Origin: an uncultured Verrucomicrobiae bacterium
GTDB lineage: Bacteria; Verrucomicrobiota; Verrucomicrobiia; Chthoniobacterales; JAATET01
DNA length: 64,000 nucleotides
Direction of reading: 5' to 3'
Assembly: GCA_963719495.1 (NCBI GenBank)
Contig: CAVRCI010000002.1
Coordinates: 32,001-96,000, forward strand
The notes beneath the pieces are model-generated. The model was not told where the DNA came from. It did not search any database and saw only the letters and a program-made list of their open reading frames with translations. This document shows, piece after piece, positions 1 through 64,000 of this stretch. Within the stretch, counting starts at the first letter, position 1; each line of letters begins with the position of its first letter. A program made the translations under genes and the position numbers.

Positions 1-653
1 GACTCATCCATACAGACGAGGGGGAAGCGCGCATCGTAGGGTGCGTGATAGAGTTCGAGAACGTCCTCCATGCAAGCAACGAAAGCGGCGCTGCCGTCTG
101 GAGGGATCTTCCAATATTTGCTCAGATGAGGGCGTAATTCGTTTTTTTTAGAGACCGCTGAATGGTCATCGTCGAAACGCTGGGGGCAATCTTGAGTTCC
201 ACGACTTTGTCGGCGAGAAGACGGACGGTCCACCGGGCGCGTCCATCGGGAGGATCGGAGCACGCCAAGGCGGTCACCCTCGCGTCAAAGGCTCCATCGA
301 AGGTAATCCTCGGAGGACCGGTTCTCGGCTTGCGTCCAAGCGCTGCCTCCAACCCATCCTCCACGAAGCGCTCCTTGATGTGTTCGACGGTGCGAACACC
401 GATTCCCAGAGCGCTGGCGACATCCGCCACCTTCCATGCTACGCCACTCGGCGCGTGCTCGCCAACGTCGCAAAGTAAAAGCGTTCGAGCATGCACATAT
501 CGCCTGGCGTCGGTTTTGGAAGTCCGGCCCAGCGCGCTCAAATACTCACGTTCGGACTCGGTTAAAGTGATGCGGTATCGATTTGCCATCCACCCACATA
601 CCGCTCCGATGAGCGCGACTCAATACGCAATATAGCGCGTTACAGTATACTAG
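1..653 (-). mobile_element. IS630-family element (partial at window edge) inserted in the CTAG of an attC site
   Basis: Near-identical to 37682-38901; end CGTTACAGTATACTAG is followed directly by the attC remainder GGGTTGGCTGCAGCG. Confidence 0.9.
122..589 (-). CDS. IS630 transposase OrfA (HTH); -1 frameshift into OrfB, which runs off the edge
   Basis: Same protein as 37746-38213; RWTVRLLA motif; A8 tract. Confidence 0.9.
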   Translation of the reverse strand: MANRYRITLTESEREYLSALGRTSKTDARRYVHARTLLLCDVGEHAPSGVAWKVADVASALGIGVRTVEHIKERFVEDGLEAALGRKPRTGPPRITFDGAFDARVTALACSDPPDGRARWTVRLLADKVVELKIAPSVSTMTIQRSLKKTNYALI

Positions 654-673
654 GGGTTGGCTGCAGCGCCTTG

Positions 674-1138
674 TTAGGCCGAATTTTCAGCTTCTTCGTT
701 TCGGATTGGGTAGTCTCTCAGAATTCGATTTAATTGAAGCAGTGCGTCATTGAGATATGACTGATCAATATCAAAAAAGAATTTGTGACTTTGAATCAAT
801 GCATCAGGAGTGATTGAGCAAGTCACTTGGATTTGTCCGAGCCGGTTGCAATTGAGTAATACAGTCAAATTTGGTTATATTGTTTGTAAAGCTGCCTTTC
901 CCTCACACGCGCCATTCATAATCTGAGCCCCATTTCGCAGAATTTCAATTTCGTCGATCCGGATAAACGCTCCTTGAATGGAGACAGCCGCTCCCTGATC
1001 TGAGCAATTCGCGATTATATTCAGCCAGTTGCCGTCCCAAAAGTCTGATGAATCGGAAAATTGCCTTCCCGTAATCCATATTTTCAGACGTCCGATTTGA
1101 AAATCAGGGCTTGAGGCTGGAAGCTGACTCATTTTCAC
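674..1138 (-). pseudogene. WapI-like immunity protein with internal stop
   Basis: ORFs 875-1138 and 674-868 are in the same frame, separated by one TAA (875-877); WDGNWL motif. Confidence 0.6.
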
Positions 1139-1476
1139 TTTTATGGCCTAACGTCAAGCTCAGCCACCCTGAGCGGGCAATCGAGCCAACCCCATGGTGA
1201 GCTGCCGATAGGGGGACCGAACAACCCCAGCCAGCGAAGCGGCTAGGGGTTGGCTGCAGCGCCTTGTTCGGCTCATATCTTAACCTCAATGTATGTTCCT
1301 ATGCCGGAGTTTGCGATGGCTTCGTTGATCTCAGTAATTCGTTTTTGTATTCGTGGCCAGCTTGTAGAGAGAAGGACAATGATGGCAATCCGTCTGCTTT
1401 TCAGATTTTGCTGATACTTTAGATTTTGGTCTGTCGTCATGAGGAGATTGTAACCGTCTCTCTCAGCGGCTGAGAT

Positions 1477-2785
1477 GGCTCTTCTGGGTTTACAGTGGGA
1501 AAGTGAAGAGGGTTTGAACGGAGGTGGTGGATGCGGGTAGGAAGGAGGGCGATGAAGGATACAGAGTTTTACACGCAGATCCTGGGATTGAAGAGTCCAT
1601 GGGCGGTTGAAGAGGTGGACTTGGCCGTGAGCGAGAAGCGGGTGGTGGTCCGGCTCGGATATGAGCCGGGGACGTTGTGGGCCAGTGAGGATGGGGAGCA
1701 TCGACTTCCGTGCCACGACCATGTCGAACGCTTCTGGAAGCACATGGATACGTGCGGGTTCGAGACGTTGCTGGCGGCGCGAGTGCCGCGGCTGCGGCTA
1801 CCGGATGGGCGGGTGGAAAGCGTGCCGGTGCCGTGGGCGGGGAAGGGCAGCCGCTTTACGCTGCTCTACGAGCGTTTTGCCATCGAAGTGATCCGAGCGT
1901 GCTCGACGGTGAGTGCGGCGGCACGACTGCTGGGACTGAGCTGGGATCAAGTTCACGGGATCATGCGACGGGCCGTCGAGCGGGGGCTTGAGCGTCGCGA
2001 TCTGAGTGGATTGCGCTACGCCGGACTCGATGAAAAGAGCTTCGGCGGTGGGCAGAGCTACATTTCGCTCATGACTGATCTGGAAGGCAGCCGGGTGCTG
2101 GAAGTCACTGACGGCAACGACAAGCAGAGCGCGGCAGTCCTTTGGCAATGCCTGCCCGAGGATGTCACCGCGGACTTGAAAGCCGTGGCCGCCGACATGA
2201 GCGGGCATTTTGGTGCCAGCGTCGCAGACTACGCCCCGCAGGCTGATCTGGTCCACGACCGCTACCACATCAGCGCCCATCTCAACAAAGCGGTGAGCCA
2301 GGTCGTGCGCGCCGAAAACAAACGCCTGCAAGCCATGGGAGACGAACGCCTCAAAGGCACCCAGCGCCTCTTCGGCTACAACCCCGATCATCTCAGAGAG
2401 GAGGATGTTGCTCGCTTTTCTCAACTGCGTGACTCCGATCTCAAGAGCGCTCGCGCCTGGGCCATCAAGGAAAACCTCCGCCGCTTCTGGAACTTCCGCT
2501 ACGAGGCCAATGCCCGCAAGTTCTTCGCGGCTTGGTATGGCTGGGCTCGCCGCTCCCAGCTTGAACCCATCAAGAAGGTGGCCAAAACCCTCAAAAACCA
2601 CTTTGAGAACATCATCACCTTCCTGCGCCATCGCATCACCAACGCGGCTACCGAAGCTCTCAATTCACGAATCCAATCCCTCAAGTCCGCCGCCCGTGGG
2701 TTCCGTTCCTTCCTCAACTACCGAACCAGAATCCTCTTCTTCCTCGGTAAGCTCGATCTTTTCCCACTGTAATCCCAAAAGAGCC
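1477..2785 (+). mobile_element. ISL3-family element, 1309 bp
   Basis: GGCTCTT...AAGAGCC inverted ends; 8-bp TSD GCTGAGAT at 1469-1476 and 2786-2793. Confidence 0.95.
1531..2772 (+). CDS. ISL3 transposase (likely start 1552)
   Basis: GLDEKSF, DRYH and TNAATEALNSRIQ...ARGFR motifs. Confidence 0.95.
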   Translation: MRVGRRAMKDTEFYTQILGLKSPWAVEEVDLAVSEKRVVVRLGYEPGTLWASEDGEHRLPCHDHVERFWKHMDTCGFETLLAARVPRLRLPDGRVESVPVPWAGKGSRFTLLYERFAIEVIRACSTVSAAARLLGLSWDQVHGIMRRAVERGLERRDLSGLRYAGLDEKSFGGGQSYISLMTDLEGSRVLEVTDGNDKQSAAVLWQCLPEDVTADLKAVAADMSGHFGASVADYAPQADLVHDRYHISAHLNKAVSQVVRAENKRLQAMGDERLKGTQRLFGYNPDHLREEDVARFSQLRDSDLKSARAWAIKENLRRFWNFRYEANARKFFAAWYGWARRSQLEPIKKVAKTLKNHFENIITFLRHRITNAATEALNSRIQSLKSAARGFRSFLNYRTRILFFLGKLDLFPL

Positions 2786-2911
2786 GCTGAGATCAGGGTG
2801 CCATTCTCAAGCTGATTCCAACTGATCTGATAGACTGTCGTGACAGTGTGTCCGGGAAGATGCTTTCGAAGTGGGACTGGCGCTCCCTGATCGAAAAGAA
2901 TTCGCATTCAA

Positions 2912-3139
2912 TTACGCTGGCTCAGACTCCAATAGGCTGTTCTCTGTAAACTCAAGAACTCCATCTACCTGATGCCGGGACACACCGGGAAACCAATCCA
3001 GAAAATCAGTGATTGTTGCTCCGTCTTCGATGTTCTGAAACAGAGCCACCACCGGAACCCGCGTGTTGGAAAAAACCCAAGTTCCGCTTACTTTCGTGGG
3101 TGAACGCTCTACTACGGGACATGTTGACCAATCGATCAT
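2912..3139 (-). CDS. DUF433 antitoxin
   Basis: VSGTWVFSNTRVPV...DFLDWFPGV pattern, directly upstream of a PIN-like gene. Confidence 0.85.
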   Translation of the reverse strand: MIDWSTCPVVERSPTKVSGTWVFSNTRVPVVALFQNIEDGATITDFLDWFPGVSRHQVDGVLEFTENSLLESEPA

Positions 3140-3195
3140 GGAAGAAACGGTAGATCAGTAGTTTGACTGGCGCAATTCCGGATTCACAAGCCGAA

Positions 3196-3589
3196 CGTCA
3201 AGCTCAGCCACCCTGAGCGGGAATCAAGCCAACCCTGAGGTGAGCTGCCGATAGCGGGTCCGCGCAACCCCCGCCGCGAAGCGGCTAGGGGTTGGCTGCA
3301 GCGCCTTGTTCGGATCCGCCCGCCCGTGGTCCGGTCAGATGGTCAATCTACAGCCTTGCTCATTGCAATGCCGACTGATGATCAAACCATACCAGCGAGT
3401 CAAGCTAATCCGGTTTGGTTCTGAAATAGGCGCTGAATATGCTGTGCGAAAATAGCTTGGTTTGGGCGTCCAAATACGGAAATCAGCCTCGTTATGGACA
3501 ACTTCCAAATACCCCAATTTTATACAAAGCAAATTACGAACGATGTTATTTGAAATTTGGGCTTCGAGAAAATGGGGCATAGGTCCGAA
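3196..3589 (-). other. Gene-less/degenerate cassette, family C
   Basis: Homologous to the copies at 7401, 27447, 40411 and 55043; stop positions differ among copies. Confidence 0.75.
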
Positions 3590-3985
3590 CGTCAAGCTCA
3601 TCCACCCTGAACGGGTGTCAGAACTGCGCAACGCAGTTGCGCCACGAAGCGGATACAAGTTTGATGTGACAGCAAGAGGTTAGGGGTTGGCTGCAGCGCC
3701 TTGTTCGGATCCGCTCGTTCGTGGTCCCGAAGGTCGTGTCTTCCACTGCCTGACACTTGTTCCGTTGGAACGGAGAAACTCTTGAAATCGCTTGTTGGTG
3801 ATCATGGCTGATTACGAACTACAGAAGTGCTTCCGTGGTCCGGTCCTTTGATGAAGTGAACGTGGCCTTCCGCAAAGTGAATCTTGAGACGAAGGCGAGC
3901 GCATACGCCAAATTCAGATTCAAGCGTAGGAGAGTTAAGTTGTTGGTCCGGTCCGACGTGAAGAAACGCTGAGAATAGGTCCGAA
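3590..3985 (-). other. Gene-less cassette C' (shares ends with family C)
   Basis: Starts GTTCGGACCTAT, ends GGATCCGAAC; no credible ORF. Confidence 0.6.
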
Positions 3986-4450
3986 CGTCAAGCTCAGCCA
4001 CCCTGAGCGGGGCAACGAACGTCTAGGAAAGGTGTTTGCGGGAAGGGGATCGGTCGGCCAAGGCTTGCCTCAGGCCGGCTAGGGGTTGGCTGCAGCGCCT
4101 TGTTCGTCGGAAGAGGTGACTGCACAATGGAGGACCCGATCGTCCGACAGGTCGACGATGGTCAAACCCAGCAAGCGGCTTCGTTAGAGCATTCAGTAGA
4201 AGAAACTTCCGAGGTCCAGATTGACTCCGCATTATTAATATATTGCTCACGACAGGAGCCGGGCGTAACGGATTTTGGATTGATCTACTCTTGCCGCGTG
4301 AGCGCCCCATGAGTACATGGCAGGGGAATAACCGTTGGCGTCGAATCGGGAAAGATCAATGGAAAACCAGAATCGTGCTCAATCGTATGCCGAAGGGAAT
4401 CGAGCAACCCTGAACTTGCCCTTGATCTCAACTTCAATAAATCAGGCGAA
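3986..4450 (-). other. Gene-less cassette, family A
   Basis: One of 12 copies of ~465 bp carrying a family-specific attC variant. Confidence 0.8.
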
Positions 4451-4565
4451 CGTCAAGCTCAGCCACCCTGAGCGGGCAATCAAACCAACCCTGAGGTGAG
4501 TTGCCAATAGCGGGACCGAGCAACCCCAGCCAGCGAAGCGGCTAGGGGTTGGCTGCAGCGCCTTG

Positions 4566-4871
4566 TTAGCCCTGTATTCTTCCTGAGCGCTTGATCCAAT
4601 ACTCAGGTTTTCGAGATGCATGAGCGACCGCGAGAATCCAAAGAGTATCCTTTCTGACGATGTATGGGATGTAGTATGGAAATCGTTTAAAGTTTATTCT
4701 TCGATGACCGGACGCTCGAACGCTCAAGAGATCTGGTCGGTCGGATATCCACCTGATGCAGTCATCTGCCTCGTTCCTGAAGCGCCGACCGAGATCAACG
4801 GTGATACCAGAATAGTAGGTGATTGCAGAGAGGAACTCTTTCTCGGCCTCTTCGATGAAGACGACCGTCAC
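4566..4871 (-). CDS. RelE/ParE-family toxin
   Basis: RRINFKRFPYYIPY...LAVAHASRKPEYW. Confidence 0.85.
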   Translation of the reverse strand: MTVVFIEEAEKEFLSAITYYSGITVDLGRRFRNEADDCIRWISDRPDLLSVRASGHRRINFKRFPYYIPYIVRKDTLWILAVAHASRKPEYWIKRSGRIQG

Positions 4872-5101
4872 CGTTCTAAGATCGAGTCTGCCTTGGCTAG
4901 CACATGTTCATATGCGACAGGGATGGCTGATCCAGAATCGACGGCCTGTATACGCGCGCTGATCTCGCGATCCCAGGCCGACTCTGCAGAAGGACCGTCA
5001 CATGAATCCTCTAAATCGAGTAAAAACGAGGCGAGTGTCAGCCTCTGACGGTGCGAAAGCTGAAGAGCTTCTTGCGTCAAGTGTTCAAGTGCCATTGCCA
5101 T
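4868..5101 (-). CDS. Addiction-module antitoxin
   Basis: ALQLSHRQRLTLA...AWDREISAR; 4-bp overlap with the toxin gene. Confidence 0.8.
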   Translation of the reverse strand: MAMALEHLTQEALQLSHRQRLTLASFLLDLEDSCDGPSAESAWDREISARIQAVDSGSAIPVAYEHVLAKADSILER

Positions 5102-5156
5102 ACAGGAGTTTCGACCGGAGCGGGGCTTGTGGTCAACTTGTATTTCATGGGGCTAA

Positions 5157-5621
5157 CGTCAAGCTCAGCCACCCTGAGCGGAGCAACGAACGTCCAGGCA
5201 AGGTGTTTGCTGGAGGGGGATCGGTCGGCCAAGGCTTGCCTCAGGCCGGCTAGGGGTTGGCTGCAGCGCCTTGTTCGTCGGAAACGGTGACTGCACAATG
5301 GAGGACCAGAGCGTCCGACAGGCTGAGGATGATCAAATCCAGCAAACGGCTTCGTTAGAGCATTCAGTAGAAGATGCTTCTGAGGTCCAGATTGACTCCG
5401 CATTATAAATATATTGCTCGTGATAGGAGCAGGCCGGAACGGAATTTGGATGGATCTACTCATGCCGCGTGAGCGCCCCAAGCGTGCATGGCAGGCGAAT
5501 AATTCTTTGCGTCGAATCGGGAGTGATCAATGGAAAACCAGAATCGTGCTCAATCGTATGCCGAAGTGAATCGAGCAAATCTGAAATTTTCCTTGATCTA
5601 AACCCCAATATATCAGGCGAA
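5157..5621 (-). other. Gene-less cassette, family A
   Basis: Repeat copy. Confidence 0.8.
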
Positions 5622-6019
5622 CGTCAAGTTCAGCCACCCTGAGCGGGGCAACGAACGTCTAGGCAAGATGTTTGCTGGAAGGGGGATCGGTCGGCCAAGG
5701 CTTGCCGGTGATCGGCTAGGGGTTGGCTGCAGCGCCCTGGTCGTCGTGACGGGTCGCAGCGGAAGTGGCAATCAATAGCGTCCGGCAGGAACACGATACG
5801 GAAGTCGGGAAGAGCGCGATTTGCTGTAGGAGGTCCGAGTCACTGAGGGCATGCACATATCTCCTCGTGATGGCGAAAGCGTGGCCGAAAATGACAGACA
5901 AACGAGATTACCAGGAAAGCAGAGGGATGCGGAACGATTAGGAGATGATGAGAACGATACTCGGACGAATAAAATAGTAAGGTCCTAAACCGGGCGTTCA
6001 AATCAATATATTAGGCGAC
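5622..6019 (-). other. Gene-less cassette, family B (GGT/ACC core, chimeric attC)
   Basis: Starts G|GTCGCC with R'' GACGACC; near-identical to 45361-45758. Confidence 0.8.
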
Positions 6020-6141
6020 CGTCAAGCTCAGCTACCCTGAGCGGACGACCAAGCCAACCCTAAGGTGAGCTGCCGATAGCGGGTTCGAGCAACCCCAGCC
6101 AGCGAAGCGGCTAGGGGTTGGCTGCAGCGCCTTGTTCGGTC

Positions 6142-6438
6142 TCACTTCACCCGCTTTCTCCAGTAACCAGGTTCACGACTGAGGTGCATGACAGCCCAGA
6201 TTACAACTTGAGACGGTTCAACCGTATAGTAGATTCCATAGGGAAATCGGCGTATGAGGTATCGCCTAACATCGTCTTCCGCAATTGGCCAAGTCATCGG
6301 TCGAAGGCGAATGTCAGCAATACCCTTTTCGATCTGCTCGACGAAGGCCAAACCGAGACTGTCGGTGACTCCAGAATAATACCGGATGGCGTTCGTATAC
6401 TCTCGCTTCGCCGCAGGGTGGAAACTGAACCCTGTCAC
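6142..6438 (-). CDS. RelE/ParE-family toxin
   Basis: RRYLIRRFPYGIYY...AVMHLSREPGYW. Confidence 0.85.
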   Translation of the reverse strand: MTGFSFHPAAKREYTNAIRYYSGVTDSLGLAFVEQIEKGIADIRLRPMTWPIAEDDVRRYLIRRFPYGIYYTVEPSQVVIWAVMHLSREPGYWRKRVK

Positions 6439-6671
6439 CGGGCGATGGTCACCTTGCGGGCGTCTTGTAGCACTTCTTCGCCAGGTAGAAGTTGGACGGT
6501 GCCACTGTCGACCTCCGCTCGACGGGACTTGATCTCGTCAAGGTGTCGGCGCTCCAGTGATGGATCAATATCCGTTGCGATGCTCTGAACGATTCTGTCA
6601 ACCAAGTCGGACCTCATCGAAGGAGAAAGCTCAAGCGACTTCGTCAGGATTTCATCAGCGGTGATTGTCAT
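6435..6671 (-). CDS. Addiction-module antitoxin
   Basis: MTITADEIL...EIKSRRAEV; ATGA overlap with the toxin gene. Confidence 0.8.
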   Translation of the reverse strand: MTITADEILTKSLELSPSMRSDLVDRIVQSIATDIDPSLERRHLDEIKSRRAEVDSGTVQLLPGEEVLQDARKVTIAR

Positions 6672-6839
6672 GCTGCTAGAGTAATTCTTGCGCTTGGTGT
6701 TGGCAATCGAATCATTGGACCGAACGTCAAGCTCAGCCACCCTGAGCGGGCAACCGAGCCAACCCCAAGGTGAGCTGCCAATGGCGGGACCGAGCAACCC
6801 CAGCCAGCGAAGCGGCTAGGGGTTGGCTGCAGCGCCTTG

Positions 6840-7157
6840 TTAGGGCTGTATTTTTATGTAGCCTCCGGGTTCAGAGTCATGAACAGCAGAGACAATCCGA
6901 TCAATATATCTTGGAATGTCCTTTTTCTGAATGAGGGGGATCTCAACAATCGAGATCTTGCGTCCCAATAGGTTCTGCTGATAGCGCAATTTGGAGTCAG
7001 CCGTGACGAAAACGTCATATTGAGAATCGATCAGTTGGATCAATTGCCCATTTTGAACTCCCGCCCAGCCCTTGAAGTAGACGGTGACAACTGTGAACTC
7101 TTTGAGAAAATGGCGAAGAACTACAGGAAGGTTCTCGTCAAGAATTACTGTCTTCAC
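6840..7157 (-). CDS. DUF5615/VapC45-like PIN toxin
   Basis: VILDENLP...FVTADSKLRYQQNL. Confidence 0.8.
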   Translation of the reverse strand: MKTVILDENLPVVLRHFLKEFTVVTVYFKGWAGVQNGQLIQLIDSQYDVFVTADSKLRYQQNLLGRKISIVEIPLIQKKDIPRYIDRIVSAVHDSEPGGYIKIQP

Positions 7158-7350
7158 GAGTCATTTCTAAAAATTGAATAGCTTGCTCCCTTTCCACAGA
7201 TGGGAAGTCTTCTAGAAACTCGTCAATTGAGTTTCCCGAGTTGATATAGTCCAGCAGACTCTGAGCAAACACTCTTGTGTTTCGAAACACTAATGCTCCG
7301 CTTACAATGCGAGGGTCAGAATGAACTGGACTGTGTTCGATTGCTGTCAT
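7138..7350 (-). CDS. DUF433 antitoxin
   Basis: DPRIVSGALVFRNTRV...EFLEDFPSV. Confidence 0.85.
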   Translation of the reverse strand: MTAIEHSPVHSDPRIVSGALVFRNTRVFAQSLLDYINSGNSIDEFLEDFPSVEREQAIQFLEMTREDSNS

Positions 7351-7400
7351 TCGAGAAGGTTATCGGCGATGCGTTGTTTTGCAACTGTATTGAGCCCTAA

Positions 7401-7797
7401 CGTCAAGCTCAGCCACCCTGAGCGGGCAATCAAGCCAACCCTGAGGTGAACTGCCGATAGTGGGTCCGAGCAACCCCAGCCAGCGAAGCGGCTAGGGGTT
7501 GGCTGCAGCGCCTTGTTCGGATCCGCCCGCCCGTGGTCCGGTCCGATGGTCAATCTAAAGCCTTGCTCATTGCCATGCCGACTGATGATCAAACCATATC
7601 AGCAAGTCAAACTGATCCGGTTAGGTTCGAAAATAGGCACTGAATATGCTGTGCGAAAATAGCTTGATTTGGGCTTCCAGATAGGGAAATCAACCTCATT
7701 GTGGACAACATCCAAATACGCCAATTTTATACAAAGCAAATTACGAACGATGTTGTTTGCAATTTGGGCGTTGAGAAACTGGGGCATAGGTCCGAAC
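7401..7797 (-). other. Gene-less/degenerate cassette, family C
   Basis: Repeat copy. Confidence 0.75.
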
Positions 7798-7912
7798 CGT
7801 CAAGCTCAGCCACCCTGAGCGGGCAATCAAGCCAACCCCGAGGTGAGCTGCCGGTAGCGGGTCCGAGCAACCCCAGCCAGCGAAGCGGCTAGGGGTTGGC
7901 TGCAGCGCCTTG

Positions 7913-8101
7913 TTAGGCTTTCACGGATCGATCAACAATGGGATGTCCCAAAAGAGCCTGACGCTGACGAGCATCACGGACCATTGCATCTATGTCGAAT
8001 GAGAACTGTTTCAAGAGCTTGAGTTTTGCCTGGCGGACCTCAGCCATTACGGGATCAAGTGGCTTCTTGTGAATCGTCTTATGCGTCAGTGTCTTCTTCA
8101 T
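7913..8101 (-). CDS. Small protein, probable antitoxin partner of the PIN gene
   Basis: DPVMAEVRQAK...FSFDIDAM; overlaps the 3' end of the PIN gene. Confidence 0.6.
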   Translation of the reverse strand: MKKTLTHKTIHKKPLDPVMAEVRQAKLKLLKQFSFDIDAMVRDARQRQALLGHPIVDRSVKA

Positions 8102-8570
8102 CGATGTAGAACTGTTGAGGTGTGCATGTAACTGGAAGATGCACCTGAAAATCAGAAAAGCAACGCTGTAATCTTTCGGATATGAATGGATTCGCAATAT
8201 GCTTGCAGTTCCAAGTCAGCAAGAAATTTATCTGATGGATGCCCGCGACGGCTAAGTGAACCGCGTCTCGCCCCGCAATGTCGGGAAGAATACCTTTCAC
8301 GATCAAAGCTTTCGCTAGCTCTGTTACGTCATCGGTAAGATCGAGAAGAGATATGCCATTAAGCAAATTTATGCGCTCTGCAGCTTTGATGGGATCACCC
8401 TGCGAAGCTTCGGCGATCACCAGCTGAGATGTGTAGAGGTCAAACTGATCTCTCTGATTATCCCACCATTGGCGGGTCAACTCCTGACGTGCAAGTAGAA
8501 GCACATTTTGAGAAGGCTTCGATGTGTAATAGCTTGGAATCGTAGTCTCGATGAAAAGTGTAATGCCCAT
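8079..8570 (-). CDS. PIN-domain (VapC-like) protein
   Basis: FIETTIPSY...DAVHLAVA...LLTWNCKHIAN. Confidence 0.85.
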   Translation of the reverse strand: MGITLFIETTIPSYYTSKPSQNVLLLARQELTRQWWDNQRDQFDLYTSQLVIAEASQGDPIKAAERINLLNGISLLDLTDDVTELAKALIVKGILPDIAGRDAVHLAVAGIHQINFLLTWNCKHIANPFISERLQRCFSDFQVHLPVTCTPQQFYIDEEDTDA

Positions 8571-8620
8571 GTCGACAAACTTGATCCACATGTCGCCCGA
8601 GTTCAAGCTCTCTAGCCGAA

Positions 8621-9552
8621 CGTCAAGCTCAGCCACCCTGAGCGGGGCAACGAACGTCTAGGAAAGGTGTTTGCGGGAAGGGGATCGGTCGGCCAAGGCT
8701 TGCCTCAGGCCGGCTGGGGGTTGGCTGCAGCGCCTTGTTCGTCGGAAGAGGTGACTGCACAATGGAGGACCCGATCGTCCGACAGGCCGACGATGGTCAA
8801 ACCCAGCAAGCGGCTTCGTTAGAGCATTCAGTAGAAGAGGCTTCTGTGGTCCAGATTGACTACGCAGTATAAATATATATTGCTCGCGACAAGAGCAGGC
8901 CGGAACGGATTCTGGATGGATCTACTCATGCCGCGTGAGCGCCCCAAGCGTGCATGGCAGGCGAATAATCGTTGGCGTCGAATCGGGAGTGATCAATGGA
9001 AAACCAGAATCGTGCTCAATCGTATGCTGAAGGGAATCGAGCAACTCTGAACTTTCCCTTGATCTCAACTCCAATAGATCAGGCGAACGTCAAGCTCAGC
9101 CACCCTGAGCGGGGCAACGAACGTCTAGGCAAGGTGTTTGCGGGAAGGGGATCGTTCGGCCAAGGCTTGCCGCTGGTCGGCTAGGGGTTGGCTGCAGCGC
9201 CTTGTTCGTCGGAAACGGTGACTGCACAATGGAGGAGCCGAGCGTCCGACAGGCTGACGATGGTCAATTCCAGCAAGCGGCTTCGTCAGAGCATTCAGTA
9301 GAAAATGCCTCTGTGGTCCAGATCGACTCCGCATTATAAATATACTGCTCGTGACAAGAGCAGGGCGGAACGGATCGTGGATGGATCTACTCTTGCCGCG
9401 TGAGCGCCCCAAGCGTGCATGGCAGGCGAATAACCGTTGGCGTCGAATCGGGAGTGATCAATGGAAAACCAGAATCGTGCTCAATCGTATGCGGAAGGGA
9501 ATCGAGCAACTCTGAACTTTCCCTTGATCTCAACCCCAATAGATCAGGCGAA
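8621..9552 (-). other. Two tandem gene-less family A cassettes (8621-9087, 9088-9552)
   Basis: Two non-identical repeat copies. Confidence 0.8.
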
Positions 9553-10118
9553 CGTCAAGCTCAGCCACCCTGAGCGGGCAACCGAGCCAACCCCCAGGTG
9601 AGCTGCCAATGGCGGGACCGAGCAACCCCAGCCAGCGAAGCGGCTAGGGGTTGGCTGCAGCGCCTTGTTCGGGCCTTCAGTGCACAAGTTTCTGTAGGAG
9701 ATCTTATCATGTTCCCAGCATTGGCTAAGAATGAATCTAAAAAGAAAGAGCTAATAGTATCCGAACACTATAATTTCTGATTGATGGATGTGCCGCACTT
9801 CTTACGGTTTTAATGCGCGGACGAGGAATACGATAAACAGAATCCAGAACGGAAATGACAGCAACAGAAGAAATGGCCAGATGTATGGCCACGACATCGC
9901 AAACAAAGTAGTGGATAGCGCTAGTATTCCGAAAGTGACCGCGCCGATCGATTTCATCGGATACTTCGGCATAGGAACCGATTTGAATTCTTGGTGCCAG
10001 CAGCAAAAGACGGACCACCAAATACGGACTCAACAAGTTTCAGCAAGGCAGTAGTCATGGCTTAGAAACTGGCGGGTCACAATGAAAGCGCTCATGAAGT
10101 CAGGATTCAGTGCCCGAC
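9553..10118 (-). other. Cassette without a convincing ORF
   Basis: Bounded by attC sites; only short or weak ORFs on either strand. Confidence 0.5.
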
Positions 10119-10583
10119 CGTCAAGCTCAGCCACCCTGAGCGGGGCAACGAACGTCTAGGAAAGGTGTTTGCGGGAAGGGGATCGGTCGGCCAAGGCTTG
10201 CCTCAGGCCGGCTAGGGGTTGGCTGCAGCGCCTTGTTCGTCGGAAGAGGTGACTGCACGATGGAGGACCCGATCGTCCGACAGGCCGACGATGGTCAAAC
10301 CCAGCAAGCGGCTTCGTTAGAGCATTCAGTAGAAGATGCTTCTGTGGTCCAGATTGACTCCGCAGTATAAATATATTGTTCGTGACACGAGAAGTGCGGA
10401 ACGGATTCTAGATGGATCTACTCATGCCGCGTGAGCGCCCCAAGCGTGCATGGCAGGCGAATAATTCTTGGGGTCGAATCGGGAGTGATCAATGGAAAAC
10501 CAGAATCGTGCTCAATCGTATGCCGAAGGGAATCGAGCAAATCTGAACTTTTCCTTGATCTAAACTCCAATAAATCAGTCTAA
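10119..10583 (-). other. Gene-less cassette, family A
   Basis: Repeat copy. Confidence 0.8.
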
Positions 10584-11263
10584 CGTCAAGCTCAGCCACC
10601 CTGAACGGGAGTTCGGATTTGACTGGTGATCATCTGCCCGTGGCGGGTGGCGCAACCCGGCCGCGAAGCGGCTAAGGGTTGGCTGCAGCGCCTTGTTCGG
10701 CCAGAAACGCCCAAGCAACGAAGGACTCCGCTATCTCGATGCCAACCCGTCTGTATTGATTGCATAGTTTCTCTATATCCAATTGCAATTGACGCGGAAT
10801 GGGGAAGTGGCTGATGGAGGAAAATGGTCTAGGAATGGAATCGACAGTCGGTAGTAGGAGAGGGGAATGCCGGTCTTGAAGAAGCGGCTCACATCAAAAG
10901 TGATTGGCAGTAACATCCATTGTTGGACATTCGATCAGGTCTTTCATCAACGAATCGACTTGCGAGATTTGAAACCGTAATTATGCGGAAGAATGTTCAC
11001 CCCGGGCTGATCGCTCCATGTTGGTATGAAATCACCGTGCTATTGCAATAGTGTTGATCAGGCAAAAATATTTTTTTTCGCTCCGCGAAAAGAGATGAGG
11101 AGAATGCTGGATGCTGGTTGAAAGTAATAACTGAATTCCCGCACGAACTTCCGAATACTCGAACACCCTGATCTACAGCATATTTTTTTAGATCGCCGTG
11201 CCGAGATGGTGTTGAAAGACAAGTGGCTCAGAATAGTTCATCCGCCGGAGGCTGCATGCCGGA
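10584..11263 (-). other. Gene-less cassette (single copy) carrying the 16-bp leader motif
   Basis: No ORF of 60 aa or more on the cassette strand; motif at 11238-11253. Confidence 0.65.
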
Positions 11264-11528
11264 CGTCAAGCTCAGCCACCCTGAACGGGAGTCCGAATTT
11301 GTCTGGTGATCTTCTGGAAGTTGAGGGTCCGCGCAACCCCAAGAGCGAAGCGGCTAGGGGTTGGCTGCAGCGCTTTGTTAGCCTGTATTTTTACCTTAGA
11401 CAATTTAAGAGATTCTGAAAAAAGCGAGGGAATACTGTGTTGTGAGGGTGCAGGACAAAAATCTCTGAAAAAGCATTTGAGCGAGGTATTTTTACTGCCA
11501 AAGTATATGCGTTTACATATACGTTTGA

Positions 11529-11870
11529 TTGATGAACCCAAATACCGCACCTCGTGCCATCCTTGATCAAATCGCGGCCATCGACCGCATGGAGCGAGGA
11601 AAGCTCTCGGTGATCCGTCAAGGCCAGAGCGGATCTTACTTCAATCTCCAGCGTAGGGAGGGTGGGCGAAACGTGACCGAATACGTCCCGGCCGATCAGG
11701 TGGCCCAAGCCCAGGAGAACATTGATGCCCATCATCGCTTCCAGTCTCTTGTCGGCGAGTATGCGGACTTGATCACCGCGCAGAGCAGGCAGGATCGCAA
11801 GGCCGGGGCTAAAAAAAAACGCCCGACCCAAACATCTGCCTCGCCCAGGAAGCGGAAATCCAAGACCTGA
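11529..11870 (+). CDS. IS accessory OrfA
   Basis: Lies inside the IS; A9 tract at 11811-11819 overlaps the -1 transposase frame. Confidence 0.75.
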   Translation: MMNPNTAPRAILDQIAAIDRMERGKLSVIRQGQSGSYFNLQRREGGRNVTEYVPADQVAQAQENIDAHHRFQSLVGEYADLITAQSRQDRKAGAKKKRPTQTSASPRKRKSKT

Positions 11871-11917
11871 TCGCCGCGTTCCGCAGCAAAGAGCCAGCCG
11901 GAACTGCCGTCGCCGAG

Positions 11918-13171
11918 TTGGAAGTCCTCGTGCGCACAGCCATCTTCAAACCAGCCAACGAACTGGTGGCCATGCTCCTGCAGCAAGCCGCCGAGCGCAT
12001 TGACGCGGCCTACCTCCCCAAGCCCGGCGAACAAGCCAAGGGGCGCGAGGTTCTCATGGTCCAGGGCATGTTCGGCTCCTTCGCGCTGCTGCGCCAATAC
12101 TACTACCATCCCGGGAAAAAATGCGGCCACTTCCCGGCCGATTCGGCCCTCGGTCTGGAAGGGGCCTACACCCCCGCCCTGGCCCGGCTCATCTGCTTGG
12201 AGGGAGCGGATGAAAGCAGCTTCCAGCAGGCTTGCTTCCACCTCGCGGAAACTGGCGGCATCTCCGTCTCCGAGCGCCAGATCCAGCGTGTGGTTGGCCG
12301 CACGGGCGAGTGCGCCGTGGCGTGGCAAAAACGAGAATCGGCCCCCGGCCCCTGCGAGGCCAGGATCCTCTACGTCAGCGCGGACGCCACCGGAGTGCCC
12401 ATGCGCCGGGAAGAGCTCGCTGGCCGCAAAGGCAAAGCCCCCGACGCAAAAGCCAAAACCCGCATGGCCACGCTCGGTTGCGTCTTCACCCAGACCAAAG
12501 AAGATGACCAAGGTCGCCCCCTGCGCGACCACGACTCCACCACCTACCTCTCCGCCTTCCAGAGCCCCTCGGACTTTGGAATCAGCCTGCGTCGCGAGGC
12601 CATTCGGCGCGGCTTGTTCTCGGCCCCGGAAACCGTCCTGCTCATCGACGGAGCCCCCGGCTTGGAAAAGCTCGGGCACGATTACTTTCCGGATGCCGTC
12701 CAAATCGTGGACTTCTACCACGCCATGGAACACCTCCAGACCCTGATCGAAACCCTCTGGGGCAAAGCGGAGCAGGCCCGCAACAAGCGCCGCAGACATC
12801 ACTGGAAAAAACTCCTCGCTCACGACGGGGTCGAGCGCATCATCAAGCAGGCGCGCCAGGAAGCCCTCCTTCGCGGCAATGTGGCACAGGTGGAAACCAC
12901 TTTGGGCTACTTCGTGAACAACATCCCGCGCATGCAATACGGAACCTTCCGGGCCAGAAAATACTTCATCGGCTCCGGAGTCGTCGAAGCCGGCTGCCGC
13001 TCACTCATCGGAAAGCGATGCAAGCAATCGGGCATGTTCTGGGGCGAGCCTGGCGCGGACAAAGTCCTCGCCTTCCGCTGCATCCATGCCAGCCGCAGAA
13101 CGGACTCGTTCTGGAAATACCACCTCAACTCACGCGCCGCTGAGAACGACACGCTCCCCCTCGCCGCATGA
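11918..13171 (+). CDS. ISKra4-like DDE transposase (frame is open from the A9 tract)
   Basis: SADATG, LIDGA, VDFYHAMEHL and IGSGVVEAGC motifs. Confidence 0.85.
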   Translation: MEVLVRTAIFKPANELVAMLLQQAAERIDAAYLPKPGEQAKGREVLMVQGMFGSFALLRQYYYHPGKKCGHFPADSALGLEGAYTPALARLICLEGADESSFQQACFHLAETGGISVSERQIQRVVGRTGECAVAWQKRESAPGPCEARILYVSADATGVPMRREELAGRKGKAPDAKAKTRMATLGCVFTQTKEDDQGRPLRDHDSTTYLSAFQSPSDFGISLRREAIRRGLFSAPETVLLIDGAPGLEKLGHDYFPDAVQIVDFYHAMEHLQTLIETLWGKAEQARNKRRRHHWKKLLAHDGVERIIKQARQEALLRGNVAQVETTLGYFVNNIPRMQYGTFRARKYFIGSGVVEAGCRSLIGKRCKQSGMFWGEPGADKVLAFRCIHASRRTDSFWKYHLNSRAAENDTLPLAA

Positions 13172-13832
13172 TTTGAAGAATTTTGTCCTGCACCCGTGTT
13201 GTGATAGCGGTCATGGCAGGGCTTGCAAACAGCAATCAACTCAAATAAGATTTCTTCACCTACGTTTTCGTATGTTTTGTGATGTGCCTGAGTAGCGCGA
13301 CGGCTTCTGCATCCCTCGCATATTCCTTGGGAGCGTTGAATCACAAGTTCGCGTTTCGCAAGCCACTCGTCACTTTGGAGATACTCCTCATACTGAGCGT
13401 TCCAGGCTTCACGTAGCTTTCCGCGTTCATCCTCCTGAATCTGCTCAAATCGTTCTCGGAACAGAGCCCAAACTCTATCAGCGATTTCTAAATCAAAATC
13501 GGGAATTACTAAGGGATCGGCAATCTTGCTCTTCGGAATTCGATTCCCAGTCTTTGATCCGCATTTTAGACATTGATTCCAATACCATTTTTGACCGCTT
13601 TCCGTAACCTTGACGCGAATTTCCGTTAATTGATGTTCGCACAGACTCGGGCAGTCGGCCCGTCGCCTGAGTGACTCATAGTCAAGATCGAGTCTCGTGA
13701 ACTTCATTTTAGGCTAACGTCAAGCTCAGCCACCCTGAGCGGGTAATCGAGCTAACCCTGAGGTGAACTGCCGGTAGCGGGTTCGAACAACCCCAGCCAG
13801 CGAAGCGGCTAGGGGTTGGCTGCAGCGCCTTG

Positions 13833-14168
13833 TTAGCCCTCAGGAGTATTTTGAATGGCTGTCTTCATCAGAGGAGTGTCTTCAATTGCGGTTCCCCATA
13901 CCATGTCGAGATCCACTCCAAAGTATTGATGTATCAATTTGTCTCGCATGCCCGCTATGTTCTTCCATGGAATGTTCGGGCGGTGGTCCCGAAAGTCCAT
14001 CGAGAGCATTTTGGTGGCTTCACCGATAATTTCAAGCTGCCGAATAATTGCATGTTGCATCATAGGTGTAGAATAAAATACCGAACGCTCAATGCCTGCC
14101 GTATAGAGTTCGATCCGTGAAATAGCGTCTAGGATATGCTGCGCATAGATTTCGTCATCACGCTCCAT
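13833..14168 (-). CDS. hepT: HepT/DUF86 HEPN toxin
   Basis: LEIIGEA...IPWKNIAGMRDKLIHQYFGVD (RX4HXY motif). Confidence 0.9.
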   Translation of the reverse strand: MERDDEIYAQHILDAISRIELYTAGIERSVFYSTPMMQHAIIRQLEIIGEATKMLSMDFRDHRPNIPWKNIAGMRDKLIHQYFGVDLDMVWGTAIEDTPLMKTAIQNTPEG

Positions 14169-14445
14169 AAAGCAGAGTCATATTAGATAAAACACTATTA
14201 CGAAGGTGCTTATTCAATGAATTCCTTGTGACTAGGTCGACTGGGCGTTCGGCCAAATCGGATAGGTCTCTCTCAAGTTCGATGAACGCAAGAAGGCTCT
14301 TGGGTGTGGCGAAATCGACTAGGAGATCAATGTCGCTCTCCTCTGTGTCATCTCCTCGCGCTGTCGAACCAAAAAGAGCGACCATTGTCGCGCCTTCCGA
14401 GCGACATCGGTCGACTAGTGGAGCCAGACGTTCTTTTGCGATCAT
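14158..14445 (-). CDS. mntA: MNT nucleotidyltransferase antitoxin
   Basis: LFGSTARGDDTEESDIDLLV (GSX10DXD motif). Confidence 0.9.
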   Translation of the reverse strand: MIAKERLAPLVDRCRSEGATMVALFGSTARGDDTEESDIDLLVDFATPKSLLAFIELERDLSDLAERPVDLVTRNSLNKHLRNSVLSNMTLLYGA

Positions 14446-14476
14446 CCCGCAAGATTACCGAATGTGGTCTTGCGGG
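14446..14476 (-). promoter_or_regulatory. Inverted-repeat operator overlapping the putative -10 (TAATCT) of mntA-hepT
   Basis: CCCGCAAGA-N13-TCTTGCGGG abuts the start codon. Confidence 0.55.
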
Positions 14477-14500
14477 CGAGCATTGTTTTCATGGGGCTAA

Positions 14501-14665
14501 CGTCAAGCTCAGCCACCCCGAACGGGGATCCGAACTCTGAAGAAGGATGTGAACTGCCAGCCGGAAGTCAGTGCAACAGCGGCCGGTGATCGGCTAGGGG
14601 TTGGCTGCAGCGCCCTGGTCGTCGTGACGGGTCGCGGCGGAAGTGGCAATTAATAGCGTCCGGCA
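14501..14665 (-). other. 3' part and attC of a family B cassette split by IS insertion and inversion
   Basis: Sequence continues at 23388-23635 on the opposite strand. Confidence 0.85.
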
Positions 14666-15433
14666 TGTCGGCGACTGTTCAAAAGCGGAATTCTCGCCTG
14701 TTCAAAAGCGAACAGCGATTTTAGAGGCTGAAGTGGCCTAGAATGGGGGGCCAGACGGTTTTGGGAGGGTGTTCGACGACCCAGAAACGGCTTCCGGGAT
14801 GGTGGACGATGGTGACGCTCTTGCGCTGGGTGTTGGAGATCTCGTAGTTGGAGCCATCGAAGTCGATGGTGTGGTCATTGTTCACCCGGCGGGAGCAGCG
14901 GATTGAGAGGTGTAAGTCTAGGAGCGCGGAAGGCGGGATGGGGCGCATGCGCCCGCTGTCGCCAAGCGACTGCGCTTCCCACAGATGGAGCGGGACCTTG
15001 CCGGTGGAGCGATTGACGGTACGGTTCTGCCTGGCAATCTCCATCTGAAGAATTTCGTCGGCCTGGGGCCAAGTTTTGGCGCTGGCATGGGCGAGTAGTG
15101 TGACGAGCCGTCTCTGGAAAGTCCCGAAACGGCGCTCGATCTTACCCTTAGCTTGTGGGGTCGGTGCCACTAAGTGAGCGACGCCGAGTCCGCGGAGGGC
15201 GCGTTGGAATTCACTCTTAGGATCGCAGTGATCGCCGCTGGAACTTGGCCCGAAGAGGCTGAGGCCATCAGTGTAAACGATCTGCGGCAGGCCCCAGGTC
15301 TCGAAGGATTCGCGGAAATGTCCGAAATGGTTCCAAGTGGTATCGGATTCCACGAAGCGACCTGCTAGATTCAGGCCCGAATGGTCGTCGACGGTGAGCA
15401 GTAAAGTCTGTTTAGCGGCGGCGGGCCACCATT

Positions 15434-16742
15434 GGCTCTTCTGGGATTACAGTGGGAAAAGATCGAGCCTACCGAGGAAGAAGAGGATTCTGGTTCGGTA
15501 GTTGAGGAAGGAACGGAACCCACGGGCGGCGGACTTGAGGGATTGGATTCGTGAATTGAGAGCTTCGGTAGCCGCGTTGGTGATGCGATGGCGCAGGAAG
15601 GTGATGATGTTCTCAAAGTGGTTTTTGAGGGTTTTGGCCACCTTCTTGATGGGTTCAAGCTGGGAGCGGCGAGCCCAGCCATACCAAGCCGCGAAGAACT
15701 TGCGGGCATTGGCCTCGTAGCGGAAGTTCCAGAAGCGGCGGAGGTTTTCCTTGATGGCCCAGGCGCGAGCGCTCTTGAGATCGGAGTCACGCAGTTGAGA
15801 AAAGCGAGCAACATCCTCCTCTCTGAGATGATCGGGGTTGTAGCCGAAGAGGCGCTGGGTGCCTTTGAGGCGTTCGTCTCCCATGGCTTGCAGGCGTTTG
15901 TTTTCGGCGCGCACGACCTGGCTCACCGCTTTGTTGAGATGGGCGCTGATGTGGTAGCGGTCGTGGACCAGATCAGCCTGCGGGGCGTAGTCTGCGACGC
16001 TGGCACCAAAATGCCCGCTCATGTCGGCGGCCACGGCTTTCAAGTCCGCGGTGACATCCTCGGGCAGGCATTGCCAAAGGACTGCCGCGCTCTGCTTGTC
16101 GTTGCCGTCAGTGACTTCCAGCACCCGGCTGCCTTCCAGATCAGTCATGAGCGAAATGTAGCTCTGCCCACCGCCGAAGCTCTTTTCATCGAGTCCGGCG
16201 TAGCGCAATCCACTCAGATCGCGACGCTCAAGCCCCCGCTCGACGGCCCGTCGCATGATCCCGTGAACTTGATCCCAGCTCAGTCCCAGCAGTCGTGCCG
16301 CCGCACTCACCGTCGAGCACGCTCGGATCACTTCGATGGCAAAACGCTCGTAGAGCAGCGTAAAGCGGCTGCCCTTCCCCGCCCACGGCACCGGCACGCT
16401 TTCCACCCGCCCATCCGGTAGCCGCAGCCGCGGCACTCGCGCCGCCAGCAACGTCTCGAACCCGCACGTATCCATGTGCTTCCAGAAGCGTTCGACATGG
16501 TCGTGGCACGGAAGTCGATGCTCCCCATCCTCACTGGCCCACAACGTCCCCGGCTCATATCCGAGCCGGACCACCACCCGCTTCTCGCTCACGGCCAAGT
16601 CCACCTCTTCAACCGCCCATGGACTCTTCAATCCCAGGATCTGCGTGTAAAACTCTGTATCCTTCATCGCCCTCCTTCCTACCCGCATCCACCACCTCCG
16701 TTCAAACCCTCTTCACTTTCCCACTGTAAACCCAGAAGAGCC
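15434..16742 (-). mobile_element. ISL3-family element
   Basis: Same inverted ends as 1477-2785; 8-bp TSD CCACCATT. Confidence 0.95.
15447..16688 (-). CDS. ISL3 transposase
   Basis: One amino-acid difference from 1531-2772. Confidence 0.95.
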   Translation of the reverse strand: MRVGRRAMKDTEFYTQILGLKSPWAVEEVDLAVSEKRVVVRLGYEPGTLWASEDGEHRLPCHDHVERFWKHMDTCGFETLLAARVPRLRLPDGRVESVPVPWAGKGSRFTLLYERFAIEVIRACSTVSAAARLLGLSWDQVHGIMRRAVERGLERRDLSGLRYAGLDEKSFGGGQSYISLMTDLEGSRVLEVTDGNDKQSAAVLWQCLPEDVTADLKAVAADMSGHFGASVADYAPQADLVHDRYHISAHLNKAVSQVVRAENKRLQAMGDERLKGTQRLFGYNPDHLREEDVARFSQLRDSDLKSARAWAIKENLRRFWNFRYEANARKFFAAWYGWARRSQLEPIKKVAKTLKNHFENIITFLRHRITNAATEALNSRIQSLKSAARGFRSFLNYRTRILFFLGRLDLFPL

Positions 16743-17469
16743 CCACCATTGGTGGATCGAACTGTCGTGCTGCCAAAGTTCGCCGATGCGAGCGCGACGG
16801 AAGCGCCGATAAACGCGAGGCTTGCGGGTCGGCGAGGGCACCAGATGGGCGTAGCGCGCTTTGACGTGGGTCTCGACGACCGAGCGCGCCCGAACGAATC
16901 CGCAGAGTCGCTCAAGTTCGTCGGCGACTAACTGGTAATTGGGTGGGTTCTGAAGCGGCAGAAACTCTTGGAGAAAGCGTTCAACTTCGGGCGGCCAGTC
17001 GGCGCGACGAGCGCCCCCGCTGGCAGCCGGGGCGTAGGAATTACGATTTGCGAGGTAGGCCGTGCGGAGTTCATAGAGCCTGGTTTTGCCGATGCCTAAC
17101 TGGCTTGCGGCATTGCTGGCATCGAGAAGTCCTGCATTGAAATCTGCAAGTGTGCGACGGACAAAATCTGGCGGGAGACGGTGGGTAATCTGCTTCTTTT
17201 CAATCCGGGATAATCGACCAGGCGAGCGCGCAAGCCAGCGCGTTCCACAAACGCTTCACCCCAACGGCTGGTATCCTTGGGGCACTGGGGCCGGGGAGCA
17301 GGCGCGCACGCGGGAAGCGCCTCTCCGTCAGCCTCCGCTACGCTCCGGCCTCCTCCGAGGCGCTTCCCGCGTCTCCCAATACAACGCCCCAAAACCCCCA
17401 ATCCACTTTTGAACAGTCTCTCATTCCGCTTTTGAACAGTCTCCGTTCACTTTTGAACAGGCCCCGACA

Positions 17470-17727
17470 CTTTATGGTGTAGATGATGCTGGAAAAAGCC
17501 ATTTCATTCCATTCGATCAGCCGCAGTTCGAGTCGCACCAACCACTAAGAGTTACACAAGCACAGATCGTCGCCATTCATACGTCGTTTCCCAAATCATA
17601 TTTTCGGAGCTTCAGTAGCTTCTACGTCGCAGTTCCTGTTATCTTGGATGGGAACTTATGGTATATTCCATCGCAAGTAGAGTCGATATCGATGAAAGCC
17701 GAACAAGGCGCTGCAGCCAACCCCTAG
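17470..17727 (+). pseudogene. 3' half of a secreted-protein gene split by IS insertion and inversion
   Basis: LYGVDDAGKSHF...EQGAAANP* continues in frame from ...GLQLYGVD at 25123-25390 (minus strand). Confidence 0.85.
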
Positions 17728-17864
17728 CCGCTTCGCTGGCTGGGGTTGCTCGAACCCTCTACTGGCAGTTCACCTCAGGGTTGGCTTGATTGCCCGCTCA
17801 GGGTGGCTGAGCTTGACGTTAGCCATATTCTACACAATGATAACACACGTATATTACCAACACC

Positions 17865-18332
17865 ATGATCACTAAACTCCTTCTGATCTCAACGATTGCT
17901 CTCGCACTGCTCCAGCCGACACAGGCGCAGGATACCGAGAAAGCATCTTTTAATTTCGTGTATAGAACCGATCGAACTGGCGGAAACTTCCTTACGTTGA
18001 GCGCCCGGCAATCTATTACTGTATCAGGAAAGTTACGCTTTCGCAAATCCCGCGCGGATTCAGGAATCTACAAGTTCGAAGGACGCGTGCTATCGTCCCG
18101 TCTAGATGCAATGGGCAATACTCGATTCCGAGTCATACTTTCGGACGGCAATGGCCTAAAACTTAAGGGAACGGCATGGCAGGAGCTCCGCTTGGTTGGG
18201 TCTGAAGATTTCGTAATTGGAGGAGAGTATTTCAACCTATTTAAAGGCCGAACAAACGAACCGAGACTTTTTAATCAGAGGGCGAAGCGGCTTGATCTTG
18301 AACACAAGGCAGGAACTGTGTTTTTCGATTAG
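17865..18332 (+). CDS. Hypothetical secreted protein
   Basis: Fills the cassette; signal peptide ending TQA. Confidence 0.8.
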   Translation: MITKLLLISTIALALLQPTQAQDTEKASFNFVYRTDRTGGNFLTLSARQSITVSGKLRFRKSRADSGIYKFEGRVLSSRLDAMGNTRFRVILSDGNGLKLKGTAWQELRLVGSEDFVIGGEYFNLFKGRTNEPRLFNQRAKRLDLEHKAGTVFFD

Positions 18333-18462
18333 AATCAATGCGGCTAACAAGGCGCTGCAGCCAACCCCTAGCCGCTTCGCTGGCTGGGGTTGCTCGGTCC
18401 CGCTACCGGCAGCTCACCTCAGGGTTGGCTCGGCCACCCGCTCAGGGTGGCTGAGCTTGACG

Positions 18463-18969
18463 GTCGCCTTATACAAAAAATAACGATTTAGTTCGGTTTA
18501 GGAACGCTCGCTTTCGATTCGATCGGGCGACTGAGCCGAGGGAATTCGACTGGATGCCCCTTTCCCCTTCCATCCGCCGACTCCCCTCGTCACAGACGCC
18601 CTCTTCCACCTCTCCGATCTCACTTCGCCGTTCCGGGTCTCGCCGCTCCACCCGCAGAGCCGGGTCGAGCTTGCGCCTCCGCGACTTCGCTGATTGATCT
18701 GTTTCGATTACATTTTCACCATCACGAGGAAATATTGCCACGACCAGTCTGGCTCGAGCCTCGGTCCATGTGGTTGAATTGTTCCTGACTTCCACGGTTT
18801 CGCCCCTGTCGGATGCTACGGTCGGCCATCTTGTCCACGAGCCGTCCCGACGACCAGAGCGCTGCAGCCAACCCCTAGCCGTCACCCGGCGCTCTTGTTC
18901 TGACTTCCGTCCAGTCCATCACATCAAGCTCAGAATTTGGTCCCCCGTTCGGGGTGGCTGAGCTTGGCG
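18463..18969 (+). other. Cassette family B' (GGT/ACC core; possible antisense ORF)
   Basis: Homologous to 40806-41314. Confidence 0.75.
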
Positions 18970-18984
18970 TTAGGCGATACAGAA

Positions 18985-19012
18985 TTGCGCGAAGCTGAAT
19001 ATCCGATACACT
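18985..19012 (+). promoter_or_regulatory. Putative sigma70 promoter, leaderless arrangement
   Basis: TTGCGC-N16-TACACT-N6-ATG, no Shine-Dalgarno. Confidence 0.6.
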
Positions 19013-19018
19013 CCTTTC

Positions 19019-19237
19019 ATGATCGCAATAGATGAAATACAGCAAATGCCTCTGCACGAAAAACTTGTGGTTATGGAAGCAATATGGTCAAACATATCCC
19101 AAGTTGAGGCTTCAATCGACGTTCCCCAATGGCACAAGGACTTGCTTGACGAACGGGAAGCGTTGATTTCGGGAGGCAAGGCACAGTTCATTGATTGGGA
19201 CGACGCCAAAAAACAGATTGAGGCCGCTACTCGATGA
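19019..19237 (+). CDS. Addiction-module antitoxin
   Basis: EKLVVMEAIW...PQWHKDLLDER...WDDAKK. Confidence 0.85.
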   Translation: MIAIDEIQQMPLHEKLVVMEAIWSNISQVEASIDVPQWHKDLLDEREALISGGKAQFIDWDDAKKQIEAATR

Positions 19238-19533
19238 AGCTGCAGATTCTCGACCTCGCGCGCAACGATCTCATTGATGGCTATCACTATTACGAAGACA
19301 AAGAAGATGGACTTGGGTCTTACTTCCTGACAAACCTCTATTCAGACATCGAGACACTCAAGGTATTCGGTGGGATTCATTCAAAGCCTCATAAGGATTT
19401 TCATCGAGCACTCTCTAAGCGCTTCCCTTTTGCAATCTATTATACGGTGGCCGACAGCACAGTTCAGATCAGGGCCGTGATTGATTGTAGACGAAAGCCA
19501 ACTTGGATTCGAAAGCACTTGAGGAACGCCTAA
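19234..19533 (+). CDS. RelE/ParE-family toxin
   Basis: HRALSKRFPFAIYY...AVIDCRRKP; ATGA overlap. Confidence 0.85.
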   Translation: MKLQILDLARNDLIDGYHYYEDKEDGLGSYFLTNLYSDIETLKVFGGIHSKPHKDFHRALSKRFPFAIYYTVADSTVQIRAVIDCRRKPTWIRKHLRNA

Positions 19534-19648
19534 CAAGGCGCTGCAGCCAACCCCTAGCCGCTTCGCTGGCTGGGGTTGCTCGAACCCGCAAGTGGCAGCT
19601 CACCTCAGGGTTGGCTCGATTGCTAGCTCAGGGTGGCTGAGCTTGACG

Positions 19649-20113
19649 TTCGCCTGATTTATTGGAGTTAAGATCAAGGGAAAGTTCAGAGTTGCTCGAT
19701 TCCCTTTGGCATACGATTGAGCACGATTCTGGTTTTTCATTGATCACTCCCGATTCGGCCCCAAGAATTATTCGCCTGCCATGCACGCTTGGGGCGCTCA
19801 CGCGGCCTGAGTAGATCCATCCAGAATCCGTTCCGCCCTTCTCGTGTCACGAGCAATATATTTATAATGCGAAGTCAATCTGGACCACAGAAGCCTCTTC
19901 TACTGAATGCTCTAACGAAGCCGCTTGCTGGATTTGACCATCGTCGGCCTGTCGGACGCTCTGGTCCTCCATTGTGCAGTCACCGTTTCCGACGAACAAG
20001 GCGCTGCAGCCAACCCCTAGCCGACCAGAGGCAAGCCTTGGCCGACCGATCCCCTTCCGGCAAACACCTTGCCTAGACGTTCGTTGCCCCGCTCAGGGTG
20101 GCTGAGCTTGACG
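19649..20113 (+). other. Gene-less cassette, family A (candidate structured RNA)
   Basis: Repeat copy; long hairpin at 19662-19764. Confidence 0.8.
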
Positions 20114-20126
20114 TTAGCTGATTACA

Positions 20127-20942
20127 ATGCCTCAGGTCGTAAGCCAAAATGGAGTTCGGTTAAATTCCGACTACAAGCTCGGAGAGATTCAGGGCATCTG
20201 CGGCCTGATCCTCGAATCGTGGGTTCCCTCGGACCGCAACGCGGATTACAATCGTGCACTTGACACCCTGATCGAAAGACTTGCAATTTATGGACTCGAG
20301 GAGATTTCAGTGAATGTGATATCCCGGGATTTAATGAGCAAGTTTCCTGTTTTTTCGGATCGATCGCTCAAGGTTCGGGATTCGACTGCCATTTCGATCT
20401 CGACGGTCGACATTAAGGATCAAAGACTTCGGATCGGACGATTGCAGGCTGAAATGAAGGTCGATCCGGATGTTCGAGGCGGAAACAGGACTAAACGCAT
20501 ATTACTTTACAACCACGCGATTGACGCCACATCTTGGGAACGCATTGCAGAAGGCTTTTCCCCTGATTCCAAACAAGATCGGATTGATCGTCGCGTAGAA
20601 TATGGTGATGCACTTCCCACTGGTAATGTATCTCCCACTCGCACCCGTCACAGCACAGTGACTGTCGACCGAGATCCTTTTGTTCGCTCTTGGATTCTCC
20701 ATAATGCGAGCGGTGTTTGCGAACTCTGTGGTTTTACAGCGCCGTTCTTTAATGATGCTGGCCTCCCATTCCTCGAGGTTCACCACGTTTTTCCGCTCGC
20801 CGCCGGCGGACCTGACACCGTCGACAACGCTGTCGCGTTGTGCCCGAACTGCCATAGAGAATTACATCACGGAGTTGATCGGACTGCCAAGACCGCAGAC
20901 CTTATTCGATTGATTGGTCGGTTGGATTCAATACACAGCTAA
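20127..20942 (+). CDS. HNH endonuclease (McrA-like C-terminal domain)
   Basis: CELC...FLEVHHV...GGPDTVDNAVALCPNCHRELH. Confidence 0.9.
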   Translation: MPQVVSQNGVRLNSDYKLGEIQGICGLILESWVPSDRNADYNRALDTLIERLAIYGLEEISVNVISRDLMSKFPVFSDRSLKVRDSTAISISTVDIKDQRLRIGRLQAEMKVDPDVRGGNRTKRILLYNHAIDATSWERIAEGFSPDSKQDRIDRRVEYGDALPTGNVSPTRTRHSTVTVDRDPFVRSWILHNASGVCELCGFTAPFFNDAGLPFLEVHHVFPLAAGGPDTVDNAVALCPNCHRELHHGVDRTAKTADLIRLIGRLDSIHS

Positions 20943-21057
20943 CAAGGCGCTGCAGCCAACCCCTAGCCGCTTCGCTGGCTGGGGTTGCTCGGACCCGCCT
21001 CCGGCAGCTCACCTAGGGGTTGGCTCAGTCGCCCGCTCAGGGTGGCTGAGCTTGACG

Positions 21058-21454
21058 GTCGCCTAATATATCTGTTTTGAACGCCCGGTTTACGACCTTC
21101 AGATCTTATTCGTCCGAGTATCGTTCTCATCATCTCCTCATCGTTCCGCGTCCCTCTGCTTTGCTGGTAATCTCGTTTGTCTGTCTTTTTTGCCACGCTT
21201 TCGCCATCACGAGGAGATATGTGCATGCCATCAGTGACTCGGACCTCTTGCAGCAAATCACCCCCTTCCCAACTTCCTTATCTTGTTCCTGCCGGACGCT
21301 ATCGATTGCCACTTCCGCTGCGACCCGTCCCGACGACCAGGGCGCTGCAGCCAACCCCTAGCCGATCACCGGCCGCTGTTGCACTGACTTCCGGGTGGCA
21401 GTTTACATCCTTCTTCAGAGTTCGGATCCCCGTTCGGGGTGGCTGAGCTTGGCG
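21058..21454 (+). other. Gene-less cassette, family B
   Basis: G|GTCGCC start, GACGACC R''. Confidence 0.8.
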
Positions 21455-21467
21455 TTCGGCAAATGAT

Positions 21468-21986
21468 ATGAAACGACCATTCGTTACAAATGCCACTTAT
21501 CTGGAAAGACCTTTTTTCGTGCGCCAAGTCGAGAGTCATCTCTTTTTTGGTCCGGTATCTCGTTTTTTCGATTTGGCGTATCTCGTTTTCGCCGTTGCAG
21601 CCGGAAGTCTAGTCTATTTCCTTTTTCTCACTGAGAAATCAATCTTTCAGTATATTTCAAGTTTAGCGGACAAACTCGTGTTTCTAGCTGTCCCATTTGT
21701 CATGCTCGGTTTGACGCGTCGCCAACAAGCAGTTCTAGGTTGGATATCAGTAAAAGTTTCGTTTGCGATCGCCGCGTTAATCATGGCTACGGTCGGCAGT
21801 ATAACGAGCTTTTCCAAAAATCAAACTGACGCACTACCCAATCTGTTTCTTGGATTGATTTGGATCCCATGGATAGAGTTTATCCCTTCCGTCACATCGT
21901 CACAGTGGCTTGTTACTAGTAGTCGGTTTATCCTTTCACTCCCATGCGTCTATTTCGGGATTCAAAGCGGCTATTGGCATTGGTAA
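21468..21986 (+). CDS. Hypothetical membrane protein
   Basis: Fills the cassette; several hydrophobic segments. Confidence 0.8.
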   Translation: MKRPFVTNATYLERPFFVRQVESHLFFGPVSRFFDLAYLVFAVAAGSLVYFLFLTEKSIFQYISSLADKLVFLAVPFVMLGLTRRQQAVLGWISVKVSFAIAALIMATVGSITSFSKNQTDALPNLFLGLIWIPWIEFIPSVTSSQWLVTSSRFILSLPCVYFGIQSGYWHW

Positions 21987-22165
21987 ATACATGCCGAACA
22001 GGGCGCTGCAGCCAACCCCTAGCCGCTTCGCTGGCTGGGGTTGCTCGAACCCGCTATCGGCAGTTCACCTCAGGGTTGGCCCGGTTGCCCGTTCAGGGTG
22101 GCTGAGCTTGACGTTCGGTCATAAAGAGTTCGATTCGCACGGTTTGTCTTGCTGTAATCCAGTAA

Positions 22166-22726
22166 ATGACCGCGAAACGCTTCTATGACTGGCAGACCGC
22201 CGGTGGCACTGACGATGTGATGCGTCTCACATCCTGCCTTGAGCGGGCAGATATTGCTTGGTGCGCAATCGGAGGTGTCGCCGTGAATCACTGGGCCGAC
22301 GAGCCAATGGTGACTCAGGATGTTGATTTTGTTGTAGCGACTGAATCAATCCAGTCGACGGTCTACGCGCTTGAGAGGGAAGGATTCAGGAGCAAGACTT
22401 TTGAGTGGTCGATCAATTTTACCGGATCATCTCGGGTGAGCATTCAGCTCAGCACGGAGGACTTCTATCGAGAGTTCCCCGCACGCGCGGTCCCAGCAGA
22501 TGTTCACGGAATCCTTCTCAGAGTAGCATCGTTGGCTGATACTCTCTCCGGCAAGATCAAGGCTTGGTCGGCGCCGGAACGCAGACAAAGCAAGCGAATC
22601 AAAGATCTCGGGGATATCTCAAGACTCGTTGAGGCACACCCTCACTTGTGGAAGATGCTTCCAACAAAGCTGCAGGCACAAATTGATAATCCTGAGACCG
22701 AACAAGGCGCTGCAGCCAACCCCTAG
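22166..22726 (+). CDS. Nucleotidyltransferase-fold protein
   Basis: IGGVAV...TQDVDF...K...KDLGD motifs. Confidence 0.75.
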   Translation: MTAKRFYDWQTAGGTDDVMRLTSCLERADIAWCAIGGVAVNHWADEPMVTQDVDFVVATESIQSTVYALEREGFRSKTFEWSINFTGSSRVSIQLSTEDFYREFPARAVPADVHGILLRVASLADTLSGKIKAWSAPERRQSKRIKDLGDISRLVEAHPHLWKMLPTKLQAQIDNPETEQGAAANP

Positions 22727-22831
22727 CCGCTTCGCTGGCTGGGATTGCTCGGTCCCGCTACCGGCAGCTCACCTCAAGGTTGGCTTGGTCGCCCGCTCAG
22801 GGTGGCTGAGCTTGACGTTCGGTCATATACT

Positions 22832-23296
22832 ATGAATACCAGCAAACGAGCATTCTTGTGCGCAGCACTTGCATCAATGGCGCTTTCAATTTCTGCAGAG
22901 GACAACGCCCACGATTATGTCAAGCCAAACTACGAAGTGGAATTGGCTAGGAGAGAGTATCAAACTAAACTGTATGCCGCATTTCGCAGCGATTCGATCA
23001 TATCAAAAGAACTTCCTGAAGATTTCCGGTTAAGTGGTTTAGCATACGGAGGCCTTGAAATCCAATTTTACAGGACCACATCTACGGAAGCACAACAGAA
23101 AATTATTGAGATCATACAAGCTACGATAAGCGACAGTCTTTTCCTCAATGCACGGATTGAATTCTATGAAGACCGCATCACAACCTCTAGTCCTGGACGC
23201 AATGGCAGACAATTCGAATCGCTATTGAGGACGATTTCAATCGGGGAACCATACGAACACAATTCGACCGAACAAGGCGCTGCAGCCAACCCCTAG
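22832..23296 (+). CDS. Hypothetical secreted protein
   Basis: ATG just after the attC; signal peptide; stop inside the attC. Confidence 0.75.
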   Translation: MNTSKRAFLCAALASMALSISAEDNAHDYVKPNYEVELARREYQTKLYAAFRSDSIISKELPEDFRLSGLAYGGLEIQFYRTTSTEAQQKIIEIIQATISDSLFLNARIEFYEDRITTSSPGRNGRQFESLLRTISIGEPYEHNSTEQGAAANP

Positions 23297-23387
23297 CCGC
23301 TTCGCTGGCTGGGGTTGATCGGTCCCGCTACTGGCAGCTCACCTCAAGGTTGGCTTGGTTGCCCGCTCAGGGTGGCTGAGCTTGACG

Positions 23388-23635
23388 GTCGCCTAATATA
23401 TAGATTTGAACGCCCGGTTTAGGAACATCACGGTTGGATTCTCCAAGTATTGTTCTCCTTATCTCTGCTCCGTTCGGCGCTACGCTGCTCTACTGGTGAC
23501 CTCGTTTGTCTGTCTTCTTCAGCCACGTTTTCACCATCACGAGGAGATATTTGAACGCCTCTAGTGATTCGGACCTCACTCAGCAAATCACCCTCTTCCC
23601 AACTTCCGTATCTTGTTCCTGCCGGACGCTATTAA
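23388..23635 (+). other. 5' part of the split family B cassette
   Basis: Ends with the reverse complement of the TSD at 14650-14665. Confidence 0.85.
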
Positions 23636-25122
23636 TGTCGGGGCCTGTTCAAAAGTGAACGGAGACTGTTCAAAAGCGGAATGAGAGACTGTTCAAAAGT
23701 GGATTGGGGGTTTTGGGGCGTTGTATTGGGAGACGCGGGAAACGCCTCGGAGGAGGCCGGAGCGTAGCGGAGGCTGACGGAGAGGCGCTTCCCGCGTGCG
23801 CGCCTGCTCCCCGGCCCCAGTGCCCCAAGGATACCAGCCGTTGGGGTGAAGCGTTTGTGGAACGCGCTGGCTTGCGCGCTCGCCTGGTCGATTATCCCGG
23901 ATTGAAAAGAAGCAGATTACCCACCGTCTCCCGCCAGATTTTGTCCGTCGCACACTTGCAGATTTCAATGCAGGACTTCTCGATGCCAGCAATGCCGCAA
24001 GCCAGTTAGGCATCGGCAAAACCAGGCTCTATGAACTCCGCACGGCCTACCTCGCAAATCGTAATTCCTACGCCCCGGCTGCCAGCGGGGGCGCTCGTCG
24101 CGCCGACTGGCCGCCCGAAGTTGAACGCTTTCTCCAAGAGTTTCTGCCGCTTCAGAACCCACCCAATTACCAGTTAGTCGCCGACGAACTTGAGCGACTC
24201 TGCGGATTCGTTCGGGCGCGCTCGGTCGTCGAGACCCACGTCAAAGCGCGCTACGCCCATCTGGTGCCCTCGCCGACCCGCAAGCCTCGCGTTTATCGGC
24301 GCTTCCGTCGCGCTCGCATCGGCGAACTTTGGCAGCACGACAGTTCGATCCACCAATGGTGGCCCGCCGCCGCTAAACAGACTTTACTGCTCACCGTCGA
24401 CGACCATTCGGGCCTGAATCTAGCAGGTCGCTTCGTGGAATCCGATACCACTTGGAACCATTTCGGACATTTCCGCGAATCCTTCGAGACCTGGGGCCTG
24501 CCGCAGATCGTTTACACTGATGGCCTCAGCCTCTTCGGGCCAAGTTCCAGCGGCGATCACTGCGATCCTAAGAGTGAATTCCAACGCGCCCTCCGCGGAC
24601 TCGGCGTCGCTCACTTAGTGGCACCGACCCCACAAGCTAAGGGTAAGATCGAGCGCCGTTTCGGGACTTTCCAGAGACGGCTCGTCACACTACTCGCCCA
24701 TGCCAGCGCCAAAACTTGGCCCCAGGCCGACGAAATTCTTCAGATGGAGATTGCCAGGCAGAACCGTACCGTCAATCGCTCCACCGGCAAGGTCCCGCTC
24801 CATCTGTGGGAAGCGCAGTCGCTTGGCGACAGCGGGCGCATGCGCCCCATCCCGCCTTCCGCGCTCCTAGACTTACACCTCTCAATCCGCTGCTCCCGCC
24901 GGGTGAACAATGACCACACCATCGACTTCGATGGCTCCAACTACGAGATCTCCAACACCCAGCGCAAGAGCGTCACCATCGTCCACCATCCCGGAAGCCG
25001 TTTCTGGGTCGTCGAACACCCTCCCAAAACCGTCTGGCCCCCCATTCTAGGCCACTTCAGCCTCTAAAATCGCTGTTCGCTTTTGAACAGGCGAGAATTC
25101 CGCTTTTGAACAGTCGCCGACA
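23636..25122 (+). mobile_element. IS1202-like element, uninterrupted copy, 1487 bp
   Basis: TGT...ACA ends; three left and two right CTGTTCAAAAG repeats; 16-bp TSDs. Confidence 0.85.
23901..25067 (+). CDS. rve/DDE transposase with N-terminal HTH (start uncertain)
   Basis: GELWQHDSS, VDDHS, YTDG and PQAKGKIERRFGTFQRRL motifs; frame open from 23850 and includes AASQLGIGKTRLYELR. Confidence 0.8.
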   Translation: MEKKQITHRLPPDFVRRTLADFNAGLLDASNAASQLGIGKTRLYELRTAYLANRNSYAPAASGGARRADWPPEVERFLQEFLPLQNPPNYQLVADELERLCGFVRARSVVETHVKARYAHLVPSPTRKPRVYRRFRRARIGELWQHDSSIHQWWPAAAKQTLLLTVDDHSGLNLAGRFVESDTTWNHFGHFRESFETWGLPQIVYTDGLSLFGPSSSGDHCDPKSEFQRALRGLGVAHLVAPTPQAKGKIERRFGTFQRRLVTLLAHASAKTWPQADEILQMEIARQNRTVNRSTGKVPLHLWEAQSLGDSGRMRPIPPSALLDLHLSIRCSRRVNNDHTIDFDGSNYEISNTQRKSVTIVHHPGSRFWVVEHPPKTVWPPILGHFSL

Positions 25123-25390
25123 CATCTACACCATAAAGTTGTAAACCCTGGAATTTTCTGGTTCGCTTGTCGATGATAGCGCCATCTGGATTCGTGGCCT
25201 TAATGTAGACGGAAACCGAAACTGAATTGAACGTATTTTGATCAATATTCAACAATACTAAAAATGATCCAATTGGTCTTTCCCAATTCAATTCTGCGGG
25301 CGGAGAATCTAAAATGTAAAAGGACGATTCATTGGCGAAAGATATCTGAGTGAAAGTGACAAAGGTGAGTATCGGTAAAAAGAATCGCAT
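25123..25390 (-). pseudogene. 5' half of the split secreted-protein gene
   Basis: Signal peptide; joins 17470-17727. Confidence 0.85.
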
Positions 25391-25590
25391 GAGGAAAGAT
25401 TTAAACAGCTAGTTTCGAGATTTAGTATTATCCGCCGGAGGCTACTGAATTGTGTATAGCCGAACGTCAAGCTCAGCCACCCTGAGCGGGCAATCAAGCC
25501 AACCCTGAGGTGAGCTGCCAGTAGCGGGACCGAGCAACCCCAGCCAGCGAAGCGGCTAGGGGTTGGCTGCAGCGCCTTGTTCGGCTCATT

Positions 25591-26073
25591 TTATTCGAAG
25601 AGATGGTCACGCAACCGGGGAACAGGCTCATTTGGAAACAACTTTGTAAAACGCTTGATGTATTTGGTTGAGAGTTTTGACTGTCCCGACAATTGAAGCA
25701 CGGATATGAGTTCAAGATGTGCGTCGTGCTCTTTCGGGTAGTGCTCTAGAAGCTTCTGATACTCTTGTATAGCCTCTGGATATCTCCTCTCTTTAGCATA
25801 GAGGCAAGGAAGGATATATGAGAGCTTTGGTTTTTTAAAGCGGGCGTCGGGGAAGACCAATGTTGTGAATAATCGGCTGCAAAATTCGCACAACCTCGTA
25901 ACGGTCTCAGGAGCAACCAATAAGACTGCTGCGATTAACGCAGCAAACCCAATGATTAGATAACCCGCGGCTCCCAAACCTGGTATCTTCAAAGCTCGGC
26001 CCATTGAACTCACGAAAAAGTAAGAGCACCCTGCGGCGGCACCCCAGCGGAATATCACGGATGCATTTCTCAT
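25591..26073 (-). CDS. Membrane protein with a TPR-like C-terminus
   Basis: Hydrophobic N-terminus; YPEAIQEYQKLLEHYP. Confidence 0.7.
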   Translation of the reverse strand: MRNASVIFRWGAAAGCSYFFVSSMGRALKIPGLGAAGYLIIGFAALIAAVLLVAPETVTRLCEFCSRLFTTLVFPDARFKKPKLSYILPCLYAKERRYPEAIQEYQKLLEHYPKEHDAHLELISVLQLSGQSKLSTKYIKRFTKLFPNEPVPRLRDHLFE

Positions 26074-26211
26074 TGTATTCAGAGCCGAACGTCAAGCTCA
26101 GCCACCCCGAACGGGTATTTGAGCCAATCCTGAGGTGAGCTGCCGGTGGCGGGTTCGAGCAACCCCAGCCAGCGAAGCGGCTAGGGGTTGGCTGCAGCGC
26201 CTTGTTCGGCT

Positions 26212-26709
26212 TCAGAATCCCGTCATCTTTTCGGAAATAGACTTCAAGAAATCCCTGCGTTCCGCGAGACGTTGATCGGATTCAGGAGTGATGAGTCCGT
26301 CGGCATTTATAAAGTAGAGCTCAAATAACATATCTCCGGAGTCGAGTAGCGAGATGCTGTCGAAACGCCCATCCGCATCAATGTCGGAGCGAGTCAGTCT
26401 CATGGTCGCATCGGGATAATACAACTCGGAACGCTTTCCATCTGCCTCCGTTGCGTAGAAAATCTTCGAATCTCCTCTGTAAATAATCTGTTCGATGTGA
26501 ATGTAACGCGGCGGACCTGAGTGTGTTGTAATAACGCGCGATAGAATAACGACTCCATTACGTTTCCAAGTCCAGCGCTCAACATCTTGTTCTTTCGGGA
26601 GGAAAGCAACTTTGCCTTTCATGTCTTTGGAATCAGAGTGTTCAAGCTCCAGTTGCGCAGGCATGGTCAGAGGAAATAGTCCGAAGATTGCCAAAATGAG
26701 GATTTTCAT
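26212..26709 (-). CDS. Hypothetical secreted protein
   Basis: MKILILAIF signal peptide; DIDADGRFD Ca-loop-like motif. Confidence 0.75.
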   Translation of the reverse strand: MKILILAIFGLFPLTMPAQLELEHSDSKDMKGKVAFLPKEQDVERWTWKRNGVVILSRVITTHSGPPRYIHIEQIIYRGDSKIFYATEADGKRSELYYPDATMRLTRSDIDADGRFDSISLLDSGDMLFELYFINADGLITPESDQRLAERRDFLKSISEKMTGF

Positions 26710-26814
26710 ATCATTGAGCCGAACGTCAAGCTCAGCCACCCTGAGCGGGTGATCGAGCCAACCCTGAGGTGAACTGCCGGTAGCGGGTTCGAGCAACCCC
26801 AGCCAGCGAAGCGG

Positions 26815-27087
26815 CTAGGGGTTGGCTGCAGCGCCTTGTTGGACACGCATTTCATTCTGTCCAAAGTCGCCAAATGCAATCCCTCGAAATGACAGGTCTT
26901 CGTCAAGCTCGGACCAATGGATACCAAATGGTGAAAGCTCGTATTGTCTGAGCTGTGTGTCTGTTGCTGACGCTAATCGTGGATTCTCCGAAACTGGAAA
27001 CTTCAACTTGCTGCCATCCGTCATTGAAATGATAACATGACGATTGGAGATCAGTGCTGACAATGGTCTATTGATTAAGGTGTTCAT
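26815..27087 (-). CDS. DUF2442 protein
   Basis: PRLASAT...GIHWSELDEDLS. Confidence 0.85.
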   Translation of the reverse strand: MNTLINRPLSALISNRHVIISMTDGSKLKFPVSENPRLASATDTQLRQYELSPFGIHWSELDEDLSFRGIAFGDFGQNEMRVQQGAAANP

Positions 27088-27304
27088 TCCAAACTTTGAC
27101 GATGAGTTCCTTGTTTTCCTCTGCGAGTTCTTGCGCTTTCGATAATTCTTTAACCTTCAGTCCAGATGATTCACGCAACTCCACAATAATATCAAGGTTA
27201 AAAACCGCTTCCCCTCCACCCTTTCGGACGTGAACGTGAATCGGTTCATGATCATTGCTGTAGAAAAAGAATTTGAATCCGTCTTTTTTGAAAACAACAG
27301 GCAT
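27068..27304 (-). CDS. DUF4160 protein
   Basis: GFKFFFYSNDHEPIHVHV. Confidence 0.9.
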   Translation of the reverse strand: MPVVFKKDGFKFFFYSNDHEPIHVHVRKGGGEAVFNLDIIVELRESSGLKVKELSKAQELAEENKELIVKVWNEHLNQ

Positions 27305-27446
27305 ATTTGAGAAATACAGTCTTACCTGTGCCCGCGCACGTAAATTCTCGTGGCGGGCTTCCCCCAGTGCTGCCTGATTAATTTGCGCGATGTAATTGCG
27401 TCTTGTCGGCTCGGCGGCTGCACTTCATCCGCCAGGGGCTGTCCAA

Positions 27447-27875
27447 CGTCAAGCTCAGCCACCCTGAGCGGGCAATCAAGGTCAAGCTCAGCCACCCTGA
27501 GCGGGCAATCAAGCCAACCCTGAGGTGAGCTGCCAATAGCGGGACCGAGCAACCCCAGCCAGCGAAGCGGCTGGGGGTTGGCTGCAGCGCCTTGTTCGGA
27601 TCCGCCTGTCCGTGGTCCCGTCGGATCTGCTATCTACAGCCTTGCTCATTGTCTAGCCGACTGATGATCGAGCCATACCAACGAGTGACACTGATGCGGG
27701 TTGATGGGGAAATACGCTACGCATGGGCTGGGTAAAAATACCTTGGTTTGGGCTTTCGGATACTCAAAGCAACCTCATTGTGAACACCTTCCGAATACGC
27801 CAATTTTATACAAAGCAAATCACGAACGATCTATTTTGCAATTTGGGCGTCCAGAAACTGGGGCATAGGTCCGAA
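27447..27875 (-). other. Family C cassette; attC has a 33-bp tandem duplication
   Basis: 27448-27480 is repeated at 27481-27513. Confidence 0.8.
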
Positions 27876-28806
27876 CGTCAAGCTCAGCCACCCTGAGCGG
27901 GGCAACGAACGTCTAGGCAAGGTGTTTGCTGGAAGGGGGATCGGTCGGCCAAGGCTTGCCGCAGGCCGGCTAGGGGTTGGCTGCAGCGCCTTGTTCGTCG
28001 GAAACGGTGACTGCACAATGGAGGACCTGAGCGTCCGACAGGCTGACGATGATCAAATCCAGCAAGCGGCTTCGTTAGAGCATTCAGTCGAAGAGGCCTC
28101 TGTGGTCCAGATTGACGACGCATTATAACTATATTGCTCGTGACACGAGAAGGGCGGAACGGATTCTGGATTGGTCTACTCTTGCCGCGTGAGCGCCCCA
28201 AGCGTGCATGGCAGGCGAAAAACCCTTGGGGTCGAATCGGGAGTGATCAATGGAAAGCCAGAATCGTGCTCAATCGTATGCCGAAGGGAATCGAGCAACT
28301 CTAAACTTTCCCTTGATTTCAACCCCAATAAATCAGGCGAACGTCAAGCTCAGCCACCCTAAGCGGAGCAACGAACGTCTAGGCAAGGTGTTTGCCGGAA
28401 GGGGATCGGTCGGCCAAGGCTTGGCGCAGGCCGGCTAGGGGTTGGCTGCAGCGCCTTGTTCGTCGGAAACGGTGACTGCACAATGGATGACCCGATCGTC
28501 CGACAGGCCGACGATGGTCAAACCCAGCAAGCGGCTTCGTTAGAGCATTCAGTAGAAGAGGCTTCTGTGGTCCAGATTGACTTCGCATTATGAATATATT
28601 GCTCGTGACACGAGAAGGGCGGAACGGATTCTGGATGGATCTACTCATGCCGCGTGAGCGCCCCAAGCGTGCATGGCAGGCGAATAATTCTTGGGGTCGA
28701 ATCGGGAGCGATCAATAGAAAACCAGAATCGTGCTCAACCGTATGCCGAAGGGAATCGAACAACTCTGAACCTTCCCTTGATCTCAACCCCAATAAATCA
28801 GGCGAA
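27876..28806 (-). other. Two tandem family A cassettes (27876-28341, 28342-28806)
   Basis: Repeat copies. Confidence 0.8.
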
Positions 28807-28934
28807 CGTCAAGCTCAGCCACCCTGAGCGGGCAATCAAGCCAACCCTGAGGTGAGCTGCCGGTAGCGGGTCCGAGCAACCCCAGCCAGCGAAGCGGCTA
28901 GGGGTTGGCTGCAGCGCCTTGTTCGGCTGTATTT

Positions 28935-29315
28935 TTATGCTGCAAGTAGTGGTCCTGAGGCGACAAGCTTCTTTTTCCGAGGATCTACTACAAGCGTGAG
29001 TCCTTCAAGCGTTCGAGCACCGAGCAACGTCATATCTCCTGGTTCGGCAAATACTACTTCGTCGATAGTGAAAAACTTATTTACTCTGACGACGGCGAAT
29101 CCAACACTTCGTGTTATTCTTTGTCCATTTGCCATGACAAATGATAAGTCCTTCTTTTCTCGAGTAACTCCTATTTTCTCAAGAGTCTTTGAACGAATCC
29201 ATGTATATTCGCTTCCTGTGTCCACCAACGCACGAGGAATCGTGGTTGTTTGGTCGCGATTAATATGATTCTCCAGCTTGCAGCCGACGTGAAATGTGCC
29301 CATACGAAAAGTCAT
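28935..29315 (-). CDS. Retroviral-like (clan AA) aspartyl protease
   Basis: ALVDTGSEYT and LLGARTLE motifs. Confidence 0.85.
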   Translation of the reverse strand: MTFRMGTFHVGCKLENHINRDQTTTIPRALVDTGSEYTWIRSKTLEKIGVTREKKDLSFVMANGQRITRSVGFAVVRVNKFFTIDEVVFAEPGDMTLLGARTLEGLTLVVDPRKKKLVASGPLLAA

Positions 29316-30123
29316 ACGGGAAGTTCACATGGAGCGCAAGGGCGATTGAGATTTCTGTCGGCGACTGTTCAAAAGCGGAATTCTCGCCTGTTCAAAAGCG
29401 AACAGCGATTTTAGAGGCTGAAGTGGCCTAGAATGGGGGGCCAGACGGTTTTGGGAGGGTGTTCGACGACCCAGAAACGGCTTCCGGGATGGTGGACGAT
29501 GGTGACGCTCTTGCGCTGGGTGTTGGAGATCTCGTAGTTGGAGCCATCGAAGTCGATGGTGTGGTCATTGTTCACCCGGCGGGAGCAGCGGATTGAGAGG
29601 TGTAAGTCTAGGAGCGCGGAAGGCGGGATGGGGCGCATGCGCCCGCTGTCGCCAAGCGACTGCGCTTCCCACAGATGGAGCGGGACCTTGCCGGTGGAGC
29701 GATTGACGGTACGGTTCTGCCTGGCAATCTCCATCTGAAGAATTTCGTCGGCCTGGGGCCAAGTTTTGGCGCTGGCATGGGCGAGTAGTGTGACGAGCCG
29801 TCTCTGGAAAGTCCCGAAACGGCGCTCGATCTTACCCTTAGCTTGTGGGGTCGGTGCCACTAAGTGAGCGACGCCGAGTCCGCGGAGGGCGCGTTGGAAT
29901 TCACTCTTAGGATCGCAGTGATCGCCGCTGGAACTTGGCCCGAAGAGGCTGAGGCCATCAGTGTAAACGATCTGCGGCAGGCCCCAGGTCTCGAAGGATT
30001 CGCGGAAATGTCCGAAATGGTTCCAAGTGGTATCGGATTCCACGAAGCGACCTGCTAGATTCAGGCCCGAATGGTCGTCGACGGTGAGCAGTAAAGTCTG
30101 TTTAGCGGCGGCGGGCCACCATT

Positions 30124-31432
30124 GGCTCTTCTGGGATTACAGTGGGAAAAGATCGAGCCTACCGAGGAAGAAGAGGATTCTGGTTCGGTAGTTGAGGAAG
30201 GAACGGAACCCACGGGCGGCGGACTTGAGGGATTGGATTCGTGAATTGAGAGCTTCGGTAGCCGCGTTGGTGATGCGATGGCGCAGGAAGGTGATGATGT
30301 TCTCAAAGTGGTTTTTGAGGGTTTTGGCCACCTTCTTGATGGGTTCAAGCTGGGAGCGGCGAGCCCAGCCATACCAAGCCGCGAAGAACTTGCGGGCATT
30401 GGCCTCGTAGCGGAAGTTCCAGAAGCGGCGGAGGTTTTCCTTGATGGCCCAGGCGCGAGCGCTCTTGAGATCGGAGTCACGCAGTTGAGAAAAGCGAGCA
30501 ACATCCTCCTCTCTGAGATGATCGGGGTTGTAGCCGAAGAGGCGCTGGGTGCCTTTGAGGCGTTCGTCTCCCATGGCTTGCAGGCGTTTGTTTTCGGCGC
30601 GCACGACCTGGCTCACCGCTTTGTTGAGATGGGCGCTGATGTGGTAGCGGTCGTGGACCAGATCAGCCTGCGGGGCGTAGTCTGCGACGCTGGCACCAAA
30701 ATGCCCGCTCATGTCGGCGGCCACGGCTTTCAAGTCCGCGGTGACATCCTCGGGCAGGCATTGCCAAAGGACTGCCGCGCTCTGCTTGTCGTTGCCGTCA
30801 GTGACTTCCAGCACCCGGCTGCCTTCCAGATCAGTCATGAGCGAAATGTAGCTCTGCCCACCGCCGAAGCTCTTTTCATCGAGTCCGGCGTAGCGCAATC
30901 CACTCAGATCGCGACGCTCAAGCCCCCGCTCGACGGCCCGTCGCATGATCCCGTGAACTTGATCCCAGCTCAGTCCCAGCAGTCGTGCCGCCGCACTCAC
31001 CGTCGAGCACGCTCGGATCACTTCGATGGCAAAACGCTCGTAGAGCAGCGTAAAGCGGCTGCCCTTCCCCGCCCACGGCACCGGCACGCTTTCCACCCGC
31101 CCATCCGGTAGCCGCAGCCGCGGCACTCGCGCCGCCAGCAACGTCTCGAACCCGCACGTATCCATGTGCTTCCAGAAGCGTTCGACATGGTCGTGGCACG
31201 GAAGTCGATGCTCCCCATCCTCACTGGCCCACAACGTCCCCGGCTCATATCCGAGCCGGACCACCACCCGCTTCTCGCTCACGGCCAAGTCCACCTCTTC
31301 AACCGCCCATGGACTCTTCAATCCCAGGATCTGCGTGTAAAACTCTGTATCCTTCATCGCCCTCCTTCCTACCCGCATCCACCACCTCCGTTCAAACCCT
31401 CTTCACTTTCCCACTGTAAACCCAGAAGAGCC
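30124..31432 (-). mobile_element. ISL3-family element
   Basis: Same site and TSD (CCACCATT) as 15434-16742. Confidence 0.95.
30137..31378 (-). CDS. ISL3 transposase
   Basis: Same protein as 15447-16688. Confidence 0.95.
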   Translation of the reverse strand: MRVGRRAMKDTEFYTQILGLKSPWAVEEVDLAVSEKRVVVRLGYEPGTLWASEDGEHRLPCHDHVERFWKHMDTCGFETLLAARVPRLRLPDGRVESVPVPWAGKGSRFTLLYERFAIEVIRACSTVSAAARLLGLSWDQVHGIMRRAVERGLERRDLSGLRYAGLDEKSFGGGQSYISLMTDLEGSRVLEVTDGNDKQSAAVLWQCLPEDVTADLKAVAADMSGHFGASVADYAPQADLVHDRYHISAHLNKAVSQVVRAENKRLQAMGDERLKGTQRLFGYNPDHLREEDVARFSQLRDSDLKSARAWAIKENLRRFWNFRYEANARKFFAAWYGWARRSQLEPIKKVAKTLKNHFENIITFLRHRITNAATEALNSRIQSLKSAARGFRSFLNYRTRILFFLGRLDLFPL

Positions 31433-32345
31433 CCACCATTGGTGGATCGAACTGTCGTGCTGCCAAAGTTCGCCGATGCGAGCGCGACGGAAGCGCCGAT
31501 AAACGCGAGGCTTGCGGGTCGGCGAGGGCACCAGATGGGCGTAGCGCGCTTTGACGTGGGTCTCGACGACCGAGCGCGCCCGAACGAATCCGCAGAGTCG
31601 CTCAAGTTCGTCGGCGACTAACTGGTAATTGGGTGGGTTCTGAAGCGGCAGAAACTCTTGGAGAAAGCGTTCAACTTCGGGCGGCCAGTCGGCGCGACGA
31701 GCGCCCCCGCTGGCAGCCGGGGCGTAGGAATTACGATTTGCGAGGTAGGCCGTGCGGAGTTCATAGAGCCTGGTTTTGCCGATGCCTAACTGGCTTGCGG
31801 CATTGCTGGCATCGAGAAGTCCTGCATTGAAATCTGCAAGTGTGCGACGGACAAAATCTGGCGGGAGACGGTGGGTAATCTGCTTCTTTTCAATCCGGGA
31901 TAATCGACCAGGCGAGCGCGCAAGCCAGCGCGTTCCACAAACGCTTCACCCCAACGGCTGGTATCCTTGGGGCACTGGGGCCGGGGAGCAGGCGCGCACG
32001 CGGGAAGCGCCTCTCCGTCAGCCTCCGCTACGCTCCGGCCTCCTCCGAGGCGCTTCCCGCGTCTCCCAATACAACGCCCCAAAACCCCCAATCCACTTTT
32101 GAACAGTCTCTCATTCCGCTTTTGAACAGTCTCCGTTCACTTTTGAACAGGCCCCGACAGGGCGATTGAGATTTCTTCAGCGCTTGCTTTTGATGCCGGA
32201 TGAGTGCGATCCGCATTCGCATAAAGCCGAACGTCAAGCTCAGCCACCCCGAACGGGCAACCGAATCTGTCTGGTGATCTTCTGGAAGTTAAGGGTCCGC
32301 GCAACCCCAAGAGCGAAGCGGCTAGGGGTTGGCTGTAGCGCCTTG

Positions 32346-33785
32346 TTAGCCCGCATTAATTACCTTTGCTTCTATCAATATTTGGCAATTTGGGCATACA
32401 GCCCGCATGACTTCACCATTTCCCCAGATCGTTCGGATCGGCTCTGAGTCAGAGCATTCTGGACACGTAAGGTAGGAAAACTTTCCTTCGTAAGAGGTTG
32501 AAGCAGCGGGTTCTGGACTTGCGGAGTAGTGCTTTAAGACGTCCCCTGACGAGTCAATAGTAAGCATGGAGCAACAGTTCATACAATACCGGTCAGTAGA
32601 GTGATCGCCTTGAGTGATATTTGCAGGGACAACGTGATCACACTTCGGACATGTTGCCTCAACTCGCAGTCGTCCGATTCCGACAGGCGCTCTGGACTGA
32701 CCTGACTTTCTCGTGATTACCTGACCATCTCCAATGCGGTTGACGTGAAATCGAGTGCTGCACCCTTCGCAACTGTGGAATGCACTTGAACCAGGATGAG
32801 TTCCGAGGGTCTCGGTCCCAATCAGTCCGCAGTCGGGACACTTTACATGTTCTGTCCCAGTCAAGGTCGCGCGAATGTCACGAACTTGCTGAACCGTCGA
32901 ATCGCCGAGAGTTACGTTGAGGAGGGAGGAGAAGCGTTGGGCAAATTGATCGCTATTCAAAATAAAGAATTTCGAAACTTTCGTCATGCGTTTCAGTTCG
33001 TCAGTGAGTTCTGGTCGAGGTCCAAATCTTCGTTTCCCGCCAGACTTAATGAAGTGCCACCAGTCCTCTTTATCATCATCAGTGATGAAAATAAGTTGAG
33101 CGATATTTGCAGTGTTGCAGTGTTCGATCACCTGATTCCAAAGTATCAGGTCACCAAACTCGCGCTTGAAAATCAACCCCCCGTGCGTGAATGCATCTCC
33201 TTGCTTCGATTCGTCCTCGTATCCCGGAGGGATTTTGAGCGCGTATCGCTTGGTTCCGTCTTTGAAGATAGCATCCAACCAATCTTGGTTTATTGGGCCC
33301 GGCCCAATCTTCTCAGAAAAAATTGTTTCAAGCTTTTGGAGGATCGGGTCGATATCCGTAACACCTAAGTGATTCGCGGACTGATCTTTCAGAAGATCGT
33401 TGAAGATCTCCTTCTCTTCGAGAAGCTTACCAACGAAGTCAGTCGTATCAATGATCGAGTGACGTTTCTTCAATTGGAGTGATGATATATCGGACTGTAG
33501 CTTATCCAGTGACTTCTCCACAAGATCCTGAACGGCCTTAAACTTTTGTTTTTGTTCAGCGATAACTAAAAGGCGATTACGGTGATATTCCAAAGCAGTC
33601 TGATGTGGTAACCAGACCTTGTGCGCGAGTGCTTCCATGACGCTTGTAAGATCTCTCGATGCATGAGACGGGTATCGATAAAGATTGAGAAGCACGTTTG
33701 TGTCGAAAACTACAAGAGTATCTTCAATTGCAATATCAATGGCATCTTGTATGTCGGCGTAAAAGCCAGGAAATGTGTCTTTCAT
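32346..33785 (-). CDS. PIN-like domain protein with C-terminal Zn-ribbon repeats
   Basis: VFDTNVLLNLYR, IPPGYED, GDLILW and ITDDDKEDWW motifs; six CxxC pairs. Confidence 0.85.
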   Translation of the reverse strand: MKDTFPGFYADIQDAIDIAIEDTLVVFDTNVLLNLYRYPSHASRDLTSVMEALAHKVWLPHQTALEYHRNRLLVIAEQKQKFKAVQDLVEKSLDKLQSDISSLQLKKRHSIIDTTDFVGKLLEEKEIFNDLLKDQSANHLGVTDIDPILQKLETIFSEKIGPGPINQDWLDAIFKDGTKRYALKIPPGYEDESKQGDAFTHGGLIFKREFGDLILWNQVIEHCNTANIAQLIFITDDDKEDWWHFIKSGGKRRFGPRPELTDELKRMTKVSKFFILNSDQFAQRFSSLLNVTLGDSTVQQVRDIRATLTGTEHVKCPDCGLIGTETLGTHPGSSAFHSCEGCSTRFHVNRIGDGQVITRKSGQSRAPVGIGRLRVEATCPKCDHVVPANITQGDHSTDRYCMNCCSMLTIDSSGDVLKHYSASPEPAASTSYEGKFSYLTCPECSDSEPIRTIWGNGEVMRAVCPNCQILIEAKVINAG

Positions 33786-33916
33786 ATTTATAATGGGCTA
33801 ACGTCAAGCTCAGCCACCCTGAGCGGGCAACCAAGCCAACCGCCAGGTGAGCTGCCAATAGCGGGAACGAGCAACCCCAGCCAGCGAAGCGGCTAGGGGT
33901 TGGCTGCAGCGCCTTG

Positions 33917-34552
33917 TTAGCCCTGTATTCTTTTCAGACGGGTTCTCGTGTCGTCGAGGGTTGTTCTGAGTTCCTCAATATCTGAGTCAGGCATGTGATC
34001 AGCAAGAAGCTCGATGAAAAAAGAATCTGACTGAGTCGACTGATGTAAAAGCTGCATGATGTCGGCTTCGTAAATTGCAATACGATCGAAATCAAACTGA
34101 CGATACAGGCTCGGAAGCGCGAATAGCTTGAGGAGGATCAATCCATCCACATTTCCCGTGGACAGGGAGCCGATCTCATACTGCATGGATTCGGTGAAAT
34201 CATCGGCAATCATCTTGAAAACCCTGTGTTCTGCGAATAGGACATCCACACGGAGGCCGTCGAAGTCACCGTAGGCAAACATGTCGCTTCGTCGGGCAAT
34301 CTTGAGCTCGGGAATATCAGCGAGACGTGGTGCCGAGATGATCAAATCAATATCATCAGTATTGCGACCTCTGACATGTTGGAGCAATGCAATGCCTCCC
34401 ACTACGACAAATGGAATGTTGCGAGCACGAAGGAGCGAAAGAAATGATGAGACGAGTTCTGGATAGTCTGCAGACATGGGTCGGCCGAGTGTAACCGGAT
34501 TGGCGAAGTGGGCCAATGCGATTATCTTACCGGGATGAAGCGGGGCGGGCAT
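33917..34552 (-). CDS. Nucleotidyltransferase-fold protein
   Basis: VVGGIAL...RNTDDIDLI. Confidence 0.75.
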   Translation of the reverse strand: MPAPLHPGKIIALAHFANPVTLGRPMSADYPELVSSFLSLLRARNIPFVVVGGIALLQHVRGRNTDDIDLIISAPRLADIPELKIARRSDMFAYGDFDGLRVDVLFAEHRVFKMIADDFTESMQYEIGSLSTGNVDGLILLKLFALPSLYRQFDFDRIAIYEADIMQLLHQSTQSDSFFIELLADHMPDSDIEELRTTLDDTRTRLKRIQG

Positions 34553-34690
34553 AGGTTTAATGGGCTAACGTCAAGCTCAGCCACCCTGAGCGGGCAATCA
34601 AGCCAACCCCGAGGTGAGCTGCCAATGGCCTGTCCGAGCAACCCCAGCCAGCGAAGCGGCTAGGGGTTGGCTGCAGCGCCTTGTTCGGTC

Positions 34691-34951
34691 TCACCGCTTC
34701 TTCAGTATCCTGTCGTATTCAGCATGTGTGCCGATCCAAAACCAGTAGTATGTGCCGGAATCGAGCAACGAGAGTGTCCGGTAATCATCTGTGATTCTGA
34801 CTGACCAAAATGGACCGACCTTCTTGAACTGCAGCGAAGGATGACGGGGGTTGTCTGCCCAAAGTTGGTATTGCTTCCGGGCTGTGCTTTTGATGCCGGG
34901 AGGAAGGTCAGAGTATGCCTTCCAAAATTTATGAGTGGTTGAGGACTTCAT
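34691..34951 (-). CDS. ParE/RelE-like toxin
   Basis: NPRHPSLQFKKV...WSVRI...WFWIGTHAEYD. Confidence 0.85.
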   Translation of the reverse strand: MKSSTTHKFWKAYSDLPPGIKSTARKQYQLWADNPRHPSLQFKKVGPFWSVRITDDYRTLSLLDSGTYYWFWIGTHAEYDRILKKR

Positions 34952-35150
34952 CGAGCGTCTTGACGCGATCGTTCTTGATGTCGTCCCTTACCGATGCGAG
35001 TAAGGAATCGAGCCGACCTGCTTTGTGATCGTCGTCAATCTGCTGGTCCCAATCTTCCCAAAGGTTTTCTTGGAGGCGATGCAACAAATCCCACCGTTCA
35101 GACGACGGAAGACGGACAATTGCTGATTCGATCTCTTGTAGAGTGCTCAC
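34929..35150 (-). CDS. Putative antitoxin
   Basis: EIESAIVRLP...WDQQIDDDHKAGRLD. Confidence 0.75.
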   Translation of the reverse strand: MSTLQEIESAIVRLPSSERWDLLHRLQENLWEDWDQQIDDDHKAGRLDSLLASVRDDIKNDRVKTLDEVLNHS

Positions 35151-35203
35151 GATGCGAATGTATCTGCTGGCGACGGCGTCTCAAGCGTAAATTCAGGACC
35201 GGA

Positions 35204-35668
35204 CGTCAAGCTCAGCCACCCTGAGCGGGGCAACGAACGTCTAGGCAAGGTGTTTGCCGGAAGGGGATCGGTCGGCCAAGGCTTGCCGTTGGCCGGCTAG
35301 GGGTTGGCTGCAGCGCCTTGTTCGTCGGAAGAGGTGACTGCACGATGGAGGACCCGATCGTCCGACAGGCCGACGATGGTCAAACCCAGCAAGCGGCTTC
35401 GTTAGAGCATTCAGTAGAAGATGCTTCTGTGGTCCAGATTGACTCCGCATTATAAATATATTGCTCGTGACAAGAGCAGGCCGGAGAGGATTCTGGATGG
35501 ATCTACTCATTCCGCGTGAGCGCCCCAAGCGTGCATGGCCGGCGAATAATCGTTGGCGTCGAATCGGGAGTGATCAATAGAAAACCAGAATCGTGCTCAA
35601 TCGTATGCCGAAGGGAATCGAGCAACTCTGAATTTTCCCTTGATCTTAACTCCAATAAATCAGGCGAA
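35204..35668 (-). other. Gene-less cassette, family A
   Basis: Repeat copy. Confidence 0.8.
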
Positions 35669-35759
35669 CGTCAAGCTCAGCCACCCTGAGCGGGCAATCA
35701 AGCCAACCCTGAGGTGAGCTGCCAATAGCGGGACCGAGCAACCCCAGCCAGCGAAGCGG

Positions 35760-36203
35760 CTAGGGGTTGGCTGCAGCGCCTTGTTCGGCTGTATTCCGTT
35801 GAAACTTCGACGAGAGGTCTGAACAATACAATAAAGCCAGAATTGCTCCTGTTATACCGGATGATAGCATGTCGAGCAGCATCTCCGGCGCAGACATGAT
35901 GTCATACGAAATCATGCCAATCCAAGGGATTGATATGGCAACAATGAATACATAGAGAGTCCGTGCATATCTGCGCAGCATCCAAAGGCGAATCCATGAA
36001 AGTATCGCTCCTATAAAAATGACGAAGGCATACGCAATGAACAGTGGTTCCGGGATTCCGTAATTATATATGGGAGCATCGTATGCTTGCATTCTGAGAT
36101 CTTCAGACAGCCAAGGATCGCCGAGCGCTCCCAGAGATATGTGGATAGTAATTAAAGCGAGTTCTGACAAAATCAAAATCCGCAAGACGGTCTTCGTGGT
36201 CAT
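35760..36203 (-). CDS. Hypothetical membrane protein
   Basis: Four hydrophobic segments; stop inside the attC. Confidence 0.75.
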   Translation of the reverse strand: MTTKTVLRILILSELALITIHISLGALGDPWLSEDLRMQAYDAPIYNYGIPEPLFIAYAFVIFIGAILSWIRLWMLRRYARTLYVFIVAISIPWIGMISYDIMSAPEMLLDMLSSGITGAILALLYCSDLSSKFQRNTAEQGAAANP

Positions 36204-36286
36204 ATTGAGGCCGGATGAATTAAGTAGATACGAAAGGAGCCGCGTAGAATTCTTTCGTTGGCTGGTGGGTGACTTACTGAGCCGAA

Positions 36287-36899
36287 CGTCAAGCTCAGCC
36301 ACCCTGAGCGGGGAACCAAGCCAACCCTGAGGTGAGCTGCGAGTAGCGGGTCCGCGCAACCCCCGCCGCGAAGCGGCTAGGGGTTGGCTGCAGCGCCTTG
36401 TTCGACGCGCATCTGTTCAAACTACGCATATCGTGACTTCCTCAAGCCAACCCCTCCGTATCTCTACCGAAGGCACTCCAATAATGACGATCAAACCTTC
36501 GAAGAGGCTTCGCGATTGGAATCACTGAAATGCGATTGGAAGATTGTAGAGAGTAAAGGCTGAACTGGAGCGGGGGGCTTGGGATCAAGCTCACAAATAT
36601 ACGCCAGGAAGATTGTAGGGGGTAGAGGCTGAATTGGAATAGAGAGGGGGCATCAAGCTCACAAATAGAAGCTTGGAACGATTGTTGGGACATCTGGTGA
36701 CTTCCGAACGATTGGTCGAAAATCAAAATATTCTATCCGTTGAGAAACTGGGTTTGTTGCCTAGGCCCCGATCCTCCGTCCTGCGCTGGTCGAAAAAAAA
36801 GAACCCGACCGCTTGAAACAAGATGTGGTGTCCCCTGACGGCGTCCGAATATGTAAGAGCGAAATATAGTCATCCGCCGGAGGCTCACAATGAGTCGAA
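36287..36899 (-). other. Gene-less cassette, family E, with internal ~69-bp tandem repeats
   Basis: Homologous to 48217-48835. Confidence 0.7.
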
Positions 36900-37364
36900 C
36901 GTCAAGCTCAGCCACCCCGAGCGGGGCAACGAACGTCTAGGCAAGGTGTTTGCCGGAAGGGGATCGGTCGGCCAAGGCTTGCCTCAAGCCGGCTAGGGGT
37001 TGGCTGCAGCGCCTTGTTCGTCGGAAGAGGTGACTGCACGATGGAGGACCCGATCGTCCGACAGGCCGACGATGGTCAAACCCAGCAAGCGGCTTCGTTA
37101 GAGCATTCAGTAGAAGAGGCTTCTGTGGTCCAGATTGACTACACATTATAAATATATTGCTCGTGACAAGAGCAGGCCGGAACGGATTCTGGATGGATCT
37201 ACTCATGCCGCGTGAGCGCCCCAAGCGTGCATGGCAGGCGAATAATCGTTGGCGTCGAATCGGGAGTGATCAATAGAAAACCAGAATCGTGCTCAATCGT
37301 ATGCCGAAGGGAATCGAACAACTCTGAACCTTCCCTTGATCTCAACCCCAATAAATCAGGCGTA
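36900..37364 (-). other. Gene-less cassette, family A
   Basis: Repeat copy. Confidence 0.8.
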
Positions 37365-37681
37365 CGTCAAGCTCAGCCACTCTGAGCGGGCAACCAAGCC
37401 AACCCCACCGTGAGCTGCAAGAAGCGGGACTGAGCAACCCCAGCCAGCGAAGCGGCTAGGGGTTGGCTGCAGCGCCTTGTTCGGCTGTATCTGCTACATG
37501 AATAACTTCGCAATCGAATCTGGATCTTGTCGCAAATCCTGAATCGCCACAATTGCGATTCGGCGTCCTTCGATAGAATAGAAAATCCCATAAGGAAATT
37601 CCTTGATAAGGAGCCTTCGGTAAGGGCGACGGAATGGTGAGCCAAGGTTTGGAAACCGCCGCAAAAGAAGTGATGCCTCGT

Positions 37682-38901
37682 CTAGTATCCTGTAACGCGC
37701 TATATTGCGTATTGAGTCGCGCTCATCGGAGCGGTATGTGGGTGGATGGCAAATCGATACCGCATCACTTTAACCGAGTCCGAACGTGAGTATTTGAGCG
37801 CGCTGGGCCGGACTTCCAAAACCGACGCCAGGCGATATGTGCATGCTCGAACGCTTTTACTTTGCGACGTTGGCGAGCACGCGCCGAGTGGCGTAGCATG
37901 GAAGGTGGCGGATGTCGCCAGCGCTCTGGGAATCGGTGTTCGCACCGTCGAACACATCAAGGAGCGCTTCGTGGAGGATGGGTTGGAGGCAGCGCTTGGA
38001 CGCAAGCCGAGAACCGGTCCTCCGAGGATTACCTTCGATGGAGCCTTTGACGCGAGGGTGACCGCCTTGGCGTGCTCCGATCCTCCCGATGGACGCGCCC
38101 GGTGGACCGTCCGTCTTCTCGCCGACAAAGTCGTGGAACTCAAGATTGCCCCCAGCGTTTCGACGATGACCATTCAGCGGTCTCTAAAAAAAACGAATTA
38201 CGCCCTCATCTGAGCAAATATTGGAAGATCCCTCCAGACGGCAGCGCCGCTTTCGTTGCTTGCATGGAGGACGTTCTCGAACTCTATCACGCACCCTACG
38301 ATGCGCTCTTCCCCCTCGTCTGTATGGATGAGTCGAGCAAGCAACTCGTTGGCGAAGTCCAAGCGCCCATCGCTGGCGCTCCCGGTAGGGCGCGAATCGA
38401 AGACCATGAATACGTTCGCAACGGCGTGGCCGAAATCTTCCTCGAAGTCGAGCCGCTGGGCGGACGCAGACATCTGGAAATCACCGAGCGCCGCACCCGC
38501 ATCCAATGGGCTCAGTTCATTCGCAGCATGCTCGACGAACGCTATCCCCACGCGACCAAGGTGCGCTTGGTCATGGACAACCTCAATACGCACAACATCG
38601 CTTCGCTCTACGAAGCCTTCCCTCCCCAGGAAGCTCGCCGACTGGCCCAACGCCTTGAGATCCACTACACCCCAAAACATGGCAGTTGGCTCAATGTCGC
38701 CGAGATCGAGTTCAGTGTCCTTCAGTCCCAATGCCTGAATCGTCGCATTCCTAACATTGAAACGCTGCGCTCGGAAGTCGCGGCTTGGGAGGCCGCCCGG
38801 AACGAAGCCGCCCGCACCACTTCGTGGCGCTTCACCACCGCCGACGCGCGGGTCAAATTGAGACGGTTATATCCGCAGCTTTAGTCGTTACAGGATACTA
38901 G
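37682..38901 (+). mobile_element. IS630-family element (coordinates include both CTAG)
   Basis: CTAGTATCCTGTAACG / CGTTACAGGATACTAG ends. Confidence 0.95.
37746..38884 (+). CDS. IS630 transposase, OrfA-OrfB joined by a -1 frameshift at A8 (38186-38193)
   Basis: CMDE, VMDNLNTH and TPKHGSWLNVAE motifs; ...SLKK/NELRPH junction. Confidence 0.9.
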
Positions 38902-39005
38902 ACTCCGCAAGAATTCTGAGCCTCGTCCCTCCTGGATATCTTCATAGCGTTCAAATGCGGATTGAATGTCAATGTCGGCTTGGAGGAGGTAAATGACCTC
39001 GGATG

Positions 39006-39227
39006 TCATCGAGCTGACAGGAGGCGCGACTTGATCTCGTCCAGTGTGGTGAACTCATCTGGGTGCTTGTGATAATGGGCGAGCCGCCTATCCAGCTCTT
39101 CGATGATCGCTGGGGAGACCGGGATCTCCTCGGGATGGGATGCGACGTTCTCCCATAGCTCTGACATCAGCGTGAGCTGGTCGAGGACTGAAAGGCTTTT
39201 CAGGTCGGGAATGCGTTCCAGAATCAT
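39006..39227 (-). CDS. Addiction-module antitoxin
   Basis: LMSELWENV...EELDRRL. Confidence 0.85.
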   Translation of the reverse strand: MILERIPDLKSLSVLDQLTLMSELWENVASHPEEIPVSPAIIEELDRRLAHYHKHPDEFTTLDEIKSRLLSAR

Positions 39228-39233
39228 GGAATG

Positions 39234-39262
39234 AATATGCGAATGGCGATCAATCCAGTCAA
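39234..39262 (-). promoter_or_regulatory. Putative sigma70 promoter, leaderless arrangement
   Basis: TTGACT-N17-CATATT-N6-ATG. Confidence 0.6.
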
Positions 39263-39375
39263 GGCATTGAGTTCAGGAGCCGAACGTCAAGCTCAGTCAC
39301 CCTGAACGGGCAATCAAGCAAACCTTGAGGTGAGCTGCTAATAGCGGGACCGAGCAACCCCAGCCAGCGGAGCGG

Positions 39376-39727
39376 CTAGGGGTTGGCTGCAGCGCCTTGT
39401 TCGGCGTATCTTGGTGTATTCCGCTTCGGGGACATAAAGCAATATAGTATAGCACCTGGAAAATTCAGGAATACAATCAATCCGACCCAAAGCAGTCTGT
39501 CGGTGCTCGTCAAACTCGGATTGCGCAGTGCATGGGCTAATGTAATCACCCAAAGACATATTGCGCTCAACACAATAAATGCCCCAGCGACTTGAAAATA
39601 TCCGATCTGATAGGCTAAATCATTAACATTCGTTGATTCGTGCGAGTTGAAGTAAAAAAAATATCAGCAAAACAAATCCGACATGAAGAAGGAGTAAGCC
39701 TGCAATTGTAGTTCCTATGACTTTCAC
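39376..39727 (-). pseudogene. Frameshifted copy of the PLDc_N-like membrane protein cassette
   Basis: Near-identical to 52158-52508; A8 at 39654-39661 versus A6G in the intact copy. Confidence 0.8.
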
Positions 39728-39776
39728 GAGATTGCGTTTCGAAGTTAATGCGTATTTCAGAAAATTCCTAGCCGAA

Positions 39777-40410
39777 CGTCAAGCTCAGCCACCCTGAGCG
39801 GGTGATAGAGCCAACCCTGAGGTGATCTGCCGGTAGCGGGAACGAGCAACCCCAGCCAGCGAAGCGGCTAGGGGTTGGCTGCAGCGCCTTGTTAGACTCG
39901 TATTTGTATTCTGATGCTACCGCCCATGGTGAAAGATCGATTTCGATTCACCAGATGCTTTCGAGTGGATTCCGAAATAATACGTGAACAGAAATTGATG
40001 TCAGCGTCAAAATTGGAATGAAGCAGTCTCGCGCGCCAGTGATTGGAAGCGATTGGGTGCATTCCGATTGAATGAATTCGGATTCCATTTTTAACGGGCC
40101 GAGGCAGTGAAAATTTGGTCGATTCGTTTGGCTGTCTTTTAATCGAGTTGTCCATCCAGACATTCGACAAGTGGCTTTCTCGTGATGGGAACCTAAAGTC
40201 TCAATACCCACTCCGTAAAAGTGCAGTTCTACGCAAATGCACCGTTTTCGGGTCGGAATCGAGGTGGTCAAAAATCACCAAAAAAAATTCGGGTGCTGCG
40301 CACCAAATATGACTCGTCTTCGCCTCGTTTGGGATTCGGGTTTCTCGTTGCAGGTGACAAAAAGGTAGGGGTCGCTCGTATTCAGCCCGCCGGAGGCTCA
40401 CGGAGTCTAA
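39777..40410 (-). other. Gene-less cassette, family D
   Basis: Shares ends and a 41-bp invariant block with the copies at 49410 and 53023. Confidence 0.75.
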
Positions 40411-40805
40411 CGTCAAGCTCAGCCACCCTGAGCGGGCAATCGAGCTAACCCCATGGTGAGCTGCCAATAGGGGGACCGAACAACCCCAGCCAGCGAAGCG
40501 GCTAGGGGTTGGCTGCAGCGCCTTGTTCGGATCCGCCCGTTCGTGGTCCCGTCGGATCTACAATCTGCAGCCTTGCTCGTCGCCATGCCGCTTGATAATC
40601 GACCCATACTAGCTAGTCAGACCGATGCGCTGCACTATGAAAATTGACGTCGAATGGACTGCGAAAAAATACCTTGGTTTGGGCTTCCGCACACTCAAAT
40701 TAACCTCATTGTGAACACCTTCCGAATACGCCAATTTTATACAAAGCAAATTGCGAACGATCTTTTTTGCAAATTGGACTTTCAGAAACTGGGGCATAGG
40801 TCCGA
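40411..40805 (-). other. Family C cassette
   Basis: Repeat copy. Confidence 0.75.
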
Positions 40806-41314
40806 CGCCAAGCTCAGCCACCCTGAGCGGAGGACCGAACTCTTGAAAGAGATGTAAACTGCCACCCGGAAGTCAGAACAACGGCGACCAATGATCGGCT
40901 AGGGGTTGGCTGCAGCGCCTTGGTCGTCGTGACGGGTCGTAGACACAACGGCCCGCCGTAGCATCCGACAGGGGCTGAACCGTGGAAGTCAGGAACAACG
41001 CGACCACGTGAACAGAGGCTCGAGCCAGACTGGTCGTGGCCATATCTTCTCGTGATGGTGAAATCGTAGCCGAAGCGAATGAATCAACGAAGTCACTGAA
41101 ACGGAAGCTCGACCCGGCTCTGCGGGTGGAGCGGCGAGACGCTGAACGGCGGAGGGAGATCGGAGAGCTGGAAGAGGGCGTCTGTGACGAGGGGAGTCGG
41201 CGGATGGAAGGGGACGGGGTCATCCAGTCGAATCCGCTCGTCACAGTCGCCCGGGTGAATCACCAGCTAATGTCCCTGAACCGAACTCAGTCATTATTTA
41301 TTGTATAAGGCGAC
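40806..41314 (-). other. Family B' cassette
   Basis: G|GTCGCC start, GACGACC R''. Confidence 0.75.
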
Positions 41315-41448
41315 CGTCAAGCTCAGCCACCCCGAGCGGATGATCAAGCCAACCCTGGGGTGAGCTGCCAGTAGCGGGTCCGAGCAACCCCGGCCAGCGA
41401 AGCGGCTAGGGGTTGGCTGCAGCGCCTTGTTAGCCTGTATTTGTATTG

Positions 41449-41787
41449 TTATTGAAATGCATCTGCCGGCATAGGCGCTGGTTCAACGATATTCGCTGGC
41501 GGGGGAGTGTTGGGATCGGGGACTTTAAAGATACGATTTGTATAGGGGTCTCTGACTTCGGTTCCTACTGGAAAGCCTCTAACATCAATATAACCTTTTT
41601 CGGGAGCGTATGGGCTTTGAACGAATCCAGGTTTATTACCGACATTGGTTGCTGATTGAATCTGAGCCGCCTGCTTCATGTCGCTGGAATCCGGATTGGA
41701 GGCGTTACCGTCAACCTGATCGCCAACATTTTTCTCTGAGCAAGCGACCAATGATACAATTATAGCGGTTATGATGAGCTTTTTCAT
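41449..41787 (-). CDS. Lipoprotein
   Basis: MKKL...LVAC lipobox; KPGFVQSPY...IDVRGFP.GTEVRDPY...FKVP motif that I associate with Verrucomicrobia. Confidence 0.8.
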   Translation of the reverse strand: MKKLIITAIIVSLVACSEKNVGDQVDGNASNPDSSDMKQAAQIQSATNVGNKPGFVQSPYAPEKGYIDVRGFPVGTEVRDPYTNRIFKVPDPNTPPPANIVEPAPMPADAFQ

Positions 41788-41980
41788 TATTTTACGGTTA
41801 AATAGGCTAACGTCAAGCTCAGCCACCCTGAGCGGGCGACCAAGCCAACCCCACGGTGAGCTGCAGGTAGCGGGACCGAGCAACCCCAGCCAGCGAAGCG
41901 GCTAGGGGTTGGCTGCAGCGCCTTGTTAGGACTGTATTTCCACGTTTCCCGTTCATTGGAAAGTGCATTGGAACAGTCAC

Positions 41981-42406
41981 TTATTTGAAGTTGTCTGGAT
42001 TTTGAACATGGTCGATGGCTACCCCCTTCTTTTTGGAGCTTCTCTTTGAATAAGTGCAGATGCAAATTAGAAAAGATGCTACGCATGCCGCTTTCAGAAT
42101 AAGCAGCAAGATCGGCTGAAACCAAGCTCTCGTAAATACCTCGATAAAATCTGATAGTCCGAATAAAGCAAATGAGATCGTGCATGCCATCAATATGTCC
42201 TGATCTCCCCGACTCTTTTTGCGGTTATTGAGAAATGCAAAGGCGATCGCCAGCCAGAATACTCCTTCGATGAGATTGAATATCTGGTCTAATTCAAGTC
42301 GGGGTATTCGAATAGCGATAAATCCAAGAATCATTGAAGCGATTGCGACTCCCCATATTCCGAATTCCAAAAATGCGGTAGGGAATGCAGTGTATTGCTT
42401 CTTCAT
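41981..42406 (-). CDS. Hypothetical membrane protein
   Basis: FNLIEGVFW...FGLSDFIEV...LLILKAACV. Confidence 0.75.
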   Translation of the reverse strand: MKKQYTAFPTAFLEFGIWGVAIASMILGFIAIRIPRLELDQIFNLIEGVFWLAIAFAFLNNRKKSRGDQDILMACTISFALFGLSDFIEVFTRAWFQPILLLILKAACVASFLICICTYSKRSSKKKGVAIDHVQNPDNFK

Positions 42407-42544
42407 GAGTCCTAACGTCAAGCTCAGCCACCCTGAGCGGGCAACCGAGCCAACCCCACGGTGAGCTGCCAAAAGCGGGGCCGAGCAACCCCAGCCAGCG
42501 AAGCGGCTAGGGGTTGGCTGCAGCGCCTTGTTAGGCACGTATTT

Positions 42545-42802
42545 TTAGAGCGGTGCGATGGGGAGCAGCGGCTTTTCCTGTCTCGCGCGGTTCCAGTCCT
42601 CACGCAATTCATCAAGATGTTGGATTCTCCATTCGTCGACGAGTTGAAGTGCCTTTTTTGGGAGGCTACCTTCGTAGATCAGTCCGGTCTCAATCTCGAT
42701 GAGTGCTTCGTGCTCACCGTAGATGGCATGAAAATGGGTTGGTGGGTGATCTCGGTAGTAGAAGCGAATCCGGATCCCGTAGAATCTGCTTACTTCAGGC
42801 AT
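42545..42802 (-). CDS. DUF4160 protein
   Basis: MPEVSRFYGIRI...DHPPTHFHAIYG...PIAPL. Confidence 0.9.
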   Translation of the reverse strand: MPEVSRFYGIRIRFYYRDHPPTHFHAIYGEHEALIEIETGLIYEGSLPKKALQLVDEWRIQHLDELREDWNRARQEKPLLPIAPL

Positions 42803-43055
42803 GTTGCACTCCTGATGGAATTGCTCCTGTGATCTCCCGGTATGCAGCATCTGAGCATATCTCAAGATCCTCTGACCATGCGATCTGTCCGAACTCTGCG
42901 ATGTGAACTGTGTTGAAGAATGCCTGGTCTGATAATGAAGAAAATACTCCAGATCGAACAGATTCAGACATATCAATCTGCCCCGTCGTGCCATCGGGAT
43001 ACGAGACCTCAACCTTGTAGTCGGGAAGGGGAGTTACCTTGTAAGGCCTGTTCAT
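42795..43055 (-). CDS. DUF2442 protein
   Basis: YKVEVSYPDG...GVFSSLSD...IAWSEDLEICSD. Confidence 0.85.
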   Translation of the reverse strand: MNRPYKVTPLPDYKVEVSYPDGTTGQIDMSESVRSGVFSSLSDQAFFNTVHIAEFGQIAWSEDLEICSDAAYREITGAIPSGVQHA

Positions 43056-43160
43056 GCGTCTATAAGGTTATACTGACCTTCCGCATTTGAGAAGCCAGAG
43101 TTTTTTCACGGATGATGGACGAACATGAATTGCATTTCTCATCCGTCGGAGACTGCCCAA

Positions 43161-43939
43161 CGTCAAGCTCAGCCACCCTGAGCGGGTGATCGAGCCAACC
43201 CTGAGGTGAGCTGCCGGTAGCGGGACCGAGCAACCCCAGCCAGCGAAGCGGCTAGGGGTTGGCTGCAGCGCCTTGTTAGGCCCGAGGGCGATCTGCTGCC
43301 CAGAACAATCTTGATCTCCAATGAGCCAACCCCGGAACTGATCTGTGAAGCACATATTCTCATCGGCTGACGAAGATAGGAAACCTCAATTCTTACCAAA
43401 AAAAATTCGACCTGCGGTGCTTTCTCGTTTTGGAACCAATGAAGTTTTCGCCTGTCGGTGAATTGAGCTGCGAGCGGGTCGAAAGGGCAAGTCATCCGCC
43501 GGAGGCTATCTCGTGGGAGATGGGGTGGAATCGGAGGGATCAAACTACGCTAAATGGAGCCGATCTGGTCATGAATGGCTCTGCAGGCAAGAGCTGATGG
43601 GCGGTCTATCGAGCAAAGTGCAGCGTTGTCCGATTGCGAGGTCGTCATGGTCGCTGCTCTGAGCGGGCCATGATGACCGGTCGATCTACAAGGCATGAAT
43701 CTCCAACTTCCCAGAGTCAGGTGATCGAGCATCACCCGGACTTGCTCGAACAACAGGTGTATAGATTTGTGGGCGTCTTGGGCAGGTGATGCGAGCCGAT
43801 CTGGAGTGATCCGGGGGATGAGAGGGTGAAAGGGCTGTCCCTCCGGGTCAGCTCCCGATCGGCGGTCGAGACTCCTGAGAACTTCCGCCTCCCGATGTAT
43901 ATATATCTCATCCGCCGGAGGCTCACAGGTATGGCCGAA
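43161..43939 (-). other. Cassette without a credible ORF; carries two copies of the 16-bp leader motif
   Basis: Motif at 43492-43507 and 43908-43923. Confidence 0.55.
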
Positions 43940-44067
43940 CGTCAAGCTCAGCCACCCTGAGCGGGCAATCAAGCCAACCCTGAGGTGAGCTGCCAGTAGC
44001 GGGACCGAGCAACCCCAGTCAGCGAAGCGGCTAGGGGTTGGCTGCAGCGCCTTGTTAGCCCTGTATT

Positions 44068-44298
44068 TCAGGTATGCAGCAATTCTCGCGCATGGGGGAT
44101 CTCTTCGGACCGAGCCGACCGAATGTCTTCCGACGACACTGTCACGACTGAAGCTGTTCGTCCCGTCAGCGTCACGAACTCGACCTCGTATGCTTCACCA
44201 GATCCGTAAACGTGAACAACAGCCCCGATGTCCCCAATTTCAAGAGAATCAGTGGGAATGGGGCGGGTTAAAATTACCTGTTCGTGTTCTTGGATCAT
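44068..44298 (-). CDS. DUF4926 protein
   Basis: GDIGAVVHVY...AYEVEF. Confidence 0.85.
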   Translation of the reverse strand: MIQEHEQVILTRPIPTDSLEIGDIGAVVHVYGSGEAYEVEFVTLTGRTASVVTVSSEDIRSARSEEIPHARELLHT

Positions 44299-44304
44299 GA
44301 TGTT

Positions 44305-44637
44305 CTATAGCGGATATGCTGTGACGAGTCTTGGGAAATCTGCGGCCACGTCGACAATCCAAACTGCTCTGATTGTTGGTGATCGACCGTCCGGGCAATT
44401 GAGTGGACCGTCAACTTGGTATTTTGAGCCGTAGGGAGATTCCGAAACTCCTGTTACCGAGTTGCTCATCGCGTGCGCAATCAACGACCCCGCAAGAATG
44501 TGCCAGTCGTCGACTGTGAATCCGAACGAAGCGAAAAAGATCGCCTTCCCGCGGCCTTCGGGATGGGACGTGGCGAGGAGATACTCTGTGACCTTATCCT
44601 TCTGGATTTGAGCGTTGGGGATGTTTGGTAAAGTCAC
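44305..44637 (-). CDS. DUF6883-like protein
   Basis: KVTEYLL..SHPEGRGKAIFF...PRLVTAYP. Confidence 0.8.
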   Translation of the reverse strand: MTLPNIPNAQIQKDKVTEYLLATSHPEGRGKAIFFASFGFTVDDWHILAGSLIAHAMSNSVTGVSESPYGSKYQVDGPLNCPDGRSPTIRAVWIVDVAADFPRLVTAYPL

Positions 44638-44812
44638 TACTGGGTTTTACTATCTGACGGCGCCGAGGGCGATCTCTTTAATGGGCTAACGTCAAGCTCA
44701 GCCACACTGAGCGGACAATCGAGCCAACCCCATGGTGAGCTGCCAATAGGGGGACCGAACAACCCCAGCCAGCGAAGCGGCTAGGGGTTGGCTGCAGCGC
44801 CTTGGTAGCTCT

Positions 44813-45094
44813 TTATTTATTCAGGCGACGCATGATCCGCTCGGGATCGGATCGAAGATCGATGATCGCCTGCACGAATATGCGATTCCCTTCAATGGTA
44901 TAAAAGATTCCGAATGGAGATTTTGGAATGAGTAATCGACGAAATGGCTCAGAGTAAATTGGGCCCGACTTCGGAAAGCGGCCGATCTGGGCGATGCGAT
45001 CTTCGAATGCGATGTAAAAGGTGTCTCCGCGATCCGAGTAGATCTCCAAGAATTCGATTTCGGCACCGAGAAGAAGTTCAACTGCGAACCCCAT
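44813..45094 (-). CDS. RelE/ParE-family toxin
   Basis: FRRLLIPKSPFGIFY...DLRSDP. Confidence 0.8.
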   Translation of the reverse strand: MGFAVELLLGAEIEFLEIYSDRGDTFYIAFEDRIAQIGRFPKSGPIYSEPFRRLLIPKSPFGIFYTIEGNRIFVQAIIDLRSDPERIMRRLNK

Positions 45095-45304
45095 CTACTT
45101 CCCGATTCGGCGCTTGATCGTTTCCCATGGTGTTGAGGAATGTAGACCAGACTTGAAGGCCGAGTATCGTTCTTTGAGGATCTCGACAATGAGAGGATCT
45201 GGTTCAAGTGTCTCGGATATCGAGACTTGCGCCCACAGCTCGGTTGCCAGCTCAAACTTCTGGTCGTCCGTAAGCTGTTCGATTTCTGGTAGCTGCTCGA
45301 TCAT
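45095..45304 (-). CDS. Addiction-module antitoxin
   Basis: KFELATELW...PWETIKRRI. Confidence 0.8.
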   Translation of the reverse strand: MIEQLPEIEQLTDDQKFELATELWAQVSISETLEPDPLIVEILKERYSAFKSGLHSSTPWETIKRRIGK

Positions 45305-45360
45305 TTTCGTAAACTAGCCGGTAACTCGAAAGATGGCAATTCCCAGATTCATGGAGCTAA

Positions 45361-45758
45361 CGTCAAGCTCAGCCACCCTGAGTGGGGCAACGAACGTCTA
45401 GGCAAGATGTTTGCTGGAAGGGGGATCGGTCGGCCAAGGCTTGCCGGTGATCGGCTAGGGGTTGGCTGCAGCGCCCTGGTCGTCGTGACGGGTCGCAGCG
45501 GAAGTGGCAATCAATAGCGTCCGGCAGGAACACGATACGGAAGTCGGGAAGAGCGTGATTTGCTGTAGGAGGTCCGAGTCACTGAGGGCATGCACATATC
45601 TCCTCGTGATGGCGAAAGCGTGGCTGAAAAAGACAGACAAACGAGATTACCAGGAAAGCAGAGGGATGCGGAACGATGAGGAGATGATGAGAACGATACT
45701 CGGACGAATAAGATCTTAAGGTCCTAAACCGGGTGTTCAAATCAATATATTAGGCGAC
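45361..45758 (-). other. Family B cassette (chimeric attC)
   Basis: Near-identical to 5622-6019. Confidence 0.8.
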
Positions 45759-45883
45759 CGTCAAGCTCAGCCACCCTGAACGGATGACCGAGCCAACCCC
45801 CAGGTGAGCTGCCAGTGGCGGGAACGAGCAACCCCAGCCAGCGAAGCGGCTAGGGGTTGGCTGCAGCGCCTTGTTCGGCTGTA

Positions 45884-46159
45884 TTACCTATCAGCCTTAC
45901 TGACATCGATCACCATCACGGCCTTCACAGCTTCATCAACCCAGTAGGTCACTGCGAAATCACCGATGATCTTCACCTGCCGATCTCGCATGGTAGCGTC
46001 TCTATCTATAAAATCTCCCGGAGAGTCAGAGTGATCGGAGAGTCCTGCAATGAATCGCATAACGTTTCGGCGCTGGGTTCCAGACTTGGGAACCTGATCC
46101 AGAAGATCGACATGCACGAATACGTCATACTGTGACACGAGCTTACTACTGCTGATCAA
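45884..46159 (-). CDS. Putative RelE-like toxin
   Basis: Second gene of an overlapping pair; VTYWVDEAVK. Confidence 0.55.
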   Translation of the reverse strand: MISSSKLVSQYDVFVHVDLLDQVPKSGTQRRNVMRFIAGLSDHSDSPGDFIDRDATMRDRQVKIIGDFAVTYWVDEAVKAVMVIDVSKADR

Positions 46160-46343
46160 GCTGCTGCTCGAACTCGCTTGGAGTCAACCAATGGGAAGAA
46201 TCGGAATCCTTGATGCGACTAGACAGAACTGACTGATAATCAGTGTCATGCGAGTGCCTGAGGTGGAATAGGAAGGCCGTGACTTCTCTTTGTTCGCCGT
46301 CAGAGAGGGCAGTCAATCCTCGCTTGATGTCTTCAACACTCAT
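46146..46343 (-). CDS. Putative antitoxin
   Basis: Small first gene with its own putative promoter; MSVEDIKRGLTALS. Confidence 0.6.
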   Translation of the reverse strand: MSVEDIKRGLTALSDGEQREVTAFLFHLRHSHDTDYQSVLSSRIKDSDSSHWLTPSEFEQQLDQQ

Positions 46344-46565
46344 AACGAAAGAGTAATCCGAATATTTTGGGCGGCAAGCTACACTTCAGAGCCGAACGTC
46401 AAGCTCAGCCACCCTGAGCGGACAAACAAGCCAACCCTTAGGTGAGCTGCCAATAGCGGGAACGAGCAACCCCAGCCAGCGAAGCGGCTAGGGGTTGGCT
46501 GCAGCGCCTTGTTCGGCTGCATTGGAAGCTCTATTAATCTTCGCAACAATCCAGACGATAAATGT

Positions 46566-47828
46566 CAGGGCCGACGCATCAAAAAAGATCGCGATGGAGG
46601 AAGTTTGGGCTGGTCCTATATTTTCCCGTGCGTAGATGGAGGAGATGCCCGAAACGCATCCCATCCAAAAAAGCCTGATCGAAGAGTTCAAACGCATAGA
46701 AGATCCGCGAGTATCGCGCACTCGCTACCATGAGTTGAGCGACATTCTAGTGATCGCGATCTCGACGCTTTTGTGCGCGGGCACGTCTTTCTACGACATG
46801 GAAGAGTTCGGTCGGGCCAAGGAAAAATGGTTCCGAACGTTTCTGAAGTTGCCCAACGGCATCCCCAGCCACGACACGTTCAATCGCGTGTTTTCGCTGA
46901 TCAATCCGGCGAGTTTTCACGAGTGCTTCATGAGGTGGACGCAGAGCGTGCGCGAACACATCGACCGGGAAATCGTCGCCGTCGACGGCAAAGCCCTCCG
47001 CGCAGCCTGCCAGGACGGCGGGAATGTGCGCTTCATCGTCAATGCTTGGGCAACCAGCAATCGACTTGTCCTGGGGCAGCTCGAAGTGCCCGACAAAACC
47101 AACGAAATCACGGCGGTTCCCACGCTGCTGCGAGCGTTGGAACTGCGTGGCTGCATCGTGAGCACCGACGCGATGGGGTGCCAGAAAGAGATCGCCCGAG
47201 AAATCATCGAGGCCGACGCCGATTACGTTCTTGCTCTCAAAGGCAATCACCAAACCGTCCATGAGGAAGTCAAAAGCTTCCTCGATGCCGAATTTGATCG
47301 CGAGCTCCAGAGCCCTCCAGTGCCCAAACCATCCACGAAGAAACCACCAAGCGCTCCCACTTTCGCATTCCTGGAAACCGTCGACAAAGGCCACGGGCGC
47401 TTGGAAATCCGGCGCTATTTCCAAAGCGTCGCCATCGACTGGTTCGCAGACATCAGCCAATGGGAAGGGCTGCAGAGCGTCGGAATGGTCGAATCCAGCC
47501 GCGAAATCAAAGGTCAAATCAGCGTGGAAAGACGCTACTTCCTGAGCAGCCTGCCCCTCGACGTCGGACTTTTCGCTCAAGCCGTCCGTGGACATTGGGG
47601 CGTGGAAAACTCCTGCCACTGGGTCTTGGACGTCATCCTGCGCGAAGATGGTTCCCGCGCCCGAACCGCTCACGCCGCCGAGAATCTCGCCACCCTGCGC
47701 CGCCTCGCCCTAAACCTGCTCTCTCGCGAAAAGTCCAAAAAACGCAGCATCAAGACCAAACAACTCGTCGCAGCCTGGGATCACGACTTCCTCCTGCACC
47801 TCCTCAATTTTTAGATGCGTCGGCCCTG
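46566..47828 (+). mobile_element. ISAs1-family element
   Basis: CAGGGCCGACGCATC / GATGCGTCGGCCCTG ends; 10-bp TSD CGATAAATGT. Confidence 0.95.
46636..47814 (+). CDS. ISAs1 transposase
   Basis: GIPSHDTF, DGK, NEITA, DAMGCQ and RGHWGVEN motifs. Confidence 0.95.
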   Translation: MEEMPETHPIQKSLIEEFKRIEDPRVSRTRYHELSDILVIAISTLLCAGTSFYDMEEFGRAKEKWFRTFLKLPNGIPSHDTFNRVFSLINPASFHECFMRWTQSVREHIDREIVAVDGKALRAACQDGGNVRFIVNAWATSNRLVLGQLEVPDKTNEITAVPTLLRALELRGCIVSTDAMGCQKEIAREIIEADADYVLALKGNHQTVHEEVKSFLDAEFDRELQSPPVPKPSTKKPPSAPTFAFLETVDKGHGRLEIRRYFQSVAIDWFADISQWEGLQSVGMVESSREIKGQISVERRYFLSSLPLDVGLFAQAVRGHWGVENSCHWVLDVILREDGSRARTAHAAENLATLRRLALNLLSREKSKKRSIKTKQLVAAWDHDFLLHLLNF

Positions 47829-48216
47829 CGATAAATGTAGTGACGAGCGCTAGAAGCCCGAACCCGGAAATTGCTAGACCAAAAGAGGACGTGATGAGAA
47901 CTCCAGAAATATTCGTTGCCAGTTCCTTTGGATCCGCGACCCCTGAAGATCGCATGTGATCTCTGAACGAATACATGTTGTGAGCGAGACCTGCTGCGAA
48001 AATAGCGAATCCGCCGAGAAATGCCGTTGCAGATGAAGTGAAGGCCATAAAATACGGGTTTCTCATGATTAGAATGTTGTCGCCTGCTTAAGATTATACC
48101 GACTCGACGCGACCTCCATCGTATTGCGTGCCGGAGTCTGGATATGGAGTAAAAGAACTGGTTGGTTGCGTTACGAGTTGCTTAGGAATAGATCATCCAC
48201 CGGAGGTCGAGCCGAA

Positions 48217-48835
48217 CGTCAAGCTCAGCCACCCTGAGCGGGCGACCAAGCCAACCCCCAGGTGAGCTGCCAGTAGCGGGACCGAGCAACCCCAGCCAGC
48301 GAAGCGGCTAGGGGTTGGCTGCAGCGCCTTGTTCGACGCGCATCTGTTCAAACTACGGATATCGTGACTTCCTCAAGCCGACCCCTCCGTATCTCTACCG
48401 AAGGCACTTCCACAATGAACATAGAATCTCAGGAAAGGCTCCGCAATCGAGGTTAGTAAATTGCGCCTGGAAGATTGTATGGGGGTTGAAGCGCAATTGG
48501 AAACGAGGGGCGGGAATCAAGCTCACAAATATTCGCCTGGAAGATTGTTGGTAATGGGAAGCTGAATTGGAACGGAGGGAAGGGAATCAGGCTCACCAAT
48601 ATGCGCTTGGAAGGATTCTGGGGGCTTCTGGTGACTTCCAAGTGATTGTTCGAAATCACCAAAATATTATCCACGGTGGGCAACTCTGAGCGCCGCCTAG
48701 CCATCGCGTATACCTCCAGCGCTGGTCGAAAATAGAGGGACCGACGGTCTCAAGCTGGATCTGGTCTAGTCTGATTTCGTCCGGACAACTGTAATCAAAA
48801 AATAGTCATCCGCCGGAGGCTCACAATGAGTCGAA
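48217..48835 (-). other. Family E cassette
   Basis: 70-bp repeat units at 48469, 48539 and 48609. Confidence 0.7.
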
Positions 48836-48950
48836 CGTCAAGCTCAGCCACCCTGAGCGGGTGACCGAGCCAACCCTTAGGTGAGCTGCCAGTAGCGGGA
48901 CCGAGCAACCCCAGCCAGCGAAGCGGCTAGGGGTTGGCTGCAGCGCCTTG

Positions 48951-49283
48951 TTAGCCTGTATTTGATTGTTTTTCTAACTGGAGAATAATTCTTGCCATCG
49001 CTCTGTCTTCAAAAATAGAAAAAGTGTGGAAGACGGCGACCAGAAACAATACAGTCGAGAGTCGTGAAGAGTCACCCGTCGACAAGAGAATGATAGCAAG
49101 TGTGATCAAAAGAGTCGGACCAGTGAGTTGCCACCAAGAGTATTTCGGATCAATGCGTTTTAGCAGGCGTCTCTCGATCCAACTGCGCCCCTCAAATTTT
49201 ATCTGAGTGCAACTGGGGCTCGGTGGTCTCAGCTCGAATCTGGTCCGTGGCGGTTCCGGGACTGTCCATTTGAAAGTGTTCAT
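48951..49283 (-). CDS. Hypothetical membrane protein
   Basis: Stop coincides with R''; two hydrophobic segments. Confidence 0.6.
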   Translation of the reverse strand: MNTFKWTVPEPPRTRFELRPPSPSCTQIKFEGRSWIERRLLKRIDPKYSWWQLTGPTLLITLAIILLSTGDSSRLSTVLFLVAVFHTFSIFEDRAMARIILQLEKQSNTG

Positions 49284-49409
49284 TAGAGGCTTAAGTTAAA
49301 AATTTGGGCGCGTCGAAGAGTTGATCGACTGCTTTGTCCGAATGGGTCGATGTAATGTCGGAGGCGATTGAACGATGATATATATTCACTTCGAATTTAT
49401 TTAGGCTAA

Positions 49410-50042
49410 CGTCAAGCACTGTCACCCCGAACGGGTGTGCGAACTACGGGTTGTGATCAACTGGAGGAAAGTCGTGGACAAAAGTTGGCAGCGGCGCGGC
49501 TAGGGGTTGGCTGCTGCGCCTTGTTAGACTCGTATTCGTATTGAGATGCTGCCGCCTATGGTGAAAATGATGGAGTTGGTTTCACCAGTTGCATTTGAAT
49601 GGAGTCCGAAATGATACGGCAACAGGAAGTGATGTCAGCTTCAAGATTGAAACGAAGCAGTATGGCGCATGAGTGATTGGAAGCGACAGGGGTGTTTTCC
49701 GAATGTATGAATTCCGATCCGTTCGGTAGCTGGATGCATAGGACTTGAGTCGTTTCGTTTGGTTATCGTTGGGTCCGGCAGTCTATCCAAATATTCAATA
49801 AGTGGCTTCCTCGTGAAAGGCACCTTAATTCTCAACGCAAACTCCGTGAAAAGTGACAGGTTAGCGAAAATGCAGAGTTTCAGAGGCAGAAACACGATGT
49901 TCAAAAATTGTCAAAAAAAATCGGGTGCTGCGCACCAAATATGACTCGTCTTCGCCTCGTTTGGGGTCCGGGCTCATCATTGCGGGTGGCAAACAAGTTG
50001 GAGTTACTCGGAGTCATTCCGCCGGAGGCTCATGGAGTCTAA
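49410..50042 (-). other. Family D cassette
   Basis: 41-bp invariant block at 49921-49961. Confidence 0.75.
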
Positions 50043-50157
50043 CGTCAAGCTCAGCCACCCTGAGCGGGCAATCAAGCCAACCCTGAGGTGAGCTGCCAAT
50101 AGCGGGACCGAGCAACCCCAGCCAGCGAAGCGGCTAGGGGTTGGCTGCAGCGCCTTG

Positions 50158-50475
50158 TTAGGGCTGTATTTGTATGTAGCTGCCTCTAGTAGAATCCGAG
50201 ATCGCTGTCTTTAGGTCTTCAAGGCGCTCTTCAATTAGTTCGAGGAGTGTGAACGGGAGTTCGATAATCGATACGATGCGACCGGAAAGATTCTGTTGGT
50301 ATCGTAAACTCTTGTCTCCGGTCACCAGAATATCGATCTGACCATCAATCAGTCTTATGAGTGCGCCGTTCTTGACTCCGTCCCATCCCTTGTATCGAAC
50401 CGTGACCACATCGAATTCGGGCAGCAGCAACCGGAGATCAATCGGAAGATTCTCGTCAAGAATGACTGTTTTCAC
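50158..50475 (-). CDS. DUF5615/VapC45-like PIN toxin
   Basis: Paralogue of 6840-7157. Confidence 0.8.
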   Translation of the reverse strand: MKTVILDENLPIDLRLLLPEFDVVTVRYKGWDGVKNGALIRLIDGQIDILVTGDKSLRYQQNLSGRIVSIIELPFTLLELIEERLEDLKTAISDSTRGSYIQIQP

Positions 50476-50668
50476 GGACCAATTTCAGAAACTCAAGGGC
50501 GTCGTCCCTATCCACAGATGGGAACTGCCGAAGAAATGAATCGAGCGAATGCCCTGCATCAATGTAGTCCAGAAGTGATTGAGCCATCACGCGGGTGTCT
50601 CGGAAGACGACGGTTCCTCCAAGGATCTCTGGATCTGAGTGAACTGGACTGTGGTCGAGCGTTACCAT
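50456..50668 (-). CDS. DUF433 antitoxin
   Basis: DPEILGGTVVFRDTRV. Confidence 0.85.
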   Translation of the reverse strand: MVTLDHSPVHSDPEILGGTVVFRDTRVMAQSLLDYIDAGHSLDSFLRQFPSVDRDDALEFLKLVRENSHS

Positions 50669-50842
50669 TCCATAATCGTATTCAGAATCGACGTTTGTGC
50701 AAATTGTATTGAGTCCTAACGTGAAGCTCAGCCACCCTGAGCGGGCAACCAAAGCCAACCCCCAGGTGAGCTGCCAGTAGCGGGACCGAGCAACCCCAGC
50801 CAGCGAAGCGGCTAGGGGTTGGCTGCAGCGCCTTGTTCGGTC

Positions 50843-51151
50843 TCATTTACGCGCTCTCAGTTGCTGACGGATAAAACCCGGTCTGCGAACTGCACCGATC
50901 ACCAAGGCAACGATCAGAATGTCGTGATGGTATCGGTAGAATAGAAAATAAGGAAATGGCTTCACAAGGATCTTTCTAAATCCAGAATAGAACTCGCGGT
51001 ATGCTTCTCCTTCATTGCAGATGTGCGGGATATATGAATAGAAAGTATCAACGAATCGATCTCCAAGCCCTGGATATCCATGCACGTCATACCAGTCAGC
51101 AATTTCGGCAATGTCTTCTGGAACCTCAGGTAAGATTCGAAAATCCTTCAT
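50843..51151 (-). CDS. RelE/ParE-family toxin
   Basis: GLGDRF...FRKILVKPFPYFLFY. Confidence 0.85.
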   Translation of the reverse strand: MKDFRILPEVPEDIAEIADWYDVHGYPGLGDRFVDTFYSYIPHICNEGEAYREFYSGFRKILVKPFPYFLFYRYHHDILIVALVIGAVRRPGFIRQQLRARK

Positions 51152-51372
51152 CCACGAAGTTCTCTGACGCGGGCCTTGCACTCTTCAAGAGTGATCGCTG
51201 AATCGGGATCAGAAATGAAACTCTTCCATCTACCGTCCAAAATAGATCGTTCCTGTTCAGACGCTTCGACGGAATCAGCATTGTGGATGACATCGATCCA
51301 CAACTCGTTAACAAGCTGGAGCTTGTCCCGTGGCGATAAAGCCATAATTTGAGGGAATTCTGCAAGTGTCAT
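51148..51372 (-). CDS. Addiction-module antitoxin
   Basis: LSPRDKLQLVNELW. Confidence 0.85.
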   Translation of the reverse strand: MTLAEFPQIMALSPRDKLQLVNELWIDVIHNADSVEASEQERSILDGRWKSFISDPDSAITLEECKARVRELRG

Positions 51373-51548
51373 GAAAGAAATCTACCAAATCTGCCGTGGG
51401 ATGGAATGCAATTCTCAGGACCGAACGTCAAGCTCAGCCACCCTGAGCGGGCAATCAAGCCAACCCTGAGGTGAGCTGCCAATAGCGGGTCCGAGCAACC
51501 CCAGCCAGCGAAGCGGCTAGGGGTTGGCTGCAGCGCCTTGTTGGGTCC

Positions 51549-51809
51549 TCACCGGCTTTTCAGAATTGCGTCGTATTCTGAATGGTGACCGATCCAAATC
51601 CAAACAAGACCTTCAGATCTTTCCTTGGCAATCGCTCTGTAGGTTATTCCGACCCGGGCGCTCCAGAATAATTGGATCTTCTTCAGGTGAATTGACGGAT
51701 GCCGTGGGTTGTCACGGAGGAGAGCGAAGTTCTTATCGGCGAGTGTCCGTATATGAATCGGTAACTGTCGGTAGTGATACCAGAAGTCTGAGGTAGCGAA
51801 GTGCCTCAC
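51549..51809 (-). CDS. ParE/RelE-like toxin
   Basis: NPRHPSIHLKKI...WSARVG...WIWIGHHSEYD. Confidence 0.85.
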   Translation of the reverse strand: MRHFATSDFWYHYRQLPIHIRTLADKNFALLRDNPRHPSIHLKKIQLFWSARVGITYRAIAKERSEGLVWIWIGHHSEYDAILKSR

Positions 51810-52003
51810 AGCTCAGAGCACCGGCCCGCTTCAAAATCGTCATCGGCTTTTTGGGCAAGGTGCTCAAGTCGTCCTTGAGAAACGTCGCTTTCAAACTGTT
51901 TATCCCATTGATCTGCAATGAAATGCTCAAACCACTCCGAAAATTTCGCGAGTTCGGTTTTCGGTAGTTGCTCCACTGCGTTCTCTAGATCGACTGTAGT
52001 CAT
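51806..52003 (-). CDS. Putative antitoxin
   Basis: WDKQFESDVSQGRLE; 4-bp overlap with the toxin gene. Confidence 0.75.
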   Translation of the reverse strand: MTTVDLENAVEQLPKTELAKFSEWFEHFIADQWDKQFESDVSQGRLEHLAQKADDDFEAGRCSEL

Positions 52004-52157
52004 GAATTCTTCTAGCCTGAACGATCAAAACTGGCAACACGTTGATCCGCCGAGAACTAGACCCAACGTCAAGCTCAGCCACCCTGAGCGGGCGACCAGG
52101 CCAACCCCACGGTGAGCTGCAGGTAGCGGATCCGAGCAACCCCAGCCAGCGAAGCGG

Positions 52158-52508
52158 CTAGGGGTTGGCTGCAGCGCCTTGTTCGGCGTATCTTGGTGTA
52201 TTCCGCTTCGGGGACATAAAGCAATATAATATAGCACCTGGAAAATTCAGGAATACAATCAATCCGACCCAAAACAGTCTGTCGGTGCTCGTCAAACTCG
52301 GATTGCGCAGTGCATGGGCTAATGTAATCACCCAAAGACATATTGCGCTCAACACAATAAATGCCCCAGCGACTTGAAAATATCCGATCTGATAGGCTAA
52401 ATCATTAACATTCGTTGATTCGTGCGAGTTGAAGTAAAAAAGTATCAGCAAAACAAATCCGACATGAAGAAGGAGTAAGCCTGCAATTGTAGTTCCTATG
52501 ACTTTCAC
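52158..52508 (-). CDS. Membrane protein with a PLDc_N-like segment
   Basis: DRLFWVGLIVFLNFPGAILY. Confidence 0.7.
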   Translation of the reverse strand: MKVIGTTIAGLLLLHVGFVLLILFYFNSHESTNVNDLAYQIGYFQVAGAFIVLSAICLWVITLAHALRNPSLTSTDRLFWVGLIVFLNFPGAILYCFMSPKRNTPRYAEQGAAANP

Positions 52509-52557
52509 GAGATTGCGTTTCGAAGTTAATGCGTATTTCAGAAAATTCCTAGCCGAA

Positions 52558-53022
52558 CGTCAAGCTCAGCCACCCTGAGCGGAGCAACGAACGTTTAGGC
52601 GAGGTGTTTGCCGGAAGGGGATCGTTCGGCCAAGGCTTGCCGCTGGTCGGCTAGGGGTTGGCTGCAGCGCCTTGTTCGTCGGAAACGGTGACTGCACAAT
52701 GGAGGACCAGAGCGTCCGACAGGCTGACGATGATCAAATCCAGCAAGCGGCTTCGTTAGAGCATTCAGTCGAAGAGGCTTCTGTGGTCCAGATTGACTAC
52801 GCGTTATAAATATATTGCTCGTGACACGAAAAGGGCGGAACGGATTCTGGATTGATCTACTCTTGCCGCGTGAGCGCCCCAAGCCTGCATGGCAGGCGAA
52901 TAACCCTTGGGGTCGAATCGGGAGTGATCAATGGAAAGCCAGAATCGTGCTCAATCGTATGCCGAAGGGAATCGAGCAACTCTGAACTTTCCCTTGATCT
53001 CAACCCCAATAAATCAGGCGAA
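52558..53022 (-). other. Family A cassette
   Basis: Repeat copy. Confidence 0.8.
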
Positions 53023-53731
53023 CGTCAAGCTCAGCCACCCTGAGCGGGTAACCGAGCCAACCCCCAGGTGAGCTGCCGGTAGCGGGACCGAGCAACCCCA
53101 GCCAGCGGAGCGGCTAGGGGTTGGCTGCAGCGCCTTGTTAGACTCGTATTTGTATTCTGCTGCTTCCACACTTGGAGAATCACGGATTCTGGATCACCAA
53201 CGGCAGTCAAACGGAATCCGAAATGTTACGGCAACTTGAGTTGTGAGGTTATCGAGAAATGCTGCTTACGATATCCGCGAACAATCCGGGCAATCGACGA
53301 CTCCAAGTTGGATCTGATTGACCGAATTCGGATCGAAAGTGACTGGTATCGGACGTCAACGATTGAAAGACAAAGGCTGCATTTCTGATGTATGAGTTTG
53401 GATTCGTTTTTAATCGGTAGTTGCAATGGGAAAATGATAACGATCCGTTACGCTTTCGCTTGATCGAGTTGTCCATCCAAACATTCAATAAGTGGCTTTG
53501 CGGTGAAAGGAACGAATATCCTCAATACGTGCGCCGTAAAAATTGCAGTGCTGCGCAAATGCACGGTTTTTGGGTCAGACCATAGATGGTTGAAAATCGC
53601 CAAAAAAATCGGGTGCTGCGCACCAAATATGACTCGTCTTCGCCTCGTTGTGGCTTCGGAGTTGACGTTTCGGGCAACAATCGGACAGGAGCTAATCAGA
53701 TATTCCGCGGAGGCTAATGGAGTGAGTCTAA
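53023..53731 (-). other. Family D cassette
   Basis: 41-bp invariant block at 53609-53649. Confidence 0.75.
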
Positions 53732-53845
53732 CGTCAAGCTCAGCCACCCTGAACGGGCGATCTGAGGCTACTGATGATCAACTGCCGGTAGAAGGTCCGC
53801 GCAACCCCAGGAGCGAAGCGGATAGGGGTTGGCTGCAGCGCCTTG

Positions 53846-54396
53846 TTAGGCACTTTCCTGATCTGATGAAGTGTAGGGAGCTTTGTCAACGCCATAACTG
53901 GTGTATCGAAGAATCTTGAAATGTGCCACGAGAGAGATGAGCAATAGAAGCGAGGCACCGGGCGGTTGCTCTTCACCAGCAATTGCAACCTTGACTACGA
54001 ACCACCCCACGTAGGCGACAAATGAGATAAGAATGGCCAAAATCCAGTGGAGAGGCCGACGGATGAAACAAAAGCGGATCGTAATGACAGACCGAGAAAA
54101 TATACAACAGCCAAAATGCTGCCGATTGAATAGCTGTATCCCGGCGCGATTGGTATAAATATGCCAAGGATGTCAATAGCGACGGCAAGAGCCAGTAGTG
54201 AAAATATGATGGGGTATCGATGGATCAGCGGGAAACGAACATCTCGGTGTTGCTGACTCACGCTTGAACTGGTATCTGCGATACTTGCTTCGTGAGAGAA
54301 GGTTTCCCGAGGGTCCTCGTAGCACTTCTCACAATATACGTGGTTCGCGTCTCCCCAGTTTACTCGGGTGTTCTTGTTGCATGACTCGCATTTCAT
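53846..54396 (-). pseudogene. Zn-finger/membrane protein, probably frameshifted near 54050
   Basis: The MKCESC...YCEKC ORF overlaps a second hydrophobic frame that ends at R''. Confidence 0.55.
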
Positions 54397-54528
54397 AATA
54401 TTAAGCCTAACGTCAAGCTCAGCCACCCTGAACGGGAGTTCGGATTTGACTGGTGATCATCTGCCCGTGGTGGGTGGCGCAACCCAGCCGCGAAGCGGCT
54501 AAGGGTTGGCTGCAGCGCCTTGTTCGGC

Positions 54529-54972
54529 TCACCGGATGCGACTAGCTGTCACAATTTCGTCGTCGTCTGTATTGATCAGCTTTGTATCGAAAACGTCTTC
54601 AACAATAGTAATATCCGAAAGAGGGAGCCATAGGCTTGCGTCAATTTGGTCCAAGATGTCGACTTTCCACACGCTTCCATCGTCGAGAACGATGACAGAT
54701 CCGTCTGACGCTACTTCAGATATCCAATACGAGCTTGAGGCGAGTCTTTGGATAGGTCGGCTCCGAGGCGGAGCGGGACTGGTATGCGGTGGACTATAGG
54801 TGCGTTGTGTGAAGTGTGCATTTGGATCGGGTCCGGGATCCGACGACCATCCGGTTTCTCGCTTTATTCTTAAGGCATTCGCGTTGTGTTCTGCGATTTG
54901 TTCGCGCGTCATGCTGCTGCAACCTACGCTTGCTGAAAGAACTAAATAAATAATATGTCGGTGCATAGACAA
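54529..54972 (-). CDS. Putative lipoprotein
   Basis: SVGC lipobox-like sequence; IVLDDGSVWKV. Confidence 0.7.
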   Translation of the reverse strand: MSMHRHIIYLVLSASVGCSSMTREQIAEHNANALRIKRETGWSSDPGPDPNAHFTQRTYSPPHTSPAPPRSRPIQRLASSSYWISEVASDGSVIVLDDGSVWKVDILDQIDASLWLPLSDITIVEDVFDTKLINTDDDEIVTASRIR

Positions 54973-55042
54973 CTGAGTGAATTTGGAATTTGTGATTAGG
55001 ATCGTCAGATCTGTGGTAATTTCACTTTTTTTGTATGCCGAA

Positions 55043-55438
55043 CGTCAAGCTCAACCACCCTGAGCGGGTAACCGAGCCAACCCCCAGGTGAGCTGCCAAT
55101 AGCGGGACCGAGCAACCCCAGCCAGCGAAGCGGCTAGGGGTTGGCTGCAGCGCCTTGTTCGGATCCGCATGTTCGTGGTCCCGTCGGATCTAAAATCTGC
55201 AACCTTGCTCGCCGCCATGCCGATTGATGATCGGGCCATACCAGCGAGTCAGACCGACGCGCTTTGCTACGGAAATTGACGTCGAATGGACTGCGCAAAA
55301 ATACCTTGGTTTGGGCTTCCTGCCACGCAAATCAGCCCCATTGTGGACACCTTCCGAATACACCAATTCTATACAAAGCAAATTACGAACGATCTTTTTT
55401 GCAATTCGGGCGTCCAGAAACAGGGGCATAGGTCCGAA
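55043..55438 (-). other. Family C cassette
   Basis: Repeat copy. Confidence 0.75.
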
Positions 55439-55567
55439 CGTAAAGCTCAGCCACCCTGAGCGGGAAGCCGAGCCAACCCTTAGGTGAGCTGCCGATAGCG
55501 GGACCGAGCAACCCCAGCCAGCGAAGCGGCTAGGGGTTGGCTGCAGCGCCTTGTTCGGCTGTATCTA

Positions 55568-56029
55568 TTACCGCAATATCGTATGCGGAGCGTCATCGCC
55601 GTCGACGCTTTGGGCGGGAAGGTCCTCATCGAAATGAGTCTCTTCATGATTTGTATTCATTCGAACGCGAACGCAATTTGTTAGCGTCGCTTTTGATAGG
55701 GTAATTCCGACATCTGAGATGCTTTGACGGAGGTGAAGCAACAGAAAGAGAATAGGCCCATATTCTCCTTCATCGTAGTTTTGGGGATCGATATCGTCGG
55801 GTAGTTCAAATTGCAACAGAAGAGGTCCGGTGTAGAGCGGACCTATGGTGCGAGGGCAATCTTTCAAGAGAACGATGCTCGGCGGCATTGATCGCAAATA
55901 TGAGAACCACCCTTGGCCGACCGAATCGAAATCCAGGAGATTCACTTTGACTTGGATTGAAGGACGGAGTGAAGGAATGAATCTATCCAAATAAGGACGA
56001 AGCTTCCGATGAAGCAATGCGGGAAACAT
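55568..56029 (-). CDS. Hypothetical protein
   Basis: Fills the cassette. Confidence 0.7.
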   Translation of the reverse strand: MFPALLHRKLRPYLDRFIPSLRPSIQVKVNLLDFDSVGQGWFSYLRSMPPSIVLLKDCPRTIGPLYTGPLLLQFELPDDIDPQNYDEGEYGPILFLLLHLRQSISDVGITLSKATLTNCVRVRMNTNHEETHFDEDLPAQSVDGDDAPHTILR

Positions 56030-56134
56030 AAATTTAAAGCCGAACGTCAAGCTCTGCCACCCCGAACGGGCGACCGAACAGCGGAACGCAGTTCCGCCAA
56101 ACAGCGGGTTCGAGTTTGGTGTGACATCAAGAGG

Positions 56135-56701
56135 CTAGGGGTTGGCTGCAGCGCCTTGTTCGGGCTTCATTTTTTTGTTTTCTTTAATGATGATTGTCGA
56201 AGAAGGCGGAGTGTACGGAACGGCGCTTGTCTCAATTCTGAACGTCACTTGGAAAAAGTTTTTCGGAGGGTTCGGACCAAACGTCCAAATTCGGTAAAAC
56301 CAAGAATCTGAGTTTGAGGTAGTTCTCTGAGCTAGCCGACTTCCTTCAGGAAAATCAATGAAAGCATTTCCGGCAACATTCCCTTCTGAAGACAGATTGA
56401 AAATTAAGCGGTTGGGAACATGAGTCTGTGCATCCTGAAAAAGGAAAATTCGGATTCGATAGTTTTTGGCAGGCGGATTCAGATACGGCGTCACGTCTTG
56501 TTTAATAACTCGTCCTTCTTTGGCTTTTATCTCTGCGACCAATCGGGGATAGGTCGTGCCATCCAGAGCAAGGTCAGCGCAGAAAGGAACAACGCCGAGT
56601 GCCGATGCGAGTTTCTCAGTTTTTACGACTTGCTGTCTAATCTCCTGCGCAAAACATGACCCGAATAAAAAGCCTGTAGATACAAGAATTGAAATACGCA
56701 T
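56135..56701 (-). CDS. Hypothetical secreted protein
   Basis: Signal peptide; stop inside the attC. Confidence 0.75.
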   Translation of the reverse strand: MRISILVSTGFLFGSCFAQEIRQQVVKTEKLASALGVVPFCADLALDGTTYPRLVAEIKAKEGRVIKQDVTPYLNPPAKNYRIRIFLFQDAQTHVPNRLIFNLSSEGNVAGNAFIDFPEGSRLAQRTTSNSDSWFYRIWTFGPNPPKNFFQVTFRIETSAVPYTPPSSTIIIKENKKMKPEQGAAANP

Positions 56702-56717
56702 TTGTATTATGCCCGAA

Positions 56718-57182
56718 CGTCAAGCTCAGCCACCCTGAGCGGGGTAACGAACGTCTAGGTAAGGTGTTTGCCGGATGGGAATCGGTCGGCCAAGGCTTGC
56801 CTCAGGCCGGCTAGGGGTTGGCTGCAGCGCTTTGTTCGTCGGAAGAGGTGACTGCATAGTGGAGGACCCGATCGTCCGACAGGCCGACGATGGTCAAATC
56901 TAGCAAGCGGCTTCGTCAGAGCATTCAGTAGAAGAGGCTTCTGAGGTCCAGATTGACTCCGCATTATAAATATATTGCTCGTGACAAGAGAAGGGCGAAA
57001 CGGATCCTGAATGGTTCTACTCATTCCGCGTGAGCGCCCCAAGCGTGCATGGCAGGCGAATAATCGTTGGCGTCGAATCGGGAGTGATCAATGGACAACC
57101 AGCATCGTGCTTAACCGTATGCCGAAGGGAATCGATCAATACTGAACTTTCCCTTGATCTCAACTCCAATAAATCAGGCGAA
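56718..57182 (-). other. Family A cassette
   Basis: Repeat copy. Confidence 0.8.
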
Positions 57183-57272
57183 CGTCAAGTTCAGCTACCC
57201 TGAACGGGTAACCGAATTTGTCTGGTGATCTTCTGGAAATTGTGGGTCCGCGCAACCCCAAGAGCGAAGCGG

Positions 57273-57743
57273 CTAGGGGTTGGCTGCAGCGCCTTGTTCG
57301 GTGGTATTTATGATGTTTTCAGGTATGCGCTTTCCCATGCTGACACGCTCCTCAGACGTATAACCTAACGAAGTGTAAAAGCCTTGGACGCTCTCATTGG
57401 ATTGCATGATCTGAAGATTGATTTTCATGCAGCCGAGACCCGTAAGAACGCGCTCTGCTTCGTGGACCAACGCGGATCCAACCTTATTATGGCGATGCGA
57501 CGGTAAAACGGCGAGGGAATAGAGCCAACCGCGATGTCCATCGTAGCCAGCCATAATACTTCCGATGACCGTTGCCTCGGAAAGCGCGATAAAGAACAGG
57601 CCATCTTTTATTGCGAGTTTCTTATGAATAACGAGATCGGGATCGTTGTGAGAAGTCTCGTAGCGAAACACCACTCTCCAAAGAGCGGTTACTCCGGCGC
57701 GATGGACCGATTCGTTAAACGGGGCGATGATGTGGAAATGCAT
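57273..57743 (-). CDS. GNAT acetyltransferase (YpeA-like)
   Basis: MAGYDGHRGWLYSLAV...GCMKINLQI...FYTSLGY. Confidence 0.9.
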   Translation of the reverse strand: MHFHIIAPFNESVHRAGVTALWRVVFRYETSHNDPDLVIHKKLAIKDGLFFIALSEATVIGSIMAGYDGHRGWLYSLAVLPSHRHNKVGSALVHEAERVLTGLGCMKINLQIMQSNESVQGFYTSLGYTSEERVSMGKRIPENIINTTEQGAAANP

Positions 57744-57898
57744 TTGTTATTATCACCGAACGTCAAGCTCAGCCACCCTGAGCGGGCAAACAAGCCAACC
57801 CCCAGGTGAGCTGCCGATTGCGTGACCGAGCAACCCCAGCCAGCGAAGCGGCTAGGGGTTGGCTGCAGCGCCTTGTTAGCCCTGTATTGAATTTATTC

Positions 57899-58261
57899 TC
57901 ATATCGGAAGAATTCGAACACGAGTGCGATTTGGAAGAATTGTAACGATGGCACCTTTTTCGAGTTGTTCGGAAAATGAATCTATTACTGTCAGAACTGT
58001 TGATCCGAGCGCTTCGGGCGTGATATCGTCAACGCGAGCTTGAATGACGCTGGGCTTGTGGGCGTGGGAATGAGCAAGCAGGGTTCCAAAGTCGAGATCG
58101 TGTGTTAAAATTACGAGGTTCTCAGCTCGAGCATGTTCGAAAATCACATGGTCCTTCGCATTCCGGGGTCCAACAGACGACCAGTGGAATGAATGAATCT
58201 TGTTTTGGCTGAAGAATGGGATCCATTCTTCGGGTAGGCACACGTCGACGAGAATTGTCAT
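57899..58261 (-). CDS. DUF5615 PIN-like toxin
   Basis: ILVDVCLP...LTHDLDFG...RVRILPI. Confidence 0.85.
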   Translation of the reverse strand: MTILVDVCLPEEWIPFFSQNKIHSFHWSSVGPRNAKDHVIFEHARAENLVILTHDLDFGTLLAHSHAHKPSVIQARVDDITPEALGSTVLTVIDSFSEQLEKGAIVTILPNRTRVRILPI

Positions 58262-58482
58262 GCAGCCTGTAGTTCTGCATCATAGGCCTCCGCGAGCCAG
58301 GTAGCGTATGAGAGCGCTGCGGAAATATCCTCAGCTTCCAGAAAAGGATACATGCCAAGTACCTTGGCTCGGTCGTGACCGGCGGCAATTAACCCTGTAA
58401 TCGTGCCGACAGTTATCCGCATGTTCCGAATACAGGGCTTTCCACCCATCAACGCTGGATCTCTTGTGATACGCTCGTGCAT
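58258..58482 (-). CDS. DUF433 antitoxin
   Basis: DPALMGGKPCIRNMRITV. Confidence 0.9.
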   Translation of the reverse strand: MHERITRDPALMGGKPCIRNMRITVGTITGLIAAGHDRAKVLGMYPFLEAEDISAALSYATWLAEAYDAELQAA

Positions 58483-58663
58483 GCCGGAACGTAGAACATT
58501 GCCCATGCTGCGACAACAGCAATTTATGGGCTAACGTCAAGCTCAGCCACCCTGAGCGGGCAATCAAGCCAACCCTGAGGTGAGCTGCCGGTAAGGGGTT
58601 CGAGCAACCCCAGCCAGCGAAGCGGCTAGGGGTTGGCTGCAGCGCCTTGTTAGCTCTGTATCG

Positions 58664-58984
58664 CTATTGTAAATCGAGAGAAAAACGGAGTGCATTCTTT
58701 ACCGCTTCCATTTGATCCTGCGAAAGAGACCCAAGCCGTCGGCCGAATTCGTGGTGCTGGATCGCCTGCAATCCTTGAGTGTTCACGAAACTGTAGCGAT
58801 CAAGGAATCGTTGCTTCCCGATATCGACTTCGTATTTGCTCTCTCTTGAGTTTGTGGTGATAGGAGCGCAGATGGATAATGCTCGTGGGGCGTCGGGATC
58901 ACGACGTGAAACGATGAGCATCGGTCGGGGCTTCGCAGCTATCCCAAGGTCAACTAGGTAGATTTCACCCGGACTAGTCGTCAT
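58664..58984 (-). CDS. mazF: MazF/PemK-family toxin
   Basis: GEIYLVDLG...KPRPMLIVS...APITT. Confidence 0.85.
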   Translation of the reverse strand: MTTSPGEIYLVDLGIAAKPRPMLIVSRRDPDAPRALSICAPITTNSRESKYEVDIGKQRFLDRYSFVNTQGLQAIQHHEFGRRLGSLSQDQMEAVKNALRFSLDLQ

Positions 58985-59210
58985 ACAATGAGTCCAACGT
59001 CGCCGCACGGATGGCGACCGGTAGAAGAATGTCGGAATTGTCCTCTTTCACTCGGAGATCGAAGGGCAATCCTCGATGAATCCGAACTTGGTGAAGAAAA
59101 ATACGAATGGCTTCTGTAGTTGTGAGACCGAGTTCTCCCAAGATTTGCTCTGAATCCTGCTTCAGACGGTCGTCCACTCTTGCGCGAACATACGATTCTT
59201 TGAGTGCCAT
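58974..59210 (-). CDS. RelB/DinJ-family antitoxin
   Basis: VRARVDDRLK...LGLTTTEAIRIFL...GLPFDL. Confidence 0.85.
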   Translation of the reverse strand: MALKESYVRARVDDRLKQDSEQILGELGLTTTEAIRIFLHQVRIHRGLPFDLRVKEDNSDILLPVAIRAATLDSLYDD

Positions 59211-59379
59211 GTCCGAATGTAGTTCTGGCGTGCTACGGAGGTCAAGCTGAATGTCATGAGCTAACGTCAAGCTCAGCCACCCCGAACGGGCAATCAAGCC
59301 AACCCTGAGGTGAGCTGCCAAAAGCGGGAACGAGCAACCCCAGCCAGCGAAGCGGCTAGGGGTTGGCTGCAGCGCCTTG

Positions 59380-59841
59380 TTAGGCGAATTCTTTACTCAT
59401 TCGAATGCTCGTGGGTTCAAACTGAGCTTTCCTGTATAGATTCATTGCTGCTGAATTTCTTGGGAAGACGCTTAATGAAATACGATTGACGCCGTGCTCG
59501 CGCGAATATGCTTCGGCAGACTGCAATGATTTATAGCCGAACCCTCTCTTGCGAAAGGATTCTTTTATCAAAAGATCTAGTATAAACGCCTCCTTTCCCG
59601 TTGGACGATCAATAAAGGTGAGCCAAATATAACCGATTGCATCAGGTGAATTCTTTATTCGTATTGAGAGAAGATGTTGATTGTCAGATTCCTGTCCGTC
59701 CGGAAGGAGCTTTTCAATCTGAGCCTTTGCAATTTCTGCCGATGGCCATGTCCCATCTCGTCCGTCTGTTGTGAAGTCGTTCAGTGCATACTCCATATAG
59801 TCGCGAAATTCGGTTGGAGTCATTTGGAGCAAGGCGATCAT
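59380..59841 (-). CDS. GNAT acetyltransferase
   Basis: FRKRGFG...ISLSVFPRNSAAMNLYRK. Confidence 0.9.
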   Translation of the reverse strand: MIALLQMTPTEFRDYMEYALNDFTTDGRDGTWPSAEIAKAQIEKLLPDGQESDNQHLLSIRIKNSPDAIGYIWLTFIDRPTGKEAFILDLLIKESFRKRGFGYKSLQSAEAYSREHGVNRISLSVFPRNSAAMNLYRKAQFEPTSIRMSKEFA

Positions 59842-59983
59842 CTGTGTATTTGTATGCCTAACGTCAAGCTCAGCCACCCTGAGCGGGCAATCAAGCCAAC
59901 CCTGAGGTGAGCTGCCAATAGCTGGTCCGAGCAATCCCAGCCAGCGAAGCGGCCAGGGGTTGGCTGCAGCGCCTTGTTAGGCC

Positions 59984-60316
59984 TCAGGCTATCTCTACAA
60001 TTGGTTCGCCTGATTCAAGTAAACGAAGTGCCTCGTTAAGCTGAAAAGCCAGTTTTGATTTCAGCGTGGCTTCGGAGGTATTGCCACAGGTAAGCCAAAT
60101 GACCTTGGGTGGCGGTCCAAATCGTTCGACAAGATCGATGAAATCTCGATCTTTACTCATGATTATTGTTCCCGGCACCCGCGCTGCATCAAATATGTTG
60201 ATGTCCGGCGAATCTCGCATCTGGAGATCTCTTATCGGATAGGCTTCGATCAGGAATGTTTCTCGAATCCATCTGGCAACGCGAGGCGAGATGTGTGCAT
60301 CCACCCAAATCGTCAC
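59984..60316 (-). CDS. DUF5615 PIN-like toxin
   Basis: IWVDAHISP...SKDRDF...GPPPKVIWLTCGNTS. Confidence 0.9.
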   Translation of the reverse strand: MTIWVDAHISPRVARWIRETFLIEAYPIRDLQMRDSPDINIFDAARVPGTIIMSKDRDFIDLVERFGPPPKVIWLTCGNTSEATLKSKLAFQLNEALRLLESGEPIVEIA

Positions 60317-60531
60317 GCCGCGAGTATCGGATGGTCAACGCGCTGACGAGCGAACAAAAGACTAGCCGTAATGTCGTCGGGTTCCAAATCGGGGAGTTCG
60401 TCGAGAATCTGCGCGGATGACAACCCGTTGGCGAGTAAGTCAAGGACATCGGTTACCCGTATTCTCATGCCCCGAATGCACGGACGACCTCCGCATTTCC
60501 CGGCTTCTGATGTGATGCGATCACTTGTCAT
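60313..60531 (-). CDS. DUF433 antitoxin
   Basis: CGGRPCIRGMRIRVTDVLDLLA. Confidence 0.9.
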   Translation of the reverse strand: MTSDRITSEAGKCGGRPCIRGMRIRVTDVLDLLANGLSSAQILDELPDLEPDDITASLLFARQRVDHPILAA

Positions 60532-60540
60532 GCTTCGACG

Positions 60541-60569
60541 AGATTACTTCGGCGGGATACGCTAGTCAA
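60541..60569 (-). promoter_or_regulatory. Putative sigma70 promoter
   Basis: TTGACT-N17-TAATCT-N9-ATG. Confidence 0.6.
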
Positions 60570-60697
60570 TTGTTTCATGGCCTAACGTCAAGCTCAGCCA
60601 CCCTGAGCGGGCGACCGAGCTTGTCTGGTGTGAACTGCCATCTGCGCGTTTCTCAACCCCAGCCGCAATGCGGCTAGGGGTTGGCTGCAGCGCCTTG

Positions 60698-61273
60698 TTA
60701 GGGCCGTATTTCTTGTCTGAGCCTAGTGATTGCCGCACGAATTTGAGCCTTGCGTTCAGATGGCAATGGATATGGGAACAAAGCATGACGACCTGTTGCC
60801 ATCGATAGCGCCATTTCAACGTCGTCTAAAAACTTTGTCTGTTCCTCTCTTGATAAACTCGGCAAAATTCGGTTTACGATATCTGGACAGCGATCAAATA
60901 ACGCTAAAGCCAGCCGTTTCCACGGTGGCCAAATACCAGCCGTCATTTTTATTTGAAACGTTAAAAGTGTCATGGCTACTTGATCGTCAGGATAATCTTT
61001 CAAATATTCAGATGCTTTTGCGATTTCTTGTCCAGATACAGCTTCTTGAAACTCAATTATTAGATGGTCCTCGACATTACCGGGTGAAGTTTGTCTTTCT
61101 GTCAAATATGTTTGGACTTCGATAATGGAAATAGCGCGTCGATACGTGTTTAGAACGTCAGTTCGAGGGTCGCTAACGTCAATCAGTTTGCCAGCTGCTG
61201 GCTTCCATGCATCAGCCGTATAGATAAACGCAGCGCAAGCTACTATAGTGGAGAATTTTTGGGTGATGTGCAT
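60698..61273 (-). CDS. Hypothetical secreted protein
   Basis: Fills the cassette; signal peptide. Confidence 0.7.
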   Translation of the reverse strand: MHITQKFSTIVACAAFIYTADAWKPAAGKLIDVSDPRTDVLNTYRRAISIIEVQTYLTERQTSPGNVEDHLIIEFQEAVSGQEIAKASEYLKDYPDDQVAMTLLTFQIKMTAGIWPPWKRLALALFDRCPDIVNRILPSLSREEQTKFLDDVEMALSMATGRHALFPYPLPSERKAQIRAAITRLRQEIRP

Positions 61274-61406
61274 GATGTATTTTTGTGCCCTAACGTCAAG
61301 CTCAGCCACCCCGAACGGGCGTTGAGCGGAGCAACGCAGTTGCGCCACACAGCGGATACAAGTTTGGTGTGACAGTAGGCGGCTAGGGGTTGGCTGCAGC
61401 GCCTTG

Positions 61407-61649
61407 TTAGCTCCGTATTGTATCGCGTTCTTCAGGCTCGATATCGGGAACCGACTCCAAAATCGACAGGAGGCTGCCTGCCGAGCCTTGATCAGCTCGG
61501 GTCTTGAGGTAATCGACGGTCTTCAGGCAAGAGATTTTCTCTGCGAGAGCCAATGAAATGAACTGATTGATTGAGACACCGTCTTCCTTCGCCAGATTTT
61601 TGATCTCACGGTGGATTGAAGTGGGTAGGCGAACGCTTAAAGTAGACAT
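61407..61649 (-). CDS. RHH/HicB-like antitoxin
   Basis: LSVRLPTSIH...DGVSINQFI...AEKIS. Confidence 0.8.
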   Translation of the reverse strand: MSTLSVRLPTSIHREIKNLAKEDGVSINQFISLALAEKISCLKTVDYLKTRADQGSAGSLLSILESVPDIEPEERDTIRS

Positions 61650-61650
61650 T

Positions 61651-62058
61651 TTATAGTTGGGTTAGTAGCTCTGCTGCATCAATGACTTGTAATCCGAATG
61701 ATCGAGCTGGGATAAAATGGTTCAGATTGTAGGTGATCAAGTGAGTTGCGGATGCCGCGACCGCAAGCTCAAGAAATGACTCGTCACTTGGATCAATGAG
61801 CGTAGGTCGCCATGTGAAATAGATCTTTTGGTGGATTGAAATCGCGCAAATGTCTGCGAGGAACTGAGAGATTTGTGACTGGGTTAATGAGGGCACCATA
61901 CCGGGCCGACCGAGAACATCCTCGTATTCTAAAAATGTCGCGACCGATAGGGCCATGGTCAGCTGGCCTTCAGCGATTAGACGTAGGACCTTGTTCGACG
62001 CTCCCCTGCGAGAACGAAGGGCAGAAACGATGACGTTGGTGTCGATGACAAGATGCAC
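61651..62058 (-). CDS. PIN-family toxin
   Basis: VIDTNVIVSALRS...DPSDESFLELAVA...ITYN. Confidence 0.9.
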   Translation of the reverse strand: MHLVIDTNVIVSALRSRRGASNKVLRLIAEGQLTMALSVATFLEYEDVLGRPGMVPSLTQSQISQFLADICAISIHQKIYFTWRPTLIDPSDESFLELAVAASATHLITYNLNHFIPARSFGLQVIDAAELLTQL

Positions 62059-62118
62059 ATGCGATACCGTATGTGATACCGCTTCATGCGCAACTCTTTT
62101 TATGAGCTAACGTCAAGC

Positions 62119-62907
62119 TCAGCCACCCTGAACGGGCGAGCGAGTTTGTCTGGTGATCTTCTGGAAGTTGACGGTCCGCGCAACCCCAAGAGCGAAGCGG
62201 CTAGGGGTTGGCTGCAGCGCCTTGTTAGCCTGTATTGCATTTCTGATAAAGAACCCTAGAAAAGCCAAGAAAAAGTAGCCGACGATCTGTGGCTCCGGAA
62301 TAATTACGATGGATTCAAGGCTGTATGCCGTCCCATTCGGAATACTAAAGAACCATCGAGTTTCGTAAATTGTTCGCAACTCGCTCATTGTGCTTTCAGT
62401 GCTCACGTAGTCGGAGAGGGCAAGCCGGAAGGTGGTGGTCTCAGCGGGAATTGTAGGTCGATAAATCAAGGTGCCATCGATCGCCCGCAAAGCAATGGTT
62501 GCGTTGATGTCGCTCATCGGCGCGTTTCTGAAGGTGATAACGATCTCGCCAAGATTCGAGTAATACGTCGACAGATCTAAATATGGGCCGGAAAACTCAG
62601 AATCGTGATAGAGTCCTAAAACTCCAGAGGTATCGGAGCCCGAAGTGGAAAGAGCGAGAGCGCCGTTTGATAGATTGGCCGAGATGCTTCGAGCATCGAC
62701 AGGTCTATTCTCAATCGAGACGAACATGGTCCGCTGATCAAATAGAGTTGATGGGGCTGAATCGGTTCCTGAGAAGGTGGTAGTAGAGCCAAAATTGGCA
62801 ACGAGTGGCTGCGTCCGCGTTGTGGCAGTGAAGTCATCAATTATGATGGAAGCCTGCCCCGCCGATATAATTGAAAGAAACGCGAGAAGTTGAATGAGTT
62901 TTTTCAT
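62119..62907 (-). CDS. PEP-CTERM-type secreted protein that reads through its attC
   Basis: Signal peptide; IPEP followed by a hydrophobic helix and a basic residue; attC-encoded tail. Confidence 0.75.
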   Translation of the reverse strand: MKKLIQLLAFLSIISAGQASIIIDDFTATTRTQPLVANFGSTTTFSGTDSAPSTLFDQRTMFVSIENRPVDARSISANLSNGALALSTSGSDTSGVLGLYHDSEFSGPYLDLSTYYSNLGEIVITFRNAPMSDINATIALRAIDGTLIYRPTIPAETTTFRLALSDYVSTESTMSELRTIYETRWFFSIPNGTAYSLESIVIIPEPQIVGYFFLAFLGFFIRNAIQANKALQPTPSRFALGVARTVNFQKITRQTRSPVQGG

Positions 62908-63046
62908 GAATTATAGGCTAACGTTAAGCTCAGCCACCCTGAGCGGGCGACCGAGCGAACCCCCGGGTGAGCTGCCAATAGCGGGACCGAGCAACCCCAG
63001 CCAGCGAAGCGGCTAGGGGTTGGCTGCAGCGCCTTGTTCGGCTGTA

Positions 63047-63502
63047 TTATTCGTCTTGCACAACCTGATCTCTCGACGACACCTCAAGTAATTTCTGGAC
63101 CATTGCGATGATCTCAGTGACTTTATTCAAAATGTCAAAGTGTGACGCTAGGCTGCCAAGAATTATGTTCATGATATCGAGAGCATCGCGGAGAAGTTCC
63201 TTTCCACCCAACCGATGAAATAAGCTTGCTGCCTTATCGAAGGCTTTTAGCTTGAAGGTGAGATCAGCTGATTCAGCTTTTAGCCCAACACTTTCTAGGA
63301 CCTCAGGCGGAATATTTTGCGTAACCTCAGCGGATGCTAGGTCTAAGATGGTGGAACTTCGTTTCAGTGCATTTTGTGTAGTTGATCGAATATCCGATGA
63401 AAATAGGATGTAATTCGCCATGTTGGCTCGGTAGAGGATATGGGAGGATTTCGAAAGGAATTCAGAGAGATCTTTCGTTGGCTCGGTTAGTTTTAGGTCC
63501 AT
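63047..63502 (-). CDS. Hypothetical protein
   Basis: Fills the 3' part of the cassette. Confidence 0.7.
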   Translation of the reverse strand: MDLKLTEPTKDLSEFLSKSSHILYRANMANYILFSSDIRSTTQNALKRSSTILDLASAEVTQNIPPEVLESVGLKAESADLTFKLKAFDKAASLFHRLGGKELLRDALDIMNIILGSLASHFDILNKVTEIIAMVQKLLEVSSRDQVVQDE

Positions 63503-63738
63503 TGGATTTGTTGATGTATTTTGGTTCTTCTGATGAAGGTAATGAGGCGCAATGCTTGATTTTTAGGACGGTCCTGCTCTTCATGTGCAGTTTATCCTGC
63601 GGAGGTTCTTATACTGAGCCGAACGTAAAGCTCAGCCACCCCGAGCGGGCAAACAAGCCAACTCTGAGGTGAACTGCCGGAAGCGGGACCGAGCAGCCCC
63701 AGCCAGCGAAGCGGCTAGGGGTTGGCTGCAGCACCTTT

Positions 63739-64000
63739 TTAGCCCCGTATTGCTTCTATTCGATCAAGATAAACGTTTATCAGCTTGTGACCCGGAAGCA
63801 GATCTTCGATTCTGGGCCAAACGCGTTCTAGAAATGCATGAAAGTCACGCTTCCTGAGATTGCCAATCCGAAGATGCACGACCCAAGGTGGAGGAGAGGA
63901 CAGCATTGCGCGGTTAGAGAAATCAGAATCTTTGGTCACAATGCAGAGTGAATGCTGCAGCGAGTAGGTCCAAATGGGGGTGTCTTGGACACTTGTTCCC
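63739..64000 (-). CDS. DUF5615 PIN-like protein (5'-partial)
   Basis: IVTKDSDF...PPPWVVHLRIGN. Confidence 0.8.
   Translation of the reverse strand, partial: GTSVQDTPIWTYSLQHSLCIVTKDSDFSNRAMLSSPPPWVVHLRIGNLRKRDFHAFLERVWPRIEDLLPGHKLINVYLDRIEAIRG

Follow-up and report, generated by a model that had tools for sequence, protein, structure and literature searches.

Cassettes that carry no gene are already known from integrons (Boucher 2006; Blanco 2024), and their abundance in large arrays has been a question since 2006, promoter activity being the only role that has been tested at scale. In Vibrio, according to Boucher et al. 2006 (PMC1382264), 6–49% of cassettes are non-coding, one family reaches 45 copies in Vibrio vulnificus, gene conversion was suspected, and the choice between selfish and functional explanations was left open. 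The cassettes described here resemble those Vibrio families in having homologues only in close relatives and in lacking a synonymous-site pattern (PMC1382264), so that the sequence-only reading, which had nominated them as an undescribed system, overstated their novelty. The comparison, which is by description, also brings out differences: the present families occur in Verrucomicrobiae, each of six congeners has a different family in the dominant place, and it is possible to resolve imperfect core sites, attC variants particular to a family, and short modules that families share.

Two functional precedents are likewise gene-less. The promoter cassettes of Vibrionaceae and Treponema have normal attC sites and lie in large arrays (10.1101/2023.11.21.568050; PMC6557892), whereas here a convincing housekeeping motif, identified from nucleotide sequence, appears in only one family, of 272 nt. 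The sRNA-Xcc1 cassette of Xanthomonas is reported also to recur within an array (PMC8876359, PMC6557892, 10.1101/2025.06.18.660453); the families studied here, which are known from DNA alone, differ in having neither an Rfam match nor a conserved global fold. Our search of the literature returned no listing of gene-less cassettes from the phylum Verrucomicrobiota, no paper on GNA-triloop hairpins in integron cassettes, and no account of species-by-species turnover or of a module grammar, although supplements to the papers cited may list further families. Outside integrons, MITEs and REPINs are short, non-coding, dispersed elements that bloom in particular lineages and depend on an enzyme supplied in trans. 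The present families share the short, non-coding, dispersed and multi-copy character and the lineage-specific blooms, but they are bounded by integron crossover sites and confined to cassette arrays: we found neither terminal repeats nor REP pairs of their own, and copies lie only at cassette junctions.

The window, a stretch of 64,000 nucleotides, belongs to a chromosomal integron with some 210 cassettes in a genus of Verrucomicrobiae (its genome is denoted G000; G001, G002, G004 and G005 are congeners). An IntI gene without stops adjoins the array (G000:C2:176417-177349; TIGR02249, 425.6 bits against a cut-off of 265), and its homologue in G004 scores 422.7 bits. Contig C2 holds 207 full attC sites with R''/L''/L'/R' boxes; R'' and R' of the same cassette agree at 7/7 positions in 210 of 217 single-gene cassettes, and the predicted folding of attC favours the bottom strand. 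In G000, G001, G002 and G004 one and the same short sequence forms the junction ahead of the first cassette and, judging from its position, is probably attI. With an integrase gene, homogeneous attC sites and this probable attI, the array is a sedentary chromosomal integron.

Parsing by attC placed 82 slots wholly within the window, two of them inversion junctions, and 31 of the 82 (38%) are gene-less, bounded by normal cassette junctions and with attC sites of their own. This recount agrees with the earlier estimate that about 32 of about 83 cassettes lack a conserved ORF, 29 of them in families, and recovers the same 29 family members; its B, B', D and E were matched to our families by copy number. 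The two additional gene-less cassettes are singles with congener homologues, and four more ORF-poor cassettes resemble broken coding cassettes, two of the four with a Pfam match. The accompanying statement that coding cassettes are nearly all single-copy needs correction: across the complete array, 17 of 115 share at least 99% identity with a mate.

Family A is the largest, with 12 copies in the window and 31 genome-wide. Its 340-nt bodies were delimited by attC parsing and lie on the minus strand at 4109-4448 (with its own A-type attC at 3984-4108, predicted pfold about 0.8), 5280-5619, 8744-9085 (342 nt), 9211-9550, 10242-10581, 28000-28339, 28465-28804, 35327-35666, 37023-37362, 52681-53020 and 56841-57180, and on the plus strand, inside an inverted block, at 19651-19990. 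Family C (272-274 nt) has five copies, all on the minus strand (3315-3587, 7522-7795, 27601-27873, 40532-40803 and 55164-55436), and a single C' (3710-3983, minus) has C-type ends and length around a diverged interior. The 272-nt family (B of the earlier reading) is represented by three intact copies, at 5746-6017 (minus, with the promoter-like site TTGAAC-16-TACTAT), 21060-21331 (plus) and 45485-45756 (minus), and by one copy split at the inversion, whose 5' part (23390-23636, plus, end approximate) is interrupted at the inversion junction by an insertion element and whose 3' end begins at 14624 on the opposite strand. Two copies belong to the 384-nt family (B' earlier; 18465-18848, plus, and 40929-41312, minus). 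On the minus strand lie also two copies of a 491-nt family, at 36407-36897 (leader mini-hairpin box at about 36870-36884, attC-complementary box at 36446-36454) and 48338-48833 (leader box at about 48806-48820), and three of a 511-nt family, at 39898-40408 and 49530-50040 (top-strand GNA hairpins at 40294-40302 and 49926-49934, respectively) and, with a 75-nt insertion, at 53144-53729. Both singles are on the minus strand: 10702-11261 carries a leader box and a GNA hairpin and has five homologues in G005, and 43282-43937 carries two leader boxes, a GNA hairpin and an attC-complementary box, has 12 homologues in three congeners, and is the first cassette at attI in G004.

That these cassettes are non-coding, as first proposed, was borne out. 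Codon-position bias was absent from all six frames of eight G000 families, pN/pS in eight families ranged from 0.57 to 1.89 (mostly 0.7–1.1), and none of 21 forward-strand frames from gene-less cassettes matched Pfam, and on these results coding in any frame was rejected; families found only in congeners were called gene-less from the loss of ORFs between copies. Copies of A, C and other families do contain chance frames of 50–126 codons. Because ORFs longer than 150 bp are present, the cassettes fall outside the operational definition of Boucher 2006 (no ORF >150 bp) and were placed under the general gene-less kind, on the strength of their junctions, full-length homologues without a synonymous pattern and lack of a protein match.

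The explanation we favour, with about even confidence, is that gene-less cassettes are passengers copied by the integrase and held under cis-acting constraint. Amplification by the integrase, one of the options raised from the sequence, is supported, indirectly, by dispersed near-identical mates, random placement, families particular to each species, and family sizes above neutral expectation. A different gene-less family dominates in each of the six congeners (G000 and five others), with 80 copies among 358 parsed cassettes, 55/166, 32/180, 31/214 (family A in G000), 16/134 and 10/58, and each has only 0–5 copies in any other species. Family A itself was found in two of 60 relatives, both congeners, with 90% identity between species. 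The largest family to arise in 20,000 Ewens simulations had 21 copies compared with the 31 observed, a size beyond that attained by neutral copying.

Copies of A adjoin one another no more than by chance (5 observed, 4.4 expected), and there is no excess of gene-less cassettes upstream of coding cassettes; in these adjacency counts, as in those of core sites, attC types, attC boxes and stem variants, non-family cassettes were labelled by a classifier that overcounts gene-less singles, since the ends of many ORFs lie within attC. Of the 242 cassettes that match another at 98% identity or more, none has its best mate next to it, and on this and the chance-level adjacency tandem slippage was rejected. 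Mates of at least 99% identity occur for 120 of the 415 gene-less cassettes and for 82 of the 565 coding ones. Among 11 near-identical gene-less pairs in G000 the attI-proximal member lies nearer to attI than random (p = 0.012), and among nine coding pairs it does not (p = 0.44). The first cassette at attI is gene-less in G000 (where it is family A), G001 and G004 and coding in G002; three of the four integrons in which attI was seen is not a significant excess. Copies had been thought to diverge individually; they are instead mosaics (p = 0.002 for family A), and near-identical mates could also come from gene conversion, while large families acquire such mates more easily.

A possible route begins with semi-conservative excision and re-insertion (copy-and-paste) or with capture of DNA from neighbouring cells, and recombination between copies would mix cassette sequences. 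Copy-and-paste outcomes are documented in PMC8024014, and according to PMC5371416 pfold governs excision in vivo. Since excision removes copies too, net gain needs a bias: copying of passengers into attI by the integrase would have to outpace their loss. Cassettes that are short, poor in promoters and free of protein would cost little and therefore accumulate; across 20 families peak copy number declines with length (rho = -0.51, p = 0.02). The attC sites of family A are predicted to be the best-folding of G000, with a median pfold of 0.81 versus 0.018 for coding cassettes and values above 0.1 predicted for 29 of 31 versus 30 of 103; in G000 this attC type occurs on all 31 copies of A and otherwise only on two cassettes of the 272-nt family. 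Against the passenger reading, however, good folding is not general among gene-less families. Predicted pfold is 0.008 for family C and poor also for the 16-copy family of G001, its correlation at the family level falls short of significance (rho = -0.32, p = 0.17), attC folding is predicted to be no better in duplicated than in single coding cassettes, and the coding attCs of G002 and G004 are predicted to fold as well as those of the blooming families.

Evidence for constraint comes from the cassette bodies. Of nine families tested, eight show clustering of their invariant blocks (p = 0.0005–0.034), and many other families in the genus share short modules, comprising a box complementary to the cassette's own attC and mini-hairpins with GNA triloops, in which changes are compensatory. 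The stem of the leader box occurs as four Watson-Crick variants in 49, 15, 6 and 1 clusters, as opposed to five mismatched variants found once each. Top-strand GNA hairpins are present in six of 20 families and in none of 319 single-gene cassettes, and attC-complementary boxes in six of 20 families and in none of 338 coding cassettes. The latter box is predicted to cut folding, by up to about 100-fold in some copies, and a family that carries it nonetheless reaches 55 copies; its covariation with attC amounts to a single event between two subfamilies. In the bodies of A and C, indels are as rare as in coding pairs (0.004–0.005 per substitution), compared with 0.04–0.08 in their attC loops, a roughly tenfold deficit.

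The idea of selected non-coding modules thus holds for several families, by virtue of clustered invariant blocks, compensatory mini-hairpins and few indels, but not for family A, which apart from its lack of indels diverges uniformly. Families A, C, 272-nt and 384-nt contain none of the three modules. We suggest that conserved ends, length and modules act in cis, with single-stranded DNA as the likeliest substrate while it folds, is excised or is re-inserted, and that mini-hairpins on fixed strands and a box pairing with an arm of the cassette's own attC would be such signals. A bolder form of this argument, to which we give perhaps half as much credence, holds that these cassettes are non-autonomous integrase parasites with their own single-stranded-DNA signal grammar (strand-defined GNA mini-hairpins, imperfect core sites, private attC variants and an attC-tuning box), competing for attI and kept in check by the array's many toxin-antitoxin cassettes.

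Scarcity of indels is not required of a pure passenger and could mark host function. An alternative, which we hold possible though distinctly less probable than passengers, is that the cassettes are kept by the host for promoter or expression control, scattered copies switching on silent downstream cassettes or, when first at attI, intI; they would do so by way of a regulator or an alternative sigma factor and not of the housekeeping one. Promoter activity was reported for the majority of 29 gene-less cassettes from Vibrio (10.1101/2023.11.21.568050) and for some from Treponema (PMC6557892). In our array the strongest candidate is the 272-nt family, whose sigma-70-like site sits at the promoter position of toxin-antitoxin cassettes (median score 8.6 versus 5.8 in shuffles), and in this family the earlier suggestion of promoters gained support. 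Scored with a sigma-70-type matrix trained on the array's own two-gene cassettes (training set 8.9), such a motif was absent from A (5.5 on the top strand and 4.1 on the bottom, shuffles 6.6 and 7.0) and from the 491- and 511-nt families (also below shuffles), and was marginal in C (7.1 and 6.7 versus 6.0 and 5.6, below the 8.9). A consensus scan of 3190-11000 likewise returned five sites, all of them outside A and C, where shuffles gave 5.7, and the LexA-type pattern of Verrucomicrobia had no match in the genome.

In 34 coding cassettes, too, a leader box is found, some 60 nt ahead of the start codon; in these the median start offset is 76 nt versus 14 nt in 293 cassettes without it, as would fit a promoter or leader element; indel scarcity would fit spacing constraints, and A bodies hold a conserved AT-rich near-palindrome. 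Yet the box pattern occurs 31 times in arrays against twice in the other 4.4 Mb, unlike a regulon motif; in a wider search for homologues, 32 of 124 loci with the pattern have a host-type attC, one more an attC end, and the remainder are chance-like. An origin of the families from REP repeats was rejected (no leader box beside the seven RAYT genes examined, and no link to RAYT genes or REP repeats except an 18-nt match in one family). Nor do gene-less cassettes prefer sites upstream of coding ones, and host need leaves the species-specific choice of family unexplained.

It is improbable that the cassettes encode small regulatory or structural RNAs amplified for dosage, although sRNA-Xcc1 offers a reported precedent (PMC8876359, PMC6557892). 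Length is conserved, a 22-bp inverted repeat with compensatory differences occurs in four congener families (two of which fold somewhat better than shuffles), and some A copies contain a weak terminator-like hairpin. But no Rfam family reached its gathering threshold in the window, none appeared at E up to 1 in 3190-11300, single-sequence folding gave z-scores close to zero for A, C and the majority of other families, with one 384-nt copy as an exception, and consensus folds of A, C, 384-nt and 491-nt families lie within about two SD of column shuffles on both strands. The structured RNAs proposed from sequence were therefore not upheld, and on z-scores and shuffles a global RNA or DNA fold was rejected for the window's families. 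The conserved loops, moreover, belong to the G-N-A triloops, which are a class of DNA hairpin.

Equally doubtful is that the cassettes are relics of a neutral kind, left by genes that decayed or by former attC sites, whose copy number drifts with no selected feature. Substitutions in family A are uniform, with no clustering of invariant columns (p = 0.28) and few indels, and broken coding cassettes lie in the same array. This reading is weakened by module conservation: clustered blocks and compensatory stems, the indel deficit, family size above neutral, and the identity of A across species all speak against it. Bodies as decayed attC were rejected, since a profile search of every cluster representative brought up only two genuine fusions of attC sites. 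Also rejected were a chromosomal origin (no family match outside arrays beyond chance level), amplification by reverse transcriptase (no PF00078 match in the 98.6% complete genome) and a spacer-like memory of phage or plasmid (no match for A in phages, nor for C, C' or A in plasmids). The host attC motif was absent from the viral contigs searched, and nine metagenome matches to an A motif were confined to the motif itself.

Least probable are very small proteins missed by ORF callers: a 50-codon TTG-started frame is full length in 28 of 30 A copies and indels are rare, but its pN/pS is 1.01 with variants spread 51/54/43 across codon positions, one copy has an early stop and another has lost the start, an A-like cassette of G001 shares only a 3' part outside the frame, and the frame of C has gained stops or shifts in many copies.

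Six congeneric arrays amount to a natural experiment, in which the same attC is combined with a different blooming family and with shared modules that show compensatory changes. The puzzle first described in Vibrio, selfish amplification versus host function, thereby becomes directly testable, and these arrays could reveal signals in cassette bodies that control integrase recombination. If the cassettes are parasites with a signal grammar of their own, they would sweep one species at a time and swap modules, and up to half of a superintegron would be a selfish arena.

Of the 82 slots between attC sites in the window, 31 hold no gene, and all but two of these belong to multi-member groups or to group C', which agrees with the sequence-only reading that about 40% of the cassettes are gene-less and mostly fall into families. 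They comprise twelve copies of the 340-nt family A, five of family C and one of C', two of a 384-nt, three of a 511-nt and two of a 491-nt family, and four of a 272-nt family (three intact and one split at an inversion); the two single cassettes both have homologues in congeners. Clustering of 1,110 cassettes from six genomes defined 20 gene-less families, into which fall 74 of the 214 cassettes parsed across the source genome. These families are non-coding, dispersed, mosaic, over-amplified and replaced between species; of the new findings, the turnover of the dominant family from one species to the next is the most informative.

In each of the five congeners, 23-47% of the cassettes belong to gene-less families, those found only in congeners being judged gene-less by the loss of open reading frames among copies, without codon tests. 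The dominant family is different in every one of the six species: a 289-nt family in G004 (80 copies), a 338-nt family in G005 (55), a 369-nt family in G002 (32), A in the source genome (31, or 15% of its array), a 264-nt family in G001 (16) and a 317-nt family in G003 (10). Each has 0-5 copies in any other species; outside the source genome, A has a single copy of 90% identity, in G004, and a distantly related one in G001. The cassettes compared were parsed from fetched stretches (358 in G004, 180 in G002, 166 in G005, 134 in G001 and 58 in G003; attC motif matches number 416, 193, 178, 148 and 66, respectively).

Large arrays with the same attC occur in all five congeners (66-416 motif matches), and 11 genomes from other genera of the family have 0-33 attC motif matches each. 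In the source genome, a scan for the two repeat ends located 207 complete attC sites on contig C2, from 27018 to 175148 (the window is 32001-96000 of this contig), and five more on C7. Directly past the array end is an intact integron integrase (425.6 bits for TIGR02249, cut-off 265); its reading frame (C2, 175745-177352) spans 535 amino acids, about 220 of which precede the TIGR02249-matched part, and homologues in G004 and G002 align to it over nearly the full length. The short junction before the first cassette is identical in the source genome, G001, G002 and G004. The five-site cluster (C7, 38058-40952) is remote from the integrase and contains one A copy. A second integrase-like gene (C1, 371896-372837; 248.7 bits) scores just below the cut-off, and the attC scan found no array of the same type on that contig. 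Within the window, an inverted block with ten attC sites (14624-25462) has both of its junctions inside one 272-nt gene-less cassette that an insertion element splits, and the left junction contains an ISL3 transposase; the attC at 27445-27600 bears a 33-nt duplication in its right arm.

Copies of A are 87-100% identical to each other, and those of C are 74-100% identical, with lengths of 272-274 nt. The expectation that copies keep their length was borne out (28 of 30 A copies are exactly 340 nt), but the individual divergence also proposed was not, because the copies are recombination mosaics: incompatible pairs of sites are scarcer at short distance in A (0.139 vs. 0.249, p = 0.002). The same deficit appears in the three largest congener families and weakly in C (p = 0.02), and is absent from the 491-nt family. 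Per substitution, A has 0.004 indel events and C 0.005; in the variable attC loops of these two families the figures are 0.04 and 0.08. The value is 0.011 for a further 241 pairs, most of them coding, and 0.025-0.078 for congener families, where assembly errors may contribute.

Gene-less families are adjacent to themselves no more than by chance, their neighbours reflect the array background, and for each of the 242 cassettes matched by another at 98% identity or more, the best mate is non-adjacent. Mates of at least 99% identity occur twice as often among gene-less cassettes (120 of 415) as among coding ones (82 of 565), an excess that is significant in three of the six genomes. In the source genome, the proximal member of near-identical gene-less pairs lies closer to attI than random (p = 0.012), which is not so for coding pairs. 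Where attI is visible, three of four integrons have a gene-less cassette in first position. Duplication by copy-and-paste has been documented (PMC8024014), and natural transformation is able to supply cassettes to attI (PMC12614218).

The attC variant of A, private to this family except for two 272-nt cassettes, lacks a competing internal hairpin that the common type has and is predicted to fold far better, the recombinogenic fold having a predicted probability of 0.81, vs. 0.018 for 103 coding cassettes; folding probability governs excision in vivo (PMC5371416). Against a general folding rule, predicted folding is poor for the attC sites of C and of the dominant G001 family, no significant correlation is seen at the level of families, and attC sites of duplicated coding cassettes have no better predicted folding than those of single ones. 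Core sites are imperfect in A (6/7) and in the 272- and 384-nt families (5/7); of 217 single-gene cassettes, 210 score 7/7. In the 272- and 384-nt families and in three families of G002, G003 and G004, the inverse core site has ACC or ATC in place of AAC, a change that creates a mismatch beside the crossover point and arose in two unrelated gene-less groups.

We give roughly even chances to the explanation that gene-less families are passengers: short, cheap cassettes that would be amplified through copy-and-paste by the integrase and homogenised by recombination between copies, under cis-acting constraints that probably work on single-stranded DNA.

Several families have short modules in common. 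A leader box, consisting of a 9-nt stem-loop and then GGATGA and located in most cases 6-26 nt inside the cassette, stands at the 5' end in seven of the 20 gene-less families; of 422 coding clusters, 48 have it. Its stems occur as four Watson-Crick variants (49, 15, 6 and 1 clusters) vs. five single mismatched variants, its loop on the bottom strand is GGA closed by C-G, and in the source genome the pattern has 31 matches in arrays and two elsewhere. Coding cassettes with the box have their start codon at a median of 76 nt, vs. 14 without it; the box at 43139-43153 of the window and those of the 48 coding clusters (six genomes) mark long 5' leaders. Only three of 51 two-gene cassettes have the box, and it shows no bias toward membrane proteins. 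Six of the 20 families, and none of 319 single-gene cassettes, have on the top strand a hairpin whose loop is G-N-A, with an A/T tract after it; of the 60 copies located in the 80-copy family, 58 retain the G and the A, and the base between them is variable. Closed by C-G, such triloops form unusually stable DNA hairpins. A 10-nt box located 38-42 nt before the attC of its cassette is complementary to the left arm of that site in six of the 20 families and in none of 338 coding cassettes; it co-varies with the arm, but once only, between two subfamilies, and for some copies, though not all, it reduces the predicted folding of attC. In four congener families, 315-325 nt long (L013-L058), an imperfect inverted repeat of 22 bp flanks a spacer of 50 nt, and its differences from family to family are compensatory. 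None of the first three modules occurs in A, in C or in the 272- or 384-nt family. A small number of fixed bases in the last 150 nt is common to A, the A relative in G001 and the 272- and 384-nt families, and the C group has its cassette ends in common. Cassette k102 of family H (C2, outside the window) contains an 18-nt stretch identical to a repeat present in at least eight places elsewhere in the genome. A literature search limited to main texts, few subscription journals among them, found no report of these modules or of species-by-species replacement.

That the cassettes serve as promoters is possible but doubtful. Most gene-less cassettes tested in Vibrio had promoter activity (10.1101/2023.11.21.568050), and the 272-nt family has a good promoter-like site at the same position as in two-gene cassettes, where a sigma-70-type promoter motif of the form TTG-type/16-17/TANNNT is clear around position 15. 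With a matrix built from 51 such cassettes (median score 8.9, biased upward for this training set), C scores about one unit above its shuffles, but for A, and likewise for the 491- and 511-nt families, scores are below shuffles on both strands, and a consensus scan agrees; the scans covered sigma-70-type motifs. Nearly a quarter of the window's slots (19 cassettes, 4572-62108) have toxin-antitoxin-type or PIN Pfam matches: ParE, HepT/MNT, PemK/RelB, AbiEii, DUF433/DUF5615 and DUF4160/DUF2442, the DUF pairs being, we assume, toxin-antitoxin. The abundance of toxin-antitoxin cassettes is consistent with strong pressure on the array from excision and deletion (PMC13108822). Broken coding cassettes lie at 680-1149, 39406-39774 and 52188-52555; they comprise a WapI-like gene split in two and one frameshifted copy, out of two, of a PLDc_N membrane-protein cassette.

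It is unlikely that the families encode small RNAs: on neither strand, and neither as RNA nor as DNA, do A and C fold better than shuffles, and they have no Rfam match. Equally improbable is that they are neutral relics; the largest family under neutral copying reached at most 21 members in 20,000 simulations, vs. 31 observed, and clustered invariant columns occur in eight of nine families tested, A being the exception. Micro-proteins are most improbable: as anticipated from the sequence alone, codon-level selection is lacking, with variants evenly spread over codon positions in all six frames of eight source-genome families, a 50-codon frame retained in most A copies has a pN/pS of 1.01, and none of 21 frames from gene-less cassettes matched Pfam (98 of 118 listed frames searched, 20 second-best frames omitted).

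The kind of cassette is one already described by Boucher et al. 2006 (PMC1382264), and a recurring empty cassette was noted in Xanthomonas (10.1101/2025.06.18.660453). Through these arrays, the question of whether such cassettes are selfish or promoters becomes testable.
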